IMG/VR virus record: IMGVR_UViG_3300009678_001573
Location: 1 to 64,000 of that record
Length of the DNA: 64,000 nucleotides
Direction: 5' to 3' (one strand)
From: a virus
Lineage: Duplodnaviria > Caudoviricetes
Part shown: positions 1 through 64,000 of the stretch, in pieces
How positions within the stretch are numbered: position 1 is the first letter of the stretch
How the letters are laid out: each line of letters begins with the position of its first letter
Notes under the pieces: model-generated
The model's input: the letters and a program-made list of their open reading frames with translations, nothing else
The model's database searches: none
Told to the model about the DNA's origin: nothing
Position numbers and translations under genes: made by a program

Positions 1-1026
1 ATGAGCGTATTTAATACTCACGGTGAGTTAAACGCCATCAGTGAACGCGACGCTCTTGCGCAGATTGTTAAGTATGCGTCAATTCTAGAGAGAAACCAGT
101 CCTCGAACTCTGCTTTAGCAGGTTCTCCTTCCTTCACCGAGGAACAAAAGGACGAGTTAATTCGTCGCGCGTTAATGACCACTGAAGGCAAGGTAGCACT
201 AGGACAAGCCATGGCAAATCCTATACGGCGCAACCTTGACTATCAGGGTGTTGGTCGTAGAGTCCTTGTAGTAGATCCTTTACCACAGGGCGCTTTGCCA
301 GTTTATGACCGAGACATTGATGTGTCGGCAGTAGTTGTATCAAGCAATGGTTCTGCTCCAGAATCACGCGTATTTGGTGATCGCGTAACTGTACCAGAGT
401 TCGAAATCGTTTCGAACCCAACAGTTCGCATCTCTGAAGTTAAGAGACGCAGATTCAATGTTATTGACCGTGCTCAGCAAAAAGCACGTCAGGAAATTCA
501 GGCACAAGAAGATGCAAACATCTTTGCGGCGCTTGACTTTGCTGGCGACTTAGCTCTTGGTGGTGAAAACACCGCACAAGACGTAGCTGATGCAGGTCTT
601 TTGAAGCGTGACCTTTCAGAGATCAAAGTTCAAGTTGATCGCTGGGACTTAGTTACTACCAAATTCCTTATGAACATCGTTGAGTTTAACGATATTCTAA
701 ACTGGGGTTCTGGTGGCGGACAAGCTGCAGGCACTGGCGGCGAAGTAGATATGGTAACTCAGCGCGAAATCCTACAGACTGGGCTTTTTGCTCACCTTTG
801 GGGTGCTGATATTATCGTAAGCAAAATGGTCCCAGTTGGGACAATTTTCGGCGTCGCTGATCCTGAATTCGTTGGTGTAATGCCAATTCGTCAGGACATC
901 GAAGTTCTACCAGCTGACGAGCCAAAGCAACTTAAATTGGGTTGGGTTGTCAACGAAATCGTTGGCATCGGAATTGTCAATCCAAGAGGCGTTGCTGTAG
1001 GCCGTAAGAGTGTAGCAGTAGGCTAA
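1..1026 (+). CDS. Major capsid protein (probably HK97 fold)
   Basis: 341 aa. The segments RRNLDYQGVGRRVLVVDPLPQGALPVYDRD, VTVPEFEIVSNPTV, EIQAQEDANIFAAL and LGWVVNEIVGIGIVNPRGV resemble large-phage capsid proteins. It is followed by a strong terminator and lies upstream of neck, terminator and sheath genes. Confidence 0.85.
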   Translation: MSVFNTHGELNAISERDALAQIVKYASILERNQSSNSALAGSPSFTEEQKDELIRRALMTTEGKVALGQAMANPIRRNLDYQGVGRRVLVVDPLPQGALPVYDRDIDVSAVVVSSNGSAPESRVFGDRVTVPEFEIVSNPTVRISEVKRRRFNVIDRAQQKARQEIQAQEDANIFAALDFAGDLALGGENTAQDVADAGLLKRDLSEIKVQVDRWDLVTTKFLMNIVEFNDILNWGSGGGQAAGTGGEVDMVTQREILQTGLFAHLWGADIIVSKMVPVGTIFGVADPEFVGVMPIRQDIEVLPADEPKQLKLGWVVNEIVGIGIVNPRGVAVGRKSVAVG

Positions 1027-1063
1027 TCAACAACTATCTAATTGATAGCATAATAGAGTAATC

Positions 1064-1096
1064 GAAGGGCTGCCACTGTGCAGCCCTTCTTTTTTT
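1064..1096 (+). terminator. Rho-independent terminator after the capsid gene
   Basis: Perfect 10-bp stem GAAGGGCTGC/GCAGCCCTTC with a 6-nt loop, followed by 7 T. Confidence 0.9.
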
Positions 1097-1133
1097 GTAC
1101 TATATGGGGTATAATAATCGTAAGGAGTAAGCT

Positions 1134-1457
1134 ATGTCTAGAAGATACGAGAAAAAATACCGAAAAATAGATAAGAAAAGAGACCGAGTTATACGACAGG
1201 AACATCGCCGGGCTAAAAACTTACAACTAAAATATGGTGTAGGTAATCTATATTTCTATCGAATACACACAAAACGATGTGGTTATGGGTTCTCAACAGA
1301 AAAAAGGGATAATTATCAGCAGGTTCGTACCACTGAAGTGCTCAAAGAATGTTTATTTGGACAAGTTGCTATATTAAATATGGATACAGACACGGCCTAT
1401 GATAGCTTCGAAGACTATAAGAAGGAAAAATTAATAATAAAGTTAGCACAAATTTAG
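1134..1457 (+). CDS. Hypothetical basic protein
   Basis: 107 aa, SD AAGGAG upstream, K/R-rich N-terminus, no recognised family. Confidence 0.6.
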   Translation: MSRRYEKKYRKIDKKRDRVIRQEHRRAKNLQLKYGVGNLYFYRIHTKRCGYGFSTEKRDNYQQVRTTEVLKECLFGQVAILNMDTDTAYDSFEDYKKEKLIIKLAQI

Positions 1458-1465
1458 GAGTTTAT

Positions 1466-1828
1466 ATGACCGAGATAGCAGAAAACCTATATAGATATAA
1501 GGCATTGGTAAAGGCAGTGGTAGATGGCGACACTTTGGATTTAGAAATTGATTTGGGTATGAGTATATTTGTTAGAGAAAGGGTTCGTTTGTCGGGCATT
1601 GATACTCATGAGATTTTTGGTGTTAAGGTAGGTTCAGAGGAATATAAGTTAGGTGTGGCATCTAAAACCCGAGTAGAGGAACTATTAACTGGTAAAATAG
1701 TTTATATAGTAACCATAAAAGACAAAAAAGAAAAATATGGTCGTTACTTGGCAAAGGTCTATCTTGCTGATGGAACTTGTATAAATGACCTATTGCTCGC
1801 AGAGGGATTAGCAAAGCCTTTTATGTAA
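1466..1828 (+). CDS. Thermonuclease (SNase-like) family nuclease
   Basis: VVDGDT, RVRLSGIDTHE and KYGRYLA motifs of the staphylococcal nuclease fold; SD AGGAG. Confidence 0.9.
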   Translation: MTEIAENLYRYKALVKAVVDGDTLDLEIDLGMSIFVRERVRLSGIDTHEIFGVKVGSEEYKLGVASKTRVEELLTGKIVYIVTIKDKKEKYGRYLAKVYLADGTCINDLLLAEGLAKPFM

Positions 1829-1883
1829 AACGCATTATATAGTGGCTTTAAACACACTGTGGCCACCTACCTACAAATCCATA

Positions 1884-1918
1884 AAATATACTAATATTTT
1901 GGCTTAAATTGAACGCTA
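1884..1918 (+). promoter_or_regulatory. Putative late promoter (TACTAATA core), copy 1
   Basis: AAATATACTAATATTTTGGCTTAAATTGAACGCTA is 33/35 identical to 41589..41623. Both copies are intergenic and upstream of structural operons. Confidence 0.65.
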
Positions 1919-1964
1919 TACGTGTGTTTTACGTAGTAGTGTATTCTTTTAATGGGGTTTAATA

Positions 1965-2279
1965 ATGGCAACTAATAGAAGAAAAGACACAAATTTCTTT
2001 CAAAAGCTGGATGTCTCTTCCACTACTTTTGATGAGGAAAATAAGGTTTCGTGGAATTTTAATTCTGTTGGCATAGCTTTAATGGTTGAAAGTAATAATT
2101 CAGAAGATATTGTTCAATATTCTTTTGACGGCGAGACTGTTCATGGAGATATGCGGCCGTTATATCCCAGTGAAGCAATAATCTATGATAACAGAGCTCA
2201 ATCTAAAGTATGGTTCAGACGCGCTACACCAGGTGATCCAGTGATAGTGAGAGTTGAAGCATGGCGTTATGAGGCCTAA
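1965..2279 (+). CDS. Small beta-rich virion (decoration-like) protein
   Basis: 104 aa, paralogous to the C-terminal domain of 14465..15049 (YSFDG..HGDM, YDNR...K.W.RR, VRVEAWR). Confidence 0.6.
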   Translation: MATNRRKDTNFFQKLDVSSTTFDEENKVSWNFNSVGIALMVESNNSEDIVQYSFDGETVHGDMRPLYPSEAIIYDNRAQSKVWFRRATPGDPVIVRVEAWRYEA

Positions 2280-2282
2280 TTT

Positions 2283-2915
2283 ATGAAGAAATGCTCTTAT
2301 TGTCAGAAAATATTAAGTTTGGATAAATTCTATAAAGATAGAAGTTCGCCAGATGGCATTTCATATAAATGCAAAATATGCAATAGAACATCTAAACAAA
2401 CTAAATCTTATAAAGAATATAAAAGTAAAACTGATAAAATATATAGAGAGAAAAATACTGAAAAAATAAAAAGTAAATACAGAGAATATGTTAAAACTAA
2501 TAAAGAGCGGATTAGAGAGTATAAAAAACAATGGTATTTGGAAAATAAACAACATGTTATTAGTAGGGTAAATAAAAGACACAAAGAAAGGTTAAAAATA
2601 GATGTTAATTATAAACTATCAGTGTATTTACGTTGTCGGCTTAATTCTGCATTAAAATACAAAAATAGCAATAAAAATGGCTCCTTTGTTAAAGATTTAG
2701 GATGTTCTATACAGAATCTAAAAGAGTATCTGGAATCCAAGTTTTTACAAGGTATGACATGGGAAAATCATGGTGATTGGCACATAGACCATATTAATCC
2801 GCTTTCTTCGTTTGATTTAACTAACAGAGATGACTTTCTAAAAGCCTGTCACTATACTAACCTCCAACCTCTGTGGGCTTCTGATAATTTAATAAAAGGT
2901 GCCAAGCTGGAGTAA
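2283..2915 (+). CDS. HNH (EndoVII-like) homing endonuclease with N-terminal Zn finger
   Basis: Two CxxC pairs at the N-terminus and the catalytic region MTWENHGDWHIDHINP...CHYTNLQPLWASDNLIKG. Visibly more AT-rich than its neighbours, with only 3-nt gaps on each side. Confidence 0.88.
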   Translation: MKKCSYCQKILSLDKFYKDRSSPDGISYKCKICNRTSKQTKSYKEYKSKTDKIYREKNTEKIKSKYREYVKTNKERIREYKKQWYLENKQHVISRVNKRHKERLKIDVNYKLSVYLRCRLNSALKYKNSNKNGSFVKDLGCSIQNLKEYLESKFLQGMTWENHGDWHIDHINPLSSFDLTNRDDFLKACHYTNLQPLWASDNLIKGAKLE

Positions 2916-2918
2916 TTA

Positions 2919-5900
2919 ATGAGTCATTTTTTTGGAAGGAGATTTGTATCTAGCACCAGTACAGACGGCTATGGTGTATCGGACCACGGCGATCTTACCG
3001 GTCTCTATCCAGATGATGACCATCCACAGTATTTAATCACTACGGCTGTAAGGACTGAAGCCTCACCTACCTCCGGAATCATTAAGACTGATTTAGGCGC
3101 CGGTGATGTATTTTCCCTTACGAATGCTGGTAGTGGCGCTGCCCTATTTATTCGACAAACTGGCAATACCACCAACGCTGATGCCGCGCTTGATATTGAT
3201 AATTCAGACAATTCTGGTAGAGGTTTAAGCGTATTTAGTACCACAGCAGTTCCTCTATTACCGCTTGTTCAATTCTCTGCTCTAGACGAATCTTTTGACG
3301 AACCGGTTTTATTAATTACCCATGCTAATCCGAGTGGTCTTGGCATAAAAGTATTAGGCGATGGTTATTTATCTGGGCATTTGCTTGGTCCGCAGTCAGT
3401 TCAATTCACTAGTCTTAATTATAACCCGGTTGATATAGGCGAAACAGGAATATATGTTGAAGGCGAACCAGGTATATTTTATTTCGTAGATAAAGACGGA
3501 AGAAGATATACATTCGGTGACGTAAATCTATTAGAAGGTGATGGCATTGATATCAGAGATATTGATGGCCTAACTGAAATATCTGTAGATGTAAGCGACC
3601 TATATGGCACTGGACTCGGAACAGAAGTTGGATTTGATGGTTATCTAAATCTACGTCTTGATGCCGACGCCTCAATGATTTCTTATGACGACACAGATAA
3701 TACATTCGTCATAGGCAATACTGTACAAGAAGCTCTAGATGCCATTGATGGTTATTTTCAACGATCTTGTGACATTGTTAGAATACATAAGTTAGGTTCT
3801 GCGGCGGTTGATGCCCCCTTTAATTCTGTATATACACTTGATGGTTATACTTACGATGTAGGACAAAATAAATTAGTTGTTGCTATAAATGGTCTAGTAC
3901 AAAATACACCAACTGACTACGTAGAATTTTCAGAATCAGCTATAGAATTTTCTGATCCATTAGACGATGATGATGAAATAGATATAATTATATTGCCCTG
4001 TGGTATAGGGGCATCTATGACTTCAGGTAGTTCTGGTGGAGCGGACGATACTCTTCAAACAGCTTACGATAATAGTCCTAGTGGTGCTAAAAATATAAAT
4101 GAAAATGATGGGCAAATTACCATCACTCAATTATCTGCATCTGGTTCAGTACTGAGGCTAATAAGCAATTCCTCTCTTACCACAGCCCTAAACGTTGATC
4201 AGGCTGGTAGCGGTACAGGAATCACTGTTAAGTCAGTTGATGAAACGAATTCTAGTTTATTAATACAAAAAGACGCGCCAAGTCGCAATTCAATAAAAAA
4301 TTCTGTAATAGTAGAAAGAACAACCTCTCATGTTTCTGGTGGTTTAACTGGAATTGGTTCTGCCATTCTCACTAGATTAGAAAGCACCGGAACCAACTTA
4401 TTTAGTGCTAGTAGAATAATTACAGGAACAGAAAGTGCAGCAGATTCCATTGAGGACACTTTTCTAGCAGTAGAGCTTTCTAACGATGGCATTCTACAGG
4501 AAAACTTACGACTCACTTCTATCGGTAATCTGGGATTGGGAACCACCTCGCCTAATGATTTTAAATTACAAGTCGCCGGAAATGTTGGCCCGGACTCAGA
4601 TAATATATTTGATTTAGGATCTTCTTCTTTAAGATGGAAAGATGGATATTTTGGGCCAGGCAGCATTCATATAGGAACTGGTAGGGTATTTGTAAGTGAA
4701 GAAGATAATGAACTTTATTTCAGACAAAATAATACTTCATTTAATTTACTTAGTCCAACAAGATTGTTAGAATTTGAAATAGATAGTTCTACATTGGAAG
4801 ATGGCTATGCGCTAACATTTAATGCGACCACTAACACATTAGAATTTAAAGATCCTACTGAGGGATTTTCTATAGATATTCCAGATCCATTTACTCCTAT
4901 AGATGGAACTTGGAATGTTGTAGGTAATATTTCTGTTCGCGGCTCTAGTGGTGGCACAAGTAGCGAACAATTTGGTGAAGGAGCCTTGGCTGCCGGCACA
5001 CTTTCAGTTGCCGTGGGGGCTTTAGCGTCTGCATCGGCAGATAATACTACTGTTGTAGGTTATGATGCGGAAGCAACAAGTTCTGGATCAGTTGCTATTG
5101 GACGAATAGCACAGGCGAGTGGTTTTGGGAATATAGCCGTAGGCCAAGCGGCTCGTGCTGGTGGAAATGGTGGTACGGCCGTGGGTGATAATGCTAATGC
5201 CGGATTTACAAATACCGGCTCAACCCCATTTGGTGTTTCTACTGCGATAGGCGGTAATGCTATAGCTACTGGCGGCCAAAGTGTTGCAATTGGACAATCT
5301 TCTTCAGCCACTGGACAGGGAGGCGTAGCGATAGGACGTGGGACCTCATCAGGAACCGGAGATTTTAATACTGCAGTAGGTCGCGCATCAAGGACCAACA
5401 CTTCTGGTGTGGCAAGGGCAAGCGTTTTTGGGTTTTTGTCTGTATCTGATTCGTCTGACGGCATATCTATAGGTGCCAACTCTTCTGTTGGCACTACAGC
5501 TATCGGTAGTATTGCCATTGGTAGTGGTACCACAGTTGGTAATGGCGGCGCAGGATCTATTGCTATAGGATTTGGTGCCACAACAAATACATTTGCTAAT
5601 GCCTTAGCCTTAGGTAATGGGGCTCAGGCATTTAGCAATAATCAGGGCACTATAGGACTACCAAATATTCCTATTGATTTATTAATTTTTGGAAATTTGG
5701 GGTTAGGTATTTCTCCTGTAGCAGTACAAACTTTTAAATTAGAGATAGCAGGAGGTGTAGGCCCCAATGTAGATGATGCCTATGGTATTGGTTCACCAAG
5801 TAATAGATGGCGTGATGGGTATTTTTCTAACGATTTGTATGTATCAAGCAAAGTACGATCAGGAATTAATAAAATATATGCTTCTATAAATATTCCAATA

Positions 5901-6026
5901 TTATCGGCCGATCCTCTGATTTTTGACGATGGGGATATATGGATAACTGATATAGAAGATGTAAAGAAAATTAAAGTAAGAATAGGCGAATCTACCTATT
6001 CTACAACATTAACATTGGAGATTTAA
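2919..6026 (+). CDS. Virion fibre/adhesin protein with YadA-like head repeat block
   Basis: 1035 aa. DHGDLTGL..DDHPQY and TVQEALDAI fibre motifs, DLGSSSLRW connectors, and (S/T)(V/T)A(I/V)G..A.A repeats at about 4960-5680. 8 DGY. Confidence 0.75.
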   Translation: MSHFFGRRFVSSTSTDGYGVSDHGDLTGLYPDDDHPQYLITTAVRTEASPTSGIIKTDLGAGDVFSLTNAGSGAALFIRQTGNTTNADAALDIDNSDNSGRGLSVFSTTAVPLLPLVQFSALDESFDEPVLLITHANPSGLGIKVLGDGYLSGHLLGPQSVQFTSLNYNPVDIGETGIYVEGEPGIFYFVDKDGRRYTFGDVNLLEGDGIDIRDIDGLTEISVDVSDLYGTGLGTEVGFDGYLNLRLDADASMISYDDTDNTFVIGNTVQEALDAIDGYFQRSCDIVRIHKLGSAAVDAPFNSVYTLDGYTYDVGQNKLVVAINGLVQNTPTDYVEFSESAIEFSDPLDDDDEIDIIILPCGIGASMTSGSSGGADDTLQTAYDNSPSGAKNINENDGQITITQLSASGSVLRLISNSSLTTALNVDQAGSGTGITVKSVDETNSSLLIQKDAPSRNSIKNSVIVERTTSHVSGGLTGIGSAILTRLESTGTNLFSASRIITGTESAADSIEDTFLAVELSNDGILQENLRLTSIGNLGLGTTSPNDFKLQVAGNVGPDSDNIFDLGSSSLRWKDGYFGPGSIHIGTGRVFVSEEDNELYFRQNNTSFNLLSPTRLLEFEIDSSTLEDGYALTFNATTNTLEFKDPTEGFSIDIPDPFTPIDGTWNVVGNISVRGSSGGTSSEQFGEGALAAGTLSVAVGALASASADNTTVVGYDAEATSSGSVAIGRIAQASGFGNIAVGQAARAGGNGGTAVGDNANAGFTNTGSTPFGVSTAIGGNAIATGGQSVAIGQSSSATGQGGVAIGRGTSSGTGDFNTAVGRASRTNTSGVARASVFGFLSVSDSSDGISIGANSSVGTTAIGSIAIGSGTTVGNGGAGSIAIGFGATTNTFANALALGNGAQAFSNNQGTIGLPNIPIDLLIFGNLGLGISPVAVQTFKLEIAGGVGPNVDDAYGIGSPSNRWRDGYFSNDLYVSSKVRSGINKIYASINIPILSADPLIFDDGDIWITDIEDVKKIKVRIGESTYSTTLTLEI

Positions 6027-6027
6027 T

Positions 6028-6243
6028 ATGGCAAAAGAATTAGATTGGGTATCATTTAATTTCAATGGTACAGAGGGAGCAGATACTGGTGTGACTCTTA
6101 CAGCCTGTATTTGTGATTCAGTAGATGATAGTATGAAAAAAACAGTTACCATGGCATGTGCTTTACCTACCGAAGGTCAGGCCTACGATGTTTGGCGTAC
6201 TGCCCAGATCGATGCCCTTAAAACGGCAGAAGGTATTTCTTAA
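6028..6243 (+). CDS. Small hypothetical protein (possible fibre assembly factor)
   Basis: 71 aa, SD GGAG, starts 1 nt after the fibre gene stop. Function inferred from position only. Confidence 0.5.
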   Translation: MAKELDWVSFNFNGTEGADTGVTLTACICDSVDDSMKKTVTMACALPTEGQAYDVWRTAQIDALKTAEGIS

Positions 6244-6280
6244 AAATAGCCGAAATAAGTAATATTTACGGCATTTAATC

Positions 6281-6300
6281 TATTAATATTCCATAGTATA
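6281..6300 (+). promoter_or_regulatory. Putative late promoter (TATTAATA variant)
   Basis: CTATTAATATTCCATAGTATAGTA in an intergenic gap; resembles the 18514 and 63092 copies. Confidence 0.45.
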
Positions 6301-6330
6301 GTAAGAGCTGTGGTGTAGGATTTCGTGAGA

Positions 6331-7272
6331 ATGGCTACCACACAACCAACATCCCGACAGTTAAAAGGACATTTTAATGCCCTTAGAGCTACCAAATCGC
6401 ATTCTCTTGCACAAACTATCGATATTGCTGCGGGAAATTACGGTTCTGGCAAGACTTTTAATGGCATAGTTGATATTTCCCATCCTTCTTGGATTGGGGC
6501 TACGGATGCCTTTTATATATACATAGATCAGAATGAAGACCTGATTTTAGAGAATAATGTTGGTTTTCCACCCATTTCAACTAGAATAGCTAAAGTTATT
6601 ATAGATTCTGGTAATATAGTTGAAATCATTGATGAAAGATCAGAAGTAAATGGTATTACAGATGGCTATGAAGTAGCCTTTGATGATACCAGCACTAATA
6701 TAGCTGTAGGCCCATCTGTTCAAAGTGCTATTGAAGCGCTAGATGCTTATGTATCGTCTATAGGTACATCAGTCGCCTCAAACATTCAAAAATACTTAGA
6801 TTTTGATATCGAAGGCGGCTCAAGAAATGGGCAAGTTAATTCTGGGCAGGTATCTAATAATCCTGTATTAGAACTTCCGGAAGCTGTTTCGGGAGTAGCC
6901 AGAATTCGATACTCGGCATCAATTCCTAAAGATTATGTTATTGGAACTGATATAGTTATTAGAACTTTTTGGTCCCCAGATAATACTAATACAGGTGATG
7001 TTGCCTGGAGACTTAGATATAGACTTATTGATAGTGATGCGGAAAATATAGATAATCCATTCACTACCGTAAGTTATTTGCAAGCAGCGCCAGGAATAGC
7101 TAATAGGCTAACAAATACTGGTGATAATTTATTAATATCAGCGGCAGATATAAGTCCGAACGATATACTAATAATAAATATAGAACGAGAATATATAGTT
7201 ACAGATACATATGATTCGACTGTTAGAGTCCATTTGATTAGAATGGAATATATGGGAAGAGGAGTCACTTAA
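6331..7272 (+). CDS. Virion structural protein with C-terminal beta-sandwich domain
   Basis: SVQSAIEALDAY motif. The C-terminal domain (WSP.N.NTGDVAWRL.Y ... AADIS ... VHL) is paralogous to the C-terminus of 7288..10395. ATG 6331 chosen over GTG 6325. Confidence 0.6.
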   Translation: MATTQPTSRQLKGHFNALRATKSHSLAQTIDIAAGNYGSGKTFNGIVDISHPSWIGATDAFYIYIDQNEDLILENNVGFPPISTRIAKVIIDSGNIVEIIDERSEVNGITDGYEVAFDDTSTNIAVGPSVQSAIEALDAYVSSIGTSVASNIQKYLDFDIEGGSRNGQVNSGQVSNNPVLELPEAVSGVARIRYSASIPKDYVIGTDIVIRTFWSPDNTNTGDVAWRLRYRLIDSDAENIDNPFTTVSYLQAAPGIANRLTNTGDNLLISAADISPNDILIINIEREYIVTDTYDSTVRVHLIRMEYMGRGVT

Positions 7273-7287
7273 TCGGAGGATTAGTAC

Positions 7288-10200
7288 ATGGCATTTAATT
7301 TGGAAAATGCGGTTCAGCAAGGCTTTAACCGTGACGTTGATAGTAATGACTATAATGTTAAGGCACAAAACCTTGAGGTTGTCCTTGGTGATGCTGGGGG
7401 CGGAACTGAATTTAGAATTTTAGATTCAGATAATGTCGCAATCGCGGTTGCTGACTCCGACGGCTATTTATCGATTGCCGGGCAGGCGGAGGTTCATGGT
7501 GGCCACATATTGGTACAGGCAGATGTTCTAACCAATAACGAATTTATTACCCTCCAGGATCAAACAGGTTCTGCGGGCATTTATTTGTTTGACGCAAATC
7601 CTGATGGTGCCTACACGGCTAATAAAGGTTCTTTTGGTACCAGCTATAGTGATGGTTACTTCTATGTAAATTTCGATGGCTTGATGCAATGGGAAAGAAT
7701 TGCTCTTGCTTCTCAGGTTCCTGCATTAGCTAATGCAAGCAACACCCTACACTCAGTATATAAGAATGATTTGGATGGTGGTGATGCAACTATTACAACC
7801 GATGCAACTGATGGTGATGTAATAATTGCTGGTACAGAACAATTGAGAGTTACAGCTAGCGGTGGTTTTGACGTAAATACCACTGGCAGCTTTAGTTTAG
7901 ATGCTGACACTGATTCCAGCTTAAATGCAACAAACGGCAATCTTACCTTATCTACTACATCTACTGGTGATGTAATAGTTATCGTTCCAAATACCGGTGG
8001 AGATTTCGTAGTTCAAGAAGCCTCTGGTGTCGAATATCTCAGAGCAGAAACTGTATCCAAGGAAATGAGACTTGGTAGTATAGCTACTCCAATATTAGTT
8101 AGAGTACTAGACGATTTGGTGGTTGATGGTGATTTCACCGTTAATGGTAACACTACTTTCGTAAATACTGAAGACCTCTATGTTGAAGACCGTATGGTGC
8201 GTTTAAATGTTGGTGCTGCACCTTCATTCTCTGGCACAACCGGTATTGAAGCCGAAGTTGGATCAGATGGATATGTAGAATTACATTGGGACGATGCTGA
8301 CGGTCGTTGGGAGATTGGTATTGACCGAAGTGTAACTCCAGAAGGACAAACTTTCAGACCACTTCCTTACTTGGCTGCAAATCCAGCTATTCTAGATTTA
8401 AGTTCAACTGGCGACGATGGTTTCCCAACTGCGGGACCAAATGTAACCGGTGCCTCTATTATTAATACTAACTTCACTAACTTCCCATATTCCTTCGGGG
8501 ATTATATGGCTGACGACTCTGTTCAATCAGCATTGGAAGCTATTGATGCTTACTTTATTGACTTAGCAAGCTTCATAGATACATCTAATAATACTACCCT
8601 ACATCAAGCATATAAGAACGATGATGATGGCGGTGATGCGGTAATTACAACTGACGCGACAGATGGTGCTGTTGTAATCGCAGGTACTGAGAAATTGCAA
8701 GTAACGGCAACTGGCGGCATTGATTTAGATACTGTCTTTGATATGGATGGCTCAACATTTGATGTTGATTTGTCCGGCGCCGCTACTATAGACGCTGCTG
8801 CTGCATCTAACTTTACAGTTGCGGGCGCAGATCTTACTTTAAGCACCACTACTTCTGGCGATGTAAATGTTGTCGCCGCAAGTGATGTAGATATAGATGG
8901 GACCAATGTATTAGTTGATGCTACTGCGGCAATTTCGTTAGATGCTGGTGCTGCTTCAAACTTTACAACCGCCGCAGGTGCTTTAACTCTAGATGGCGCT
9001 GGTGGAATTGTTCTAGATGGTAATGGTTCTAATGTACGTCCTGCTGTAGATGATACCGATTCACTTGGTACCGCATCGTTTGGTTGGACAAACGTTTATA
9101 TGAGAAGCGTTACAGACACCTTAACCGTGGGGTTGAGTGATGCTGGTAGCCCTCTAGTTCATAATGCATCCTCTGGCGCCGAAGCTATAGGAACCAATCC
9201 AACCAACTTTAATGTTTTTGGATCATTCATGCCTACTAGCTCCGTGCAGTCTGCTCTTGAAGCAATTGACGGTTACTTAGCTAGCATTAATTCAGATTCT
9301 GTTACCCTCCATTCTGCATACAAGAATGATATAGATGGTGGTGATGCGATTATTACTACAGATACCCTTGATGGTTCCGTAGTAATTGCTGGTACCGAAA
9401 GCTTATGGGTAACTGCTGCTGGTGGTATCAATCTTGATTCAGGATTTGATATGGACGCCACTTCATCATTTGATGTTGAGGTAACTGGTGCTGGATTTAG
9501 TTTAGATGCATACAGTGCTAACTCAAATATCAGTGTGAGTGGTGCTGACTTAGTTGTAGAAACAACCACTTCAGGTATCCTAACTCTAACTGGTGCTACT
9601 GGCGTAGTAATTGATGGTACGGGCGACAATGTTCGTCCGGCTGGTAACGGTACTGATACACTTGGTACTTCAGGATTTGGTTGGGCTGATATCTATTTAA
9701 GAAACGTGCCCAATACTGCAACTGTAGCTCTACGTGGTGCTGGTGATGCTTCGGCTCCAAATACAACTTCAGGTGCGCATGCAGTTGGTACTAATGCAAG
9801 TAACTACTTAACCTTCGGCGCTGACATGACAGATCAAACTGTTCAGGCTGCCCTTGAAGCAATTGACGGTTACTTAGCAACCTTTAGTTTGAATGATTTT
9901 GATACTGTTTATACTCGTAAGGATTGGTTTGATATCAATGGTGCAGTGTTGAATGGTAACGTTCAATTGGCTTCATTAGCTGGTACACCCACCTTAAGAT
10001 TTATCGAAGGTGCTACAGCTCGTGCCGGTTGGACTATGCCAGTTCCTTCAGATTGGGACGGAACAAGTGATATTAATGTGAATGTCATTTGGTCCCCTTC
10101 AAGCAATAATACTGGTGACGTTGCCTGGAGACTTGAATACAAGACATTGTCTCTAACTGAAGCCGCAAATGGCGCAACTACCGATGTGGATTATGATCAG

Positions 10201-10395
10201 GCTGGTAACGGTACTGCCGATACTCTACAAAGCACAGGTTTAAACTTAGTAATAGCTGCGGCAGATATCTCAGTAAGTGATGTCTTAATCGTAGTTAACT
10301 TGGTGCGAAGAGGTGCAGCTGGTGCAGATACCTTTACTGGAAATGCTCAAGTGCATCTGGTGCAATTCAGCTACAGTGCCCAGAATATAGTGTAA
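7288..10395 (+). CDS. Virion fibre protein with three internal repeats
   Basis: 1035 aa, SD GGAGG. The motif GDFTVNGNTTFVNTEDLYVEDRMVRLN is typical of phage fibres. Three copies each of TLH..YKND.DGGDA.ITTD..DG.V.IAGTE and VQ.ALEAID[GA]Y. Confidence 0.7.
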   Translation: MAFNLENAVQQGFNRDVDSNDYNVKAQNLEVVLGDAGGGTEFRILDSDNVAIAVADSDGYLSIAGQAEVHGGHILVQADVLTNNEFITLQDQTGSAGIYLFDANPDGAYTANKGSFGTSYSDGYFYVNFDGLMQWERIALASQVPALANASNTLHSVYKNDLDGGDATITTDATDGDVIIAGTEQLRVTASGGFDVNTTGSFSLDADTDSSLNATNGNLTLSTTSTGDVIVIVPNTGGDFVVQEASGVEYLRAETVSKEMRLGSIATPILVRVLDDLVVDGDFTVNGNTTFVNTEDLYVEDRMVRLNVGAAPSFSGTTGIEAEVGSDGYVELHWDDADGRWEIGIDRSVTPEGQTFRPLPYLAANPAILDLSSTGDDGFPTAGPNVTGASIINTNFTNFPYSFGDYMADDSVQSALEAIDAYFIDLASFIDTSNNTTLHQAYKNDDDGGDAVITTDATDGAVVIAGTEKLQVTATGGIDLDTVFDMDGSTFDVDLSGAATIDAAAASNFTVAGADLTLSTTTSGDVNVVAASDVDIDGTNVLVDATAAISLDAGAASNFTTAAGALTLDGAGGIVLDGNGSNVRPAVDDTDSLGTASFGWTNVYMRSVTDTLTVGLSDAGSPLVHNASSGAEAIGTNPTNFNVFGSFMPTSSVQSALEAIDGYLASINSDSVTLHSAYKNDIDGGDAIITTDTLDGSVVIAGTESLWVTAAGGINLDSGFDMDATSSFDVEVTGAGFSLDAYSANSNISVSGADLVVETTTSGILTLTGATGVVIDGTGDNVRPAGNGTDTLGTSGFGWADIYLRNVPNTATVALRGAGDASAPNTTSGAHAVGTNASNYLTFGADMTDQTVQAALEAIDGYLATFSLNDFDTVYTRKDWFDINGAVLNGNVQLASLAGTPTLRFIEGATARAGWTMPVPSDWDGTSDINVNVIWSPSSNNTGDVAWRLEYKTLSLTEAANGATTDVDYDQAGNGTADTLQSTGLNLVIAAADISVSDVLIVVNLVRRGAAGADTFTGNAQVHLVQFSYSAQNIV
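7744..9430 (+). repeat. Three dispersed copies of a ~40-aa module (starting about 7744, 8596, 9304)
   Basis: TLHSVYKNDLDGGDATITTDATDG / TLHQAYKNDDDGGDAVITTDATDG / TLHSAYKNDIDGGDAIITTDTLDG. Confidence 0.85.
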
Positions 10396-10439
10396 GGCTC
10401 AAGTAATTCAGAGGTAAGCTAATCTAAATTTACCGAGAG

Positions 10440-11726
10440 GTGTCAATGAGTACATTACCTTTTAGCAAGGTGATTGCAGTAGACAAGACCAATGCAAATG
10501 CTGACTACACCACCATTCAGGCCGCTATAGATGCGTGCGCAGATGGCGATGTAATCCAGGTAAGTCCTGGGGTTTATAATGAACAGCTAACCCTCCCAAG
10601 TGGTAAGAGCTTTAGAGTAGTCGGTCATGGCGCTGGTGTTGGTGGAACCTCTGTAGAATTACGTCTTGGCGATGGTTATTTAGTTTCTTCACCATCCTCA
10701 GGAGCGGGTGCCGTCTTTTTTGAGAATATGAGTTTTGCCTTATTATATGATGGTTTGTCTGGCAAATCAGCTACAATCTTATGCAATTCTCCAAGTTATG
10801 GAATGGTATTTAAGGGTTGCAAAGTCTTTTCTCAAACTTTTGGCGCATTCGGTGGCCTATTAAATACTGTGTTAGTTAATTGCGGTTATTTAGAAATGTT
10901 TGATTGCGAAGTTTCTTCAGACGACGCGGATTTTATCAATAACGTTAAAGGTTTTGAGTTCCACGCCGGCAATGTAATACTTCACAACACCGCCGTATAT
11001 GGTTATAATAACGCTGACATTGAAGTTAGTGGTGGCAGCGCTATCTTAACCTTAGAGTCCTGCACAGTAGTCGGGTTGCTAAGCGTAGTCCAAGCACAAA
11101 ATATACTCTTGGACAGAGTTTCTAGAATAGGCGCAGTCAGTGGCATTCAGGATAATGATCAGGAAAACATTGCTCTACACAGAAATTATGGTGTGTTGCG
11201 TACCAATGGTCAAAATGATTTATTTAAATTAAATCTACGTCAGTTGGCAAGTGACCCAGCCTCACCAGAAAATGGTGACGTATGGTACAACAGCAATGCT
11301 GGTAAATTTAAAGCCAAAGAAAATGGTTCAGTAGTTGATGTAATTCAGGCTCCAGTTGTTCCGGTTTCAGCAAATCAAGCTTCGGCAACTAGTAGCGCAA
11401 CTACAGCCTCAACTTCATATGTTGCATTAGACAGCATGTCATTAACTCCGGGTGCTGGTAATTATGTGTTAATGTTTGGTACTTCAGCCGAAAACAATAA
11501 CAATAATGCATCAATCTTTTTTGCTGTGTATGTTGATGGCTCTGTCATTCAACACACTGAAAGAGAGACTAGAAGAGGTGGTTCTTCAGCCAATAATATG
11601 GATGTAATTTCTCTACAGGCTTATTTACCAAGTGTCGGTGCAGGTCAAGTAGTTGAGGTTAAATGGAAGACTTCAGCTGGTACTGCTACTGCACGTGAAA
11701 GAACTCTAGTTCTTATGAAAATATAA
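10440..11726 (+). CDS. Beta-helix (pectin-lyase-like) virion protein
   Basis: ADYTTIQAAID...GDVIQVSPGVYNE beta-helix cap, and a domain paralogous to the middle of 15051..17033. Start is GTG 10440 or ATG 10446. Confidence 0.65.
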   Translation: MSMSTLPFSKVIAVDKTNANADYTTIQAAIDACADGDVIQVSPGVYNEQLTLPSGKSFRVVGHGAGVGGTSVELRLGDGYLVSSPSSGAGAVFFENMSFALLYDGLSGKSATILCNSPSYGMVFKGCKVFSQTFGAFGGLLNTVLVNCGYLEMFDCEVSSDDADFINNVKGFEFHAGNVILHNTAVYGYNNADIEVSGGSAILTLESCTVVGLLSVVQAQNILLDRVSRIGAVSGIQDNDQENIALHRNYGVLRTNGQNDLFKLNLRQLASDPASPENGDVWYNSNAGKFKAKENGSVVDVIQAPVVPVSANQASATSSATTASTSYVALDSMSLTPGAGNYVLMFGTSAENNNNNASIFFAVYVDGSVIQHTERETRRGGSSANNMDVISLQAYLPSVGAGQVVEVKWKTSAGTATARERTLVLMKI

Positions 11727-11741
11727 CTTAAGAGGTAAGCT

Positions 11742-13190
11742 ATGCCTATTGGCCAAGCAGACTTAGAAAATGCAGTTCGTGAGGGCTGGGCCAGAGACGA
11801 AGATAATGAATTAAGTATCGACGGGTATAGCGCTACCATACAGGTTACAACAGACGACGGCACCAGCGGGTTAAATTTAAAAAACTCCACTGGTGCCGTT
11901 TCTTTTTCTGCAATGTCCAATGGAGATGGTTATTTCGCCAATAGACTTGGTGTTGGAACTTACAATCCTGAAACTAAATTAGAGGTAATAGGTAAGACAA
12001 GAACTGATGAATTACAAGTTACTACCAATGCTGTTCCTGGATATGTTTTAACTTCGGACGGTGATGGTAATGCTACTTGGCAGCCAACTGGTGCTGTTTC
12101 AGCTGGGGTTTCCGAAACCACTTTCCAAGAAAACAAAAACGCTCAAGAAGAAATAAATAGACAAATACTAAGTTCTATAGATGGTTATGCACAAAATAGT
12201 ACTGTTACTGAAAATAAGAATGCCCAGGAACAAATTAATCAATCTATATTACAATCATTGGATGGATATGCTATTCGTTCAATTGAAGATCAACGTTGGG
12301 TAGATAGCTCTCAACAGTTACAAGACTTACGAGATAGTCTTGATGGTTATGTAGTTAATCCTACATTCGAAGAAAATAAGAGCACTCAAGAAGAAATTAA
12401 TCACCAAGTGTTGGCGGCTCTCGATGGATATGCCCAAAACTCTACTGTAACAGAACACTATGGACAATTCAGTCAAGCAATCCAAGACATAGTTTCGGTA
12501 ATTGATGGTTATTCTACCGATGTTGAGTTTGCTGGTCTAACAAACACGATCACAGAAAACAATAATCAGCAACAACAAATTAATCAAAGTATTCTTAAAG
12601 ACCTAGATGGCTATGAAACAAAAATCTCAGCCCAAGATAACTATGATGCAATTGGTGCGGCTATTAATACTATTCGTAAAGATTTAGAAGATGGTTATGC
12701 AGATATCAGTGGTTCATCAGCTGATGGATACATAGCATTTTTCACTAGCCAAACAAGTATAGCTGGCGATAACGATTTATATTTTGATCGTGTTAATAAC
12801 CAACTACAAGTTTCTGCTTTAAAATTAACAACTGAGCCTAATGATGGATATATTTTAACTTCTGATTCTAGCGGCAACGCAACTTGGCAAAAAAATAATT
12901 CTTTGGATGACTCCGAGCACCGCCAATTAGACCAGCTTGTTCATAATATTGCTGAAGATTCTTTCGAGGAATGTACTTATTCTGGTGCCTTTATTACTAA
13001 CATAACAATTTGGACCAATTCAGATAAAATTAAAAAAATTAGAGAAGAGCAATTTACTTATGTAGGCGCTCAGGTGGCTCAATTAATTACTATTCAATAT
13101 AATAGTAATGGAGATGAAGTGGAGAGGATTACAGAAAATTATACTTATTCTGGTGTTTTTATGGCCAATGTATCAAGGAGTTTAACCTAA
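11742..13190 (+). CDS. Coiled-coil fibre protein with ~27-aa DGY-terminated repeats
   Basis: 482 aa with 11 DGY. Contains the RLGVGTYNPETKLEV and GYVLTSDGDGNATWQ fibre motifs. The N-terminal LENAV..G..RD.D is shared with 7288. Confidence 0.7.
   Translation: MPIGQADLENAVREGWARDEDNELSIDGYSATIQVTTDDGTSGLNLKNSTGAVSFSAMSNGDGYFANRLGVGTYNPETKLEVIGKTRTDELQVTTNAVPGYVLTSDGDGNATWQPTGAVSAGVSETTFQENKNAQEEINRQILSSIDGYAQNSTVTENKNAQEQINQSILQSLDGYAIRSIEDQRWVDSSQQLQDLRDSLDGYVVNPTFEENKSTQEEINHQVLAALDGYAQNSTVTEHYGQFSQAIQDIVSVIDGYSTDVEFAGLTNTITENNNQQQQINQSILKDLDGYETKISAQDNYDAIGAAINTIRKDLEDGYADISGSSADGYIAFFTSQTSIAGDNDLYFDRVNNQLQVSALKLTTEPNDGYILTSDSSGNATWQKNNSLDDSEHRQLDQLVHNIAEDSFEECTYSGAFITNITIWTNSDKIKKIREEQFTYVGAQVAQLITIQYNSNGDEVERITENYTYSGVFMANVSRSLT
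12129..12614 (+). repeat. Tandem ~27-aa helical repeats ending in (L/I)DGY
   Basis: ENKNAQEEINRQILSSIDGYAQNSTVT / ENKNAQEQINQSILQSLDGY / ENKSTQEEINHQVLAALDGYAQNSTVT and others. The same unit recurs at about 15294-15551, 22800-22945, 27830-27895 and 32620-32680. Confidence 0.85.
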
Positions 13191-14461
13191 TGTCTGGTGT
13201 AATAGTAGTTAATCCAGTAATAGTTGCCGATGGGTATGGAAATTTAATAAATATAAACCATAGTGGCCGTTTATTGACCGATATTAGTACTTCCAGTATA
13301 GTGTCTGCTGTAAATTCTACCACTGATTTACTGGATGCTTATGAAGTATTTACTGGGGTAGGCGAAGATGTTAAAGACTACGCTACTATATCAATTTTTG
13401 TCTTTTCAGATGTAGCATCAGCAACAGGCGGATTAAAAATAGAATGGTCGACAGATAATTCTAACTGGGATGATAATGATACTTTTGACATTCCCGCTAA
13501 TAATGGCAAATTTTTTACTTTTGGTCCTGAGGCTAGATACTTTAGAGTAGTTTATACCAATGATACTCAAAATCAAACAGCATTTAGACTACAGGTAATT
13601 TACCATTATACCAGTATAAAACCATCTTCTCATAAAATTAATGAACAAATAGACGACAACTCAGATGCTGAATTAGTTAAAGGGGTAATTACTGGAAAAG
13701 ACACCGATGGGATATATAGAGATATTTCAGTAACATCTACTGGTCGTTTAATTGTATCATCTACTAATGCTTCTGCGAACATTAATGGATTTTCTGACGG
13801 ACGCATAGTTTATTCTTCTACCACCATTACTTCTGTTAGAGAAACTACTTATACGGAACAATCGTCAGATGCTCAGCGTTCTGTTGCTTCTTCTAGCGCC
13901 AGTGATACCTCGGCGGGAACTGGTGCTAGAACTATTCGCATTACTTATTATACTAGTGCTTTCGTAGGGCCAAACACTACTGATGTCACTTTAAATGGAA
14001 CTTCTGCTGTAAATACTTCAGTAAGTGATATTTGTTATATTGAAAAAATAGAAGTTTTGACTGTAGGTAGTGGTGGTCAAAATGCTGGGATTATAACTCT
14101 TTATGCTTCAACTGGTGGTGCTGGAGGTACAATTTGGACTATTGCTGTAGGCTCTAATAAAACCTATTCCGCTCATCACTATGTTGCCGCTGGGAGAACA
14201 TGTTTTATTACTGGTATGTTAGTGGGAATAAAGGGAGCAGATACTACTAGTGGATTTTTAAGAGCGATAGACTTAAGTACAGCTAATTCAGCAGATATAC
14301 AAATTAGCGATACTGTAAGAGCACCTTCAAGTGGGCAATCATTTAGAACATACGGTGCTCCGATTGTAATTACAGAGGGTTTTAGAATAACAGGAATGGT
14401 AGCCCCTGATAGCTCATCTAGTAGAACCTATTACTTATCTTTCGACTTTTATGAGGAATAA
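13190..14461 (+). CDS. Virion structural protein (two beta-rich domains)
   Basis: TAATG overlap with the upstream gene. The segment SSSASDTSAGTGARTIRI...VTLNGTSAV...GSGGQNAGIITL resembles a motif seen in phage structural proteins. Confidence 0.55.
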   Translation: MSGVIVVNPVIVADGYGNLININHSGRLLTDISTSSIVSAVNSTTDLLDAYEVFTGVGEDVKDYATISIFVFSDVASATGGLKIEWSTDNSNWDDNDTFDIPANNGKFFTFGPEARYFRVVYTNDTQNQTAFRLQVIYHYTSIKPSSHKINEQIDDNSDAELVKGVITGKDTDGIYRDISVTSTGRLIVSSTNASANINGFSDGRIVYSSTTITSVRETTYTEQSSDAQRSVASSSASDTSAGTGARTIRITYYTSAFVGPNTTDVTLNGTSAVNTSVSDICYIEKIEVLTVGSGGQNAGIITLYASTGGAGGTIWTIAVGSNKTYSAHHYVAAGRTCFITGMLVGIKGADTTSGFLRAIDLSTANSADIQISDTVRAPSSGQSFRTYGAPIVITEGFRITGMVAPDSSSSRTYYLSFDFYEE

Positions 14462-14464
14462 ATT

Positions 14465-15049
14465 ATGGTAAATTTTGGTTCTAGTTTTAATATTCGCGAG
14501 CGCAGATGGTCAGATTTTAAAGAAGAATTATCTGTCAGAGGCGGCGACTTACAATACGATACTCTAGATGATGGATATCAAATTTACTTTGTAGATGAAT
14601 CTGAGATATTTAATTGTGTTATATATACTGGTTCAGTGCCAGATACCATAATTCAATTCTATTCTCAGGAACAAAATGATTTAGACAAGGCAGAGTTTAT
14701 AGGATATTTAAACGATGCTACTAGGCCAGCCCAATTATCATTTGCTACTGCAAATCCTGGCCTCGTAGATGCTTTTAATAGGGTTAGTGTTGCTACTGAC
14801 AATTTTAATGATATGGAAATATCTTGGACTTTTATTGCAGAACACATATTATTATCATTAGAAGGCTCAGTATCTGGAGATATTATTGAATATTCCTTCG
14901 ATGGTATTAATTTACACGGAGATATGAAGGGCAGGACTGTTAGTGAATCAATAGCTTATGACAATAGATTAAGATGCAAAATATGGTTGAGACGCAATGC
15001 TTCTTCGCCGACATCTTCTATTTCAGTTAGAGTTGAGGCTTGGAGATAA
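14465..15049 (+). CDS. Virion protein with C-terminal domain paralogous to 1965..2279
   Basis: IEYSFDGINLHGDM...AYDNR...KIWLRR...VRVEAWR. Confidence 0.6.
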   Translation: MVNFGSSFNIRERRWSDFKEELSVRGGDLQYDTLDDGYQIYFVDESEIFNCVIYTGSVPDTIIQFYSQEQNDLDKAEFIGYLNDATRPAQLSFATANPGLVDAFNRVSVATDNFNDMEISWTFIAEHILLSLEGSVSGDIIEYSFDGINLHGDMKGRTVSESIAYDNRLRCKIWLRRNASSPTSSISVRVEAWR

Positions 15050-15050
15050 G

Positions 15051-17033
15051 ATGTCGGGTTTTAATGGAAATGTAGTTAATGTAGATGATGGATATGTAGG
15101 CACTTTAAATGTTGGTGCTGTAGTATTTGCGCCATCATCTTCAAATCCAATTCCTGGTGGCTCTTCTGGACTATATATAAATGACGATGGTATGTTGGCA
15201 ATTTCTGATACCAACGCCGCGACCTCTGTTATAATTGTTGAAAATACATTTAGTTTAACATTAGATAGTTATGTGGATGACCAAACATTTCAAGAAAATA
15301 AAACAGCTCAAGAAGAAATCAATCATCATATATTAGTTGCTTTAGATGGTTATACTACTGCAGCAAGTTCTGGTGTATCTGAAGATACCTTCCAGGAAAA
15401 TAAGAATGCTCAAAATCAAATAAATCAATCTATATTACAAGCATTAGATGGTTATGGTGGTGGTTCGGGCGTTTCAGAAATCACTTTCCAGGAAAATAAA
15501 AATGCCCAAGAACAGATTAATGATACTATTCTTGCTTCGTTAGATGGCTATGCTTCTGCTCAAGGTACTGCCACCCAACTTGCCTATTTTTCAGGAACTA
15601 ATACTTTAACATCAGATACTAATTTATCATTCGATACAACTAATAATAGACTAGTTGCCTATTCTATACAAGTAACTGGTGATCCGGGCGATGGATATAT
15701 ATTGACTTCGGATGCTAATGGAGTTGGTTCGTGGCAACGAGCACCAATAGCATTTCCGTCAAATAGAGTATTTACTGTTGATGCTACTCACCCACAAGCC
15801 GACTTTACTACTATTCAGGATGCCATTACTCACGCTTCTGATGGTTATATGATTATAGTTAGCCCAGGCTCTTATAACGAACAACTTACTTTGCGTGCTG
15901 GAATATCACTTGAAATAATTGGGTCAAGTAATAATGCTGCTGCTTATGTTGATGTAAATTGGAGTTTTTCTACAGATGGTTATATAATAACAGCCCCTGA
16001 TGCTGGTGCAGGAACTACTGTATTTAAGAATATGAAATTTAGTCTCACATATGATGGGTTTAATAATTCTACTGCTATATTGAGAATGCCAAGCTCAAAT
16101 TATGGAATTACCTGTGAAGATTGTACTTTTTCAGCAATAACTCAAGGTCCAACCGGCGGAAGAATGATGGGAGCCCTAGTATATGGTGGACAACTAGAAT
16201 TAATAAATTGTGAATTGTCGGCCGATGATAATGATGGAATTTTTGATGTAGATACTATCAGAATAGGTGGCGGAAATGTATTTCTTAAAAATACCACTAC
16301 CTATGGATTTAATAATGCTGATATTAGAATAGATGGCGGACAAGCTTCTTTAACTATAGAAAATTCTACTGTAGTTGGTACGATTGTAGTTGGAAATGTT
16401 CAAAATATATTCTTAGATAGAGTTTCTAGAATTGGGGCAATTACTGGAAATGTTTCAGATACTGATACTGAAACGAAATTGACTAGTAGGGTTTATGGCG
16501 TTGGCCTTACAAATGGCACTAACGAATTTTATAAATTGCACTTAAGAGAGCTTGGAACCGAAGATGTTGGTTCTCCTGGCGACGGCGAGATATGGTATTC
16601 GAGAGCCGCCGGCCGATTCAGAATGAAAGAAAATAGTGTTATTAAAGATATGATTCCATATTCTACACTAGACGGATATTCTTCTGCCAATAAACGAGAA
16701 AAATCCATTACTATTGAAAGCCCAACTGCTGCTGAGGATGTTTCTTGGTTTTTCGTAAATAGGGCAGTTACTGTAACAGAAATTAGAGCAGTGTTAGTTC
16801 AATCTGCTGTTTCACCGTCAGTAACTTGGACAGTTAGACACGGGACTGATAGGAATGCATCTGGCGCCGAAATTGTTACCGGTGGAACAACAACAACCAG
16901 TATAACTACAGGAAGTGATGTAACCTCATTTAATGACGCGACTATTGTTGCTGATAGTTTTATTTGGGTAGAGACAACAGCATCAGCTAATACGGCTCAA
17001 CTACACTTAACTCTGTTTTATACTGAGGATTAA
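15051..17033 (+). CDS. Mosaic fibre protein (DGY coiled-coil repeats plus beta-helix)
   Basis: Likely start is ATG 15051 (SD GGAG at 15042), not 14997. Three ENK.AQ..IN..IL..LDGY repeats and an ADFTTIQDAI...VSPGSYNEQ beta-helix paralogous to 10440. 8 DGY. Confidence 0.7.
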   Translation: MSGFNGNVVNVDDGYVGTLNVGAVVFAPSSSNPIPGGSSGLYINDDGMLAISDTNAATSVIIVENTFSLTLDSYVDDQTFQENKTAQEEINHHILVALDGYTTAASSGVSEDTFQENKNAQNQINQSILQALDGYGGGSGVSEITFQENKNAQEQINDTILASLDGYASAQGTATQLAYFSGTNTLTSDTNLSFDTTNNRLVAYSIQVTGDPGDGYILTSDANGVGSWQRAPIAFPSNRVFTVDATHPQADFTTIQDAITHASDGYMIIVSPGSYNEQLTLRAGISLEIIGSSNNAAAYVDVNWSFSTDGYIITAPDAGAGTTVFKNMKFSLTYDGFNNSTAILRMPSSNYGITCEDCTFSAITQGPTGGRMMGALVYGGQLELINCELSADDNDGIFDVDTIRIGGGNVFLKNTTTYGFNNADIRIDGGQASLTIENSTVVGTIVVGNVQNIFLDRVSRIGAITGNVSDTDTETKLTSRVYGVGLTNGTNEFYKLHLRELGTEDVGSPGDGEIWYSRAAGRFRMKENSVIKDMIPYSTLDGYSSANKREKSITIESPTAAEDVSWFFVNRAVTVTEIRAVLVQSAVSPSVTWTVRHGTDRNASGAEIVTGGTTTTSITTGSDVTSFNDATIVADSFIWVETTASANTAQLHLTLFYTED

Positions 17034-17035
17034 GC

Positions 17036-17701
17036 ATGGCATTTCCAGTCGTAGAATCTTCAAATACCACAGCCGATACAAGTGGTAATGCTGTTACAGT
17101 TAATATGCCGTCAGGTATAGTCGCTGGTGATTTACTTTTAGTATTTGTGGCCCATGATACCTCTGCCGATATTACTGAAACCGGCGGCAATGGTTGGACT
17201 AGAATAGTTAATAGTGCAAATGGAACAGCAGTCCAGGCAGCCGTTTTTGCTAAAATTGCTGCTGGTAGTGATGCTTGTGCTCTGTCTGATAATGCTGATA
17301 ATCAGGATACTGCTGTAGTTTCAGTTCGCATTTCTGGTCATGGAATTTCCGATGTTTCAACCGATATTACACTAGGAACTGCTGCAACGGGCTCTGATGA
17401 TAGCCCCAATCCGCCAGATTGTAATCCTGGAGTTGCTAAAGATTATTTGTGGTTAGAATTTTTTGCCGCGGATGACGATGATGATACAGCTACTTATGAA
17501 TCCGCTGATTATCTACAAGTAGCCCAAATTCAAAGTGCTAACTCGACTTCTTCTTGTTTGTGTGCTGTAGCTAGAAGAGCATTAAATGCTTCTTCAGAAA
17601 ATCCCGGAGTAATGGCTATGGCAGATACTGAAGAATGGGTTGCGCAAACTTTAGCTATTCCGCCTGTGGCTGCTGTAGCAAGAAGAATATTTATAACATA
17701 A
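17036..17701 (+). CDS. Ig-like/beta-sandwich minor virion protein
   Basis: The motif VTVNMPSGIVAGDLLLVFV...GWT resembles phage minor structural domains; SD GAGG. Confidence 0.55.
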   Translation: MAFPVVESSNTTADTSGNAVTVNMPSGIVAGDLLLVFVAHDTSADITETGGNGWTRIVNSANGTAVQAAVFAKIAAGSDACALSDNADNQDTAVVSVRISGHGISDVSTDITLGTAATGSDDSPNPPDCNPGVAKDYLWLEFFAADDDDDTATYESADYLQVAQIQSANSTSSCLCAVARRALNASSENPGVMAMADTEEWVAQTLAIPPVAAVARRIFIT

Positions 17702-17716
17702 AAGTTGGAGGCTCTA

Positions 17717-18211
17717 ATGAAAATTGGTTTTTCTACATCCAATTCGGTCATTAGTAAGATTATAAGAAAATTAACAAGATCTGAAGTTAGCCATACTTAT
17801 TTAAAGCACAACATCGAAGGACATGATTTAGTTTTACACGCAAATGAACATGGCGTAGAATTTGATAAATATGTTGATTTTAATAGAAAATTTACTATAG
17901 TAGCTGAATATGATCTAATTATGACTGATGCTCAAGAGAAGGCTTTTATATTTTATGCCGTTCAACAAGTAGACCGCCCTTATGATTTTTTGGCGCTTGT
18001 TGGTTTTGCTTGGGTATTATTAAATAAAGCTTTTAAACGAAAAATTGGAAATCCCTTTAAGAATAAGGCAGCTTATTTTTGTAGTGAGTTAATGCTAACA
18101 AGTCTTCAGGCTGCTAAATTTTTCGGCTCTGAACATTTGGACAGAGACCTAACAACACCAGAGGATTTAATGGGCTTTCTAGATAAACATCCTTTGGCCA
18201 AGAAGAATTAA
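17717..18211 (+). CDS. Permuted papain-like amidase (NlpC/P60, YaeF/YiiX-like)
   Basis: His-first SH motif, RPYDF, and late FCSEL catalytic Cys followed by TP.DL. SD GGAGG supports ATG 17717. Confidence 0.82.
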   Translation: MKIGFSTSNSVISKIIRKLTRSEVSHTYLKHNIEGHDLVLHANEHGVEFDKYVDFNRKFTIVAEYDLIMTDAQEKAFIFYAVQQVDRPYDFLALVGFAWVLLNKAFKRKIGNPFKNKAAYFCSELMLTSLQAAKFFGSEHLDRDLTTPEDLMGFLDKHPLAKKN

Positions 18212-18239
18212 TTAAGTGATATAATAAAGGAGTAATAAA

Positions 18240-18497
18240 ATGCTTACAGAACAGGAAGTTGCAGAGGTTATTAATAAGAAGATAGCAGACAAGACTTTAA
18301 AGGCTGCTACGGCTAAATATGTAGAAAAATTGAAGGTTTTACAGGGTATCTTGAAAACACAGCAAGATGCTCTTGAAGAATTAAAGAAGAAGGTGGTGTC
18401 TGAGGAAGAGCAAATTATGCGCACAAAAGGCGCCATATCTATACTTTTAGAGCTTTCGGCCGAAGAAGAAGGGCTGTTAAGTCCTGCCAATCCCTAA
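18240..18497 (+). CDS. Small coiled-coil protein
   Basis: 85 aa, heptad-rich, SD AAGGAG. Confidence 0.6.
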   Translation: MLTEQEVAEVINKKIADKTLKAATAKYVEKLKVLQGILKTQQDALEELKKKVVSEEEQIMRTKGAISILLELSAEEEGLLSPANP

Positions 18498-18513
18498 TTT
18501 AAACCGTTAATTC

Positions 18514-18536
18514 TACTAATAATTTTGATATAAGTA
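18514..18536 (+). promoter_or_regulatory. Putative late promoter (TACTAATA) upstream of the csp gene
   Basis: CTACTAATAATTTTGATATAAGTA in an intergenic gap. Confidence 0.5.
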
Positions 18537-18603
18537 TGCGTATTAGTCTGCGCATAGAGCCTTTTTATAGGCTAATTTAATAAAGATTTCAAGGAGAAAT
18601 AAG

Positions 18604-18834
18604 ATGACAGATAAAGTATTAACGGCGAAAGTCGTGTGGTTTGATGCTAAAAAAGGTATCGGCTTCGTAGCTAAAGATGATGGTTCAGGCGATTTATTTG
18701 TTCATTGGAGCAACTTACAGATGGAGGGCTTTAAGACGTTAAAGCCCAATCAGGTTGTTTCCTATGAATTGGGACAAAATCATCACGGCCCACAGGCAGT
18801 GAATGTTAAGGTTCTCGAAGACGCACAGGAATAA
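18604..18834 (+). CDS. csp: Cold-shock domain protein (CspA family)
   Basis: KVVWFDAKKGIGFV (RNP1), DLFVHWS (RNP2), GFKTLKPNQ.V.Y and GPQAVNV; SD AAGGAG. Confidence 0.95.
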   Translation: MTDKVLTAKVVWFDAKKGIGFVAKDDGSGDLFVHWSNLQMEGFKTLKPNQVVSYELGQNHHGPQAVNVKVLEDAQE

Positions 18835-18848
18835 CAAAGGAGTAAGAC

Positions 18849-19724
18849 ATGAAGGATAAAGAATTGTGGTTATTAAATACCACTAAGGCCGACGTAAGTT
18901 TGAGTGATTTGGGTGTAAAGGTTTTAGCTAATCAAACAGCTAATGTTTATGCATCCAATCCCTATCTTACTGAGGAGCAAGTAAAGAGATCTATGAGCAT
19001 TGGGTCTTTACAAAAGAGAATTATTAGCGGCGCCCTTAAGGTTGTTAAGACTGATAATAAAAAACGCTCAACTGTTATAGATAAGATTAAAGAAAGTAAG
19101 CAGCCCGTGATGGCCAGAAAAACAAAATCCTCTATAATTGTAGAGCATACTGAAACCGAAGCCGTTGAAGGTAAGGGGTTTGAATTCGCTGATTATGGTT
19201 TAGGTGAATTAGAATCCGAGGCGGATAAAAAGAATTTGGTTGTTGTCAAAGCAAAGCAAGATGAGTTACCAGTTGAGGTCACTGATACTGAAACGGCCCC
19301 AAAGGCCGGAAATAGTGTAAGTACTCAATCAGCTGTTATTATGGATACCCAACAAAAGGGGATGAATAATCCTGTTGGTAACCTGGCTAATACAACCACT
19401 AATCATTTACAGCCATATGTAGTTACCAAGGCCCCCGCTGGAGCACCTGAAGTAGTAGAAGAGGTAAAGGCAACTTTACCCAAAATAACTAAAGCTGGTG
19501 AGACTATATTAGTTGGGCAGGACCAGCAATCTCGTGATATAAAAGAGATTGCTAAAGTACAGAAGGGTGATGAGGCAGAGGCAAAGATAGAGATGGCAGC
19601 ACCTGACATTGATGCCAAGGTTGCAACAAAGACAGAAAAGGGTGCGATAGTAATGGAACTAAAAGAAGTTCCAAAAAAAGAAGCAAAGCCAAAGAAGGTG
19701 AAAAAGAGTAAGCCAACTTCTTAA
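18849..19724 (+). CDS. Hypothetical protein, charged and low-complexity
   Basis: 291 aa, SD AAGGAG, folded-looking N-terminus and a K/E/T/A-rich, probably disordered C-terminus. Confidence 0.55.
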   Translation: MKDKELWLLNTTKADVSLSDLGVKVLANQTANVYASNPYLTEEQVKRSMSIGSLQKRIISGALKVVKTDNKKRSTVIDKIKESKQPVMARKTKSSIIVEHTETEAVEGKGFEFADYGLGELESEADKKNLVVVKAKQDELPVEVTDTETAPKAGNSVSTQSAVIMDTQQKGMNNPVGNLANTTTNHLQPYVVTKAPAGAPEVVEEVKATLPKITKAGETILVGQDQQSRDIKEIAKVQKGDEAEAKIEMAAPDIDAKVATKTEKGAIVMELKEVPKKEAKPKKVKKSKPTS

Positions 19725-19738
19725 TGGAGGGCTAACAA

Positions 19739-20626
19739 TTGGCAAACCGTCTTGGAATACGTGGTAGAGTAGTTGATATATTTGTAAGATTTGTCGATGC
19801 TGCCGGAAACCCAGTAAATGCAGATGAAACACCCAAGGTCGAAATCATCGACTCTAATGGAGTAGTTCGACAATCTTTAAATAGTCTAGGCATATCATTA
19901 ATAGATGATCCTGGTTTATATAAATTACAATACACAATCCCTCTTAATAGTCCGGACGGTTATTGGAATGACCGTTGGGTTGCTGATATTGGCGGCGAAA
20001 CCGTATCTACTACTTTTGAATTTCAAGTAATTTCAGCTGGCGCAATGACTGCTGCTACTGAACCTGATTTTACTCCAGGTGATCCGTGGCCATACGAATT
20101 TACAAAAGAAGAAGTTCTTTGTATAAATAAATTACTCACGATTATCAAGAAGAGACTTAAAAGCGATGGAATGAAAAGAACCCCTGATGGTGCAGGCGGT
20201 TATATAGAAGAGCCTTGCCCTGTATTTAGTGATAGCGAATTAATTTGCTTTTTAATAAATAGTTTATCAGAATTTAATTCTTATCCGCACTTTACAAACT
20301 TTAGCTTTGCTGACGAAGTAATTTGTGGTTTGTTTGCAGATATTATTATTCAGGGTGCTGTGTTATTAGCTCTTGCTGCTCAAGCCTTAATTGAACGAGG
20401 AAGAGAGTTTACAATTACTGATAACGGCGTTACTTATCAGCCACCTGCACTTTCAGAATTATTAAATAATCAATTTAGCGCACAGTTAGCTGACTATAAA
20501 GAAAAATTAAAGATTATTAAAGCCAATATCAAACCAACTCCGTTGGGACTCGGAACTTTCAGAGTTACATCAATAAGTCCTGCGTATCTACGTCTAAGAC
20601 ATTTGCGCGAAAGACAAGTATTATAA
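19739..20626 (+). CDS. Putative head-tail adaptor (neck) protein with N-terminal Ig-like domain
   Basis: TTG start with SD GGAGG. The helical region FSDSEL..FL..SLSEFN..P...FTITDNGVTY resembles adaptor proteins. The N-terminal domain resembles the N-terminus of 39781. Confidence 0.6.
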   Translation: MANRLGIRGRVVDIFVRFVDAAGNPVNADETPKVEIIDSNGVVRQSLNSLGISLIDDPGLYKLQYTIPLNSPDGYWNDRWVADIGGETVSTTFEFQVISAGAMTAATEPDFTPGDPWPYEFTKEEVLCINKLLTIIKKRLKSDGMKRTPDGAGGYIEEPCPVFSDSELICFLINSLSEFNSYPHFTNFSFADEVICGLFADIIIQGAVLLALAAQALIERGREFTITDNGVTYQPPALSELLNNQFSAQLADYKEKLKIIKANIKPTPLGLGTFRVTSISPAYLRLRHLRERQVL

Positions 20627-20636
20627 GGAGTAAAAC

Positions 20637-20870
20637 ATGGCTTCCAATTATCATAGAAGTGGGACTGGAAATGATATTGTAACTTTTCCAAAACCAATTA
20701 ACTATTTAAATATAAATGTTGAATCAGGCGTGACATTTCAAATAAGCTTTGATGGTGGGACTAATTATCTTACGATACCATCAGGATTTTATAACTTTGG
20801 TGTTGGTCTTGTTTCAGAACTACATATCGGTGCAACGGGCGCTTGGCAGCTAGTGGCTGTTCAGGGTTAA
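20637..20870 (+). CDS. Small beta-rich protein
   Basis: 77 aa, SD AAGGAG. ISFDGG is weakly similar to the YSFDG family (1965, 14465). Confidence 0.55.
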   Translation: MASNYHRSGTGNDIVTFPKPINYLNINVESGVTFQISFDGGTNYLTIPSGFYNFGVGLVSELHIGATGAWQLVAVQG

Positions 20871-20889
20871 TGCTGGGAGGCTTATAAAA

Positions 20890-21090
20890 ATGGCTAAAGC
20901 GGCACTTGAAATAAATCTAGGAACAAAAGAAGAAATTGAAAAGCTCCTAGCTGAACTAAAAGAAAGTTTGGATAGATTAAATCAACTTCAAGAAGAAGTC
21001 CCAAAAGAATTCAAAAAGCATTCCAAAAAATGTCGGGATATAGCAACACTCGCTGGAGAGATTAATGCCTTATTCGGAGAAAAGCGATAG
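20890..21090 (+). CDS. Small coiled-coil protein
   Basis: 66 aa, SD GGGAGG. Confidence 0.55.
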   Translation: MAKAALEINLGTKEEIEKLLAELKESLDRLNQLQEEVPKEFKKHSKKCRDIATLAGEINALFGEKR

Positions 21091-21532
21091 TATTATAATC
21101 GTTGAAGGCCTAACGCAGAGCATTCAATCTACAACTACACTTGTTCAGAGCCTGATGAGTGAGTTGAGAGATAATTCTACTGCCTTAGCCACTCTAGAGG
21201 CCAAGTTGCAAGCTTTACATGAAAATATGCAGGGGATTATTAAAGTTGTCAGAGACGACAATGGAAACAAATCGATAGTTACTAGAATGGCCCTAGTTGA
21301 AAAAGAACTAAAGGATATAGATGAGCGTTATAGTAATTTAAAGGACGAAATAGAAAAGAAATTTGTCGAAGTTAAAGTTATACTAGAGAAAATGAGCGAC
21401 GACAAAGAAGTTGAAAAGGAAAAAGCGGATAAAGAAAAAGAGTTCGGAAGAGACAAAATAATTACAATATTAAAGATAATACCTGGGCTACTAGCTTTAG
21501 GATACGCTATAATAGATATGTTAAGTAAGTAA
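21065..21532 (+). CDS. Coiled-coil protein with C-terminal transmembrane helix (holin-like?)
   Basis: Long heptad region and a hydrophobic C-terminal IITILKIIPGLLALGYAIIDML; SD GGAG. Confidence 0.5.
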   Translation: MPYSEKSDSIIIVEGLTQSIQSTTTLVQSLMSELRDNSTALATLEAKLQALHENMQGIIKVVRDDNGNKSIVTRMALVEKELKDIDERYSNLKDEIEKKFVEVKVILEKMSDDKEVEKEKADKEKEFGRDKIITILKIIPGLLALGYAIIDMLSK

Positions 21533-21537
21533 TACCC

Positions 21538-21598
21538 TATTAATAAAGTGTTTCTCGATTGTCGCTTTAGAGATCTCTATATGGCGACCGAGGGGAAC
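21538..21598 (+). promoter_or_regulatory. TATTAATA motif followed by a leader stem-loop
   Basis: Motif at 21538-21545, then nested stems CTCG/CGAG, GTCGC/GCGAC and TAGAG/CTCTA across 21550-21598, with no U-tract. Confidence 0.4.
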
Positions 21599-21623
21599 TG
21601 TCAAGCATAAAGGAGAAAGTGTT

Positions 21624-21866
21624 ATGAGAAAATTAGAAAAACTTACCGTAGAGTATATTGGCTATTTACAGCCAGAAACTGAAGATGAATTACAGATGGA
21701 AATATTAGGCCTAGAGAATGCTATCAAAAATGCTGGATTAAGAATATCAGTATTAAAACAAGCCTCGCATTTAAACGAGATGATGAAAAAAGCTAAGATA
21801 GTAGGAGACAAGGCAGATGAAAAAACTGTCAATTCGTCAGTTGATACCCCTGATAAAACTGAGTAA
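21624..21866 (+). CDS. Hypothetical protein
   Basis: 80 aa, SD AAGGAG. Confidence 0.55.
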   Translation: MRKLEKLTVEYIGYLQPETEDELQMEILGLENAIKNAGLRISVLKQASHLNEMMKKAKIVGDKADEKTVNSSVDTPDKTE

Positions 21867-22341
21867 AAGGCACAAGCCAGAAGCCAAGTTAATTCAGATT
21901 ATGAAGGAAAGAGCCAAACTAGATCCTATTGTCATAAAAATGTTTAAAGAATACGAAGTACCTCTTGAAGACATAGATAGGGTAGAGGTGTCTTTCGCGC
22001 CACTGGACGTTTCCGCAAAGACAAAAAATAAAAAAATATATATAAACGAGTCGATGTTGGATGACGATAGTGATGTTAAGGATCCTACTCATTATTTGGT
22101 TCATGAACTGACTCATTATCTACAACAAACGACTGGGCAAACCCACGGTCACAAAGAAGTGTCTGAATATTTAGACAAACCAACCGAAGAAGAGGCCTTT
22201 AAGGCCCAAATTGATTTTAAGAAGAGACACGAATCCCCCGAAGAAGCAGAAAAGTATACCGAAGACCTTTTAGATCATCATAACGTCAAAGGCAAAGAAA
22301 GACAAGAAAAGAAAGACAAACTATTAAATGAAGAGAGTTAA
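21817..22341 (+). CDS. HExxH zincin-like metallopeptidase domain protein
   Basis: KIYIN...LVHELTHYLQQ...YLDKPTEEEAF: HExxH with a downstream Glu ligand. Confidence 0.65.
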   Translation: MKKLSIRQLIPLIKLSKRHKPEAKLIQIMKERAKLDPIVIKMFKEYEVPLEDIDRVEVSFAPLDVSAKTKNKKIYINESMLDDDSDVKDPTHYLVHELTHYLQQTTGQTHGHKEVSEYLDKPTEEEAFKAQIDFKKRHESPEEAEKYTEDLLDHHNVKGKERQEKKDKLLNEES

Positions 22342-22344
22342 TAA

Positions 22345-25300
22345 ATGGCAGATAAGATAAAAATCCGTAGAGGCGACTTTGTTGATTTACCTAATCTAGA
22401 CGAGGCTGAATTTGGTCTTGCCACAGATACTGGTACTTTATATATTGGTACTGAAGAAGCAACAAATATACTTATTAACCCGGTATTAGAACACGGTGAT
22501 GGTTACTCTATAGACGGCTATCTTATTCCTGCCGTAGACAACGTTCATAATCTTGGAACGCCAGATAATCGATGGGCAAGCGTGTATGTAGGCCCAGGAA
22601 CTATTAACATAGTAGCAAAAGACTCTGATGCTGGATTTTCGACAAACACAGAATATAGAATAGGAATTGATTCTGCATCTGGTACCTTACAAATTGTAGC
22701 AGGCGATAATGATTTGTTGATGGTATTAGATCCAGATACCGGTGTTACTTTCCCGGCGGGCGGCTCTGTTGAAGCTGATCCAGGACTAACAAATACGGTA
22801 ACCGAACATTATAATCAGCAAGGTCAAATTAATCAAGATATTATTAAGGCACTTGATGCCTACGGTGGAAGTGCAACAGAAGACGAACACTATATTCAGC
22901 AAAGTCAAATAAATCAATCCATTCTCCAGTCTTTAGATGGCTATGCTTCTGTTCCAAATACCAATGCAACTGGCGATGGCTATTTAGCATTTTATACTGG
23001 TGTTGGCCGTAACCTGGCCGGCGACAATGATTTATTTTGGGATAGAGAAAATGGCAGATTGGGTATTGGTACAGACTTACCCAATTCGACCTTAGATGTT
23101 AGGGGTATAGCTACATTTATTGGTGATACTGGTGTCGGTGGCCATTCTTTTATAGCTTCAGGTGCTAATACTAATAATAGACGCGGTATTTTGGTAGAGC
23201 ATAGAACATCCGGGGTAATGACTGATGGTTTTGGAATTCGTATTCAACTCTCCCATCGTGATTCAGATGGCATATCGAATGTAGTAGCGGAATTAGGTAC
23301 TTCTCGGGTCGGCTCGGATGATTCGGGTGATTTACTTTTCCTAACGGCTTCTGGTGGGGTCTTAACAGAAAAACTTCGTATCGGCGCAAGTGGAAATTCT
23401 ACTGTAAGCGGAGATTTTACTGTTGCGGGCTCTATAATAAATAAAGACTTAACAGAAACTTTTCAAGTAATTCGTCAGGCAACAGATGGCTATGCTTCAG
23501 TTCCAAATACTGCTGCCATCGGAGATGGATATATAGCTTTCTTTATCGATGGTGGAAGACAAATCGCCGGCGATAATGATTTGTTTTATAATAGAGAAAG
23601 TGGTAGTTTAGGCGTAGGGATAGATGTACCAACTGGCAAACTTCATGTAACAGGGCCTTCTGGTACTGCAGCCCTTGTCCTAGATACCCCTGTGGGTATT
23701 AATGGAACTGCTCTAGCAATGAAACAGTCTGGATCTGCAAGTCCTACTAATACATCATTAACCTTCTCACCACGAGCTGATGGAACAGAACATTGGGTAT
23801 TTGGAAGTGATGGAACTACTTTCAAAAACTATATGTCTTTTGACTATGATGGCTTCCTAGTTAAATTCGGCCCCGGTGGCTCATCGGGCGGCCTTGATAC
23901 TCTAGTTGCCGATCTTGCCAACGGACGAGTTGGTATTTCAACTGCTATTCCAGTGGCTAGGCTTGAGGTTGAAGATAATGCTATGTCTAGTGGTATGGTA
24001 GTCAAAATTACTCACGATGATCATAATGTATATGGATTAGTAATAGGCAACGATACATTTTCTACCACCGACACAGATGGCATGGCTATGTATGTTGATA
24101 ATAGCGGTGTCTCTGTGTTAGATGCGAGAGGAACTGCCTCTAGGCTTTCTGTTCAAGTAGGCGGAACAGATAGAATAAGAATTACCAATACTGGGCTTGT
24201 TGGCCTTAGTACAGCTACACCCCAAAACAGATTAGATGTAGAAGGTGCAGCGGTAATAGGTGCCACATATGCTGGTACTAATACAGCACCTACAAACGGC
24301 CTGCTTATAGAGGGTAATGTTGGTATAGGTATAACAACAGTAGGTAGCACTCAAGTAGATGTAACTCAATCTACATCTAGTACAGTTGTATCTGGTGTTG
24401 ATATTTCAAACGATAGCACTGGTGATGCTTTTATAAGATTCGGCCTAGGAGCCTCTCGTGGTTATTCTATGGGCATCGATAATTCAGATTCTGATGCTTT
24501 AAAAATAGGTACGGCCGCTAATACAGCTTCCGGAGTGGATACCGGCACCTTTATGGTAATGACTACTGCCGGTTCAGTCGGTGTTGGCGGAACCCCTATT
24601 AATGGCAAGTTTGAAGTTAATACCGCCCTTGATGAAGCAGTGGTTTCTACAGCTTATGCCAGTATAGCTGGAGTCAATGCTCGCGGTGTTTTACAGGCAA
24701 GAGCAAACGGCGGCGGCGTAATATTGGGTATGAATAACACCACCCATAGTGCATATACCCGTGGTGGCGAAGCAATGAATGGTGCCGCTGAAATGGTAAC
24801 TTTCAATGCTGGTGATGCGGTAACCAAATTTATAATAGGAAATGTTAATGCATCGCCTATTCATTTCATTATAAATGATACTAAGGCCGCTACTATAAGT
24901 TCCAATATGAATGTAGGAATTGGAACTCAAAATCCAATCGAACGACTTACAGTAAATGGTTCTATAGCATTACAGGAATTGGCCACTAGTGAAGTTCCAG
25001 TAGCCCAAGATGGCTATGGTAAAATATACGTTAAAACAGATGATAAACTATACTATAAGGATGGTTTAGGTGCAGAGGGGATAATTACTACTTCTGTTGA
25101 TGGGGCAGATGGTTATATTGCTTTTTATACCAGTGCGGGTGCTCTCGCCGGCGATAATGATTTATTCTATGATAGGGTAAATAGCATTTTAAGTGTTACT
25201 GGCGGCGTAAGTGAAGTCCAAGTTGGTGATTCAGATTTTAAATTTGACTTTCAAGCCGGCGGCGAGGGAGTTCCGGGAATAGTGTTTGATTCCGGCAACG

Positions 25301-26661
25301 ATAGAATTCGTTATGTTCGTAGCAGCGATAGTATATTTTTTGATTTAGGCGGTGCTACCGCTTTTTCTATTTCTAGTACAGCTGCCAGCGTAACTCGTAC
25401 TTTACGACCCGGCGCAGATGATACTTACGATTTAGGTTCTTTAGGTAGCTTAAGATGGCGTAATGGTTATTTTAGTACAAGTATTATAGCTGAAGGCGGT
25501 CTTGTTGTTGGATTTTCTGCAGTACCTACGGCGGATGAAATACGATTAGGCGATGCTACTTTTAAACTAGATTTTGACGCTGGTGGTGCTGGAGTACCAG
25601 GTTTAGTATTTGATACGAATGATGATATAACTTACGATAGAGCAACAAATGCGTTAGATATTAACATTAATAATATTGGAAGACTTAGTATAAATAGCGA
25701 TGGTTATGTCCAGACTTTAGGTGATACGCCGGCTGAAGCCGCCACACAAATTAGAATTAGTGGATCCAATGACTTTACTTCTGGTATAGAATTTTATACC
25801 ACTACAACTGCGCGTCGTGGTTTCGTAGGATGGCGTGGTATTAGTTCTGGTAGTGGATTAGCAGATCCTGGTATGTATTTGGTGAATTTTGATAATACAC
25901 CATTATTTTTGGGAACAAGTAGTACAAATAGAGTTCAAATTACTGCCACTGATGGGTATGTCGGTGTTAATGGTACGCCAGGCCCAGCTGGAGGAGTAGG
26001 CCCATCTAGATTACAGATATTTGCTGATGCTGCTGGTGAATCCATGTTTTCAGTACGTGATGGCAGTAATGGCGTAGCTCTTGAAATAATATCACCAGCA
26101 ACGTCTCAATTATTTATAAGAGGCGGCGCTGGCGATAATATTCATTTTGGAACTAATGGAAGCAATGATGCAGCCATAACCATCAAATCAAATAATGAAG
26201 TTGATTTGCCAGGCTTTGTGGCTTATGCAAGTGTTACTAATCTCACAGATTCAACAGCTAACGCCTCAGAATATAATCCATTTGCTTCTGGAAGTCATGC
26301 GGCTTATGTTGAAAATACTAATTGGCAACACAATACAGCATCTAATATGGTTGTGTTCACTCCAGCAGATGGAAGGTTTACCGTTGAAAGAACCGGAGTA
26401 TATGCTATAGAAGCAGTAGTATTGATGACGCAGAGTGCCACAGGCATTTTGGATAATTTTGCCGTTAGATTAAATGGTTCTACTACTATTTGGGTAGCAC
26501 AACCATTCGTACATTCTTCTGTAGATCCAGTAGAGAGAAGTATTAATTTTTATTATTCTCTTTCTGCTGGAGATTACTTAGAGCTTCTGGTGAATAGTTC
26601 AGCAGCAACTACATTGATAGTAGATAACGGGACAACATTTAACATGAGAAGGATAGCATAA
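22345..26661 (+). CDS. Long fibre protein: Mtd/hyaluronidase-like N-terminus, C1q/TNF-like C-terminal tip
   Basis: KIKIRRG...LPNLD.AEFGL..DTGTLYIG N-terminus, repeated G.VGIG...P...L.V units, and a C-terminal GRFTVERTGVY...LSAGDYLEL. 10 DGY. Confidence 0.75.
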   Translation: MADKIKIRRGDFVDLPNLDEAEFGLATDTGTLYIGTEEATNILINPVLEHGDGYSIDGYLIPAVDNVHNLGTPDNRWASVYVGPGTINIVAKDSDAGFSTNTEYRIGIDSASGTLQIVAGDNDLLMVLDPDTGVTFPAGGSVEADPGLTNTVTEHYNQQGQINQDIIKALDAYGGSATEDEHYIQQSQINQSILQSLDGYASVPNTNATGDGYLAFYTGVGRNLAGDNDLFWDRENGRLGIGTDLPNSTLDVRGIATFIGDTGVGGHSFIASGANTNNRRGILVEHRTSGVMTDGFGIRIQLSHRDSDGISNVVAELGTSRVGSDDSGDLLFLTASGGVLTEKLRIGASGNSTVSGDFTVAGSIINKDLTETFQVIRQATDGYASVPNTAAIGDGYIAFFIDGGRQIAGDNDLFYNRESGSLGVGIDVPTGKLHVTGPSGTAALVLDTPVGINGTALAMKQSGSASPTNTSLTFSPRADGTEHWVFGSDGTTFKNYMSFDYDGFLVKFGPGGSSGGLDTLVADLANGRVGISTAIPVARLEVEDNAMSSGMVVKITHDDHNVYGLVIGNDTFSTTDTDGMAMYVDNSGVSVLDARGTASRLSVQVGGTDRIRITNTGLVGLSTATPQNRLDVEGAAVIGATYAGTNTAPTNGLLIEGNVGIGITTVGSTQVDVTQSTSSTVVSGVDISNDSTGDAFIRFGLGASRGYSMGIDNSDSDALKIGTAANTASGVDTGTFMVMTTAGSVGVGGTPINGKFEVNTALDEAVVSTAYASIAGVNARGVLQARANGGGVILGMNNTTHSAYTRGGEAMNGAAEMVTFNAGDAVTKFIIGNVNASPIHFIINDTKAATISSNMNVGIGTQNPIERLTVNGSIALQELATSEVPVAQDGYGKIYVKTDDKLYYKDGLGAEGIITTSVDGADGYIAFYTSAGALAGDNDLFYDRVNSILSVTGGVSEVQVGDSDFKFDFQAGGEGVPGIVFDSGNDRIRYVRSSDSIFFDLGGATAFSISSTAASVTRTLRPGADDTYDLGSLGSLRWRNGYFSTSIIAEGGLVVGFSAVPTADEIRLGDATFKLDFDAGGAGVPGLVFDTNDDITYDRATNALDININNIGRLSINSDGYVQTLGDTPAEAATQIRISGSNDFTSGIEFYTTTTARRGFVGWRGISSGSGLADPGMYLVNFDNTPLFLGTSSTNRVQITATDGYVGVNGTPGPAGGVGPSRLQIFADAAGESMFSVRDGSNGVALEIISPATSQLFIRGGAGDNIHFGTNGSNDAAITIKSNNEVDLPGFVAYASVTNLTDSTANASEYNPFASGSHAAYVENTNWQHNTASNMVVFTPADGRFTVERTGVYAIEAVVLMTQSATGILDNFAVRLNGSTTIWVAQPFVHSSVDPVERSINFYYSLSAGDYLELLVNSSAATTLIVDNGTTFNMRRIA

Positions 26662-27371
26662 TGAAACAAGTTATGATATTTATGTCATATAGAACTGGTT
26701 CTAAAACATTTCTTAATATGCTAGGTGCCTCTAAAAAAGATAAATCTAATAAAGAAAGGGGCTTTGAGAGAACATTTAGGGGAAATTTCATAGCGGCTAC
26801 ACAACCAAAAGATGTTTGTCCAGTGATATACAGAAGAGATGGTGCGGACATTTCTCAAATATATTATAATCTTAAAGATGATTTTTCTAATATTATTTAT
26901 TGGACTAGATTAGAAAATGAGATTCCCTCGCTGTTTACTTTGCCAAATTTATCGAAATTGAATGGTGACTGGAAGTTTGTAAGTATTATTAGGGATGGTA
27001 GGGATCAAGTAGAGTCTTGGATGGATTTTAGAGGACAGAGAAAGCCAAAATCAGTAGAGGGCGACAGACCGTTTATAGATATGTGTGAGGGTTGGGCTAA
27101 AAGAGCAAATCATACAAAATTACTTATGGAAAATTTTAATTGTAAGTTAATTAAATTCGAAGATTTAATTATAGACCCAAAACTATGCTTCTATGATATA
27201 ATGAATTTTATTGGGCTTGAACCTGATAATTTATATTTAGATTCTATTATCGACATTTTAAATTCAGAAAAAACCGACAATAAAATAAAGTGGAAAGATT
27301 GGGATAAGGACAAATTAAATACTTTTTATAGTATAGCGGAAGATGAAATGAAGTATTTTAATTATATGTAA
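26661..27371 (+). CDS. PAPS-dependent sulfotransferase (Sulfotransfer_3/TPST-like)
   Basis: 5'-PSB-like SYRTGSKT, 3'-PB-like FVSIIRDGRDQVES, KFEDLIIDP...IMNFIGL and a C-terminal KWK.W...M..F.Y. The start overlaps the fibre gene stop (TAATG). Confidence 0.8.
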   Translation: MKQVMIFMSYRTGSKTFLNMLGASKKDKSNKERGFERTFRGNFIAATQPKDVCPVIYRRDGADISQIYYNLKDDFSNIIYWTRLENEIPSLFTLPNLSKLNGDWKFVSIIRDGRDQVESWMDFRGQRKPKSVEGDRPFIDMCEGWAKRANHTKLLMENFNCKLIKFEDLIIDPKLCFYDIMNFIGLEPDNLYLDSIIDILNSEKTDNKIKWKDWDKDKLNTFYSIAEDEMKYFNYM

Positions 27372-27380
27372 GGATGAACA

Positions 27381-30300
27381 ATGGCTGATAAAATAAAAAT
27401 TCGTAGAGGAAACTTTATTAATCTACCGGATCTAGATTCGGGTGAGTTTGGTCTGTCCGTTGATACTGGTACTCTTTATGTTGGTACTCCAGATCATAAT
27501 ATTCTTATAAATCCAGTATTAGAAAGTGGAGACGGATATTCAATAGATGGCTATTTAGTTCCGGCAACAGATAACGTTCATAACCTAGGCACCCCAGATT
27601 CTAGATGGCACAGTGTTTTCGTGGGGCCGGGCACCATTAATATAGTAGCAAAAGATTCAGATGCGGGTCATAATTCTAATAAAGAATTTAGAATAGGGGT
27701 TGATTCAGTTACTGGCACATTACAATTTGTAGATGAAAATGATAACGTGTTAATGACATTAGATTCCGAAGAAGGTGCTTCATTTCCAGCCGGCGGCGGG
27801 GGTGTAGATGAAGGATTAGCAATTACAGTAGACGAACACTATATTCAAAATTCGACCGCCATACAAACTGTATTAAAAGATTTAGATGGCTACGCGGTAA
27901 TTCCAAATACAGCAGCTACAGGCGATGGCTATTTAGCCTTCTATACTGGTGTTGGTCGTAATTTAGCTGGGGATAATGATTTATATTGGAATCGCGAAAC
28001 AAATACATTTAGCGTTGGCCAATCAAGTGATACAGATGCTCTTTTTAGAGCAGATAATACCAACAATAGAGTTGTTATAGGAAATAATATAGGACAATTT
28101 GATACTCTAACAGTTCATGGTACAGCGGTTCGTATAGCAACCTTTGGCAATGCAGCACAAGGTGTATTGAAATTTTCACAACATGCATCTGCACCAAATA
28201 TAGTTGGCCACGAGTCAGCAGGATTTTCTTTTAATACTATATCAGCTTCCTCTGCAGTAGTAATAGATGATTTGGGTAGAGTGGGTATGAATGCTGGAGC
28301 AGCACCTATAGTTGCTAGACTTACTGCATTCGGTACCGGAATAGGATTTCCAGTCACATCTGGTACAACACAATCTGCTGGACATGTAGTACGACTAAAA
28401 GATAGCTCTAACGCCATATTAGATATTGGTGGAAATGCTTCGAGTGGGTTTTGGCTACAATCTACCGATCAAGCTGATCTCGCCCTAGAATATCCTCTCT
28501 TATTAAATCCAAATGGTGGTTTTGTTAGTATAGGCAAAACCATTCCTACCTCGGCCCTTGATGTTTCTGGTACTATAACCGGATTAGCAAATATAAGTAA
28601 TGAAAACGGTGCCAATTTTACCGGATTGGATTCTGGTCATGGTGTAGCTGGAACTGGCGGTGCAACTGGTGAGGGCGGACATTTTACAGCCTCTGGTGCA
28701 ACTGCTGTTGTTGGTATTGCGGGTGGTGGTAATAATTGGGGTGCAAGTTTTGCTGGATTTGGCTCTGGTATAGGCGTTAAGGGAACCGGAGGTGGCACCA
28801 GTGGTGTAGGCGTATCTGGTCAAGGCGGTTCTCCAAATGGCATTGGTGTAGTGGGTGTGGGGCTTGGTTCAGGTGCTGGTGGTTTTTTCCAGGGAGGTTC
28901 AACAGGAGTTGGTATTACGGCAACGCCAGGTGCCGGCAGTATTGTTGCTGGAAGTTTTCTTGGAGATATTAATGTCTCAGGATCTATAGTAAATAAAGAT
29001 TTAACTGAAACTTTCCAAGTTATTAGACAAGCAGCAGATGGTTATGTTACAGCTCCAAATACCGCAGCAATAGCCGATGGTTATGTTGCCTTCTTTATAG
29101 ATGGTGGAAGACAAATAGCCGGCGATAATGATTTTTACTGGGACCGCCTTAATAGTAGATTAATTATTGGTGGATCAGAAACAGCAGTAGCACCTACCTT
29201 ATCGTTTGGTGATGGTGATACTGGATTTTATGAACAAACAGACGATACTATGCGTATAGCTATAGCTGGTTCGGCTATTTGGAGAATTGATAGCTCTACA
29301 TTAGGTACGGGAATATCTGGCGGGCCTATATTAAGAAATGTTGTTGCTAGTTCCACTAATCCGAGCTTAGCCCCAAATATTTCTGATACCGATACTGGCA
29401 TTGGAACTTCTGGTGCCGATCAATTATCGTTAATTACTGGTGGCATTGAGGCTGCTAGATTTACTACTACCTCTACTAATATTAATGGGACTTTAAATAT
29501 AGGTGGCGATATTGTAAATTCCAACCTAACCGAAACAATCGGGGCCATTAGACAGGCCGCTGATGGTTACGCTTCAGTTCCTAACCTAAGTTCTATAGCC
29601 GATGGCTATGTAGCTTTCTTTATAGACGGCGGAAGACAAATAGCCGGTGATAATGATTTATTTTGGGATAGACTTAATAATAGATTGGGTGTTGGAACGC
29701 AAGCCCCAAGCACAACTTTACATATACTTGGGACTATTACTGGAACAGCTAACACCACTAATTCTGATGGTGCTGTTTTTACAGGAGATGGTTCTGGTTC
29801 AGGTGTTTCTGGCACAGGCGGAACAGGCGGCACTGGTGTAACAGGAACGGGAACTGGAACGGGAACTGGAGTTGTTGGTCAGGGTGGCTCAACAGACGGA
29901 AATGGAGTTACTGGTTTTGGCTCTGGATTAGGCATAGGTGTTACGGGTTTTGGCGGCAGTTCTTCTGGTACTGGTATTAGCGGAGTTGGAGGTAGTACTA
30001 ATGGCACCGGAATTATAGGTACTGGTCAAGGCTCCGGTGCTGGCGGTTCATTTACTGGCGGTGCAACAGGTGCGGGCATTATTGCTACAGCTGGCACCGG
30101 TAATTTTGCCGGTAATTTTATTGGAGATATTACTGTTGCGGGAGCTATTTATAATAATAATTTATCTGAAACTATCAATACTATAAGACAAGCATCAGAT
30201 GGTTATCTCTCCGATTTAACTTATAAACATGCCTCTGGAACTGCTGGTTGGTCAACATATTATGTACCCTGGCTTAATATTAGTTCGTGGAGTACGGGAA

Positions 30301-30764
30301 GTTTAACTGCCAATCAATTATATGGATTTCCATTTATTCACGGCAGCGAGGACAGAAATATTGATGATATTGCTGTACAAATTGTCACTGGTGCAGCCGG
30401 CAATGCTATTGTGGGAATTTATACAGCCACAAGTTCTAGAAATTTATATCCAGATGCACTTGTAACCTCTGGGGTAATTAGTACAACTTCTACTGGCACT
30501 ATTAGCTCAAGTGCTGCAGCCACTCTACGTGCAGGACAGATGTATTGGTTAGTTTGGAATGCTAATGCAGCACCAGTATTGCGAGTTCCGTCCAGCACTG
30601 CCATTCCTGGTATTTTAGGTGTTAGCCCAGCTAATACCACCAATTATGGACGTATTATAGTGGCTAGAACATATGATGGTACTTTACCTGCAACATTCCC
30701 AGCAAGTGCTGCTTTGGAGGCAAGCTTTACTATAGGCTTATACTTGCAATATACTTCAGCATAA
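27381..30764 (+). CDS. Long fibre protein, paralogue of 22345 with Gly-rich segments
   Basis: The first ~200 aa are highly similar to 22345 (MADKIKIRRG...GDGYSIDGY...VGPGTINIVAKDSDAG). Contains G.G.G-rich blocks and a different C-terminal tip. 9 DGY. Confidence 0.75.
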   Translation: MADKIKIRRGNFINLPDLDSGEFGLSVDTGTLYVGTPDHNILINPVLESGDGYSIDGYLVPATDNVHNLGTPDSRWHSVFVGPGTINIVAKDSDAGHNSNKEFRIGVDSVTGTLQFVDENDNVLMTLDSEEGASFPAGGGGVDEGLAITVDEHYIQNSTAIQTVLKDLDGYAVIPNTAATGDGYLAFYTGVGRNLAGDNDLYWNRETNTFSVGQSSDTDALFRADNTNNRVVIGNNIGQFDTLTVHGTAVRIATFGNAAQGVLKFSQHASAPNIVGHESAGFSFNTISASSAVVIDDLGRVGMNAGAAPIVARLTAFGTGIGFPVTSGTTQSAGHVVRLKDSSNAILDIGGNASSGFWLQSTDQADLALEYPLLLNPNGGFVSIGKTIPTSALDVSGTITGLANISNENGANFTGLDSGHGVAGTGGATGEGGHFTASGATAVVGIAGGGNNWGASFAGFGSGIGVKGTGGGTSGVGVSGQGGSPNGIGVVGVGLGSGAGGFFQGGSTGVGITATPGAGSIVAGSFLGDINVSGSIVNKDLTETFQVIRQAADGYVTAPNTAAIADGYVAFFIDGGRQIAGDNDFYWDRLNSRLIIGGSETAVAPTLSFGDGDTGFYEQTDDTMRIAIAGSAIWRIDSSTLGTGISGGPILRNVVASSTNPSLAPNISDTDTGIGTSGADQLSLITGGIEAARFTTTSTNINGTLNIGGDIVNSNLTETIGAIRQAADGYASVPNLSSIADGYVAFFIDGGRQIAGDNDLFWDRLNNRLGVGTQAPSTTLHILGTITGTANTTNSDGAVFTGDGSGSGVSGTGGTGGTGVTGTGTGTGTGVVGQGGSTDGNGVTGFGSGLGIGVTGFGGSSSGTGISGVGGSTNGTGIIGTGQGSGAGGSFTGGATGAGIIATAGTGNFAGNFIGDITVAGAIYNNNLSETINTIRQASDGYLSDLTYKHASGTAGWSTYYVPWLNISSWSTGSLTANQLYGFPFIHGSEDRNIDDIAVQIVTGAAGNAIVGIYTATSSRNLYPDALVTSGVISTTSTGTISSSAAATLRAGQMYWLVWNANAAPVLRVPSSTAIPGILGVSPANTTNYGRIIVARTYDGTLPATFPASAALEASFTIGLYLQYTSA

Positions 30765-30840
30765 AAATGAATTATATTTAATATACACAACATCGCTAGT
30801 ATATATTAAATAAATCATATTATACCAATAGGAGTTTAAC

Positions 30841-32511
30841 TTGAAATTACCCGCTATTTCAGTATCACGATGGGCAATAAATGACCAAGGAGACGCTTAC
30901 AGGGTAGACGGTTATGTAGGTATAGGTACAGATTCGCCTACTGAAAAATTACATGTTGATGGTAATATCATATCTAATGATCCTGCTTTGCCAGAACATG
31001 TTTCAACTAAATCCTATGTTGATGAACAGATTGCGAGTGTTCAAGTAGATATTGATGGCTATGCACGGGCTACTGACGAAACACTTTCTTTTACAGTTGA
31101 CTATAATCTAGCTGGTGCTATAGAAGCATTGCCATTTGGAACAGTTTTTTCAAGTCAGGCTCAAATCGATGGTTATTTGGCAGATGCTGGTACTACAGCT
31201 TTTAAATATTTTCAAGATGCTTGGAATTCTTTACCTACAAATGTGGTTCATAATGTTACCTTTAATTTGGCGGCAGGAGTACATAGACCGCGTAGTCCAG
31301 AATCAAATACAGCAGCTTGGACTCTTTCTGGCAAAACTACTATAGCTCCAGCAATAATTACAATTCAAGGTGCATCAAGTGCAAGTTATGTTACTGTGGT
31401 ACCTTCCTCAACAATTACGGCAGTACAGGCCGCAAGCAATGATCCATTTGTAGATGTTGATTATCCGTTTGCTGTAGATGGTTATAGAGGGCTTTTTGCT
31501 ATTTTTGATACAGGACAAGTTGTAGTAATACATGATAATTCGGCAAGTCGTCTATCAGTCGCTACTAACATTAGTCCGTCTAGTCCAACATCAGTGATTG
31601 TAGGTCGCCCAGGAACTATTCTACGCAATAGTTATGATGATTTTAATAGAGTAAAGACTACTGGTATATCAGTTGGAAGTGGGAATCTCTCCCCATGTAG
31701 AGTAACTTTTTCCGATATTCAATTTGATGGATTTAATCCTACGTTTTCTGTTACTACAGGTTTAGGTGCTATTGTAGCTGTTACTAGATTTCTTATTGAC
31801 CACGCTTACGTTAAAGACACATTTGGTGTTTCTGATAGCGGCCGCGGATTTCAACCGGGAGAGAGTTTTACTGCTACAGTTTCTTCATTAAGAGGAACTA
31901 ATATAGCCGCAGTTCCTACAACATCCTCCGGAGATGCATTATTTTGTGCAGCAGGCGGAAAAACGATTTTGTTTAGCCAATGTTATATTGGAGGGTTCAG
32001 ACGTATTTTAATGGCCGGACCATCCAATACTCCTCCAGGTTTAAGCATATCTTCAGTTGTCTTTGATAAGATGTGGCAATTTGGGCTTTTTCTACAAAAT
32101 GGAATTCCAATATTTGCTCAACACAATTCGTCCGGAGTATATTCTACGTTTCGCGATATAGGTGGTACAGCAATATATTTACAGCGCAATTGTCATTTTA
32201 GCCCAGGCACTACTCAAACCATAGATATAAAATTTGAAGGCCAGGGAGCCTTTCCTTGTTTATTATTGGAACAGGGTTCTTCATGTATTATAGAAGCCGG
32301 CATAGGCTTACAAAATGGTGCTACATCAAATGCTGATGTAGGAATTCAATTGTCAGGCCCACACAATAGATTAATATTAAATAGCTCTACTAATGTTAGC
32401 GGTACTAATGGAGAAGTAAGGTTCTCTGATAATAGTGTCAGATTTTATGCCGATATTAAAGACGCCGGCCCGTTTATAGACACCTCGCTTAACTTTGCAC
32501 AGAAAGCCTAA
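30841..32511 (+). CDS. Fibre/tailspike-like protein with beta-helix
   Basis: TTG start with SD GGAG. VGIGTDSPTEKLHVDG and HVSTKSYVD fibre motifs, then beta-solenoid-like sequence. Confidence 0.6.
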   Translation: MKLPAISVSRWAINDQGDAYRVDGYVGIGTDSPTEKLHVDGNIISNDPALPEHVSTKSYVDEQIASVQVDIDGYARATDETLSFTVDYNLAGAIEALPFGTVFSSQAQIDGYLADAGTTAFKYFQDAWNSLPTNVVHNVTFNLAAGVHRPRSPESNTAAWTLSGKTTIAPAIITIQGASSASYVTVVPSSTITAVQAASNDPFVDVDYPFAVDGYRGLFAIFDTGQVVVIHDNSASRLSVATNISPSSPTSVIVGRPGTILRNSYDDFNRVKTTGISVGSGNLSPCRVTFSDIQFDGFNPTFSVTTGLGAIVAVTRFLIDHAYVKDTFGVSDSGRGFQPGESFTATVSSLRGTNIAAVPTTSSGDALFCAAGGKTILFSQCYIGGFRRILMAGPSNTPPGLSISSVVFDKMWQFGLFLQNGIPIFAQHNSSGVYSTFRDIGGTAIYLQRNCHFSPGTTQTIDIKFEGQGAFPCLLLEQGSSCIIEAGIGLQNGATSNADVGIQLSGPHNRLILNSSTNVSGTNGEVRFSDNSVRFYADIKDAGPFIDTSLNFAQKA

Positions 32512-32522
32512 TAGGAAATGAG

Positions 32523-35500
32523 ATGACCTTATTTATAGGACAACAAAAATTCGAAGGTATAAAAATTGGTGACCAACTACTCACCGATACCCTGGACGGC
32601 TATGGCACGACTATTGATGAACATCATCAACAGCAAGAACAAATTAACCAAACTATAATTCAGGCCCTAGATGGTTATGCACTTGCTCCCGAAGTGGGCT
32701 CCGGTGCCGATGGATATGTAGCCTTCTTTACTGGAACAAGTTCTGTTGCCGGTGATAATGATTTATTCTGGGATAGAGAAGGTAATAGGCTTGGAATAGG
32801 TACTTCTACACCAACATCTAAATTACAAGTAGTTGGAAATGCTTCTGTGCGAGCTGTCGGTGGTTCCTCTGGAAGTGAACAATTTGGAGAAAATGCCTCA
32901 GCAAGTGCGACAAACTCAACAGCTATAGGTAGTTCAACTATCGCATCTGGATCAACCTCGTTAGCCGTAGGTAGAGAGGCAGAAGCAATAGCATCTGGTG
33001 TTATATCAATCGGTTATCAGGCTAATTCTGGTATTGTTGGCGTGAGTACCGGCAGTATGGCAATTGGTAGATTTACTCAAACTCCAGCAATTCAAGCTAC
33101 AGCAATTGCTGATGGCGCATTTGCTATGAGTAATGGCTCACTTGCCATAGGGGTAAATGCAGGCACCGGATATACTGATAATACAAAAACACACCAAACT
33201 GTTGTGGGCAATGGAGCGCGCGCCGCAAGTCACCGTAGTACCGCTATAGGTATCGCAGCTGCTGCAGGAGATACAAATGTTGATGCTACAAGTGCAATAG
33301 CTATTGGAGATACGTCTAAATCTGATGGTGTTAATAGTATTGCTCTGGGAACATCTGCATCTGCTACAAAATCAAACGCATTCGCTATAGGTGCCTCTGC
33401 CGTAACATCCGCCGATAACCAAGGCATATTTGGCAATTCTATTACTCCAATCAATCTTGTTAATTTTGGAAGTATGGCATTAGGAACACCATCTACTGCT
33501 CAAAACTTTAAATTAGAAGTCGCCGGGGATGTCGGGCCAAATGTAGATGATGCTTATAGCTTGGGTTCAGAAACTTTTAGGTGGAAGGATGGTTATTTTG
33601 GGCCAGGCTCACTTCATATAATTTCAACGGCTGCTGAAAATAATTCCGGCTTTACTAGAGATTGGGTTTTAGGCACCAACGATACTGGCGGCATTGCTAT
33701 TAAAACCTCTGGTGCTTCTAAACTTTCATTTAATTCTAATTCTAATACTTGGTTCTCTTCGGGTAATTTTTCTTCCAGAGAGCCCGGTGGGGCTTCTAAC
33801 AGCGAACAATTTGGTGAATTAGCCATAGCTTCTGGCACTGATTCTACAGCCGTAGGTAGAGGCGCAACCGCAAATAATACTTCAACTACCGCTATTGGTA
33901 GTGGTGCTCAAGCAACATCTGCTGCAAATAATACTGCTATTGGACAAAATGCTCAAGCAGTTAATTCTGGTGATTCTACAGTTATAGGCATGTCGGCTTT
34001 AGCTAATGGCGGCGATGGTGTAGCAGTAGGGCGCTCTGCACAAGCAACAGCTAATAGAGCAGTGGCTATTGGTAGAAATTCTGTAAGCTCTCAATCAGAG
34101 GCTACAGCACTTGGTTATGGTTCTGCTGCGCAACAAGTGCAGGCAGTAGGCATTGGCGCTTTTTCAAATGCAAATCAAATTGGGGCTACTGCTATAGGTG
34201 CTTTAGCTACAGCGACTGGTACAGGTGCCGTTTCAATTGGTTCAAGTGCCGGCGCAAGTGTAACCAATGGTATAGCAATCGGCTCATCAACTACCGCCGC
34301 AGCAACCAATACGGTCATAATGGGAGCAGCAGTTTCTACAACTTCTGGTGCTACAAATGCAACAGTTATAGGCAAACCTGTTGGTACTGTTAGTAGCGCC
34401 GATGTTACTTCTTTAGGTCATAATACCACTATTACTGGTGCACGAATTACTGTCATAGGCCACAACGCTATTGCTCAAAACGATGATGTTACTGCTATTG
34501 GTCGCGGGACTCAAGTTACTGGCCTACAGAGTACTTCTTTGGGCAGTAGTACAGTTGCTACAGGCGCTTCCGCTGTTTCTGTAGGTTTCGGAGCATCATC
34601 TACTGGATCAGCAAATACTGCAATAGGGCACAACTCAGTTACTGGTTCTAGCGGAAGCAATACTGCTATAGGTAAAAGCGCCCAAGCTGGCGGAGATAAT
34701 GCAGTAGCTGTCGGTGAAACAGCAATAGCTACTGCTGTTCGCGCTATAGCTGTAGGTGCTGATGCAAGTGCAGCAAGTACAAATAGTATAGCTATAGGCC
34801 AGGGCGCCTCTGCAGGCCCACTGGGTACCAATGCTAATTGCATAGCGATTGGATTCGGAACTCAAGCAAATGGAGCTAATGGAGCTACCGCCGTTGGCAG
34901 TACCGCTACCGCTTCTGCTGCTCAAAGTACTGCCCTAGGAAAAGACACCCTAGCCAATCAAACAAATGCAACAGCAGTTGGTTATTCGGCCGACGCAACC
35001 GGTGGTGATTCAACCGCATTAGGCTCTCAATCCACTGCTTCTTCTTCTGGCACAACTGCTTTTGGTTCGTCAGCTACAGCATCTGGTTCTAATTCTACTG
35101 CGATTGGTGCAACTACAAATGCCACTAATACCTCTACTGTTTGTATTGGTGCATCTTCTCGTGCTGCTGGCAGTGCTTCATTGGCTATAGGTCAAAATGC
35201 ACAAGCACAAACTGGAGCAGATAATACCATCCTAATAGGACAGGGTATTCAGACTACTAATCCAAGTGCTGTTGCTATCGGCTCAAGTATAGGAAGTAAT
35301 ATAGGAAGTAATTCAATTGCCATAGGAACCTCGTCTAATGCTAACGCCTTAACTTCTGTGGCAATAGGTACAGGTGCTACGGCCAATACAGCACACTCAG
35401 TGGCTCTGGGCGCAAGTTCTGTTGCAACCGGCACGAATGGCTCAACTGCGCTTGGTCGTGATGCCCAAGCAACTGGAGCTGATTCTACATCAATTGGTCA

Positions 35501-38500
35501 TGGCCCAATAGTTCAGGCAACAAACGCTGTTGTAGTTTCTAGTGCATCTATGACCGTCACTTCTGCTGGTAGCGCAAGTACCATAGTTGGTAAAACTACT
35601 GGTTCTGTATCAGCAGCAAGTGTCACTGGTGTCGGTCATAATATTAATATCGGAACTGGTGTTGCTGAAACAACCGCTATCGGTGCTGGGGCTACGGCAA
35701 CAGTTGCTAATTCTACCGCTGTGGGTTCTGGTGCTAATGCCGGCGGGACCAATGGAACCACTGCCATCGGTAGAGGAGCTACAGCAACAGGTTCTGACTC
35801 ATTAGCGGTTGGAACTGGCGCAACAGCCAATTCAACTAGTACCACAGCAGTGGGCGATGGTGCTTCAGCTACTGGCTCTAGTTCAACTGCTATTGGACAA
35901 ACTGCTCTAGCTAATCAGCCATCTACTGTAGCTATCGGGCAGAATGCTAGAGCCCAAGCTGCTGGTGGTGTTTCGGTAGGCGCTGGTACAAATATTACTG
36001 GCTCAGTAACAGATGCGGTCGCTATTGGTCTCGCATCTTCTGTATCAGCCTCTGGCGGTATTGCCATGGGCTCAGGCTCATCCGTTACTTCTGCTGCAAC
36101 TGGTGGGTCTGTCGTAATTGGTTTAAGTGCATCTGCCTCAAAGGCAAACTCGATTGGTATAGGCGCTGGTGTCGGAACAGATGACTCTGTTGTGGTGGGT
36201 GTCAGTGCCAGCTCATTTGGTACCGGCGCAAGCAATGTAATTATAGGAAAAAGCGCTACTAATGGTGGATTAAGTTCATCGGTGGTTTCTATTGGAGCAT
36301 TTTCCCAGGCCACAGCATCCAATTCTGTAGCTCTGGGAGCATCATCATCTGTCACTGGTGCAGGCTCAATTGCAATAGGAAATAATGCCAATACTTTTGC
36401 CTTTACTAATTCTTTAGCTATTGGTAATGGATCAGTTGTTTTGGCAAATAATACTGGAACAATAGGAAACCCTAATTCTCCAATTGATTTATATACTTTT
36501 GGTAAGTTCGGCGTAGGAATTTCTCCAAGTGCTTTGTTTAATTTTAATATTGAGTCCGCTGGTGATATTGGGCCTAATGTAGATGATGCGTATAGTCTTG
36601 GTTCCGAAGCATTTAGGTGGCGAGATGGATATTTTGGCCCCGGCACTCTACATTTTAGACAAAATTCGGATGAAAATGATTTTGGTGTAGAGCGAGATTG
36701 GAACTTTGGAATTAATTCTTCTGGCGATTTAACTATTCGTCAAGATGATATGGTTTATGCTAAATTTAGTCATGATCGTCCAATAAGTCTTGGTACCCAG
36801 GCAATAACTTCGCGCGGCCTTGGTGCTGGTAGCGTAATAGTTGGAGGCCAGCTTGAAGTCGACGGTCGAATATGGGCAGATGGTGATATAACTACAACCA
36901 CCCTAACTACCACTGCTATATCTGGTGTCGGCGGCGTATTTTTTGCCAATTCACCATTCTTCTTCTCATCTGGAGAACAATCAGTTGGGTTGGCATTAAA
37001 TCAAACATTTGATCAATTTGTATTTGCCACTAATGCCCTATCAGGAAGGGCAGTAGTATTTACAGATGTATCAAATTATACCAAAGATCACGATCATGAT
37101 ATCCAGGGAAATCCGGCCATATTTATACACAGCATTACAGATGTAGATGTAGATAATTCGCAATGGTTAGGTTTTTATCACGATACAACTAAAGCTAATA
37201 TCGAAACTGGTTTAGGTTCCATCTCACTTGCCCCATACGATGGTTATGTATTACCCGCAGCGGACGATGCTTATTCAATAGGCTCTCCATCATTGCGCTG
37301 GAAAGATATATGGTTGGGTCCAGGTACATTGCATTTTAAACAAAATACTTCTGAGAGCGATACTGGCTTAGAGCGCGATTGGACTATGGGAATAGATAGT
37401 TCTGGTGGCTTTAGGGTAAGACAATCAGAAGAACATCATATGCTTCTTAAGACAGATGGCACTAATAATGTTATATTTGGTAAAACCATTAGTACGGTAT
37501 TTGGAAGTAACATTACTTCAATTGGTTTTGGTACAAATGTCGGATCAAGTATTTCTAATGCTACAGCGGTTGGTCAAGGTGCACAAGCTACAAACTCATT
37601 TGCAACGGCAATGGGCGTTAGTTCCAATGCAACCACCAATTGTGTTGCCATGGGTGGTGGCGCTGCAGCCTCAGTAGCATCTAGTGTTGCTATTGGCTTC
37701 TCTTCTACAAGTTCTGGTGGAAATTCAACTGCAGTCGGTGCATCTGCATCTGCTACAGGTTCTAATGCAACATCATATGGCTCTTCTGCTGTTGCAGGTG
37801 GCACTAGTGCTGTTTCAGTAGGATTTCAATCTCAAGCTAATATATCAAATGCTATTGCCATAGGCAACACTAACGTAATAGGTTCTGGTGGTGGTATTGC
37901 TATAGGAAACAATCTTACCTTTAGTTCTGGTACTTCTAATAGCATAATTATTGGAACACTTGGTGGTACCCTTACTGGCGCAAGTAATACCTCTATTGGT
38001 ATAGGTAATACTGTTGGCACTGGTATAGCAAATGTTACGGCCATAGGAGCTTCATCAACGGCTAATGCAACAGATGCCACAGCGGTTGGTCAGGGTTCAT
38101 CAGCAGCAGCAGCTAGTGCTTTAGCAGTAGGTAAGAGTGCCTCGGCAGCTGGTACAAATACTACGGCAATTGGCGCTAATACTATAACCACAAGCGGTGT
38201 AAATCATACGGCGGTGGGTAAAGGTGCTACAGCCTCCAATGTTAATGATAATAATACAGCCATTGGTTATAATGCAATTGCTACAGGTGGACACTCGATA
38301 GCAATTGGTGCTTCATCTAATGCTTTGGCCGGCTCAAATGATTCTATAGCAATAGGTTATAATTCATCGAATAGTTCTTCTGATTCTGTACTTCTTGGTA
38401 ATAATGCAACCATTGGTGCTTCCTTTACGGGTGCAATAGCAATTGGTGCCTCCTCTTCTGCCTCTGGAGCTGATACCATTGCCATTGGCCGTTCTTCTGG

Positions 38501-39389
38501 TGGCGGTGCTGGGGCCGTAGTTATCGGAGCAGGAACTGTTGGAACCGGAGCCAGAACTGTCAACATAGGTAATGGAACAGCGAACGGTTCAACTGATGCT
38601 ATTACTATAGGATATACTTCTCAAAGCGCTGCCAATGAAAGTGTAACAATTGGTGTAAATTCGTTAACTACTAGTAGTACTGGTAATGGTACTGGTTCAA
38701 TGGCTATCGGCTCGGGTGCGCAATCTGATGGTGGCGGTATAGCAATTGGAAAAGATGCTATAGCAAACAATACTAGCTCTGGTAGCAGGTCTATTGCTAT
38801 AGGTTATGGCGCCACTACTGGTACATTTACTAGTGCTTTAGCTATAGGTAATGGTGCTTCTGCTACTGGAAATAATAATGGACAAATTGGAACTATAGCT
38901 AATCCAATAAACCTAAATCTTCATGGTTCATTGACATTAGATGGATATCTTTCAACCAGTTCTGGTGATTTATTTCTTACGCCGACAAGTGGAAGGGTGG
39001 TGCCAGGAGCTACTACAGAAGGCCTAGGTAATGCTGATAATCGTTGGTTAGATGGATATTTTGTTGATTTAAATACAAAGGGCTTGGTATATGGAATAGT
39101 TAATATTGAAAGTTCTGATTCTCCATATTTAGCAAGAGAGGATGATTATACTATAATTTGCGATGGTACTATCGGAGTTATTACCATATTATTACCAGGT
39201 GCCGGCGGAAGTAATATTGGCAGAATATATAATATTAAAAAAATAGATGCTATAAGTACAATTACTGTTCAAGCATCTGGATTAGAAAACATCGATGGTA
39301 TAAATTTTATTACTCTAACTACCCAATATCAATCAAGGCAAATACAAAGTGATGGCAATAATTGGCATATCATAGGAGGATTGCTCTAA
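32523..39389 (+). CDS. Giant fibre/adhesin with three blocks of YadA-like head repeats
   Basis: 2288 aa. Many ~14-aa STA(I/V)G..A.A repeats at about 32870-33460, 33800-36500 and 37500-38920, separated by GPNVDDAYSLGS..RW.DGYFGPG connectors. The C-terminal ITILLP...IKKID...IDG...SDGNNWHII resembles a phage fibre tip. No signal peptide or autotransporter barrel. Confidence 0.8.
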   Translation: MTLFIGQQKFEGIKIGDQLLTDTLDGYGTTIDEHHQQQEQINQTIIQALDGYALAPEVGSGADGYVAFFTGTSSVAGDNDLFWDREGNRLGIGTSTPTSKLQVVGNASVRAVGGSSGSEQFGENASASATNSTAIGSSTIASGSTSLAVGREAEAIASGVISIGYQANSGIVGVSTGSMAIGRFTQTPAIQATAIADGAFAMSNGSLAIGVNAGTGYTDNTKTHQTVVGNGARAASHRSTAIGIAAAAGDTNVDATSAIAIGDTSKSDGVNSIALGTSASATKSNAFAIGASAVTSADNQGIFGNSITPINLVNFGSMALGTPSTAQNFKLEVAGDVGPNVDDAYSLGSETFRWKDGYFGPGSLHIISTAAENNSGFTRDWVLGTNDTGGIAIKTSGASKLSFNSNSNTWFSSGNFSSREPGGASNSEQFGELAIASGTDSTAVGRGATANNTSTTAIGSGAQATSAANNTAIGQNAQAVNSGDSTVIGMSALANGGDGVAVGRSAQATANRAVAIGRNSVSSQSEATALGYGSAAQQVQAVGIGAFSNANQIGATAIGALATATGTGAVSIGSSAGASVTNGIAIGSSTTAAATNTVIMGAAVSTTSGATNATVIGKPVGTVSSADVTSLGHNTTITGARITVIGHNAIAQNDDVTAIGRGTQVTGLQSTSLGSSTVATGASAVSVGFGASSTGSANTAIGHNSVTGSSGSNTAIGKSAQAGGDNAVAVGETAIATAVRAIAVGADASAASTNSIAIGQGASAGPLGTNANCIAIGFGTQANGANGATAVGSTATASAAQSTALGKDTLANQTNATAVGYSADATGGDSTALGSQSTASSSGTTAFGSSATASGSNSTAIGATTNATNTSTVCIGASSRAAGSASLAIGQNAQAQTGADNTILIGQGIQTTNPSAVAIGSSIGSNIGSNSIAIGTSSNANALTSVAIGTGATANTAHSVALGASSVATGTNGSTALGRDAQATGADSTSIGHGPIVQATNAVVVSSASMTVTSAGSASTIVGKTTGSVSAASVTGVGHNINIGTGVAETTAIGAGATATVANSTAVGSGANAGGTNGTTAIGRGATATGSDSLAVGTGATANSTSTTAVGDGASATGSSSTAIGQTALANQPSTVAIGQNARAQAAGGVSVGAGTNITGSVTDAVAIGLASSVSASGGIAMGSGSSVTSAATGGSVVIGLSASASKANSIGIGAGVGTDDSVVVGVSASSFGTGASNVIIGKSATNGGLSSSVVSIGAFSQATASNSVALGASSSVTGAGSIAIGNNANTFAFTNSLAIGNGSVVLANNTGTIGNPNSPIDLYTFGKFGVGISPSALFNFNIESAGDIGPNVDDAYSLGSEAFRWRDGYFGPGTLHFRQNSDENDFGVERDWNFGINSSGDLTIRQDDMVYAKFSHDRPISLGTQAITSRGLGAGSVIVGGQLEVDGRIWADGDITTTTLTTTAISGVGGVFFANSPFFFSSGEQSVGLALNQTFDQFVFATNALSGRAVVFTDVSNYTKDHDHDIQGNPAIFIHSITDVDVDNSQWLGFYHDTTKANIETGLGSISLAPYDGYVLPAADDAYSIGSPSLRWKDIWLGPGTLHFKQNTSESDTGLERDWTMGIDSSGGFRVRQSEEHHMLLKTDGTNNVIFGKTISTVFGSNITSIGFGTNVGSSISNATAVGQGAQATNSFATAMGVSSNATTNCVAMGGGAAASVASSVAIGFSSTSSGGNSTAVGASASATGSNATSYGSSAVAGGTSAVSVGFQSQANISNAIAIGNTNVIGSGGGIAIGNNLTFSSGTSNSIIIGTLGGTLTGASNTSIGIGNTVGTGIANVTAIGASSTANATDATAVGQGSSAAAASALAVGKSASAAGTNTTAIGANTITTSGVNHTAVGKGATASNVNDNNTAIGYNAIATGGHSIAIGASSNALAGSNDSIAIGYNSSNSSSDSVLLGNNATIGASFTGAIAIGASSSASGADTIAIGRSSGGGAGAVVIGAGTVGTGARTVNIGNGTANGSTDAITIGYTSQSAANESVTIGVNSLTTSSTGNGTGSMAIGSGAQSDGGGIAIGKDAIANNTSSGSRSIAIGYGATTGTFTSALAIGNGASATGNNNGQIGTIANPINLNLHGSLTLDGYLSTSSGDLFLTPTSGRVVPGATTEGLGNADNRWLDGYFVDLNTKGLVYGIVNIESSDSPYLAREDDYTIICDGTIGVITILLPGAGGSNIGRIYNIKKIDAISTITVQASGLENIDGINFITLTTQYQSRQIQSDGNNWHIIGGLL

Positions 39390-39769
39390 TGGTTGACGGA
39401 CCTAACATATGGGATGTGGGAGAAGGTATTCCAATTGAAATATTTATTGGTGATCCCAATACGGGCGCAGGAGTATCTGGGCAAACTGCATTTATTACGC
39501 TAACTATTCAGAGAGACTTGGACAATAGATTTTGGTCTGGCGCTGGCTGGGTTGTTCCTAGGACTACAGTTTCTGTGGTTGAAGAGGATGCAACTAATGA
39601 GCCGGGGCATTATACCTATCTACTTTCTAGTACTGCTAATGCCGCAGCTACTAGATATGTTGCTCATGTGCTTATTGATAATCCACCAATGTTCGAATCA
39701 GTGTCAGCTTATGAAGTTCATGTTTCAAGAGTAACCGACGTGAAAGTATATGAGTCTGAGCCAGTTTAA
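39389..39769 (+). CDS. Small Ig-like structural protein
   Basis: ATG 39389 overlaps the upstream TAA, SD GGAGGA. Beta-rich, with a PGHY.Y motif. Confidence 0.55.
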   Translation: MVDGPNIWDVGEGIPIEIFIGDPNTGAGVSGQTAFITLTIQRDLDNRFWSGAGWVVPRTTVSVVEEDATNEPGHYTYLLSSTANAAATRYVAHVLIDNPPMFESVSAYEVHVSRVTDVKVYESEPV

Positions 39770-39780
39770 TAGGAGTCTAA

Positions 39781-41538
39781 ATGGCACGCAGTGGGCGAGC
39801 AGGGTCTATAATTACGCTAGGAGTTAAATTTTACTCCAATGGCACTTTATTCGATCCTTTTGAAATAGAAGATGTTCAAATCTTCAATGATGCGATATTG
39901 AGTTCTCCTTTGATAGCAGAACTTACTCCAGTTCGTGTGTCTGTTGGTTTTTATCAAATACAATTTGAGCCACTAGAAACTATTGCTCTCGGTACCTATT
40001 ATGATGAATGGACTTGGACTGCTGAAGAGTTCATGGCCTCCAATACTCAAAGATATAGCTTTGAAATATTAGAGCCAAGTGAAGCTGAACCTATACCGGA
40101 GCCAGAAGCTATTGGTGTCGTAGTTTGCCTACGCCCGAGACCTGAATGGGTACATAGAATGGGACTTCGAGTTCTTGAAGACGTCGGCAATGGCATGGGC
40201 GTTCGTTTATCTTGGCAAGAAGCTATACCCGGTGAAGATGACAAACAAGTCCACTATAATATATATCATGCAACAAAACGAGTTGGCGTTTTTGAAGATC
40301 AATTTTTACCAAAAGCAGTTACTACAAATGTTGAGGCCATAATAAATATAACGCCAGGCAATTTACATTATTTTGCTGTTCGGGCAACTGAATTTGACCC
40401 AGCTCAATTTAATATAGCGGAACTTACTCAAATTGGTGATGGAGTAGGTAGATATCCAGATATTACAACTCTAACCACTTCTATAGATGCATACGGTGAA
40501 GTCGTAGTTGGTGTGGAAAGCAATGAAAACTTTCCCAGTGCTGGATTTTTATTAATTGGCACTGAAATTTTACGATATACAAGTCTGGGCACCAATACTT
40601 TTAATGTACCGACTAACGGCAGAGGTAATGTTGGAACGGCCTTTGCCTCGCACGATGTTGGAGATGAAGTTCGTTTATGGCGCGGCGTAGAAGAAGGTAA
40701 TTCCGTAATTCATAGTTATACAGCAGCCTGGATGCAAAATCATGACATCCCAGGCAGCGGATATGCCTATAATCCAGATCCGGCGGTACAAGGTGAGTTT
40801 AATGTTGCAGAAGATGGTTATCGAGAGAACGCAGAAGATATTGTAACTACTGATTTAAGTGCTTCGGATGCTAATACGGCCAACTTTTCTACTTTTGATT
40901 TTTGTGGTTACCATAGACCAAGTATCCAGGAGACCTTTAGCGGCCAATGTGTCGGTAGTTATGTCGGCGGCGAATTTAATGGCTCTAGAGGCTTCAACTT
41001 CCAAGATCGTATTTTGTCTCAATTAGATGTTATGTTGCAAGTGACTGGGGAACCAGTAATTCTGTTAAGACGCAGACAAACAGGCCGTCGTTGCAGATGT
41101 GGTGCTTCTGACTTACGCAGAGAGCATCCAAGACAGAGATGCCCATACTGCTTCGGCACGGGCTTCGACGGCGGCTACGAGAGATTCTTTAATACCAGGG
41201 CTATATCAGAGTTATTTGTAAATACTGCTGGTAGGATTATGATAAGAACTAATCCTTTCGTAGACGACCTAAAAATTGAGCAAAGTCAGGGTCTTGTACA
41301 GCCATCTGAATTAACGGCCTGGACTATAGTATTTCCAACTATTAAAGACCGCGATATAATAGTAAGATTTAATGAAAATGGAACAGAAGAGTTCAGATAT
41401 GAGATACTAGATGTGACCAGAAATAGACTTGTATTTGGCCAAAGCGGTAGGCAAGAATTTAGAATGCGCAGAATGGATAAAACAGATGTGGTCTATCAAT
41501 ATCCAGCTAATGATCCTGGCTTATTCGTAACAATCTAA
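39781..41538 (+). CDS. Putative neck/head-closure protein with Ig and FN3-like domains and a Zn finger
   Basis: C-terminal GEPVILLRR...RCRC...CPYCFGTGFDGGY...IKDRDIIVRF...FRYEI resembles large-phage head-completion proteins. VRLSW...YNIY...YFAVRA is FN3-like. Confidence 0.6.
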   Translation: MARSGRAGSIITLGVKFYSNGTLFDPFEIEDVQIFNDAILSSPLIAELTPVRVSVGFYQIQFEPLETIALGTYYDEWTWTAEEFMASNTQRYSFEILEPSEAEPIPEPEAIGVVVCLRPRPEWVHRMGLRVLEDVGNGMGVRLSWQEAIPGEDDKQVHYNIYHATKRVGVFEDQFLPKAVTTNVEAIINITPGNLHYFAVRATEFDPAQFNIAELTQIGDGVGRYPDITTLTTSIDAYGEVVVGVESNENFPSAGFLLIGTEILRYTSLGTNTFNVPTNGRGNVGTAFASHDVGDEVRLWRGVEEGNSVIHSYTAAWMQNHDIPGSGYAYNPDPAVQGEFNVAEDGYRENAEDIVTTDLSASDANTANFSTFDFCGYHRPSIQETFSGQCVGSYVGGEFNGSRGFNFQDRILSQLDVMLQVTGEPVILLRRRQTGRRCRCGASDLRREHPRQRCPYCFGTGFDGGYERFFNTRAISELFVNTAGRIMIRTNPFVDDLKIEQSQGLVQPSELTAWTIVFPTIKDRDIIVRFNENGTEEFRYEILDVTRNRLVFGQSGRQEFRMRRMDKTDVVYQYPANDPGLFVTI

Positions 41539-41588
41539 TAATATTAACAATTTATGAGATTTTTCCATTTTTGGGCCGATAAGCTCCC

Positions 41589-41623
41589 AAATATACTAAT
41601 ATTTTTGCTTAAATTGAATGCTA
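41589..41623 (+). promoter_or_regulatory. Putative late promoter (TACTAATA core), copy 2
   Basis: AAATATACTAATATTTTTGCTTAAATTGAATGCTA, 33/35 identical to 1884..1918. Confidence 0.65.
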
Positions 41624-41650
41624 ATTCTATCTAAACGGAGTGAGTAATTA

Positions 41651-44314
41651 ATGGCTTCCATAGACGATACTTCGGTATATCCTGACGAGATCGACGGTTA
41701 TTCTACCTTACCGTTACGCAGAAATCTTGTCCATGAGATACGTGCCGAAGATCATAATAGGCTTCGTAATGCCATAGTTCGCATTCAGCAAGAGCTAGGC
41801 ACAAACCCATCAGGCTCATATTCCACAGTAGCAGCCCTCTTAAATAATGTGGCCGACGCGAAAGCACTGATAGATGCACATCTTATAGATACCACTGATG
41901 CCCATCCAGCAGTAGCCATCTCTATTACTGATTCTGGCGACAACTATGTTGCCACTAATGTAGAAGATGCTCTGTCCGAATTAGCTGCTATTTTACCAGT
42001 TGCTTTGGACGTTATAGGCGCTAATAATACCGATATACCAAATTCCGGTATTCCTGATTTTGTTGAACAAGAGGGTACCTTATTTTTGTTTAATACGGTC
42101 GGTGGCGGAAGTGATGTTGAAAAAACGCAACCAATTAATATAACTGGTATTCAAGTTATTGAAGTCGGCGAAGCTAACGGTGAGGGCTCAGGAGCTGAAT
42201 TAGTATTTAATCCAGTTGGCTCTAAGTTAACTTGGAAAGCGCCAGGAGATTCGGCTGGTGCAGAGGTTGATGTATCTAGTTTGGCTACCGGAGAAATAGT
42301 AACTTTAAGTTCTGGTGATACTTCTAAAAAAATAAGAATTGTTAGAACATCTGCTCCATTTAATATCATAGGATTGCCAACTGATATTTTTGATATCTAT
42401 AAACTTAAAGCCAAAACAGGAGCCTATTCATTAGATGGAACAGGCATCAAAGATACTAATTTTATAACTCGTACATCGGTTGGTAGCACAGGAACAAGTC
42501 GTAGTCAGTTTGTTATCAAGGGTACTGTGTTTCCGGCAGATAAAGGCACCCTAGTACTACAAAGAAAACTGAGAAGTAGTTCTCAGTTTTCCCCTTCAGC
42601 TGTGTTAGATCTTGCTGAAAATTTTGACGAAGACGCCCGAGCAGATGGGCAATTGGTATACACTCCGTCATTAGAAGACTTCGATACTATTATATTATAT
42701 GACAGGCATCCTGCCAGAAAAGATTATGAAACGCTAGCATTAGATGCAGATGGAAATCCAATTTATGAAAATTTCGATTTATCTGCAACATTTTCACCAT
42801 TTCAAATAGCAAAATATGTTATTCCTGTTTCTAATAATACCTTGATAGGTGGTGCATTAGAAGCGCCAATAGATATTTCTGCATCTGATGTTAATGATAA
42901 AGTATCTACCTATAGATTAGTTCATTATGGTCCCGGCGTTACTGACTTTAACGGAGAGCCTGATACATCTAATATATTTAGCATTAGTGATTCATTTAGT
43001 GATGCCGATGACGGTGACAATACAGTAAGAATGTCAAATGTCTTTTTGGACGACGATGCTACTAGGCCATCAATTAATGCATTGGTATTGCGCCCAGCAT
43101 TAGATGTAGAGGTATTAGAAAAAACCATATCAGGTATTCATTACTTTAATGGGGCAGATGATTTATTTGATATAGAAATGAAGTCCGATACTAATATATT
43201 TAAAAAATCTTATTTAAGAAATGATATATTAAGATTTACAACTGATGTCTTTACTTTTCCATCAGGAGATGGTTATGGTCAAAATGTTAGAGTAACTCAA
43301 CTACGTGATGATGGGTACGACCTATATTCTGATTCCAATCTCCCGGATTTTACAGATATCTCAAAAGATCATGCCTTTTACCTTGTCAATGTCACAATCA
43401 ATGATGGCAGAAGGCTATACATAGGTGAAAATAAATTTAGTGTGCGCAGTCATATTACTGGGACCATCTATGATCCATTCGGCCCAGGCGATGCCAACGA
43501 TGCATATGGTTTAATTACCAGTCAATTAAAAATATTATCAAACTCTTACAGTAGATATAGAGCAACTGATACAGAAGAATATTTCACAGACGAGAGCTAT
43601 AGAGTTGGCTCAAATGAAATATTTGATTTTGAGCTTGATAATGGGCAATTTACGCATGATTATGGATCAAATGGAGACGGCTATACCCTTAAAGCATGGG
43701 ATAGCGGGGTTGCATTAGATACCGTAGTGGATGTAAATTCAAGTACTGCTAACGGATTGCAATGTGGCGGAAAATTTGGTACTGGATCAGAACCCGATGA
43801 TACGGCAGATTTCGTGTTTCCTGGTTTAATTTACCCACAAGATGACTATTCTGCGACTGATATACGACCATTGCAATTTGGCTCCGTAGATTATAGTGCA
43901 TTCTCTGGTGATAGATACTATCAAAGATTATTTAGCCTTAACAAAACTACTAATGGTGGCAAATTACGCATAGTAAGCGCGGGAAGTTCTCTTATTTCAT
44001 TTAACGACATTGCAGCCTCTAATGCAAGTCGTTTTTGTAAGATAGAAGTTAAAATACCTGGAGTTGGGCCAAATAGTACTGAATGGTTAGATTTGGGCAA
44101 ATTCTTTATTACAGGTTTATTTGAAGACGGCGACGGCGCATTAATTCCACCAATTACCGGTGTCGAGGGTGATTTTACCATTCCATTTACATTTGGAGAA
44201 AGAAACACCGCAGATAGCGGAAATATGATTGCGGTGAAAGTAACATATTTCGGCTCACAGATAACTATCGCAAAAAAGAAAGTACTTTCGTTGTTACAAT
44301 TATTAGATCCATAA
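41651..44314 (+). CDS. Large virion structural protein (shared YP..(I/L)D N-terminal module)
   Basis: 887 aa. The N-terminus YPDEID...LP...HNRLRNAI..I...LG.NP.G is shared with 53558 and 56600; ATNVEDALSEL motif. Confidence 0.6.
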   Translation: MASIDDTSVYPDEIDGYSTLPLRRNLVHEIRAEDHNRLRNAIVRIQQELGTNPSGSYSTVAALLNNVADAKALIDAHLIDTTDAHPAVAISITDSGDNYVATNVEDALSELAAILPVALDVIGANNTDIPNSGIPDFVEQEGTLFLFNTVGGGSDVEKTQPINITGIQVIEVGEANGEGSGAELVFNPVGSKLTWKAPGDSAGAEVDVSSLATGEIVTLSSGDTSKKIRIVRTSAPFNIIGLPTDIFDIYKLKAKTGAYSLDGTGIKDTNFITRTSVGSTGTSRSQFVIKGTVFPADKGTLVLQRKLRSSSQFSPSAVLDLAENFDEDARADGQLVYTPSLEDFDTIILYDRHPARKDYETLALDADGNPIYENFDLSATFSPFQIAKYVIPVSNNTLIGGALEAPIDISASDVNDKVSTYRLVHYGPGVTDFNGEPDTSNIFSISDSFSDADDGDNTVRMSNVFLDDDATRPSINALVLRPALDVEVLEKTISGIHYFNGADDLFDIEMKSDTNIFKKSYLRNDILRFTTDVFTFPSGDGYGQNVRVTQLRDDGYDLYSDSNLPDFTDISKDHAFYLVNVTINDGRRLYIGENKFSVRSHITGTIYDPFGPGDANDAYGLITSQLKILSNSYSRYRATDTEEYFTDESYRVGSNEIFDFELDNGQFTHDYGSNGDGYTLKAWDSGVALDTVVDVNSSTANGLQCGGKFGTGSEPDDTADFVFPGLIYPQDDYSATDIRPLQFGSVDYSAFSGDRYYQRLFSLNKTTNGGKLRIVSAGSSLISFNDIAASNASRFCKIEVKIPGVGPNSTEWLDLGKFFITGLFEDGDGALIPPITGVEGDFTIPFTFGERNTADSGNMIAVKVTYFGSQITIAKKKVLSLLQLLDP

Positions 44315-44329
44315 TAAGAGGTTTATTAG

Positions 44330-47300
44330 ATGGCAAATTTTGAGGACAAAAACAAGGAACAATTAGCAGCCGCCGAGAGGTATTTGAGCGATAAGGCCAA
44401 TACTCTTGGCAAAGATGCTAATTTGATTTCAGAACCATTTGTTCGTAGTGATAAAGTACCACACAGCGATATTATGACCCAAACACCCTCTGCTAATGAA
44501 GGTCTACTTGCGCCCAATTATGATGATTATCCTACGGAAGGTGCAATAGGAACTAGATATCCTACTGTAAGATTACTTTCATATTTGCCATCAGGATTAA
44601 CTGGACCAAATTCTGTTCAGACCTTTATGGCTATCACTGGCGCACCAGCAACTAATAACCCAATTGATATAGAAAGTGTACGTCTCAAGCCGCTAATTTC
44701 GCCAAAATTTTCACAAGGTAAAGCTAATGCAGCCCACGGTGATCCTAACTTTAGGGGCTTTGAATTGGCCTTATATCCAGCTAAATCTACGGGTGGTATA
44801 GGATTTGCACTAGAAGCTGATACTACTAATGGCCCAATATCCATATTGGCTGATCCTGGCGCCGGCCCGCCAGCAGATATTGCGCCTGGAATGGGAAACG
44901 ATGGGTTTTGGACCGTAGATTATAATAATGGTATTGTAAGATTTAGTCGTGCACCACTTAATGGATCATCCGGAGTGATGAATCCAAATAATGTATATGG
45001 CAACATAGAAGGGGCCGAAGTATCTGATGCTTATGGCGCTATTACCATGTTTGCCACTTTCTATCACTATACAGGTGATTATGGAACTAGCTCTAACTTA
45101 GGTTTTGTAACAGTAGGCGATGGTTATGTAAGCGAAGGTATATTTAATGGTGTAGGACAAAATACCTTACAAGCCGCTATTGATTCAGTTGCTGCTCAGG
45201 GCGGAACAGTATTTGTTAAGCCGGGAAATTATACTTATGATGGATTTGCAGAAATTCCAGTTAATGTAAGTGTAATTGGTTTAAATGGCGTTGTAATAAC
45301 TAAAGCAGCAGAAGATCCGGCCTTTGTTATTACTGGAAGTAATTCTGTCTTAGATAATTTTCATATCACTTCTGTTGGCTCAAACGCAAAGCCAGTAATA
45401 CAGCTATCTACCGATGATCCAAATACTACTCTTGAAAATGTTGTTATAAAAAACATTAGATTAGATGTTGATGCAGATTCTTATGGTATTGGATTCTTGC
45501 CAGAGTATACCAATACTTTATACAAAAATATAACAATAGAGAAAAATATATTTTCTCCAATTAATGCCAGGGCCACTTATATAGGTCTTGTGTATCCAGA
45601 AACGGATGGATATGCATCTTTTGAAAAAATTAATATCTTCGATAATGATTTTGGAGGTGGCGGCTTTAATTCAGTAGCTATCCAATTTACAGGATCGCAG
45701 ATATCTAAATTTAATGATTGTGGTATTTTGAGAAACCATGCCTATACAAATTCATCAATTATATTAGGATCACCAACTGCTGTATTTGAGCATTTTACGA
45801 TTGCAGATAATAATATGGCATTTTCAGATTTAATGTTCCATGGACTTGAGCTTGCAGCATCGCATATATCAGATTCGCAATTTGGACGAGTTACCTTACA
45901 TCATGATGGAAATTTCTTTGGTGGTTTATTTGATATAAATATAGATAATAATATAATTCATGATCAATTCGATATGGGCGGTAGAATTTCTGCAGCATCT
46001 ATATCATCTAATACCATGTTGGAATCTACAACCAATATATATGGTAGCGCTTGGGTAAGAGAAGATTACCCATACTATGGTCAGCACTATGCTATTACCG
46101 AGGGTAATGGCACCTGGCTTGTAGTAGGCGGAGATGATGACGTATATGTTGGAGATACTTTTCTTGCCTCTACTGATAATGCCGATACTTGGCATCGTAG
46201 AAAATCATCTTCATTTATATCAAATTCCTCTATTACATTTCATAAAATACGAAGTATAGAGTATGGTAATAATATTTGGGTTGCTGGCACTGATGCTGGA
46301 ACAATCCGTGTTTCTTCGGATGCAAATAATTGGACGCACACATTCCAGTCTCCATGGGGTGTTTTTGGGGTAGTTTACGATGGTTATAGTATGTGGAATA
46401 CTGTCGGTGGATCTGGCGGTGCAGCTGGTGTAATTCATTGGTCAACAGATGCCATTAATTGGAATACCGCAAGCAATATACCCGCAGTTACTGTTAATGC
46501 CGTAGATTATGATGCATCTACCGGATTACGTGTCGCAGTCGGTGGCAGCGGTGGTACGGCAGGAATATTTACTTCAGATGACGGAATTAACTGGACTAAT
46601 AAAGTTTCTCCACTGGCTACAACTTTTAACGATGTAACTAGCAATGGCGTAGGATACTGGGCCGCCGTGGGTAATAGCGGCGGTGTCATCACATCTGACA
46701 ATGGTATAGATTGGGTCACTAGAACCACCGGAATAAGCAATGCCCTTCGTGGCGTTGCTTATGGTAATGGTATTTGGGTTGCAGTAGGTGCAGCGGGTTC
46801 AATAGTTACTTCTACAGATGGTATTACCTGGACCTATAATATTACTTTCCCATTCTTGGTGACTAGTGAGAATTTTAGAGGCATTCATTTTGAAAATGGT
46901 CAGTTTGTAATGGTCTCTGAAATAAACATATATACTTCTGTTGATGGTGCAACTTGGGCACGGGCAGAAAATAAATTTACTTGTAATGCTCCTATATATG
47001 ATGTAGAATATGATGGTAATGGTACTTGGGTTTCTGTAGGACATATAGAAACGCTTGGCGCACCATATATTGCGTATTCTAAAAATAACGGCAAAGATTG
47101 GACAAGATCTATTCTTCCCGGCGTAACATCAGCTGGCTCAGGATTACGTGGCGTAGATTATGGCAATGGTGTTTGGTTGGCCGCAGGAGATACTAATGTG
47201 TTGGGCACTCCGGGTGTAGCTACATCTACCGATGGTGTTACTTGGAACTGGCTTTCTGAGATAGGATTGCCTCCATTAGAAAAGATTCATTACGACGGCT

Positions 47301-50300
47301 ATAGTATGTGGACTGCTGTAGGCTCAAGCGGAGTAATTCGTAACTCTACCGATAATGGCGCAAGCTGGACCTCAGCAACATCAGGTGTAACATCTACATT
47401 AAGAGATATTCATTATGCAAACGGTTTAAGAGTTGCCGTCGGTGATATAGATATTGGTACTGGTGTAATACTAACATCTCCGGACGGTACAGTGTGGACC
47501 AGAAGAACAACAGGTCTTGCTGTTAATGTTAATGGCGTTACTTATTCACATGTTCATGGTTTATGGGTTGCTGGGACAAGCTCTGGTACTATTTTTACTT
47601 CAACAGACGGCGAAGTATGGACCAATACAGCAGATATAGGAGACCCAATCAATCATATAAAGGCAAATGATAATGGTGAATTTGTTGCCGTAGGTGCTGG
47701 TAACTCAGGCGGAAATAAGCCCGAAATATATTATTCTACAAATGGTATAACCTGGCAAACCAGATATGTGCCTCTACCATCACATAATGCTAAGTTATCT
47801 AGAATTAGTTATGGTGCAGGGAGATGGATGAGTGTAGGGTCACATGACACCACCGGTCCAGCTATAATTATGTCTTCGATGACACCTCAATTTGATTATA
47901 CATTAAACAATGTTGCTATAGAGGGCAATGAATTGCTTGCACTTAAGATGCCACTTGGTAGTACAAACAATTCTGTCAATATTAATGACAACGATTTGCA
48001 TCTAGAGTTAGAAATTGGCGGACAATTAAGTAAGAGTAATATAAATAATAATAGGGTTGGTTCATCAAAAGATCTTTCTCAGGGCGCCAGTGTGCGCTTT
48101 GGTGGCATGGATAGATGCAATGTAAGCAATAACGTATTTGAAGCAGATACATTTGCAACACTACTAGGAACTTCTGGTTTTGTTATTAGCGGTTCTACAT
48201 TCTCTAATAACAAAATTGTGCCTCAGCTCACCGAATCTTTAACAGCCAATATATCTTTGAACTTCCAGGATTCTATTTTCGAAGATAGTTATATTCAGGG
48301 TGCCTTTACTTTTGCAAGTCCAAGAGTAAATAGTGTTATCAGGGGAAATAGAATTACGGGTTCACTAACGCTAACAAGCGATTCGGATAATTGTCTGATA
48401 GCAGACAATATAATTACTGGAACTTTTAGCAGTGGTGACTTTGATAGCTCCCTATTTAATAATAACACAACGGCTGGAGCTACATTTGGGCTTATAGCCA
48501 ATTCAGCATTAAATGAAAATAGGATGTCATCCTGGGTTTCTGGGGCTGTTCTTTCTTGTATACTTGCTGATAACAAGATTTTCTCATCTTGGACTTCTGG
48601 AGAAATCTTTGACTCTATTTTATCAAGCAATACTATTCTTGGTTCATTTAGCCCAGGCTCAGCGAATGTCTCTAAGACGCAAATGCTGAATAATATAATT
48701 ACTGGAAATATGTTATGGACTGGGTCTGTATTTGATAGCATGTTTAGTAATAATACTTTGGGTAACGCCGCAGCCGGCGCAGGCTGGACTATTTCAAAGA
48801 CATTCGTAAATAATATTGTATCTGGAAATAGAATAGCTAGCTTTACAACCAATGATATTTTTGACCAGGTATTATACACAAATAATTATACAGAAAATTT
48901 CACTGGTAATAATTTAATACAGCGATCTGTTTTTTCAGACGGATACTATACTAACATATTTAATGTTCTAAATGCTTCAGGCGGAAATGATACGGCGGCT
49001 ATGAAAGACTGCACCATATCAGGTAATTGGTTCGGTGGTCAGCTTTTCATAAACTCTTCACATGCAACTGCTCTTACAGTAGATAATGTCAATATATCAA
49101 ATAATATAGTGCAAAGCTCAATAGATATAGCGCCGTCTTCTTCTGTAGTTGGTAATATAACTAAATTAGTTATTGCCTCCAACAGTGTAGTGTCTGCGAT
49201 TAATTTAGGAAATACTGGATTACCACCAAGCACAGTAAGTTGCACAGATGTTAGTGTAACGGACAATAAGGTTGGAGTAGCTGGCTCATCCGGTGATTTT
49301 GTAATCGGTGGCCAAATAGTAGATTCTAAAATTACAGGCAACTCTATAGGATTTACATTTACATTAGACTATGCAGATGGCGTAGACATTAGTTCTAATA
49401 CCTTGAGAAATGTCGTTACCGACTATATGACTAATTGTGTGTTCTCTGGAAATAAAGTATCTGGTACGGTTGCATTTGGAAATACTGGGTCATCTAGCAC
49501 AATAGATATAACGGCCATAACCAATAACGTGTTTGAAGATGATATTACCTTTGCCGAAACTTCTGGTGGATGCTATGCGGTAATACTTTCTAATAATACA
49601 AGCCAAGGCATATTTGTAATGTGCTCAGATTGGAACCGTTGTGTTATTTCTAATAACACAGTTGATGGATCCGGTGGTCTAGCGGCTATAGAAATTGGTA
49701 CGGCGGTCAATAATGGGGCCGTCACTGAAACGGTTATTGCAAATAATCAGGCAGAATTCGGATTCTTCTCTCACTCACAATTCGATGAAGTGGTATTTTG
49801 TGGCAACAGAATATCTTCATTTGAGATAGAAATAGATGCAGCTGCTAGTTTAAGTCGTTGTGCAGATCAAAGTGCCTTTATAGGCAATTGGATAGAAAAT
49901 GAAATGGTGTTTGATTTCAATCGCACAACGAGCTCTGCTGTTATCAATCAATGTACTATATCTAGCAACTCCATCGAGTTCAGTGGTATAGATATTAGCA
50001 CTCTTGGTGCTAATGCTATAGCCCTTTCTACCATTTCTAGCAATGCTTGCAACGGTGGACTAATCATAACCTCTACTAGCACTGGAGACACAGTTTCTAG
50101 ATGTAATATAAGTTCTAATTCATTCTTTGGTGCTATGACTATTAATCATACCGGAACTAGTGGTAGTGTATTATTTGATTCTGTCATAGGAAATAATAGC
50201 ATTACCTCTGGCAATATGGATCTTGGCCTCGGCGTCACCGGCACAGAAACTATTACTGTATTAAATGGATGCAGTGTAATAGGAAATAGAATATCAGGCG

Positions 50301-52183
50301 GAAATCTTAGTATATCTGTGAGTGGTAGAGACGAAACAACTGCCACAACAGTAAATTCTACTATTTCCGATAATTTTATGTCCGGAAACATGAATGTTTA
50401 TGGCGCCACCAATGAAACTTCAATTGTTGGCAATACATTTACTAGTTTAGCATTCCATATCCTTACAGAAACTCTCTTTTCTAATAATAATCTAGACGGT
50501 AACGTCACCTCACTGGTAGACGATGGTTATGGTATCTTGGCAGATTCGATATTTACAAACAATGTAGTGGCAGGGTCTATGACTCTCACTACAAATGCTG
50601 GAAGCTCAAGTACCAATCATCAAACTGTTATTGTTCGCTCTGGATTTACCAATAATGATATAGAAGGGCCGGTCAGATTCGTCGCTCAAACAACCAATCA
50701 ATATGCGTCAGCACTAGATCAGGCCCTGATTCAGGGAAATAGATTTGGTGGAGAAGTACAAATGCAGATACGAGGTAGTGGTACTGTATTAGCGCCCCTT
50801 GAAGATATTACAGTAATAAATAGCATGATAGATGATAATATATTTATGGGCGAATTGCGCATTCTTGTTCTCAAGGATGATGGTTTTGGACTTGATACTT
50901 TTCATACGTGTATTATGGCAGGCAGTACACTTAGAAATAATATAATAATGTCTAATGTTTGGATCACTAATATGGGAGGCTCGGTTTCAGCTTCAGCTAT
51001 AGATAATTGTATTATTTCTGGTAATATAATTGGAAATGAAACTACAAATCCAAACGTCGGCCCATTCACCTTCGGTAGCGCCAACTTATTTATAAATCAT
51101 AACTTAAATCCAGCTTCCCCAGGCACTGTTGTTACAGATTTAATTTTAACTGATAATAGAATATATGGAGATATAATAATAGGCAACAATGCTGGATTTT
51201 CCTTCACTAACGGAGATGTTTCCAATTCAATTATATCTAATAATAACTTGCTTCATTCGGATTCTAACTTTGGACGCATATCTATGGGAGATTTAAGTGT
51301 AGTAACTATATCAGGTAATGTTTTCAATAATTTAGATTTTGATACTTTTGCTCAAACTACAATAACAGGAAATGTTATATTTTCGAGTTTGTCCGCCACA
51401 AGTTCTGCAGGTGTTCAGCTTAATTCAATAACGGGCAATTATATATTTGATGTTGCCTTTAGCTCAGTGCCCACTGGTACTTGGTTTGTTGGCAATAGAT
51501 TCTCGGCTTTTGCCGCTTCTAGCTTCAGTTCCAATGTCATAATTGGAAACAGATTAGATACGGGAATAGATGGCGCATCATTATCCACATGTACTGTTAT
51601 AGGAAATATAATGGGGGCATTCCTTAATTTAACCTCAGTTAGTACTTCAACTATTATAGGCAATACTGCTACCAATTTTGCCATATCTAATAGTAGTGGT
51701 GCAACTATTTTAATGAATGATACTATAGTTATTGGTAATAGATTTTCCTCAGCATTTTCTATAACACATACTGCAACTGGAACTGGCGCAACAATGTCAG
51801 AATCACTTATAGCCTTAAATGTGTTTAATGGTACATTGACACTTGGGTCAACAGGTGCTTCTTTCGATCATGCATTTGTCAAATCCGGATTTATAGGTAA
51901 TTATGGTGCCGGTGGAATTACACTTAGAACCAACGTAGATACTAATCTAACAGGACTAATAATTGCCGGAAACGCCATGGCTGCCTTTACATATAGCAAT
52001 ACGGCTTTAACTAATCTAACATCTCCGTCTACAACGGGAAGCGTAGATTTCTATTTGGCATTTAACTTTTTTTCAAGCTTTACCAGAGTGACATTTACAG
52101 CAAATATTGCGTGGATTTCAAGCAATGTTAAGGCCCCAGGCGCCGCACCTACCGGCGGAGCTGGAACCAATGCATCTATATAA
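44330..52183 (+). CDS. Giant tailspike-like protein: beta-helix, BNR-like propeller repeats, long beta-helix
   Basis: 2617 aa. LQAAID...GGTVFVKPGNY cap; V.YGNG.WVAVG...I.TS.DG..W repeats at about 46050-47880; extensive I..N.I solenoid repeats. Confidence 0.75.
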   Translation: MANFEDKNKEQLAAAERYLSDKANTLGKDANLISEPFVRSDKVPHSDIMTQTPSANEGLLAPNYDDYPTEGAIGTRYPTVRLLSYLPSGLTGPNSVQTFMAITGAPATNNPIDIESVRLKPLISPKFSQGKANAAHGDPNFRGFELALYPAKSTGGIGFALEADTTNGPISILADPGAGPPADIAPGMGNDGFWTVDYNNGIVRFSRAPLNGSSGVMNPNNVYGNIEGAEVSDAYGAITMFATFYHYTGDYGTSSNLGFVTVGDGYVSEGIFNGVGQNTLQAAIDSVAAQGGTVFVKPGNYTYDGFAEIPVNVSVIGLNGVVITKAAEDPAFVITGSNSVLDNFHITSVGSNAKPVIQLSTDDPNTTLENVVIKNIRLDVDADSYGIGFLPEYTNTLYKNITIEKNIFSPINARATYIGLVYPETDGYASFEKINIFDNDFGGGGFNSVAIQFTGSQISKFNDCGILRNHAYTNSSIILGSPTAVFEHFTIADNNMAFSDLMFHGLELAASHISDSQFGRVTLHHDGNFFGGLFDINIDNNIIHDQFDMGGRISAASISSNTMLESTTNIYGSAWVREDYPYYGQHYAITEGNGTWLVVGGDDDVYVGDTFLASTDNADTWHRRKSSSFISNSSITFHKIRSIEYGNNIWVAGTDAGTIRVSSDANNWTHTFQSPWGVFGVVYDGYSMWNTVGGSGGAAGVIHWSTDAINWNTASNIPAVTVNAVDYDASTGLRVAVGGSGGTAGIFTSDDGINWTNKVSPLATTFNDVTSNGVGYWAAVGNSGGVITSDNGIDWVTRTTGISNALRGVAYGNGIWVAVGAAGSIVTSTDGITWTYNITFPFLVTSENFRGIHFENGQFVMVSEINIYTSVDGATWARAENKFTCNAPIYDVEYDGNGTWVSVGHIETLGAPYIAYSKNNGKDWTRSILPGVTSAGSGLRGVDYGNGVWLAAGDTNVLGTPGVATSTDGVTWNWLSEIGLPPLEKIHYDGYSMWTAVGSSGVIRNSTDNGASWTSATSGVTSTLRDIHYANGLRVAVGDIDIGTGVILTSPDGTVWTRRTTGLAVNVNGVTYSHVHGLWVAGTSSGTIFTSTDGEVWTNTADIGDPINHIKANDNGEFVAVGAGNSGGNKPEIYYSTNGITWQTRYVPLPSHNAKLSRISYGAGRWMSVGSHDTTGPAIIMSSMTPQFDYTLNNVAIEGNELLALKMPLGSTNNSVNINDNDLHLELEIGGQLSKSNINNNRVGSSKDLSQGASVRFGGMDRCNVSNNVFEADTFATLLGTSGFVISGSTFSNNKIVPQLTESLTANISLNFQDSIFEDSYIQGAFTFASPRVNSVIRGNRITGSLTLTSDSDNCLIADNIITGTFSSGDFDSSLFNNNTTAGATFGLIANSALNENRMSSWVSGAVLSCILADNKIFSSWTSGEIFDSILSSNTILGSFSPGSANVSKTQMLNNIITGNMLWTGSVFDSMFSNNTLGNAAAGAGWTISKTFVNNIVSGNRIASFTTNDIFDQVLYTNNYTENFTGNNLIQRSVFSDGYYTNIFNVLNASGGNDTAAMKDCTISGNWFGGQLFINSSHATALTVDNVNISNNIVQSSIDIAPSSSVVGNITKLVIASNSVVSAINLGNTGLPPSTVSCTDVSVTDNKVGVAGSSGDFVIGGQIVDSKITGNSIGFTFTLDYADGVDISSNTLRNVVTDYMTNCVFSGNKVSGTVAFGNTGSSSTIDITAITNNVFEDDITFAETSGGCYAVILSNNTSQGIFVMCSDWNRCVISNNTVDGSGGLAAIEIGTAVNNGAVTETVIANNQAEFGFFSHSQFDEVVFCGNRISSFEIEIDAAASLSRCADQSAFIGNWIENEMVFDFNRTTSSAVINQCTISSNSIEFSGIDISTLGANAIALSTISSNACNGGLIITSTSTGDTVSRCNISSNSFFGAMTINHTGTSGSVLFDSVIGNNSITSGNMDLGLGVTGTETITVLNGCSVIGNRISGGNLSISVSGRDETTATTVNSTISDNFMSGNMNVYGATNETSIVGNTFTSLAFHILTETLFSNNNLDGNVTSLVDDGYGILADSIFTNNVVAGSMTLTTNAGSSSTNHQTVIVRSGFTNNDIEGPVRFVAQTTNQYASALDQALIQGNRFGGEVQMQIRGSGTVLAPLEDITVINSMIDDNIFMGELRILVLKDDGFGLDTFHTCIMAGSTLRNNIIMSNVWITNMGGSVSASAIDNCIISGNIIGNETTNPNVGPFTFGSANLFINHNLNPASPGTVVTDLILTDNRIYGDIIIGNNAGFSFTNGDVSNSIISNNNLLHSDSNFGRISMGDLSVVTISGNVFNNLDFDTFAQTTITGNVIFSSLSATSSAGVQLNSITGNYIFDVAFSSVPTGTWFVGNRFSAFAASSFSSNVIIGNRLDTGIDGASLSTCTVIGNIMGAFLNLTSVSTSTIIGNTATNFAISNSSGATILMNDTIVIGNRFSSAFSITHTATGTGATMSESLIALNVFNGTLTLGSTGASFDHAFVKSGFIGNYGAGGITLRTNVDTNLTGLIIAGNAMAAFTYSNTALTNLTSPSTTGSVDFYLAFNFFSSFTRVTFTANIAWISSNVKAPGAAPTGGAGTNASI

Positions 52184-52208
52184 TAATTTATAATTAAGGA
52201 GAATTAAA

Positions 52209-52592
52209 ATGAAAGAATCAGAAATTTTTATGTTGTTAAATAAAATATTAAGCAAAGTAGAGCACATAGAGACTAAATTAGTGGTACTAGAAAGCAAACT
52301 TGGTGCCAATATACCCAAAGTTGAGAACACTAATACTATTAAAAAAAGGGGCGATATTCCGGATATTAAAAAAGAAATTGATAAAATAAGACAAGAGCAT
52401 TTTAATAACTTTAAGATACCCACTAGCCCTGATTTAACTGGCGTTCCTGGAATATCTGGTGGTATGGCCGGAGTGCCAGATTTGACCGGATTAACAACTA
52501 TGATAAAAGGTCTTCCATTTATAAAAAATGAGATAAAAGAAATCATTGATGCAGGTAATAAGGAAGTGAAAGATGAAGAACCTAATAAGTAA
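52209..52592 (+). CDS. Hypothetical protein
   Basis: 127 aa, SD AAGGAG, N-terminal heptads and an internal PDLTG duplication. Confidence 0.55.
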   Translation: MKESEIFMLLNKILSKVEHIETKLVVLESKLGANIPKVENTNTIKKRGDIPDIKKEIDKIRQEHFNNFKIPTSPDLTGVPGISGGMAGVPDLTGLTTMIKGLPFIKNEIKEIIDAGNKEVKDEEPNK

Positions 52593-53547
52593 TAAATATT
52601 TTTTGTGGTTTGTAATAATGGCATTAGGGGGTATTGGTGGATATGCCCTAGGCCATAGCATATCAAATAAGGCATTAGAAACTTATAATCGCCAACTTCA
52701 AGGTCAGCTTACAGAAAAAGAGCGAGAGCTTCAGGCTTTAAACACAGAATTGGGTCTTTCACGATCAGAATTAATGACTCAAGAGGAATTAGCTAAAAAA
52801 TTAGCCAAAGACAATGAAGAATACGACAAAAAGTTCGCGGCTTTTGTCAAAAAACACAATTTAGAGGTTGCTAGCAGAGATAAAACCATAGCAGAACTCA
52901 AACAATTGATCGAAGGCGGCGAAACTGACGTGATAGTTAGGGATTGTGCCGAGTTATCAGCAAATTGTGTTATTAAATATACTTGGCAGGACTTTTTCAA
53001 TCGTTTTAAACTTGTAGATCCGAATATTTTCGAAAAAAATAATGAACTCTTTGAAAGTAGCCAGGTATTTAAGGTATATGGTGAGGTTTATCAGCAAAGA
53101 GAGGGTTCTTTGCAGACGCGCCGGTTGGTTTTGAGAGAATTATACAAAAAAGCAGATGGTTCTTATGGAGAAGTACCCGGAGCTAAAGCTGAAATTGTAG
53201 ATTCTGAATTTCAATACATTAACCCACCTAGACTAGAAGATTTAGACAGCAGTCTATTTAGATTGCGTCTTATCGCCCTGGGCAGTATATTTGTACATCC
53301 AAATCCAGGAAGCACAAGGCTAGGAATTGGTGTTGAATTCTTGAACTTCAAGGGATTCGGACTTAATACTCATACATCTTTTGATTTTAGTGAAGACATC
53401 AGCCAACACCTAGGTTTAAGTTATAATCCAAGACTTTTTGGTGAGCCATTAAATCTAGCAGCAGGAATATCATACGGCACACCATTCAATAAATTTTTTA
53501 AGGAGTTTTCTTTATCTTTTAATGTTTTGTTTTATATAACTAACTAG
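52573..53547 (+). CDS. Membrane-anchored coiled-coil protein with C-terminal amphipathic beta-strands (spanin-like?)
   Basis: N-terminal hydrophobic helix YFLWFVIMALGGIGGYALG, a coiled coil, then alternating strands RLGIGVEF / HLGLSYN / LAAGISYG / FSLSFNVLFY. Confidence 0.45.
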   Translation: MKNLISNKYFLWFVIMALGGIGGYALGHSISNKALETYNRQLQGQLTEKERELQALNTELGLSRSELMTQEELAKKLAKDNEEYDKKFAAFVKKHNLEVASRDKTIAELKQLIEGGETDVIVRDCAELSANCVIKYTWQDFFNRFKLVDPNIFEKNNELFESSQVFKVYGEVYQQREGSLQTRRLVLRELYKKADGSYGEVPGAKAEIVDSEFQYINPPRLEDLDSSLFRLRLIALGSIFVHPNPGSTRLGIGVEFLNFKGFGLNTHTSFDFSEDISQHLGLSYNPRLFGEPLNLAAGISYGTPFNKFFKEFSLSFNVLFYITN

Positions 53548-53557
53548 GAATGGCTAA

Positions 53558-56500
53558 ATGACTATATACCCCGAGGCACTTGATACTGATTTAGAATTAC
53601 CAAGAATAGATGAAAACGTTACTGAAATAAGTGGCGATGCTATCAATTCTTTGCGTGATGCTGTATTCGCTATTGAAAGAGCAATCGGAATAGACCCACA
53701 AGGCCATGCAGCAAGTTTAGTAGCTAGAATAAATAATGTTATAGATGCCGATGGTAACATAAAAACATCGGCTTTGGCCAGCAGGGGTTTAGTTACTCTC
53801 CCAATTACTAACGCTCACGTTGGCGATAATGCTGCTATAGAAGAATCAAAATTAGATCTAGATTTTACTACCGCATTTTTAAAAGGTCGTGTTGATTCCA
53901 ATGCCATAGACATAGCTGCGGTCGAGGACAGTCTAAATGCTTTCGCTGCCCAAACTTCATTGCACTTTACCGGTGATGGAGATAGGCACGATGGCTATCA
54001 AATCGATATTTTAGATTCCATACGTGGAGTTGATGATGTAGAAAGTGCTTTGCATCAGGTTAATAATGCCTTTACTCAGCACGAAAATACTGTAGTAAAT
54101 GTTCATGCTGCCGCTGGTATATCTGTTAATAACGAGTTTCAAACCATTTCTGCAGAGAATGTTCAAGATGCTTTAGTAGAATTAGACAACGCAAACGTGG
54201 GTGTTATTGATATACATCAAGACGCCATGCATGATAACGCTGCCGTAATTAATGTTAGAGGGCACCAAGGCGACCAGGGTAATCTCAGCGAAACTATTTT
54301 AGCAAGTACAATTTACCAAACAGATATTACTGAAGCAACTAACATTTTACAAGTAATGCGTCCAAATGTTGCGAGAGTTACTAGTAAGAATATAGACCCT
54401 CGCTCTTTATCTATAGGCGTTTCACAAAACTTACGAATAGCGGCAGGCGGACTTAATAGAAGCCCACTTGATGTGAATCTATCCTCTATAATTCCAACAG
54501 AGGATATAGATACAATTGTATCTAAAATAAACGAAACCGCACGAACTGAACACTACCCTATATCTTCCTATAACACCGGTGGCAAACTTACGATAGCTCA
54601 TAATCTGCCAGGTGAACAATTTACAATACAAATTTCTGATGCTGTTTCATTTCCTGCCGCAGAGGCTCTAGGATTTGGTGACGTTGTCTCAACTGTATTT
54701 GAATGGTCAGATAATCATCACTCTGCCTATGTAGGTGGAAAGAAAATATTAGACCTCAAAACATTATTAGACATTAGTCACACTCATGGTTCTGCTTCTG
54801 CCACTATAGCACCAGGATTAGGTGACCTATCAGCTTTTGGTTTAGATAACGATAATACTGGCGGCGGTGCAGGCAGAGTACTATGTCACATTACTAATCA
54901 CGATACGGATTCAACCGCTAACGGAACTTATTATATAACAACTTATCCCACTACAAGCACATTTGTCTTAAATGAAATTATTCCTGCCGGCGTATTTGAT
55001 TTAGAAATAGTTGCAGACTCTACTAACTTCATAAATAGTTCTAATGGCGAAATTTTCGATATATTTTTAGAAGATGTAGTAGATGGCTATGCCGCTGTAA
55101 CCAAATCCAAGAGAGTTGCCTATGGCCCCATCGCCGGCGTAAGCATTAGAGCAGTATCAAATACCTTTCCAGATCAAGGAATGGAATGGCAGATAACCGA
55201 TGCTACCTATATTAAATTTATTCAAGACGGCGATGATGGCGAAATAGTCACAATTCCAGCCGGGTTTCAGGGACATCTTAAGGTTTATGCCCCAGATAAT
55301 ATCAATAGTGCTATAATAGAAGTTACTGGCAATCCTGGCAGTTCAGCTCAAACAATTACAATGACGCCGTTTGCCGAAACAGATGATTCTTTATATATTT
55401 CTTCCGTACATTACTCTGGAAATTTTGGAACCTCTGTACTTAAATTTGTTACAGATAAAAGAAAAATAGGCGGCTCGGTCGAAAATAAAACAGAAAATAA
55501 ATTAAGTCCACTACCATTTGAAGAAAGTATTAAGGATTTGCGCAATAATGGCATAGTGAGAGGATTCGAATTTGTTTCATCTGGCAGCAGCTCTTTTACT
55601 GTCAGGGGCGGAAGAGCATATGTCGATGGCCGCAAATTAGATGTTCCTACCAAAGAAATTGTAGTTACCGATTTTAGTCCCGCTAATAAGCTTTTACTAC
55701 TGGACAGAGATGGTAATTATATTATTAAAGATGAATTTGACCCAGGATATTCTTTCGCAGAATTAACACAAGGAGAAGATTCATATGGTGATCATTTAGG
55801 TCTTGCTACTATATTGGAATTTTCTACTGATGGTGCATCCATAACACCAGATGGTTATTTTACAGATCGTCGTTTAATGATAGGCAAGATAGACAAACGT
55901 ATTCTTGATAAAATTGGTGGTTTAAATCAAAGAGTGGCGGAAATTGAGAACACAGTTGCTGGTAATTTTTGGGGAAATATAGATGCGTATCAAGATGGAA
56001 ACATATCTAATATTACTTTAGCAACCAATCCAGGGCTTACCGCTTTAGATGAAGTTGGGTTTGCAGGTGGAAATAATCTAGTAACTACAAGAAGATTCGA
56101 AGTCATAGATACTTGGACAGCCACAAATCACACTATGTTCCGTGCTTTAGGCGCATCTCATATTAATGTTTTCGTAGAAGTTAGATATTCCGGGCAAGGT
56201 GGTGGTGCTTTTGGAACTAGCGGAGAATTCACTTTACAAATAGGTTCGAGTTTTGATGTTGGTTTAGATAGCGTGACTACTACAGAGGACTATGCTATAG
56301 TTAAAACTATAGATGATGATGTATTACCTTCTAATTCAGTAAAAGAAAGATATGTTATATCTGTTCCTCTTGATGTAGTGGGTGTACCAACACACGCATT
56401 TTTCGATATTAGGCCGAGAGTTAAAATTACAGGTTCTACTTATGCAGATGGCGGAAGCGGTGGAGATGTAAATCCGATAATACAAATTTTTAATATGCGA

Positions 56501-56590
56501 ATAGTTACATCTAGCTATAGCATAGCAGGCAACATATTAGGAGATAGCACTAATCAGACATTAGCAACGACTATTGGAGATGTGCTTTAA
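53558..56590 (+). CDS. Large virion structural protein, paralogue of 56600
   Basis: 1010 aa. Collinear similarity with 56600 (TIYPE.LDTDLE, AAIEESKLDLDF, HDGYQI, IAHNL.GE.FT, DLR..G..RGF, GG.AYV.G). Confidence 0.65.
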   Translation: MTIYPEALDTDLELPRIDENVTEISGDAINSLRDAVFAIERAIGIDPQGHAASLVARINNVIDADGNIKTSALASRGLVTLPITNAHVGDNAAIEESKLDLDFTTAFLKGRVDSNAIDIAAVEDSLNAFAAQTSLHFTGDGDRHDGYQIDILDSIRGVDDVESALHQVNNAFTQHENTVVNVHAAAGISVNNEFQTISAENVQDALVELDNANVGVIDIHQDAMHDNAAVINVRGHQGDQGNLSETILASTIYQTDITEATNILQVMRPNVARVTSKNIDPRSLSIGVSQNLRIAAGGLNRSPLDVNLSSIIPTEDIDTIVSKINETARTEHYPISSYNTGGKLTIAHNLPGEQFTIQISDAVSFPAAEALGFGDVVSTVFEWSDNHHSAYVGGKKILDLKTLLDISHTHGSASATIAPGLGDLSAFGLDNDNTGGGAGRVLCHITNHDTDSTANGTYYITTYPTTSTFVLNEIIPAGVFDLEIVADSTNFINSSNGEIFDIFLEDVVDGYAAVTKSKRVAYGPIAGVSIRAVSNTFPDQGMEWQITDATYIKFIQDGDDGEIVTIPAGFQGHLKVYAPDNINSAIIEVTGNPGSSAQTITMTPFAETDDSLYISSVHYSGNFGTSVLKFVTDKRKIGGSVENKTENKLSPLPFEESIKDLRNNGIVRGFEFVSSGSSSFTVRGGRAYVDGRKLDVPTKEIVVTDFSPANKLLLLDRDGNYIIKDEFDPGYSFAELTQGEDSYGDHLGLATILEFSTDGASITPDGYFTDRRLMIGKIDKRILDKIGGLNQRVAEIENTVAGNFWGNIDAYQDGNISNITLATNPGLTALDEVGFAGGNNLVTTRRFEVIDTWTATNHTMFRALGASHINVFVEVRYSGQGGGAFGTSGEFTLQIGSSFDVGLDSVTTTEDYAIVKTIDDDVLPSNSVKERYVISVPLDVVGVPTHAFFDIRPRVKITGSTYADGGSGGDVNPIIQIFNMRIVTSSYSIAGNILGDSTNQTLATTIGDVL

Positions 56591-56599
56591 AGGTGAAGA

Positions 56600-59500
56600 A
56601 TGGCAACTATTTATCCTGAGAGACTAGATACAGATTTGGAAATTCGCAGAATTGATGACGACATTACTGAAATGGGTGGTGATGTTGTTAATTCTTTGCG
56701 CGATGCTGTATTCGCTATTGAGGGTGCTATAGGTATAGAGCCACAGGGAAATAAAGCTAGCCTTGTGGATAGAATAAATGTAGCTATCGATGACAACGGC
56801 AATATAAAAAGATCTGCGTTAGAAGACCTAGGACTGCTCACTCTACCGATTGTTAATAGACATATTGCTTTTAATGCTGCTATAGAAGAATCAAAATTAG
56901 ATCTAGACTTTGGAACGATAACGCTTAAGAATCTTATTGACTCTTTGCGCGTAGATATGACCGCCGCTCAGTCCAGTATTGCCGGCGGCGCAGCGGCATT
57001 TAGCTTACACGTTCTTGGGCAAGACCATTTTCACGATGGCTACCAGATTAAAATTGACGTAGAAAACGACAATGGGGTCGCAGGATTAGTGGCTGAAACT
57101 GTCGGTGATGCTATTAACGAACTTAGCATTGTTCTATTAGCTGGTGATAACACACGAACGCCACATATAAATCTTGACCTTCCATCATCTGTAAAGCACG
57201 AAGCCTCTGAAATAGCTGTTGATACTATTAATTTTGAGTCTATCGACAGATCAGTTACTTCAGTTCAACAGGCCTTTGATAGCATTGACGCCGCACAAGG
57301 CATTCTAGGAATTACACACGTAGATAATTTCCATGCTAACGGTATACTAAAAGATATCAGTTCTGGAACATTCTTTAATGAAAATCGCTTATTGTTGGGC
57401 CCAATTGTAGGCATATCATATACCGAAAATACTAGTGTAATAAAAATACCAGGCGTGACCTCCTTTTCTACCTTAGGTATTACCGCAGGAAGTATATTGG
57501 AAATAGTTTCAGCCGGCTTACAAGATGTTGGGACTTATCAAATACGAGCTGTTGGCCCTCTTCAAGATGGCTCAACACTTGGTGATTTGCCAGTTCTTGC
57601 TTCTGATGAACTAGCGGTATTTCATATATTTGTAGAAACCTTATCAGACAGCGAAGAAGCCGTTGCTAATATATATGAACCAACATCTGTATCAAGCGAA
57701 GGCGCACCATTAGCTTGCGTGGTACGAAATAATCAGACAATTGTAGATACAATATCAATCCTTCCTCCTGACGCAGCTAGAGTAGTTAGCGTTGGTTTTA
57801 ATAGTAGCATATTAAATTCTGATGGATATGAGATTGCCGTAAGAGTTGGTATAGGTCAAAATAATTTTAGAGAACTAACTATACCAGACTTGAATTTGGA
57901 GCGACTAGGCACAAATCAAGCCCAACCAGTTGACGCCAAGTCCGTTGCAGAAAGAATTAACGCCTATGTATCTAGCCCAACCCTAGGATTCAATTTTCCA
58001 ATCACAGCTTACAGAATAGGCAATGAATTAGCAATTGCTCATAACTTGGTGGGCGAAGAATTTACACTAGAGATTTTGGACGGCTATACTGGCAACTTTG
58101 CGTTAGGCCTGGATGCTTATGGTGCCGATGTAGTAGATAGAGTTGTTGCAGGAAACATTAATAACATTTATTCTGTGAATGGCGTTTCGCTATCTTCACT
58201 GCGAATCGCATTTGATGGCTACACTAATATTAGCTCTGCTACAGACACATTTTCTTTATGGACGAATGAAGGCGCTATGGTTAATCCATTGCACCTTGGT
58301 ATTTCACAGGGTTCAGTAATACATATAACTGAACATCCAACTTTAGAGACTAATGGAAGTTACACATTATTTGGAGCAACTTCTACAACAGTATCTTTAT
58401 TTGCAGCAGAACCAATAGATGCACCGACTAACCCAACTACATTTAAAGTATTAGTTTCTGATTCAAATGTGCCTTTGTCGGTATTAGAAAGTGCCGAAAC
58501 TGATAATGGCTTGGTAGAATTGTATATCGATTCAGATGGTAAAGTATTAGTTCATGAAAGATTTTCTTATGGAACCAATTTAGGTTCTGCGGTTGAAGTA
58601 ATAGACATATCTAATAACTTCCCAGTTGGAAACTTTACACTTAATGTTGGAACTACAGCCAGTGAAGCTTTATTTACTTTAATAGAGGACTCACTACCGG
58701 GCGAAACAGTAACTGTTCAAACTGACTTTAAGGGAGTGTTTAAGCTTTATCATCCGAACAATATAGATTATGTGTTGGTAAAAGTTACCGCCGGAACAAT
58801 AGTTGATGGTACAGAAATCATAGCAGTTCAACCACCACTTAATTATGATGAATCATTTCAATTGTGCGCCTTACATTTCAACGGAACCCTTTCTATTACA
58901 AATACAATAGATAAGCGCTTCTTTGGTAATTTGAGTGCTAATCAGGTAAGAGATGACTTCATTGAATTATTCAGTCAACGTCCTATTTCTGATTTGCGTT
59001 CAGACGGCGTCGCTCGTGGCTTTGACGTAATGGACATTCCATTTGTAGATAGTATTACTCAAATGCAGGCCCTACCTCTACGCGGCGGTATAGCATATGT
59101 GAACGGAGTAAGGCTGACGGTCGAAACTCAAAAAGTCATTGTTCCTTCGTTTGACGAAGAAGGAACAATGCTTAATAACGCAAGAAGAATAATCGGAATT
59201 AACGAATTTGGTTCGATTAGGGTATTCTCTGATGAGCTTGGAGAATTGCTATCCGATGGTTATAATGCAAGTATAGAGTTTGGAAAAATTCTACCTTTAT
59301 ACCAAATTACTATAAATAATGGCGTAATAGACGCAGTAACTGATTTGCGCTTATTCATTAATAACTTGGATAACAAGCTTGAATTAATAGTGGATGAAAC
59401 AAATAACGTAGTAGGTAACTTCAGAAGTCTAGAAGGCGCTTTGTTATACGCTTCTTCATATCCACACAGAGAGCATCTAACTATTAAAATTATCAATTCG

Positions 59501-61687
59501 GTTTATCCAAATGGGCAAGTTATAGTTCCAGATGGTATTTCTATCATAGGTGGCGCACCATATGGTGGTAATGAAAGACATCAAATTGTAAATACTTTAG
59601 AATTAGGAAATTCCTTTTTGGTGTTGTCAGGCAATAACAGATTAGAGAATATAGAAATTGTTAGTGAGCTAGCAACTACAAACGGCGCTCTAGTAGAAGT
59701 GGCCAATGGAAACGTGAATATAGAAAAATGTTTATTACGATTTAACGAAGATGTTACATCAACAGATTCTGACGTTGGCATCTTGGTTAGTGTAAATGCA
59801 AGCCAAGATGTTAAAATAGTAAATAATAAAATAGATACTGTGTATTCTGGCATTGTAAGCTTGGAAGGTTGCAACAGACTCGTGGTTAAAGAGAATGTCA
59901 TAACTAACTTGGCTGGAACTGGTGGGGTTTCTAATGGTATCAAGATTGGAAGTGTGAGCAGAGAAGTTGCTAATGTTTCGATTGCTGATAATATTATAGA
60001 AGTTCCGAGTGTAGTGTTGGAATCTGATATACGTGGTATTTTTGTTGATATCGGCGAGACTATAGAAGAATTAAGAATAGTTAATAATTCTATTGTTCAT
60101 ACTGCTAGTAACACAATGACTAATGGTATTAGAATAGAGAATGAGTTGGCAACAGGAAATAAAGCCGCCAAAGTGTTCATACTCAATAATCAAATACAAG
60201 GCATAGCGTTGGATGATAACGACGTATGGGGCATTTATATCTCAAGCGTAGAAGATGGTAAGATATCCAATAACATGATTTCAGATGTTGGAGTTTCAAC
60301 TGATAACACAGATGTGGCTTGCATTGGAATTGGTGATGATGTAGATTTTGCTGATGTTACTGGAAATATTTTAAAGAATTGTGACGTAACTCGGGGAATT
60401 GAAGTGACAAGCGCCGGCCAAGTAAATATATCGGGCAATACACTAGATACTTTGGGCGCAAACGCTTTCTATATAAATGGTAATGCAACGCATTCTTCTG
60501 TATCAAATAATATTTTAGTTGGGCCGGGCGACTATGGTATAAGATGGACTGGAACCAATTCAAAGATTTCAGATAATAATTTAAGTCAACCAGGCGATGC
60601 TACCGAGTATGCTTTCAGTAGTTATGCTATTTATGTATTAACTAGTGATGTTGATGTTATGAATAATACTATCACAGGCATGGTATATGATGATAATGCG
60701 GTTACGAAGCCCGTAGGTATTACTAATGCTACAGTTGGAAGAGATAGAATTAAAATTATAGGCAATACAATCTCTGGCAGCTTTATGTATAGACCAATAG
60801 AATTATTTGGTGAAGGACACTGCGTATCTAATAATAGAATATTTAATGATGAAATAATAGATGATAATGATACAGACTTTATAGTTCTTAATGGAACTAC
60901 TAACTCATTGGTGATGGGCAATACCATTCAGGGCGATGGGCGTTATGCATTCTCTAATCTAGATTCTTCCGACGCAGCCACTACGGTATCTAATATAACA
61001 ATTTCCAACAATATCATAGACCCAAGTCCAGGTAGTATAGGGCAGATAAGCGGTTCATTTAATTTAAATAGCTCTTCTGTTTCTAATTGTTTTATATCCG
61101 GCAACAGACTTCCGGTTAATAGCGCAAGTGTTACTGGCGATGACTTAATAGGAAGTACAACTGCATTAGATTATGGCGATAATACTAATACTATTGGATT
61201 GAATGCTGGGCTTATGGATATCAGAAATATCAATGCTTCTTTAGCAACTACATCATACGATTCGGCAACGAGCAATCCACATTGGGCTATGAAAGACTCT
61301 GCCAATTATTGGGAATTATTCAATACAGCTTCTTTGACTAGAAATTTATATTTCCCAATTAATGGATTACCCAATGGTGCTCAATTGCTATCAGTTCAGG
61401 CACAGGGATTATATAATAGTCAAGGAACGCTAACTATTCAGGCATTTAGAAAGAATAGATCAGCATTATCATCCAGTGCAATAAGCTCCTCTGATACTAT
61501 AACTGACGCAACTTTTGGTATCACCGGCAATACAGATGGTTTAGTTAATACTACAACCAATGATGCTGATGGAGAAATCATTAATTATTATGATTTTCAG
61601 TATTATGTAACTATAACTCATACTGGTGGAGCAGCCGCGCCAAGTGGTAATAGAATACACGGCTTGACAGTAATATTTAGATATTAA
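56600..61687 (+). CDS. Large virion structural protein with C-terminal beta-helix
   Basis: 1695 aa. The N-terminal ~930 aa are paralogous to 53558, followed by I.NN.I parallel beta-helix repeats. Confidence 0.68.
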   Translation: MATIYPERLDTDLEIRRIDDDITEMGGDVVNSLRDAVFAIEGAIGIEPQGNKASLVDRINVAIDDNGNIKRSALEDLGLLTLPIVNRHIAFNAAIEESKLDLDFGTITLKNLIDSLRVDMTAAQSSIAGGAAAFSLHVLGQDHFHDGYQIKIDVENDNGVAGLVAETVGDAINELSIVLLAGDNTRTPHINLDLPSSVKHEASEIAVDTINFESIDRSVTSVQQAFDSIDAAQGILGITHVDNFHANGILKDISSGTFFNENRLLLGPIVGISYTENTSVIKIPGVTSFSTLGITAGSILEIVSAGLQDVGTYQIRAVGPLQDGSTLGDLPVLASDELAVFHIFVETLSDSEEAVANIYEPTSVSSEGAPLACVVRNNQTIVDTISILPPDAARVVSVGFNSSILNSDGYEIAVRVGIGQNNFRELTIPDLNLERLGTNQAQPVDAKSVAERINAYVSSPTLGFNFPITAYRIGNELAIAHNLVGEEFTLEILDGYTGNFALGLDAYGADVVDRVVAGNINNIYSVNGVSLSSLRIAFDGYTNISSATDTFSLWTNEGAMVNPLHLGISQGSVIHITEHPTLETNGSYTLFGATSTTVSLFAAEPIDAPTNPTTFKVLVSDSNVPLSVLESAETDNGLVELYIDSDGKVLVHERFSYGTNLGSAVEVIDISNNFPVGNFTLNVGTTASEALFTLIEDSLPGETVTVQTDFKGVFKLYHPNNIDYVLVKVTAGTIVDGTEIIAVQPPLNYDESFQLCALHFNGTLSITNTIDKRFFGNLSANQVRDDFIELFSQRPISDLRSDGVARGFDVMDIPFVDSITQMQALPLRGGIAYVNGVRLTVETQKVIVPSFDEEGTMLNNARRIIGINEFGSIRVFSDELGELLSDGYNASIEFGKILPLYQITINNGVIDAVTDLRLFINNLDNKLELIVDETNNVVGNFRSLEGALLYASSYPHREHLTIKIINSVYPNGQVIVPDGISIIGGAPYGGNERHQIVNTLELGNSFLVLSGNNRLENIEIVSELATTNGALVEVANGNVNIEKCLLRFNEDVTSTDSDVGILVSVNASQDVKIVNNKIDTVYSGIVSLEGCNRLVVKENVITNLAGTGGVSNGIKIGSVSREVANVSIADNIIEVPSVVLESDIRGIFVDIGETIEELRIVNNSIVHTASNTMTNGIRIENELATGNKAAKVFILNNQIQGIALDDNDVWGIYISSVEDGKISNNMISDVGVSTDNTDVACIGIGDDVDFADVTGNILKNCDVTRGIEVTSAGQVNISGNTLDTLGANAFYINGNATHSSVSNNILVGPGDYGIRWTGTNSKISDNNLSQPGDATEYAFSSYAIYVLTSDVDVMNNTITGMVYDDNAVTKPVGITNATVGRDRIKIIGNTISGSFMYRPIELFGEGHCVSNNRIFNDEIIDDNDTDFIVLNGTTNSLVMGNTIQGDGRYAFSNLDSSDAATTVSNITISNNIIDPSPGSIGQISGSFNLNSSSVSNCFISGNRLPVNSASVTGDDLIGSTTALDYGDNTNTIGLNAGLMDIRNINASLATTSYDSATSNPHWAMKDSANYWELFNTASLTRNLYFPINGLPNGAQLLSVQAQGLYNSQGTLTIQAFRKNRSALSSSAISSSDTITDATFGITGNTDGLVNTTTNDADGEIINYYDFQYYVTITHTGGAAAPSGNRIHGLTVIFRY

Positions 61688-61697
61688 GGAGTTTAGA

Positions 61698-62285
61698 ATG
61701 GCAGACAAAAGTGGGATAGAGATGCTAGAAATGATTTTGGCGAGATTAGATTTTCTGGAAAAGAAGATTGATGTTCTCGACCAAAATATAAAAAGAGTAG
61801 CTAATTCAACAAAGATGGCCGAGATGATAAATAAGGCAGTCGGAACACCAGTTGAAGCTTGGGCAAAAGCCAACAAGCCTAAGATACAGGCCGTTGAAGG
61901 CAAAGACAAGAAAGCTACAGATACTAAGAGTGGTATGAGATTTAAGTTTGAGCCAACTGACGCATCCAAAGTTGCCCAACCAATAGTAGCAACACCGGCG
62001 AAAAGAGCGGTTCAAGCAGTACATAATGTGGTGGTAAAGGGCAAAATGGTTACGGTAGCTGGTGATAAGAGCATACCGCTGACCGAAGTAGCAGTTAAAA
62101 TATATGATGCTAAAGACGCATTAATTAAAGAAACTAAAACGAATAGAGCGGGTCAGTGGGTTAGTCATTTGCCGCCAGGAAAATATATTGCAGAGATGAC
62201 TGGCTTATTTAATGGACAAGAGTTGATACCGCAAAACATTAATTTCGAAATTCCAGAAGGTGTTAAAGAATTCGAGGTTCGCTAA
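61698..62285 (+). CDS. Coiled-coil plus prealbumin/carboxypeptidase-regulatory-like domain protein
   Basis: N-terminal heptads and a C-terminal V.G......PL..V.VKIYD......ETKTN..GQW...LPPGKY; SD AAGGAG. Confidence 0.55.
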   Translation: MADKSGIEMLEMILARLDFLEKKIDVLDQNIKRVANSTKMAEMINKAVGTPVEAWAKANKPKIQAVEGKDKKATDTKSGMRFKFEPTDASKVAQPIVATPAKRAVQAVHNVVVKGKMVTVAGDKSIPLTEVAVKIYDAKDALIKETKTNRAGQWVSHLPPGKYIAEMTGLFNGQELIPQNINFEIPEGVKEFEVR

Positions 62286-62287
62286 AA

Positions 62288-63073
62288 ATGGTTTCTATTT
62301 ACAGTCATAGAGTTATTTCTGATATCTTTAACTTGGAACATGTTGTTCAGCAAGTTGGAATGGTTGCGACTAAAAACACCTTAATAGATACCTTACGCGA
62401 TATCTTTCGACAAGATCGCGAATGGAAATATGTCCAAGATGTCTTTGGCTTTCCTAAGACACCCAGTCATCTTGGCTTAGCTCCCGATGCTGGTTTAAAC
62501 GATGAAGAAACTACACGCATATTTATAGGCAGTACTTATAGGTATGATGTTAAGTTTAATCCCTCTATCATAGTAAAAAATACAGGCAGCACCTATAATC
62601 CCATTTCCTTCAACCAAGATTTCTTAGGCGTCGTCTATAGAAAGGAGTCTTTATCAGATGGCTATGGCAATAGAACTGTCGTAAATACTCCTGCATTTAA
62701 CGTATTGGTCGGCGCTTGGGAACAAACTTACGAAATCAAAGTAATAGCCGAGAGTGAAGTGGATCGTGAAGAAATAACCGATATAGTAATGGTTTCTCTG
62801 ATAGGTTCTAGACGCAGAGAATTAGAGCAAGCCGGTGTATTCATTAAGACAATAAGGTCTGGTGGCGAGACAGAAGAGCCCTATGCCAATGACTTCCTAT
62901 ATACTGTATCTATTAATATTGACGTTAGAACTGAGTGGAAGATACATATTCCTATAAATGATGTATGTGAGCGTATAGCGTTATGCCTAACTTTTAACGC
63001 CCTTGATACTGATCCGCCTGCAAATGGACTAGATATCAATGAGCAGCTTACTCAGGCCGATGAATTAAGTTAG
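62288..63073 (+). CDS. Putative tail terminator/tail completion protein
   Basis: Immediately precedes the sheath gene. PSIIVK...GAWEQTYEIKVIAESEVDREEITDIV fits the tail-terminator pattern. Confidence 0.55.
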   Translation: MVSIYSHRVISDIFNLEHVVQQVGMVATKNTLIDTLRDIFRQDREWKYVQDVFGFPKTPSHLGLAPDAGLNDEETTRIFIGSTYRYDVKFNPSIIVKNTGSTYNPISFNQDFLGVVYRKESLSDGYGNRTVVNTPAFNVLVGAWEQTYEIKVIAESEVDREEITDIVMVSLIGSRRRELEQAGVFIKTIRSGGETEEPYANDFLYTVSINIDVRTEWKIHIPINDVCERIALCLTFNALDTDPPANGLDINEQLTQADELS

Positions 63074-63091
63074 TTAAATGGCTTAAAAATC

Positions 63092-63118
63092 TACTAATAT
63101 TATGAAATATAGTATAAG
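63092..63118 (+). promoter_or_regulatory. Putative late promoter (TACTAATA) upstream of the sheath gene
   Basis: CTACTAATATTATGAAATATAGTATAAG; a second TATTAATA lies at 63262-63269. Confidence 0.5.
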
Positions 63119-63347
63119 TTAGGTGTGTATCATTTTGTCGGCGATTAGTATAAGAAAGTGTTAAAGTTTCTGCCGTATATTGTTTTTTGGTCATTATTAT
63201 AGGCTAATAATACGAAAAGACAGCATATTTTAATGTGTAAAATGATAAAAATCGCCCAAAGTATTAATACGGCGAATAAAACGAATAAGAAAACTGTACT
63301 AAAATAGTCAGGGAAAGAATAATTAAATCTAATGAGAGGTTGCTAAT

Positions 63348-64000
63348 ATGCCAAATATTCCGGGGATCGCTGGCTATGTTCAGCCCAACGTATTTAGCCG
63401 TGTACGCACCATCCGTCGATCGGTTTCAATTCCAGGCGGCCTGCGTATTCTTGCTATAATGGGTCTGGGCGAACGTCAGGAGACAATTGTATTAAACGCT
63501 GAAGGAGGCGGTCAAGACGGTGTAAACCCTGACTACGCTGCTTCAACCAGTCCAGATGGTAGACACTTTGTTCTTTCAAGAACGAGTCTAATTCCAAAAC
63601 GCACTACGCTATTATTGGACGGTATTCCGCTTCGGGGTCTTGAACAGACAATCGACCTGGATGCATTCGATGGGCGCTATGATTTCAGATTAGAAACAGA
63701 AACTGGCCGTATAGAACTTCAACGAGCCTCTCTAGTTGACCAAGGAGGAACTTTCGTAGTTCCCTCTGGCTCCAATGTTGGAGATGGTACGGTTACAGTA
63801 GAATTGATTGATGCTAATGCGCCAACTGAGACTTGGACTATTAGAGCAACGAGCGTTATTCGAGATGCCTACGGCGATCCGGTTCCCGAAAATGCTACGT
63901 TTACTGCTACTGGTTCGGTATCAGGTCAGCCACTGGACGCTTACGGTGCTCCAGTTGTATTCCTCAGCGATGGTAGCACAAGGGATAACGGAATTATTCG
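63348..64000 (+). CDS. Tail sheath protein, N-terminal part (runs off the window; absent from the ORF track)
   Basis: SD GAGAGG and ATG 63348, open to the window end. Translates as MPNIPGIAGYVQPNVFSRVRTIRRSVSIPGGLRILAIMGLG..., a sheath-like Y..P.V(F/Y) start. Follows the terminator gene. 2 DAY. Confidence 0.7.
   Translation, partial: MPNIPGIAGYVQPNVFSRVRTIRRSVSIPGGLRILAIMGLGERQETIVLNAEGGGQDGVNPDYAASTSPDGRHFVLSRTSLIPKRTTLLLDGIPLRGLEQTIDLDAFDGRYDFRLETETGRIELQRASLVDQGGTFVVPSGSNVGDGTVTVELIDANAPTETWTIRATSVIRDAYGDPVPENATFTATGSVSGQPLDAYGAPVVFLSDGSTRDNGII

Follow-up and report, generated by a model that had tools for sequence, protein, structure and literature searches.

This phage and its close relatives form a clade of uncultured huge phages with a distant relationship to Bacillus phage G. 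In their fibre and outer baseplate proteins, the exact tripeptide Asp-Gly-Tyr (DGY) is about 20 times commoner than chance. We tentatively read DGY as a surface tag that is recognised by a trans-acting factor, most concretely as a site of tyrosine O-glycosylation; we hold this reading with less than even confidence, and consider tyrosine glycosylation specifically, taken in absolute terms, rather doubtful. We infer both the existence of the reader and the glycosylation.

In the ORF set of the window (the whole 64,000-nucleotide stretch analysed), DGY occurs 88 times and its minor form DAY, mostly with G or S as the next residue, 17 times. These totals and the per-ORF counts (11 in 11742, 10 in 22345, 9 in 27381, and 8 each in 2919, 14997, and 32523) come from an independent ORF set and match exactly the hand counts of the preliminary description, in which the ORF started here at 14997 was named 15051. 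At least one DGY is present in 19 window ORFs. Shuffling residues within each protein (2000 shuffles) gave 4.0 ± 2.0 DGY with a maximum of 11, in line with the 4–5 that had been roughly estimated from composition, and 3.3 ± 1.9 DAY. DGY ranks first among all 8000 tripeptides (z = 42; the runner-up, AIG, has z = 10.5) and accounts for 88 of the 114 GY dipeptides in the window. Duplicated modules had been suspected of explaining part of the count and not all of it, and this is what we found: self-BLAST single linkage of the 113 D[GA]Y sites of the 95.9-kb contig gave 57 components, with 41 singleton DGY, and the enrichment over shuffled proteins persists once repeats are collapsed. When later copies of self-BLAST HSPs were masked (E ≤ 1e-3), 41 DGY were left versus 2.2 ± 1.6 expected, and with masking at E ≤ 10, 11 versus 0.94 expected. 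Codons at DGY track genome-wide usage, with 14 different 9-mers. On the 95.9-kb contig, the pattern GAYGGNTAY has 95 matches on the + strand, as many as there are in-frame DGY, and two on the - strand. As the free codon variation had already indicated, selection therefore acts on the peptide and not on the DNA.

Only peripheral virion proteins, namely fibres and the outer baseplate, bear the tag. The ORFs with DGY or DAY, together with the major head protein and the sulfotransferase, are as follows. Of the labels adaptor, neck, terminator, and sheath in the preliminary description, neck alone had a counterpart, the weak PHROG match of ORF 10440.

1..1026, + strand: major head protein, its 5' end cut off by the window edge; serves as negative control, with 0 DGY; phrog_2522, E 2e-78; 54.6% identical to gp27 of Bacillus phage G
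2919..6026, + strand: fibre protein, 1035 aa; 8 DGY, the N-terminal one at residue 16, and 1 DAY; two RW[KR]DGYF sites; YadA_head repeats, PDB YadA-like heads
6325..7272, + strand: 315-aa protein; 1 DGY and 1 DAY, both kept in relative G001
7288..10395, + strand: fibre protein, 1035 aa; 5 DGY and 2 DAY, 6 of 7 sites kept in G001; VQSALEAID[GA]Y helix ends
10440..11726, + strand: 428-aa protein; 1 DGY; weak neck-protein PHROG match
11742..13190, + strand: fibre protein, 482 aa; 11 DGY, containing 11 of the 21 Tyr; [LI]DGY closes each of seven helical repeats of ~27 aa, which are followed by strands with DGYIAFFT and DGYILTSD and by a beta domain at the C-terminus
13190..14461, + strand: 423-aa protein; 1 DGY (residue 14) and 1 DAY
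14465..15049, + strand: 194-aa protein; 1 DGY
14997..17033, + strand: fibre protein, 678 aa; 8 DGY, in three LDGY helix repeats and singletons
19739..20626, + strand: conserved virion protein, 295 aa; 1 DGY (PDGYWNDRW), kept in G001; TGL/KGN/KGL in sister-lineage orthologues
22345..26661, + strand: fibre protein, 1438 aa; 10 DGY and 1 DAY; N-terminal DGYSIDGYLIPAVDNVHNLGTPDNRW module homologous to stalk motifs of endosialidase, T5 pb1, and cyanophage fibres
26661..27371, + strand: sulfotransferase, 236 aa; 0 DGY; PF00685 23.2 bits (cut-off 22), PF13469 26.3 bits (cut-off 27)
27381..30764, + strand: fibre paralogue, 1127 aa; 9 DGY
30841..32511, + strand: fibre protein, 556 aa; 4 DGY and 1 DAY
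32523..39389, + strand: fibre protein, 2288 aa; 8 DGY and 3 DAY, in DAY[SG]xGSxxxRW[KR]DGYF modules; long YadA-head-like repeat arrays, PF05658 171 bits
39781..41538, + strand: baseplate-like protein, 585 aa; 1 DGY and 1 DAY, both kept in G001; TQD/SDE/LSD and SGR/TGR in the sister lineage
41651..44314, + strand: 887-aa protein; 4 DGY, the N-terminal one at residue 15, and 1 DAY
44330..52183, + strand: spike or fibre protein, 2617 aa; 6 DGY and 1 DAY
53558..56590, + strand: outer baseplate-like protein, 1010 aa; 3 DGY, all kept in G001, and 1 DAY; 0–1 DGY in sister-lineage orthologues
56600..61687, + strand: 1695-aa paralogue, right-handed beta-helix; 5 DGY and 1 DAY, 6 of 6 kept in G001; HAK/YAK/RAQ and similar in sister orthologues
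62288..63073, + strand: 261-aa protein; 1 DGY, kept in G001; TDY/DSF in the sister lineage
63348..64000, + strand: first part of a protein of 856 aa that continues to 65918 in the contig; two DAYG turns; DSE/DSS/DSN/DSA/DAS, then G, in the sister lineage

Among the window ORFs, no DGY was found in the capsid protein, SNase, HNH, Csp, amidase-like, zincin-like, and sulfotransferase ORFs, the same proteins that had been listed as free of it. The earlier proposal that the tag is applied across the virion exterior is too broad: in the capsid and tail-core ORF block, DGY does not exceed chance level. Nearly every fibre has a DGY within its first 15–60 residues. Small ORFs lie downstream of several fibre genes.

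In 105 proteins of relatives, DGY occurs 375 times versus 13.7 expected and holds 22% of all Tyr. Near-variants have no excess there (observed/expected: DGF 4/10.6, DGW 2/4, NGY 8/10, EGY 8/7.9, DNY 3/7.6), and only DAY (27/9.8) and DLY (20/9.8) rise mildly. The specificity covers all three residues, and neither Phe nor Trp can stand in for Tyr. A generic turn or cap would be expected to accept Asn in place of Asp, Asn or Asp in place of Gly, and Phe in place of Tyr.

The trait extends over the whole clade: it is found in syntenic relatives (capsid proteins 72–93% identical), again in fibre and baseplate proteins only, and four outgroup huge phages, Bacillus phage G among them, have no DGY excess. 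Comparing structural with non-structural genes in a relative, as the preliminary description had proposed, gave the same picture: in G001 (206 kb, ~165 DGY codings), DGY is found only in fibre/baseplate ORFs, with 57 DGY in one 3634-aa ORF, versus 2 in ~25,000 aa of non-structural ORFs. The best 135 HMMER representatives divide into 53 rich in DGY and 82 with 0–2 DGY. A shared GIGT module carries DGY inside the clade and R/K/Q/N-GY outside it, and the RWxxVY of solved endosialidase/fibre stalks is RW[KR]DGY in this phage. At 60% identity, 32 of 37 motif sites (86%) are kept in G001, versus 69% for other Tyr, and sites that turn over between the two phages are polar tripeptides or indels. Sites common to both read HAK/YAK/RAQ, TGL/KGN, or DSE/DSS/DSN/DSA in sister-lineage orthologues; polar residues at the same positions show that the tag is derived and occupies substitution-tolerant, probably solvent-exposed positions, and we regard it as a lineage-specific state. 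In fibre alignments of divergent homologues, the DGY columns are the sole invariant columns, and G001 contains DGYIDGYVDVDGYIDGYFVPDGYQLDGYFDDGYDGY and several DGYDGY duplications, which form autonomous arrays.

Predicted models place the motif at the edges of secondary-structure elements (turns, helix and strand ends) and in unrelated folds, as had been noticed at the outset. In the AF2 monomer of ORF 11742, seven helices are predicted to stop at the D of DGY; in the helical repeats, Tyr extends a hydrophobic seam (−8, −5, −1, +2) and may thus cap the core. In an Ig-like model (pLDDT 92.6), one DGY is predicted to comprise the last turn residue and strand start and the other to lie at the inside of a strand end; the first DGY has its Tyr in phase with conserved core residues; both are modelled near one Asp/Asn-rich hairpin region (D67, D92, D95, N99), and DGY is invariant in the Ig-like repeats alongside structural residues. 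Because the local conformation differs between sites, recognition of the sequence as such is favoured over a single self-contained local fold.

Taken together, peptide-level selection, the unrelated folds, the exclusion of Phe and Trp, the peripheral restriction, and the derived state favour a sequon or docking tag over a generic turn. That part of the preliminary description is supported; sulfation as the general mechanism is not. We propose that DGY and the minor DAY would serve as the recognition or acceptor site for a trans-acting factor, read probably while the chain is extended, and that the phage's own glycosyltransferase island would O-glycosylate the Tyr hydroxyl, with Asp at −2 and a small residue at −1 defining the acceptor site. 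In helical fibre repeats, the same tripeptide would double as a helix terminator. Against a sequon, 86% site conservation seems higher than would be expected were it dispensable.

The conserved glycosyltransferase island, a new finding of this analysis, lies next to the structural module but outside the 64-kb window; it starts 36 nt downstream of the last structural gene. It is tightly packed and co-oriented and comprises one GT4, five GT2, and one methyltransferase on the phage's own 468-kb contig, and GTs and a nonulosonic-acid pathway in G001. All ten large relatives with a GT4 orthologue are DGY-rich, a relative with a GT4 only 35% identical has the island and two DGY-rich structural ORFs upstream of it, and both GT4 orthologue and DGY excess are absent from the four outgroups. 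Relative G006 has the GT4 orthologue, yet its 75 kb contain only 15 DGY (4.3 expected), and its orthologues of 53558 and 56600 lack DGY altogether. The co-variation amounts to about one event, because it sets one clade against outgroups, and is confounded by fragment synteny. The GT4 has no specific similarity to known protein O-glycosyltransferases. The island is a better candidate writer than the sulfotransferase; alternatively, its substrates could be glycans of the host envelope.

The main rival is an intrinsic structural role, which stays in play through the strong conservation of individual sites and their position as helix caps; we judge it possible, though on the unlikely side. D-G would break a helix or make a tight turn, Tyr would plug the core end or clasp trimer chains through Asp–Tyr hydrogen bonds, and the motif would have spread by shuffling of fibre modules of shared ancestry. 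The helix ends of 11742, the hydrophobic −8, −5, and −1 positions that put Tyr at the next core position, the invariance of DGY among divergent homologues and in Ig-like repeats, its retention in G001, and the roughly half of sites that lie in recognisable paralogous modules all fit such a role. It also has a precedent in the HxH boxes of T4 gp37, which were first taken for recombination motifs and proved to be structural iron ligands. However, sister-lineage orthologues fold with HAK, DSE, DSS, or TGL instead, R/K/Q-GY or xVY takes its place in homologous modules outside the clade, and N or D at Gly and N at Asp are not tolerated, unlike in classical caps and type I' turns; moreover, local conformations differ, tandem (DGYx)8 arrays exist, and 41 sites survive repeat masking.

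A non-enzymatic reader, either a fibre-assembly chaperone acting on unfolded chains or a docking/cement contact that bundles fibres to the baseplate and each other, is improbable in our view. It would suit a motif found only in large peripheral proteins, whose trimerisation requires assistance, its presence near the N-terminus of nearly every fibre, the small ORFs after several fibre genes, and the coexistence of apparently buried and apparently exposed sites, both compatible with pre-folding recognition. No candidate reader was identified, however, the N-terminal bias may just mirror conserved N-terminal modules, and we know of no strict tripeptide chaperone code of this kind. Direct ligand chemistry appears more improbable still: Asp and Tyr would point to the same side of an extended segment and there bind a metal (e.g., Fe3+ or Ca2+) or host surface glycans, giving the fibres many weak points of adhesion or stabilisation along their length. 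The strict placement of carboxylate and phenol at i and i+2 around a small residue, the hairpin region next to both DGY of the Ig-like model, the acidic DGY arrays, and the analogy with the gp37 iron sites agree with this, but Tyr hydroxyls coordinate Ca2+ poorly and the motif has no fixed three-dimensional context.

Sulfation by the sulfotransferase at 26661–27371, which the preliminary description had considered, is very improbable as the general DGY modification. The gene encodes a genuine sulfotransferase fold between two fibre paralogues with together 19 DGY, the same cassette recurs in L009, weak PDB matches include TPST1, and the acidic DGY arrays resemble sulfotyrosine clusters. Against this, only 4 homologues were found among 5.8 billion proteins, versus thousands of DGY-rich fibre relatives, and the enzyme is absent from the 206 kb of G001 despite its DGY richness; known tyrosine sulfation sites favour Asp at −1, where DGY has Gly. 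The sulfotransferase is a rare, cassette-specific accessory gene that may act locally, on the two neighbouring fibres or on a glycan. That the count is an artefact of module duplication, amino-acid composition, or a motif in the DNA can be dismissed as negligible: about half of the sites do lie in paralogous modules, but the shuffling z, codon usage, and repeat masking already refute it, DGY is also the top tripeptide in independent relatives, and it is at chance level at 23 unrelated phage loci and in four outgroup genomes.

Among known systems, Schellman/alpha-L C-caps and Asp-Gly beta-turns, with Gly after the last helical residue and then an apolar residue, resemble about a quarter of DGY sites; these classical elements admit Asn/Asp at the Gly position, Asn/Ser/Thr at the Asp position, and Phe at the Tyr position, whereas the DGY motif does not. 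With HxH of T4 gp37, DGY shares the form of a short ligand-x-ligand motif along a fibre, conserved amid diverging flanks and lineage-specific, but HxH belongs to one fold on a three-fold axis and DGY to helical, beta-strand, and Ig-like contexts and baseplate proteins. Bacterial sequons with an acidic residue include D/E-X-N-X-S/T of PglB (acidic at −2) and D-S/T-[AILVMT] of Bacteroidota; they likewise are three- to five-residue codes with Asp near the acceptor, in unrelated folds and mostly at turns, whereas the candidate acceptor here is Tyr, with unrelated enzymes and in another compartment. Mycobacteriophage virions are glycosylated by phage-encoded glycosyltransferases (Freeman et al. 2023, cited in PMC12619734). 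These enzymes, as in our phage, adjoin structural genes, with virion surface proteins as proposed acceptors; the mycobacteriophage glycans are on the C-termini of capsid and tail-tube subunits, whereas here the capsid is untagged and the candidate acceptor is a defined tripeptide, Asp-Gly-Tyr, over some 20 fibre/baseplate proteins. In bacterial S-layer proteins (Paenibacillus alvei SpaA, Thermoanaerobacter), Tyr is O-glycosylated (PMC2943079), so that the Tyr hydroxyl of a surface-array protein is the glycan acceptor, as it may be here. S-layer transfer is extracytoplasmic, through an O-oligosaccharyltransferase, to 2–4 sites in variable surrounding sequence (PMC2943079), whereas this phage combines cytoplasmic assembly with a strict motif and up to 11 sites per protein.

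All long ORFs of the window lie on the + strand, and ~50 kb of it encodes very large proteins that are almost without family annotation, the exceptions being YadA-head repeats, a beta-helix, and weak Mtd_N and endosialidase-stalk matches. Small enzymes are scattered between these large ORFs (SNase, HNH-like, C92 amidase-like, and zincin-like proteins, a cold-shock protein, and a sulfotransferase). The YadA-head-like repeats form long arrays (PF05658, 171 bits; window positions 32523-39389 and 2919-6026) in phage fibres without an autotransporter anchor. A block inside the fibre region, 17036-22341, is conserved in all relatives, which add a patatin. The features referred to below are the following:

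First ORF of the window, + strand: major head protein (phrog_2522; 54.6% identity to gp27 of Bacillus phage G)
Within 17036-22341: a 221-aa ORF, at the position of which relatives carry a Metallophos protein
Also within 17036-22341: a C92 amidase-like protein, a cold-shock-domain protein, two ~290-aa proteins, and a zincin/eCIS_core-like protein
26661-27371, + strand: sulfotransferase (PF00685 just above cut-off, PF13469 just below)
Contig 94698-95906, outside the window: glycosyltransferase GT4, 36 nt after the last structural gene

The 95.9-kb IMG/VR record that holds the window is labelled 'provirus', though it forms part of a 468-kb ENA contig whose capsid gene is phage-G-like. Its boundary coincides exactly with the end of GT4, and our guess is that the sugar-metabolism genes past GT4 were mistaken for host DNA.

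The tripeptide Asp-Gly-Tyr (DGY) occurs 88 times in the window proteins and its minor form DAY 17 times, exactly as counted by hand in the preliminary description, against 4.0 ± 2.0 and 3.3 ± 1.9 expected from within-protein shuffling. DGY tops all tripeptides of the window (z = 42, fourfold above the others) and accounts for 88 of the 114 GY dipeptides; DGF (8 versus 6.1 expected) and DGW (0) are not elevated there. The codons at DGY match genome usage and form 14 different 9-mers, which bears out the earlier suggestion that codons vary freely and that selection acts on the peptide. A degenerate DNA pattern for DGY was found 95 times on the coding strand of the contig, always as in-frame DGY, and twice on the opposite strand; this strand and frame specificity, together with the codon usage, rules out a DNA-level explanation. 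The preliminary description had allowed that the enrichment might vanish on de-duplication, which it does not: masking the later copies of every self-BLAST HSP left 41 DGY versus 2.2 expected, and masking at E ≤ 10 left 11 versus 0.94. Single-linkage clustering of the sites aligned by self-BLAST gave 57 components, with 41 singleton DGY, and clustering and masking together exclude a repeat artefact.

The motif is similarly strict in the relatives' proteins (41,487 aa), where DGY occurs 375 times versus 13.7 expected and contains 22% of all Tyr. DAY (27/9.8) and DLY (20/9.8) are mildly above expectation, and DNY (3/7.6), NGY (8/10), EGY (8/7.9), DGF (4/10.6), and DGW (2/4) are at or below it. 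The tolerance typical of a cap or turn (N or D for G; N, S, or T for D; F for Y) was found neither in the relatives nor in the window. BLAST alignments with relatives keep DGY at 745 of 882 aligned sites versus 42% identity elsewhere, a figure biased upwards where alignments seed on DGY itself; the substitutes are DAY, DSY, and S/T/N/A-GY, never DGF. With G001, a 206-kb syntenic relative, 13 non-repeat orthologue pairs of 60% identity were aligned globally. Of their 37 D[GA]Y sites (DGY or DAY), 32 are kept, versus 69% of other Tyr, and the 13 D[GA]Y sites that are lineage-specific between the window phage and G001 stand opposite polar tripeptides or indels.

G001 matches the window phage in its capsid protein (93% identity) and is syntenic over the whole contig. 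Its coding strand shows the DGY DNA pattern 165 times, versus five times for the opposite strand, and the motif is located in ORFs for fibre and baseplate proteins, among them a 3634-aa ORF with 57 and a 3811-aa ORF with 33; about 25,000 aa of non-structural ORFs contain two. The coding-strand excess recurs in 13 of another 16 large relatives, whose capsid proteins are 72-87% identical, and DGY is the top tripeptide in three syntenic loci as well (z 19 to 35). Nearly all homologues of the 482-aa fibre protein encoded at 11742 are DGY-rich, and in an alignment of 15 of them the DGY columns are the sole invariant ones. A HMMER scan of 1.84 billion representatives yielded 1920 relatives of this protein. 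The best 135 show a bimodal distribution, with 53 DGY-rich proteins and 82 that contain at most two DGY. Acceptor sites of the mycobacteriophage type, at the C-termini of capsid and tail-tube proteins, were not found, as the capsid protein has no DGY and the tail-core block at 63-82 kb has one in about 6000 aa. DGY is a clade-wide trait that is limited to peripheral virion proteins.

Beyond the clade, DGY is at chance level (0-2 per locus) in 23 IMG/VR loci whose similarity is limited to the C-terminal domain, and the huge phages LR745208, Rctr197k, and Tunturi_5 show no DGY excess. The fibres of phage G contain 14 DGY where about two would be expected; one recurring DGYWYVRG module supplies half of the 14, and DGY does not rank with the leading tripeptides of these fibres. 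These comparisons rule out a generic property of phage fibres. ORF 11742 had no match in cultured phages by megablast and tblastn, and orthologues of ORFs 53558 and 41651 were undetectable in phage G. We found no published description of the motif, including none joining it to phage tail fibres.

The compact genomes of a sister lineage (G012, G016, G017, and G006, loci L132-L137 and L147-L150; capsid 72-74% identical) have the same capsid-to-tail gene order without the long fibre array. The absent array amounts to roughly 45 kb. Sister-lineage orthologues of the DGY-bearing baseplate proteins have few or no DGY; fibre expansion and heavy DGY use go together. At positions with well-aligned flanks, the motif is replaced as follows:

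HDGYQI: HAK, YAK, or RAQ in the sister lineage
PDGYW: TGL, KGN, or KGL in the sister lineage
SDGYG: TDY or DSF in the sister lineage
DAYG turns: DSE, DSS, DSN, DSA, or DAS in the sister lineage, then G

Similarly, a widespread GIGT module reads R/K/Q/N-GY outside the clade and DGY inside it, and where the solved stalks of endosialidase, T5 pb1, and cyanophage fibres have RWxxVY, the clade has RW[KR]DGY. Because the sister lineage, the GIGT modules outside the clade, and the solved stalks read otherwise at these positions, the fold does not need DGY there. The alignments indicate that DGY was installed by the clade, often at polar positions, and then retained. DGY sites at such polar positions are probably exposed to solvent.

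DGY could be an intrinsic structural cap or clasp, and its very high per-site conservation and helix-capping, partly core-phased positions speak for this. The AF2 monomer of the 11742 protein is of low overall quality (pLDDT 55); in it, each of the seven repeat helices terminates at most two residues from the D of a DGY, and a strand begins at the Tyr of DGYILTSD. Hydrophobic residues at -8, -5, and -1 place the Tyr at the next seam position of the helical repeats, and because helix ends and seam phase coincide with it, DGY would also act as a helix stop in these repeats. The 3634-aa protein of G001 contains Ig-like repeats of about 115 aa with two DGY each, 23 residues apart. A confident model of an Ig-like repeat from G001 (pLDDT 92.6) has a Big_5-like or CopC-like fold. 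In this model, the first DGY spans the final turn residue and the two residues that open the strand, and the second is placed within a strand end, just ahead of a conserved D..N hairpin. Judged by strand alternation, the first Tyr shares the phase of the core residues and the second does not. Placement at a helix C-terminus or two-residue turn thus holds for the helical repeats and the first Ig-like DGY, and the second is inside a strand. According to these models, DGY sits at secondary-structure edges in different local conformations. Residues 1560-1593 of the same protein form an acidic low-complexity stretch of almost nothing but DGY units (eight in 36 residues), and G001 has several DGYDGY duplications. 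In PDB sequence searches with ORFs 11742, 22345, 2919, and 30841, the matches were confined to YadA-like heads and weak stalk motifs, with no solved structure homologous to the DGY helical repeats, and Foldseek with the low-confidence 11742 model gave nothing at E ≤ 0.001. A generic cap or turn leaves unexplained that N, E, F, and W are excluded, that the lineages are bimodal, that the state is derived at polar positions, that conformations differ, and that arrays exist; we consider an intrinsic cap or clasp possible, if somewhat unlikely.

These five observations, and the restriction to one protein class, are accounted for by a tag whose sequence a trans-acting factor recognises. This is the reading we tentatively favour, as a realistic prospect that stops short of an expectation. 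That the reader is non-enzymatic seems unlikely to us. Direct binding of metal or glycan by DGY itself is quite improbable. Relatives L003-L005 and the aligned 11742 homologues also contain a second recurrent motif, LDGYHPD[VI]TG.EHY.QHS, which raises EHY, YHP, and HPD in relatives and has His-rich repeat starts that could bind metal.

The sulfotransferase gene shares bases with the stop codon of one fibre gene, and 9 nt separate it from a paralogue of that fibre gene. The same three-gene cassette occurs in another locus (L009:2044-2775, 57% identity), with the sulfotransferase again between two DGY fibre paralogues. Its PDB matches, SULT1C2 and TPST1, are weak, and only four homologues were found among 5.8 billion proteins. 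Tyrosine sulfation of the TPST/RaxST type expects an acidic residue at -1; here, -1 is Gly (Ala in the minor form) and Asp is at -2. A PAPS-type sulfotransferase also does not accompany the motif everywhere, being present in the window and absent from 206 kb of DGY-rich G001, and our literature search found nothing on phage tyrosine sulfation. Its four homologues and its absence from G001 exclude it as a clade-wide writer, so sulfation, one of the modifications first proposed, falls away as the general mechanism, and sulfation of DGY at large is highly improbable. The sulfotransferase is a cassette accessory, with the neighbouring fibres, a glycan, or the host surface as candidate substrates.

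For the trans-read tag, a glycosyltransferase island provides a concrete candidate writer. On the 468-kb contig of the window phage, GT4 is followed by five GT2 genes and a methyltransferase, co-oriented and tightly packed (island also listed as L046:8001-17209), and GT4 followed by several GT2, co-oriented and next to structural genes, was likewise found in G001 and in the distant relative L048. A TubZ-like tubulin and a UvsW-like helicase lie just past the glycosyltransferase genes of the latter (L048:16225-17613). The G001 island continues with the Pfam families Polysacc_synt_2 (which we take to be PseB-like), DegT, an amidotransferase with SIS domains (putatively GlmS-like), NeuB, a cytidylyltransferase, and a glycerophosphotransferase, and includes a UDP-GlcNAc 2-epimerase-like protein below threshold; together, the genes after the glycosyltransferases constitute a predicted nonulosonic-acid pathway. 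In a relative whose GT4 has only 35% identity, GT4, GT2, and a sugar dehydratase are still arranged in this way, and the two structural ORFs upstream of them contain 9 and 3 DGY versus 0.4 and 0.25 expected. All 10 large relatives with a GT4 orthologue are DGY-rich and the four outgroups (phage G and three other huge phages) have neither GT4 nor DGY excess, a co-occurrence that is effectively one clade versus outgroups, not separable from phylogeny, and drawn mostly from fragmentary records. G006 of the sister lineage has GT4 and only a modest DGY excess. The link between island and motif is circumstantial, and GT4 has only generic GT-B matches in the PDB.

On a glycan reading of the tag, the huge phages of this clade would coat their fibres and outer baseplate with glycans. 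A soluble phage glycosyltransferase would attach the glycan to the Tyr of a strict Asp-Gly-Tyr sequon, and the glycans would be built by the phage-encoded island, in one relative including nonulosonic-acid synthesis. Tyrosine glycosylation as the specific function of the tag is conceivable and rather doubtful, and an island-built, sequon-directed coat of this kind is likewise a speculative proposal.

On either reading, DGY is a cheap marker of peripheral virion proteins in a clade almost without protein annotation. If structural, it would be a new signature to recognise and delimit fibre modules in more than 300 uncultured relatives and the second case, after the HxH boxes of T4, of a lineage-specific short motif organising phage fibres. 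If read in trans, it would be a simple searchable code for which virion proteins a huge phage decorates, pointing to a new protein-modification enzyme with a three-residue Tyr sequon and possible use in glyco-engineering. Megaphages, like giant eukaryotic viruses, would then dress their appendages with self-made glycans, which would bear on how hosts are recognised, how stable the particles are, and how immunity or defences are evaded. If the glycan coat is real, DGY would be the first sequon defined for tyrosine O-glycosylation, and no sequon-directed system of virion glycosylation would have preceded it in phages.

Both elements of such a coat have known counterparts. Virion glycosylation is known in mycobacteriophages, according to work cited in PMC12619734; the acceptors there are capsid and tail-tube C-termini, whereas the capsid protein here is without DGY. 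Tyrosine O-glycosylation is known in bacterial S-layers (PMC2943079), where a membrane O-oligosaccharyltransferase acts outside the cytoplasm. Phage fibres, in contrast, assemble in the cytoplasm, and a soluble glycosyltransferase would therefore be needed.

What the first reader, a model, noticed from the sequence alone, without database searches (positions are those of the whole stretch)
10440..47400. DGY present or absent at homologous positions in paralogous modules
Seen: ACADGDVIQVSPG (10440) versus HASDGYMIIVSPG (15051); VPGYVLTSDGDGNATWQ versus PNDGYILTSDSSGNATWQ within 11742; RWKDIWLGPG versus RWKDGYFGPG within 32523; GTATQLAYFSG (15051) versus GADGYIAFY/GADGYVAFF (22345, 32523); propeller blades EYDGNGTW and YGNGIW versus VYDGYSMW and HYDGYSMW (44330). 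These folds evidently tolerate lacking DGY. Inference: the motif was acquired repeatedly and independently at permissive loops, as expected for a selected sequon rather than one inherited repeat.
Basis: partly seen in the sequence, partly recalled or inferred. Interest (0 to 1): 0.7.

Follow-up and report, generated by a model that had tools for sequence, protein, structure and literature searches.

The report
DGY tag gained repeatedly on phage fibres
In this uncultured giant phage the three-residue motif Asp-Gly-Tyr has arisen many separate times, by different mutations, in tail-fibre and other outer virion proteins whose relatives elsewhere lack it, so it behaves like a selected surface tag, but what reads it is unknown.

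Summary
Observation confirmed. All 13 quoted strings are at the stated genes. DGY occurs 95 times in the 95.9-kb contig against 5.3 expected. It occurs only in the coding frame, with 14 codon combinations. NGY, EGY and DGF are not enriched. After collapsing repeated modules, 67 distinct sequence contexts remain.

- Beta-helix cap: homologues have xGD or xGN (8 of 8).
- LTSD module: xG[Y/K], with DGY in 3 of 69.
- RW module: xVY, DAY or DLY (0 of 6).
- AFF module: xxQ (0 of 8).
- Propeller blade: YGNGx[F/Y/W] (0 of 1280).

About 575,000 residues of outgroup proteins show no DGY excess. Relatives with similar capsids do show it (323 against 47 expected). In one 65-member orthologue family, four DGY sites are ancestral and 13 columns show at least 24 gains.

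So the motif is a clade-specific, selected linear tag. Many copies are simply inherited with duplicated modules. No modification has been shown. The fibre-embedded sulfotransferase is not conserved with the trait, whereas a GT4 glycosyltransferase is. This scan had already noted the DGY tag in at least 32 other genomes.

The parts
10440..11726 (+). ORF 10440 (428 aa): beta-helix fibre or neck protein. The cap reads DGD (nt 10542-10550) and there is a DGY at aa 78 (nt 10671-10679).
   Evidence: It is a paralogue of ORF 14997 (45% identity over 301 aa). There is a weak match to a PHROG neck protein.
11742..13190 (+). ORF 11742 (482 aa, 11 DGY). It has 27-aa helical repeats ending in LDGY, one AFF module and two LTSD modules. 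One LTSD module reads PGY (nt 12036) and the other DGY (nt 12843).
14997..17033 (+). ORF 14997 (678 aa; the database protein starts at nt 15051; 8 DGY). It contains coil repeats, an AFF-type module without DGY (nt 15564), an LTSD module with DGY (nt 15690) and a beta-helix. The beta-helix has derived DGY at the cap (nt 15840), at the first rung (nt 15975) and in the linker (nt 16671).
16698..17030 (+). C-terminal module of ORF 14997, about 110 aa. It is shared at 60-76% identity with over 1000 representative proteins that are not DGY-rich.
   Evidence: In one search, 1102 hits had E below 1e-10. In one search the top 150 hits held 8 DGY against 10.3 expected. There is no Pfam or PHROG family.
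22345..26661 (+). ORF 22345 (1438 aa, 10 DGY): fibre with three DGY-bearing AFF modules, including GADGYIAFY at nt 25102.
26661..27371 (+). Sulfotransferase-domain gene (236 aa) lying between two paralogous fibre genes.
   Evidence: PF00685 scores 23.2 bits against a cut-off of 22, and PF13469 scores 26.3 against 27. The family is absent from the complete related genome G002 and from G003.
27381..30764 (+). ORF 27381 (1127 aa, 9 DGY): a paralogue of ORF 22345.
32523..39389 (+). ORF 32523 (2288 aa, 8 DGY): fibre with YadA-head-like repeats. Its RW modules read KDGYF (nt 33588), RDGYF, LDGYF and KDIWL (nt 37305). An AFF module reads GADGYVAFF (nt 32703).
44330..52183 (+). ORF 44330 (2617 aa, 6 DGY). 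It has a beta-propeller of the bacterial cell-surface type. Four blades read (D)GNGxW and two read YDGYSMW (nt 46379 and 47294).
2919..6026 (+). ORF 2919 (1035 aa, 8 DGY): fibre with two RW[KR]DGYF modules. It lies outside the stated range but belongs to the same module family.
53558..56590 (+). ORF 53558 (1010 aa, 3 DGY): a conserved outer tail or baseplate-type protein, used here as the orthologue test family.
56600..61687 (+). ORF 56600 (1695 aa, 5 DGY): a distant paralogue of ORF 53558. The two share only one of their eight DGY sites.

Best explanation
DGY, or more exactly D-[G, less often A or S]-Y, is a derived short linear motif specific to this clade.

Where it is found. The clade consists of uncultured jumbo phages related to Bacillus phage G. 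The motif sits in turns, loops, helix ends and linkers of their outward-facing virion proteins.

How it arises and persists. It has been created many times independently by different point substitutions. Once present it is kept by purifying selection and multiplied by module duplication and local tandem expansion.

How it most likely works. It is a recognition tag read by a factor specific to the clade. The strict need for Asp (not Asn or Glu) and Tyr (not Phe or Trp), with a small residue between, suggests that the Asp carboxylate and the Tyr hydroxyl are presented together. The most likely reader is an enzyme acting on the tyrosine. The leading candidate is the GT4-family glycosyltransferase encoded at the end of the tail operon.

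What is shown and what is inferred. The enrichment, the derived state, the convergence and the conservation are shown.

My sub-probabilities:
- derived and repeatedly gained under selection: about 0.9
- a read tag of some kind: about 0.7
- a covalent modification of Tyr: about 0.4
- modification by the GT4 enzyme: about 0.3
For: Specificity.
- DGY occurs 95 times against 5.3 expected.
- DGF is 1.1x expectation, NGY 0.2x, EGY 0.5x and DAY 3.8x. The same-composition controls YGD and GYD are 0.9x and 0.8x.
- The signal is only in the coding frame.

Many independent contexts. There are 67 flank clusters, of which 60 are singletons.

Derived in all five tested module families (Fisher p values).

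No excess in outgroup proteins.
- 8 against 10.3 expected in 72,634 aa.
- 45 against 38.8 in 219,830 aa.
- 61 against 59 in 282,872 aa.

A clade-wide trait.
- 323 against 47 expected next to related capsid genes.
- 58 to 165 coding-strand motifs against 14 to 44 controls in five large relatives, clustered in fibre blocks.
- Only 52 against 19 in Bacillus phage G.

Orthologue family of ORF 53558.
- 234 against 13.7 expected.
- Four columns are ancestral (37 to 64 of 65 sequences).
- 13 columns show at least 24 gains, against 2 to 8 columns for the permuted tripeptides.
- No lost site reads DGF or DGW.

Position in the fold.
- D509-G510-Y511 is conserved in 64 of 65 sequences, inside an indel-rich variable hairpin loop.
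- 13 of the 17 DGY columns lie in loops.

Tandem arrays in relatives. There are 8 DGY in 41 aa and 5 in 20 aa. No single turn or helix cap could explain these.

GT4 homologues. They are present in the contig itself and in all 6 DGY-enriched relatives searched. They are absent from three non-enriched fragments and from Bacillus phage G.
Against: - No modification has been shown.
- No coordinates were available to measure surface exposure.
- The GT4 association is confounded by shared ancestry, and fragments that lack the tail block lack both features.
- Bacillus phage G has a mild excess (2.7x) without the GT4 homologue.
- GT4 enzymes have many other roles.
- DG followed by an aromatic residue is also a good beta-turn or helix stop. 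The best-conserved site is exactly a hairpin turn.
- Flank preferences are weak.
- Some outgroup samples are small (RW n=6, AFF n=8, beta-helix n=6 to 8).
Confidence: 0.5

Rival explanations
1. DGY is a non-covalent docking or ligand-binding motif. It would be a multivalent contact for a host surface polymer, or a handle for a clade-specific assembly chaperone or accessory virion protein, with no chemical modification.
For: It rests on the same evidence as the tag reading: specificity, convergence, conservation inside variable loops and tandem arrays. The motif is concentrated on fibres and receptor-binding-type proteins. No writer enzyme is proven.
Against: The motif also sits in helix-repeat stalks and inner parts of fibres, where ligand contact is less likely. 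No candidate binding partner was identified. Co-occurrence with the GT4 gene favours an enzyme reader only weakly.
Confidence: 0.25
2. DGY is a purely structural preference, acting as a type I' turn or helix stop followed by an aromatic residue. It became fixed in this lineage by history and spread through module shuffling and gene conversion, and nothing reads it.
For: The invariant site of ORF 53558 is a hairpin turn with Tyr opening the next strand. LDGY ends each 27-aa helical repeat. A third of the sites are co-inherited with modules.
Against: - The same folds in other lineages use GD, AGK, GNG, PGQ or xVY and have no DGY excess.
- Asn-Gly, normally favoured in such turns, is depleted 5-fold, and Phe never replaces Tyr.
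- Ala and Ser replace Gly at homologous sites, which a positive-phi turn would resist.
- Back-to-back DGY arrays cannot each be a turn.
- There are 60 singleton contexts.
Confidence: 0.12
3. DGY tyrosines are sulfated by the sulfotransferase encoded between the two paralogous fibre genes (26661-27371).
For: A sulfotransferase-domain gene lies inside the DGY-rich fibre block. The flanks are acidic and poor in Lys and Arg.
Against: The family is absent from the complete DGY-rich genome G002, and from G003 and G001. The contig itself served as the positive control. From general knowledge, known tyrosine sulfation sites have the acidic residue directly before Tyr, whereas Gly is there here. The domain match is marginal.
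Confidence: 0.04
4. The pattern is chance, a compositional bias or a DNA-level signal.
For: None found.
Against: Poisson p is below 1e-47 even under the Markov expectation. Permuted tripeptides are at expectation. The motif is absent from the other two frames and uses 14 synonymous codon combinations.
Confidence: 0.01

Closest known systems
Short protein-glycosylation sequons: N-X-S/T; bacterial PglB D/E-X-N-X-S/T; Bacteroidota O-glycosylation D-(S/T)-(A/I/L/V/M/T). This comparison is from general knowledge.
   Same: The motif is three residues long, has an obligatory acidic residue near a hydroxyl or amide acceptor, sits in exposed loops of many unrelated proteins, and is gained and lost freely during evolution.
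   Different: The presumed acceptor would be tyrosine. No glycan or any other adduct has been shown. The proteins are made in the cytoplasm, not exported. The motif is confined to one phage clade.
Virion glycosylation of mycobacteriophages by phage-encoded glycosyltransferases (Freeman et al. 2023, recalled from memory and not read here)
   Same: Phage glycosyltransferase genes lie next to virion genes, and the surface of the particle is the presumed target.
   Different: As I recall it, in those phages the sugars go on Ser/Thr-rich C-terminal extensions of capsid and tail-tube proteins. Here the motif is a dispersed D-G-Y tripeptide on fibres and baseplate proteins, and the capsid protein has none.
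Convergently evolved short linear motifs on virus surfaces, such as RGD loops of adenovirus penton base and other viruses (general knowledge)
   Same: A tripeptide arises independently in variable surface loops of unrelated viral proteins because a partner reads it.
   Different: RGD has a known receptor. DGY has no known reader and is present in tens of copies per protein set.
Structural turn motifs of the same folds: the Asp-box or YGNG blade turn of beta-propellers, and the GD cap of right-handed beta-helices
   Same: DGY occupies exactly these turn positions in ORF 44330 and ORF 14997.
   Different: In 1280 outgroup blades and 8 homologous beta-helix caps (6 of them clear outgroups) the canonical residues are kept and DGY never occurs.

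Membership tests
Inherited sequence repeat (one ancestral DGY-bearing unit) | The flanks of the copies are recognisably homologous. | tested here: not met
   Only 35 of 95 sites fall in 7 multi-copy flank clusters, and 60 are singletons. The feature holds for the coil, AFF and RW modules only.
Ancestral structural motif of the folds | Homologues outside the clade carry DGY at the same positions. | tested here: not met
   The counts are 0 of 8 (of which 6 clear outgroups), 3 of 69, 0 of 6, 0 of 8 and 0 of 1280.
Ancestral structural motif of the folds | Conservative replacements (Asn for Asp, Phe or Trp for Tyr) are tolerated. | tested here: not met
   NGY is 0.2x expectation, DGF 1.1x and DGW 0. 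Lost sites in 65 orthologues never read DGF or DGW.
Post-translational modification sequon | A short fixed motif containing a modifiable residue, enriched in one class of proteins. | tested here: met
   The motif is D-[G/A/S]-Y and is concentrated in fibre and outer tail genes. The capsid protein and most small proteins have none.
Post-translational modification sequon | The motif lies in accessible loops. | tested here: inconclusive
   13 of 17 DGY columns map to loops of an AlphaFold model with pLDDT 81.5. Solvent exposure could not be computed.
Post-translational modification sequon | A dedicated transferase is co-distributed with the motif. | tested here: inconclusive
   A GT4 homologue is present in the contig itself and in all 6 enriched relatives searched. 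It is absent from 3 non-enriched fragments and from Bacillus phage G. The sample is small, phylogenetically non-independent and confounded by fragments.
Post-translational modification sequon | A covalent adduct is demonstrated on the motif. | not testable with these tools
   This needs mass spectrometry of virions or of co-expressed proteins.
Tyrosine sulfation site | A sulfotransferase is conserved together with the motif. | tested here: not met
   PF13469 matches only in the contig itself and weakly in G005. It is absent from the complete genome G002 and from G003.
Tyrosine sulfation site | An acidic residue lies directly before the tyrosine (general knowledge of TPST, plant TPST and RaxST substrates). 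| tested here: not met
   Gly (less often Ala or Ser) is at position -1 and Asp is at -2.

The most novel reading that the evidence does not exclude
D-[G/A/S]-Y is the sequon of an undescribed cytoplasmic protein-tyrosine O-glycosylation system of a large clade of jumbo phages. A conserved GT4-type transferase encoded after the tail genes would write it, coating fibres and baseplate with sugars. The repeated convergent gains documented here would be the evolutionary footprint of selection for more glycan sites.
Probability: 0.3. Interest if true: 0.9.

Novelty: new variant of a known kind. Interest (0 to 1): 0.72.

Why it matters
Convergent gain of one exact tripeptide, by different mutational routes, in unrelated domains of tens of virion proteins across hundreds of uncultured giant phages is strong evidence that something specific reads it.

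That would bear on host recognition, on environmental stability and on how fibre genes are annotated.

The motif is also a cheap sequence marker for outward-facing virion proteins in this clade. The evolutionary pattern gives clear, testable targets, namely single sites with known ancestral states.

No paper describing the motif in phages was found in the library searched.

Tried and rejected
- BLASTN of 10440-17033 and TBLASTN of ORF 14997 against 50,697 isolated phage genomes found nothing.
- Searches of ORF 14997 and ORF 44330 against PDB sequences found nothing.
- I walked the region after the Bacillus phage G capsid gene, but its layout differs and it holds no fibre block.
- Orthologue mapping in the 10-kb capsid flanks of 80 relatives was limited. 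The fibre cassette is hypervariable, and only L005 and L006 have orthologues of ORFs 2919 and 7288.
The RW pattern gave mostly noise, with 4 real hits. The AFF pattern gave a single hit. HMM and regular-expression searches of sequences already in hand replaced them.
- The representative search with the beta-helix half was dominated by the C-terminal module. Only about 8 hits covered the cap.
- Foldseek on the ORF 53558 model gave only weak matches to receptor-binding and baseplate proteins, with TM at or below 0.24.
- Flanking-residue analysis gave no strong extended motif.
- I rejected the DNA-level, compositional, single-repeat, ancestral-fold-motif and sulfotransferase-writer explanations, for the reasons given under the rival explanations.
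Full report
**What the window is**

The window is the first 64 kb of a 95.9-kb IMG/VR virus contig, estimated 24% complete. All long ORFs are on the + strand. The first gene is a major head protein (phrog_2522). It is 54.6% identical to gp27 of Bacillus phage G. It is 72-95% identical to the capsid genes of at least 80 uncultured contigs of up to 442 kb.

The stretch 2919-63073 is a long run of fibre, adhesin-like and outer tail genes with few family matches. The matches are YadA-head repeats, weak Mtd_N and endosialidase-stalk hits, and a tail-fibre PHROG.

The compared segments are homologous. ORF 10440 and the C-terminal half of ORF 14997 align at 45% identity over 301 residues. The other pairs fall inside BLAST alignments between or within the proteins.

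The background fact behind the finding also holds.
- DGY occurs 95 times in the contig's 31,154 ORF residues, against 5.3 expected from composition and 13.1 from a first-order model.
- It is the most over-represented of all tripeptides.
- The enrichment is exact. DGF is at 1.1x expectation, DGW and DGH at 0, NGY at 0.2x, EGY at 0.5x, and YGD and GYD at 0.9x and 0.8x. Only DAY shares it, at 3.8x.
- It acts at the peptide level. GAYGGNTAY occurs 95, 0 and 0 times in the three frames of the coding strand and twice on the other strand. It uses 14 synonymous codon combinations.
- 63 of the sites lie in 10440-47400.

**One inherited repeat does not explain it**

Clustering the 95 sites by their 12+12 flanking residues gives 67 clusters, 60 of them singletons. 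That is still more than ten times expectation.

Inheritance does matter, however. Seven module families hold 35 sites. They include the 27-aa helical repeat ending in LDGY, the 'GxDGY[IVL]AF[FY]' module (called AFF here) and 'RW[KR]DGYF' (called RW). In paralogous alignments DGY faces DGY in 127 pairs. It faces something else in about 33 pairs, such as DAY, DSY, DIW, DGD, ATQ, DTD or DSD. The diverged paralogues ORF 53558 and ORF 56600 share only one of their eight sites.

**The refutation test, example by example**

1. Beta-helix cap. A full scan of 1.84 billion representative proteins with residues 254-678 of ORF 14997 gave 1860 hits.
   - In the eight homologues that cover the cap, including the paralogue ORF 10440, the position reads DGD, AGD, TGD or AGN, never DGY.
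   - The Tyr therefore replaced a conserved Asp. The codons are GAT in ORF 10440 and TAT in ORF 14997.
   - The second DGY (aa 327) is shared only with ORF 10440 and one close relative. More distant homologues read SSY, TGA or SGS.
   - The third (aa 559) is unique. None of 71 outgroup linkers has a DGY.
2. LTSD module. A pattern anchored only on LTSDxxGNATW found 69 instances in IMG/VR contigs of all sizes.
   - The preceding residues are xG[Y/K].
   - Among the copies with GY, the first residue is A, S, N, Y, P, T or V. DGY occurs 3 times in 69.
   - GY is therefore old and the Asp is new.
3. RW module. Six outgroup copies read EVY, SVY, DAY, HIY and DLY (twice). The Tyr is old and the Gly is new. 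Two clade copies read DIW or DIF.
4. AFF module. Eight outgroup copies read NNQ, DNQ, PGQ, DSQ, NNE or DGQ. Thirteen of 15 clade copies read DGY.
5. Propeller. 119 outgroup proteins, mostly bacterial cell-surface proteins, contain 1280 blades. Their turn is YGNGx[F/Y/W]. None reads DGY.

Fisher tests are significant for the AFF, blade, LTSD and beta-helix rung comparisons. They are weak where samples are small.

The ancestral states differ between modules: DGD, DGN, xGY, x-hydrophobic-Y and xxQ. This is convergence on the tripeptide by different mutational routes.

**Outgroup proteins have no DGY excess at all**

- 8 against 10.3 expected in the 150 best relatives of ORF 14997.
- 45 against 38.8 in 80 unrelated phage fibre loci.
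- 61 against 59 in the propeller proteins.

The folds do not call for DGY. The lineage does.

**The trait belongs to the clade**

- ORFs around 67 related capsid genes hold 323 DGY against 47 expected. Single loci reach 15-22x.
- Five large relatives carry 58-165 coding-strand motifs against 14-44 for the reversed-pattern control. The motifs cluster in blocks. In G001, 62 lie in the first 16 kb and about ten in the next 79 kb.
- Bacillus phage G has only 52 against 19 in 497 kb.

**An orthologue family shows both conservation and turnover**

ORF 53558 has 65 full-length orthologues at 42-56% identity. They hold 234 DGY against 13.7 expected, in 17 alignment columns.
- Four columns are ancestral on a midpoint-rooted tree, with DGY in 60, 64, 38 and 37 of 65 sequences.
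- One column reads DSY, DAY or DGY.
- The 13 columns inferred as absent at the root account for at least 24 gains by parsimony.
- The five same-composition permutations occupy 2-8 columns each.
- When a site is lost it becomes unrelated residues, never DGF or DGW.

An AlphaFold model built on this alignment (pLDDT 81.5) adds position information.
- It puts 13 of the 17 columns in loops, mostly indel-rich ones.
- D509-G510-Y511 is conserved in 64 of 65 sequences. It forms the turn of a hairpin inside a stretch where half the columns are gaps, so it is a conserved island in a variable loop.

Smaller families agree. At ORF 19739 residue 73, three close relatives have DGY and twelve have KGL, KGN and similar. 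At ORF 39781 residue 345 the count is one against three.

**What the motif is for**

Several features speak against a purely structural turn and for a linear motif that something reads:
- the exclusive use of Asp and Tyr;
- the acceptance of Ala or Ser for Gly;
- the absence from the same folds elsewhere;
- the retention inside variable loops;
- the back-to-back arrays in relatives, with 8 DGY in 41 residues in G001 and 5 in 20 in G009.

Flanks show only weak preferences: no Pro at +1, few Lys or Arg, and Asp at -3.

Two candidate writers were checked.
- The sulfotransferase-domain gene at 26661-27371 is not conserved with the trait. The family matches in this contig and weakly in G005. It is absent from the complete genome G002 and from G003 and G001.
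- The GT4-type glycosyltransferase at the end of the contig has homologues in all six DGY-enriched relatives searched. It has none in three non-enriched fragments or in Bacillus phage G.

The GT4 result is suggestive only. The records are related, and fragments that lack the tail block would lack both features.

**Comparison with what is known**

The closest analogues are three-residue glycosylation sequons with an obligatory acidic residue and convergent short linear motifs on virus surfaces. No known system uses D-G-Y. The paper library returned nothing on it in phages.

Earlier notes of this scan describe the same DGY enrichment in at least 32 other genomes of the clade. The tag itself is therefore not new to the scan. 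What this report adds is the polarity test: the motif is derived and convergently gained relative to outgroups.

**Verdict**

The evolutionary inference of repeated, independent, selected gains is supported. The word 'sequon' remains a hypothesis.

Noticed in passing
window 16698-17030 (ORF 14997 aa 568-678): This C-terminal module of about 110 aa is 60-76% identical to the C-termini of over 1000 representative proteins with very different N-terminal parts. It has no Pfam or PHROG family and is not DGY-rich. It looks like a widely exchanged fibre-tip or chaperone-like domain of unknown function.
   Followed up: partly
L228 (G001:C1:7400-7900, - strand) and L229 (G009:C1:9800-10150, - strand): Two relatives carry tandem arrays of the motif in acidic segments: 8 DGY within 41 residues and 5 DGY within 20 residues.
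   Followed up: partly
window 26661-27371: A sulfotransferase-domain gene is wedged between two paralogous fibre genes. Its family is sporadic in the clade, present here and weakly in G005 but absent from the complete genome G002.
   Followed up: partly
window 1027-22341 compared with L003-L082: The block between the capsid gene and the conserved genes at 19739 and 21817 is a hypervariable fibre cassette. Relatives with 85-95% identical capsid proteins mostly carry unrelated fibre genes there.
   Followed up: partly
window 44330-52183, residues 560-1100: The propeller of this 2617-aa protein is of the type found in bacterial cell-surface proteins (precomputed Pfam PF25852). It is 27-37% identical to proteins of Paenibacillus, Cohnella, Opitutales, Spirosoma and others. 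No phage orthologue appeared among the 120 best hits in the length range searched.
   Followed up: no
window 2283-2915: An endonuclease VII/HNH-type gene (phrog_1035) sits about 1.3 kb after the capsid gene, just before the first fibre gene.
   Followed up: no
window 53558-56590, alignment column 833 (residue 741): One column of the orthologue family reads DSY (30), DAY (19) or DGY (8). The real motif therefore seems to be D-small-Y, with Gly preferred elsewhere.
   Followed up: partly
window 21817-22341 and 17705-18211: Two small conserved genes have weak sub-threshold matches, to Peptidase_M91/eCIS core and to the Peptidase_C92 amidase.
   Followed up: no
P0048 (orthologue of ORF 53558): One orthologue is deposited as a protein of a 'Patescibacteria group bacterium' MAG on a 247-kb contig. 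It is probably a mis-binned phage contig of this clade.
   Followed up: no

Follow-up and report, generated by a model that had tools for sequence, protein, structure and literature searches.

A predicted sulfotransferase gene (ST) was found between two paralogous fibre genes in a viral DNA window of 64,000 nucleotides, which comprises positions 1 to 64,000 of the 96-kb IMG/VR record IMGVR_UViG_3300009678_001573. The following features were assigned to the locus.

21817..22341, + strand: DUF4157/eCIS_core-like protein of 174 aa with an HExxH motif (HELTH); translation and homologues at the same position
22345..26661, + strand: fibre A, 1438 aa, 10 DGY, N-terminus of the Mtd_N type; open reading frame and weak profile matches
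26649..26653, + strand: SD-like AAGGA at the 3' end of the fibre A gene, with a spacing of 7 nt to the ST start codon; sequence reading
26661..27371, + strand: predicted PAPS-type sulfotransferase (ST), 236 aa; motifs, profiles and AF2 fold
27370..27374, + strand: SD-like AAGGA that shares nucleotides with the ST stop codon and lies 6 nt upstream of the fibre B start; sequence reading
27381..30764, + strand: fibre B, 1127 aa, with 9 DGY and a C-terminus unlike that of fibre A; open reading frame, N-terminal paralogue of fibre A
30841..32511, + strand: fibre-like protein of the "ORF30841 type", 556 aa; homologues in the related loci L006, L009 and L011

Organization and composition of the locus

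The genes for fibre A and ST meet in the sequence TAATG, in which stop and start share one nucleotide, and the gap between the ST stop and the start of fibre B is 9 nt. The gene coordinates, the overlap and the spacing had been described in an earlier note on this DNA, and all of them were confirmed. No convincing terminator or promoter was found between fibre A, ST and fibre B. The co-expression of ST with the fibres, which had also been proposed, is in agreement with the translational coupling that is predicted from the overlapping TAATG and the two SD-like sites, and ST is thus predicted to be coupled to the fibre genes within a late structural operon. The DUF4157 gene, which immediately precedes the fibre block, is a conserved anchor, and the Pfam scores of its product for eCIS_core (19.3 bits) and Peptidase_M91 (21.1 bits) were both under the cut-off.

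The two fibres are 61% identical over their first 242/213 residues and have internal modules in common. Fibre A gave weak matches to Mtd_N and End_tail_spike and matched the PHROG tail fibre family phrog_9942 at 1.5e-5. A comparison with PDB sequences yielded only bd2133, a fibre of Bdellovibrio, as a weak match (E 0.17), and the C-terminal 175 aa matched no PDB sequence. By eye, the C-terminal domain of fibre A resembles a C1q/TNF-like jelly roll.

The ST gene had been described as AT-rich and possibly a recent insert. The first part was confirmed, as its GC content is 0.301, and this low value is due to the amino acid composition of ST. The second part was rejected. The GC3 of 0.257 corresponds to the record median of 0.264 and is close to the values of the flanking genes (0.240 and 0.215), and the composition therefore does not point to a recent insertion.

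Identity and fold of the sulfotransferase

The PAPS-binding motifs quoted before (YRTGS, IIRDGRD..ES, KFEDL..DP) are all present in the ST translation. The 5'-PSB loop is Y10-R-T-G-S14, with R11, G13 and S14, and the 3'-PB motif is I109-I-R-D-G-R-D-Q-V-E-S119, with R111, D112, G113, R114 and S119. Further motifs are K165-F-E-D-L-I-I-D-P173 (FEDL at 166-169) and K210-W211..W214. Among the aligned relatives, the loop positions are occupied by R (35/35), G (34/35) and S/T (36/36). R111 is invariant, and D112, R114 and S119 were found in 37, 36 and 37 of 38 sequences, respectively. Together with R11, E167 and W214, these residues of the 3'-PB motif are kept in at least 90% of the 38 relatives.

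In comparison with Pfam, ST scored 23.2 bits for Sulfotransfer_1, above the cut-off of 22, and 26.3 bits for Sulfotransfer_3, just below the cut-off of 27. Sulfotransfer_3 was matched by 30 of the 38 family members, with E-values down to 1e-29. NCBIfam gave no meaningful match for ST. The AF2 model of ST has a pLDDT of 86.7. In the VIA structural comparison, sulfotransferases occupy the first 23 places with Z values of 9.9-15.0, clearly ahead of kinases at 9.8 or less, and the Foldseek probability is 1.00. Based on motifs, profiles and the predicted fold, the 236-aa protein is a genuine PAPS-type sulfotransferase of the Sulfotransfer_1/3 superfamily with intact cofactor motifs. No signal peptide or membrane segment was found in its translation, and it is probably a soluble, PAPS-using and active enzyme.

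The best matches were the "activating" sulfotransferase domains of CurM/OLS (PDB 4gbm, 4gox) and other Sulfotransfer_3 enzymes. The family profile gave E-values of 6.7e-15 for the CurM domain, about 1e-9 for SULT2A1 and 1e-9 for TPST1. At the structural level, the Z values were 15.0 for the OLS sulfotransferase (191 residues aligned at 2.9 Å), 14.2 for TPST1, 14.0 for SULT7A1, 13.9 for 3rnl, 13.8 for TPST2 and 13.3 for NDST. ST shares with CurM/OLS the R-x-G-S 5'-PSB loop with its Arg and the RDGR-type 3'-PB motif. In contrast to ST, which is a free protein encoded in a fibre operon, the CurM/OLS domains are parts of polyketide/olefin synthases and act on acyl-ACP. The catalytic Glu/His pair of CurM falls into an insert that is not aligned to ST. 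Between both PAPS motifs, no conserved His or Glu was found in the ST alignments; this region is variable and has a pLDDT of 52-64 in the AF2 model, and the candidates for a catalytic base are E32 and E36. TPST1/2 have the RDGR...S motif in common with ST, and in a comparison set without a RaxST structure TPST was tied with OLS/CurM, SULT7A1, NDST and 3-OST. The comparison by HMM and structure that had been suggested in the earlier note thus showed polyketide, steroid and heparan sulfotransferases to be at least as close to ST as TPST is.

Conservation of the cassette and distribution of DGY

The order fibre-ST-fibre was found again in L002/L003, with an ST identity of 83%, in L004 (57%) and in L006, in which ST is 31% identical over the whole protein and 39% over the matched part. 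In this small sample of four lineages, fibre and ST retain their order even where ST identity falls to about 31-39% and the fibre tips change, and therefore fibre and ST are regarded as a conserved cassette. Homologues of the DUF4157 protein with 50-63% identity are encoded at the same position in L006, L009, L011, L013 and L015. The homologue of the ORF30841 type follows directly after ST in L006 and directly after the DUF4157 gene in L009 and L011. Relative to the DUF4157 gene as an anchor, the window and L006 have the Mtd_N fibre as well as ST, and L009 and L011 have neither.

In a comparison with cultured phages, the locus had no match among 50,697 phage records (megablast), and tblastn searches of the same records with ST, with the N-terminus of fibre A and with the remote relative P0010 also gave no match. 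Scans of IMG/VR and JGI metagenomes for ST relatives revealed nothing beyond one contig that was already known; the broad ST alignment A2 was too diverse to be used as a scan query.

The two fibres contain 19 DGY, as had been claimed, namely 10 in fibre A and 9 in fibre B, versus 0.46 and 0.29 expected from composition. For the whole record, 95 DGY in 49 open reading frames were counted versus 5.3 expected, an 18-fold enrichment. It extends over nearly all structural genes, most of which are far from ST. Neither DGF (1.1x) nor EGY (0.5x) is enriched; the effect is therefore specific for the Tyr and the Asp of the motif. The motif is located in conserved structural modules, i.e., at the ends of helical repeats, in a GDGY-AFF...AGDNDLFWDR module and in RW-DGYF. 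The AF2 prediction of the DGY module has a pLDDT of 50 and shows only a helix that ends just before D-G-Y.

The co-occurrence of DGY enrichment and ST was analyzed in related records. Seven other viral records, which are 9-55% complete, have fibre loci with a 7-21x DGY enrichment and no ST; the search was accompanied by a positive control. Two of them are L009 and L011, in which the homologous slot is visible and contains neither ST nor an Mtd_N-type fibre. In L006 the fibre upstream of ST has only 3 DGY, versus 19 in another fibre. G006, the only near-complete record matching the DGY module pattern, has 1 DGY versus 3.1 expected and was left out of the test. No association was found, and relatives with comparable DGY enrichment and without a sulfotransferase, which the earlier note had named as evidence against its proposal, have, provisionally in view of the completeness of these records, been observed. 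ST co-varies with the Mtd_N-type fibre class and not with DGY content.

The sulfate acceptor and competing explanations

Remote relatives of ST were found in the neighbourhood of genes for nucleotide sugar and glycan metabolism. In L007 the relative adjoins a GDP-mannose 4,6-dehydratase-like gene, in L008 a second sulfotransferase gene and a methyltransferase gene, on contig P0013 a Sulfotransfer_2 gene and a methyltransferase gene, and in L027 genes for a UDP-glucose/GDP-mannose dehydrogenase and an epimerase/dehydratase. The remote relatives also have uncharacterized partner genes of 260-343 aa, and none of these has a homologue in the record. The neighbours of ST are fibre genes and not glycosyltransferase genes. 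The only glycosyltransferase gene seen in the 96-kb record encodes a GT4 enzyme (record positions 94698-95906); it closes the structural block 67 kb downstream of ST. No GT9 gene and no gene for PAPS synthesis, including APS kinase, was found in the 96-kb record, which represents part of a parent contig of 468 kb (ENA ERZ27267619, k141_116371).

The explanation that fits these results best, with a probability of about 0.45 for the whole, is as follows. In a very large uncultured myovirus, ST and the Mtd_N-type fibre would form a conserved, co-translated cassette of the late structural operon, and ST would be an active, soluble enzyme synthesized in the cytoplasm along with the fibres. Its sulfate acceptor would be a hydroxyl group associated with the Mtd_N-type fibre, and DGY would be a separate, virion-wide feature and not a recognisable target of ST. 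The likeliest acceptor would be a sugar on the fibre, because the remote relatives are found in nucleotide-sugar and glycan clusters and a GT4 gene closes the structural block; an amino acid side chain of the fibre protein may serve instead, with lower probability. Glycans as acceptors had been named in the earlier note as the alternative to tyrosines. ST is most likely a carbohydrate-type sulfotransferase that works with one fibre class. For the present, the main value of the cassette is that its two genes make up a clean system for testing by co-expression.

A related system is the virion glycosylation of mycobacteriophages, for which Freeman et al. in 2023 are said to have described glycosyltransferases encoded next to structural genes; this study is cited in PMC11256854. 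In both cases a modifying enzyme is encoded among virion genes, and the particle of the phage itself is its presumed target. In contrast to the mycobacteriophage glycosyltransferases with their demonstrated products, ST is a sulfotransferase with a predicted role in fibre modification and without an adjacent glycosyltransferase.

The proposal can be narrowed to an ST that is dedicated to one receptor-binding fibre class and sulfates the fibre in the cytoplasm prior to assembly, either at a side-chain hydroxyl or at an attached sugar. Phrased in this way it is rather unlikely. A literature search found no paper on a phage-encoded sulfotransferase or on sulfate-decorated phage fibres, and, if true, this would be the first sulfated phage virion. 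A decoration of the fibre by ST would allow a sulfate-based tuning of adsorption, charge or resistance of host-recognition organelles. In the extreme version of fibre sulfation, the acceptor may be the Tyr of DGY, which is treated below.

A different acceptor would be a glycan or lipid precursor of the host envelope. ST would then be a host-range accessory within the fibre cassette that, for example, masks the receptor of the neighbouring fibre. The purpose of such masking could be superinfection exclusion or the avoidance of progeny loss on debris. It is well known that phages carry genes for modifying surface polysaccharides. The glycan and nucleotide-sugar clusters of the remote relatives are in accordance with this possibility, the co-variation of ST with one fibre class would be expected of a receptor-specific accessory, and an adjacent glycosyltransferase is not required for this role. 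However, a late structural operon with coupling to fibres is poor timing for a remodelling of the surface via cytoplasmic precursors, the ST translation is that of a soluble protein, and no flippase or polymerase genes were found nearby. A host acceptor is therefore also regarded as rather unlikely.

The location of ST could also be incidental, and the enzyme could sulfate a soluble metabolite or nucleotide-sugar that is unrelated to fibres, as the product of an auxiliary metabolic gene or moron. Feature-based look-alikes of ST form several sulfotransferase clusters with a 100% viral label and 50-118 members each, and therefore sulfotransferases are common phage accessories. In addition, the best PDB profile matches (CurM, SULT2A1) are enzymes with small-molecule or ACP substrates. 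However, the fibre-ST order outlasts the changes of the fibre tips, GC3 is native, and the coupling signals are in place, which makes an incidental location clearly improbable.

The earlier note had proposed that a TPST/RaxST-like ST sulfates the Tyr residues of DGY on the fibres and thereby generates a polyanionic virion surface. ST is indeed a sulfotransferase that is predicted to be co-translated with two DGY-rich fibres, it has the fold and the PAPS motifs of TPST1/2 and RaxST, and TPST1/2 are among its top structural matches. The specificity of the enrichment for Tyr and Asp would be expected of a modification site, no glycosyltransferase adjoins ST, and the idea is comparable to the sulfation of secreted or surface proteins by TPST and RaxST. 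In contrast to the acceptors of these enzymes, which have an Asp at -1 and acidic surroundings, every DGY Tyr has a Gly at -1, and 14 of the 19 sites in the fibres have only one acidic residue, the motif's own Asp, within +/-5, with hydrophobic flanks; the RaxX site sulfated by RaxST is G-D-sY (PMC4646787). The tie of TPST with other sulfotransferases, the sugar clusters of the ST relatives, the DGY-rich structural genes far from ST and the lack of co-occurrence of ST and DGY across the relatives also argue against it. As nothing links ST specifically to DGY or to TPST/RaxST, a sulfation of D-x-Y tyrosines on the virion is unsupported and very unlikely. The DGY enrichment is now set apart from ST, and, therefore, another explanation should be sought for it, which could be structural or could involve a different writer enzyme.

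Similarly improbable is a non-catalytic fibre assembly factor with a retained sulfotransferase fold, which would occupy the slot directly after a fibre gene, as the genes of tfa/gp38-type chaperones do, and would be consistent with the lack of a conserved His or Glu between the PAPS motifs. However, no PHROG chaperone family (and no PHROG family at all at E <= 0.01) matched ST, and its fold is that of a sulfotransferase. Such a role is judged to be very unlikely, since the 38 relatives, including the fibre-linked clade, show little or no variation at the cofactor residues.

Gene order and age of the fibre-sulfotransferase cassette

The three open reading frames (fibre A, sulfotransferase and fibre B) were found exactly as described in the earlier note. 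They and their neighbours in the window are:

18604-18834: cold-shock-domain (PF00313) gene, 76 aa, within the structural gene block
21817-22341: DUF4157/eCIS_core-like protein, 174 aa, HExxH motif (HELTH), immediately before fibre A
22345-26661: fibre A, 1438 aa
26134-26658: last 175 aa of fibre A, a domain kept in the fibres upstream of the sulfotransferase in the related loci L002 and L004, not in that of L006
26661-27371: sulfotransferase (ST), 236 aa
27381-30764: fibre B, 1127 aa
30841-32511: fibre-like protein, 556 aa (ORF30841 type)

The start of ST overlaps the stop of fibre A, i.e., the final A of the TAA is the first base of the ATG. An AAGGA is located 7 nt upstream of this ATG, and a second AAGGA overlaps the ST stop, 6 nt before the ATG of fibre B. 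At both junctions terminator-like sites were absent and promoter-like matches were at background level. Because of these features, co-transcription and translational coupling of the three genes are likely. The proposed coupling of ST to the fibres is real, and it is also conserved in relatives. The C-terminal domain of fibre A had no sequence match in Pfam or PDB; visual inspection suggests a C1q/TNF-like jelly roll.

The fibre-ST-fibre order recurs in L002 and L003 (83% ST identity), in L004 (57%) and in L006 (31% over the whole protein, 39% in the best-matching part). ST had been suspected to be a recent AT-rich insert. Its GC content is indeed low (0.301), but its GC3 of 0.257 equals the record median of 0.264, and native GC3 together with the old gene order ruled out a recent insertion. 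In six lineages the fibre block opens with the DUF4157/HExxH gene, namely in the window and in five other viral loci (L006, L009, L011, L013 and L015; 50-63% identity), where it always immediately precedes the first fibre gene. Its product may have a metallopeptidase-like or cargo-loading role in the block. In the window the gene is followed by fibre A with an Mtd_N-type N-terminus, ST, the Mtd_N fibre B and the ORF30841-type fibre, in L006 by an Mtd_N fibre, ST and an ORF30841-type fibre, and in L009 and L011 directly by the ORF30841-type fibre. These gene orders indicate that ST and an Mtd_N-type fibre travel together as a cassette of two genes. In L006, homing-endonuclease genes of the GIY-YIG/NUMOD3 and LAGLIDADG types were seen a few kb upstream of the cassette (L006:1-3201).

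The enzyme and its acceptor

The single ST protein was borderline in Pfam (Sulfotransfer_1, 23.2 bits, cut-off 22; Sulfotransfer_3, 26.3 bits, cut-off 27). An exhaustive search yielded 57 relatives, and Sulfotransfer_3 was matched by 30 of the 38 aligned relatives, with E-values down to 1e-29. The family profile matched the solved sulfotransferases CurM (6.7e-15), OLS (3.4e-11), SULT2A1 (about 1e-9), TPST1 (1e-9) and TPST2 (1e-7). The AF2 model was confident (pLDDT 86.7), and its best structural matches were all sulfotransferases:

OLS ST: Z 15.0
TPST1: Z 14.2
SULT7A1: Z 14.0
3rnl: Z 13.9
TPST2: Z 13.8
NDST and 3-OST: Z about 13

These differences in the model comparison are ties within method error. 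A special kinship with the tyrosylprotein sulfotransferases (TPSTs) was thus not borne out, TPST being tied with other sulfotransferases in structure and CurM being ahead in the profile comparison. The cofactor residues R11/G13/S14, R111/D112/R114/S119, E167 and W211/W214 are conserved in the aligned relatives. Between the two PAPS motifs the sequence varies and the model is poor, which prevented the assignment of a catalytic base. Taken together, profile matches, model and conserved residues argue that ST is a real, probably active PAPS-dependent sulfotransferase. Homology carries no specific information on its acceptor.

Where the surroundings of remote relatives (25-35% identity) were informative, they were sugar-pathway clusters:

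L007: GDP-mannose 4,6-dehydratase-like neighbour
L008: two tandem sulfotransferases and a methyltransferase
P0013 contig: methyltransferase and Sulfotransfer_2 gene
L027: HNH endonuclease, methyltransferase, UDP-glucose/GDP-mannose dehydrogenase and epimerase/dehydratase

By features, the nearest ESM Atlas clusters consist of sulfotransferases; each has 50-118 members and is labelled 100% viral. From both observations the wider family looks like phage-borne glycan tailoring. Unannotated proteins of 260-343 aa precede the relatives in L007, L008 and L027, those of the first two being homologous (35% identity). They belong to clusters that also encode methyltransferases and nucleotide-sugar enzymes, and they may be an unrecognised glycan-tailoring partner.

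The tentatively preferred reading (probability about 45%) is that of a fibre-cassette sulfotransferase, which would be made together with an Mtd_N-class fibre and would sulfate a hydroxyl associated with that fibre, most probably on a sugar. Sulfation of a host-surface glycan is rather unlikely, and action on a metabolite unrelated to the fibre is improbable.

The DGY motif

In the 49 ORFs of the record DGY occurs 95 times versus 5.3 expected (17.9-fold). This far exceeds the enrichment of any other tripeptide, and the second-ranking common one reaches only 4-fold. The enrichment is specific to Asp and Tyr (whole record: DGF 1.1-fold, EGY 0.5-fold, NGY 0.2-fold, DAY 3.8-fold). DGY stands in recurrent modules, at the end of helical repeats of about 27 aa, in GDGY-[ILV]AF[FY]...AGDNDLF[WY][DN]R and in RW[KR]DGYF.

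The earlier note had proposed that ST sulfates these tyrosines, a proposal to be refuted by DGY-rich relatives lacking a sulfotransferase. IMG/VR was scanned with the DGY module and eight other records matched, seven of which had DGY-rich fibre loci (7- to 21-fold). No sulfotransferase was found in these seven, which are 9-55% complete, with the family profile and PF13469; as a positive control, the profile recovered the window's own gene at 2.2e-72. In L009 and L011 the homologous position can be seen directly and holds no sulfotransferase, and the fibres carry 11 and 33 DGY. In L006 the fibre upstream of ST has 3 DGY, the downstream one 19. The sequence context also counts against classical tyrosine sulfation. 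Gly stands at -1, positions -3 and +1 are hydrophobic, and at 14 of the 19 sites in fibres A and B a single acidic residue lies within +/-5. In contrast, the site of the bacterial enzyme RaxST is G-D-sY (PMC4646787). The proposal is not supported and, by the criterion of the earlier note, provisionally refuted; it is very improbable. The DGY enrichment spreads over nearly all structural genes of the record and is independent of ST. Least probable is that ST is a non-catalytic chaperone.

Gene content of the record

The IMG/VR record is 95.9 kb long, bears the label "provirus" (CheckV completeness 24%) and has the window as its first 64 kb. The region around ST also occurs, in identical form, on a metagenome contig of 468 kb. 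With genes for a sheath, a baseplate-J protein and many giant fibre-like proteins, the record is by its gene content part of the genome of a very large myovirus. Neither a GT9 glycosyltransferase nor an APS kinase was found in it, and no glycosyltransferase gene adjoins ST. Further features are:

record 94698-95906 (L022:14698-15906, in the rest of the record): GT4-type glycosyltransferase (Glycos_transf_1, 36 bits), the last gene, just after baseplate and fibre genes
window 32523-39389: fibre with many YadA-head repeats, 2288 aa, 171 bits
window 2919-6026: fibre with many YadA-head repeats, 1035 aa, 33 bits

Should the virion be glycosylated, the GT4 would be a candidate for the writer. With their YadA-head repeats, the two phage fibres carry beta-roll repeats of the adhesin type.
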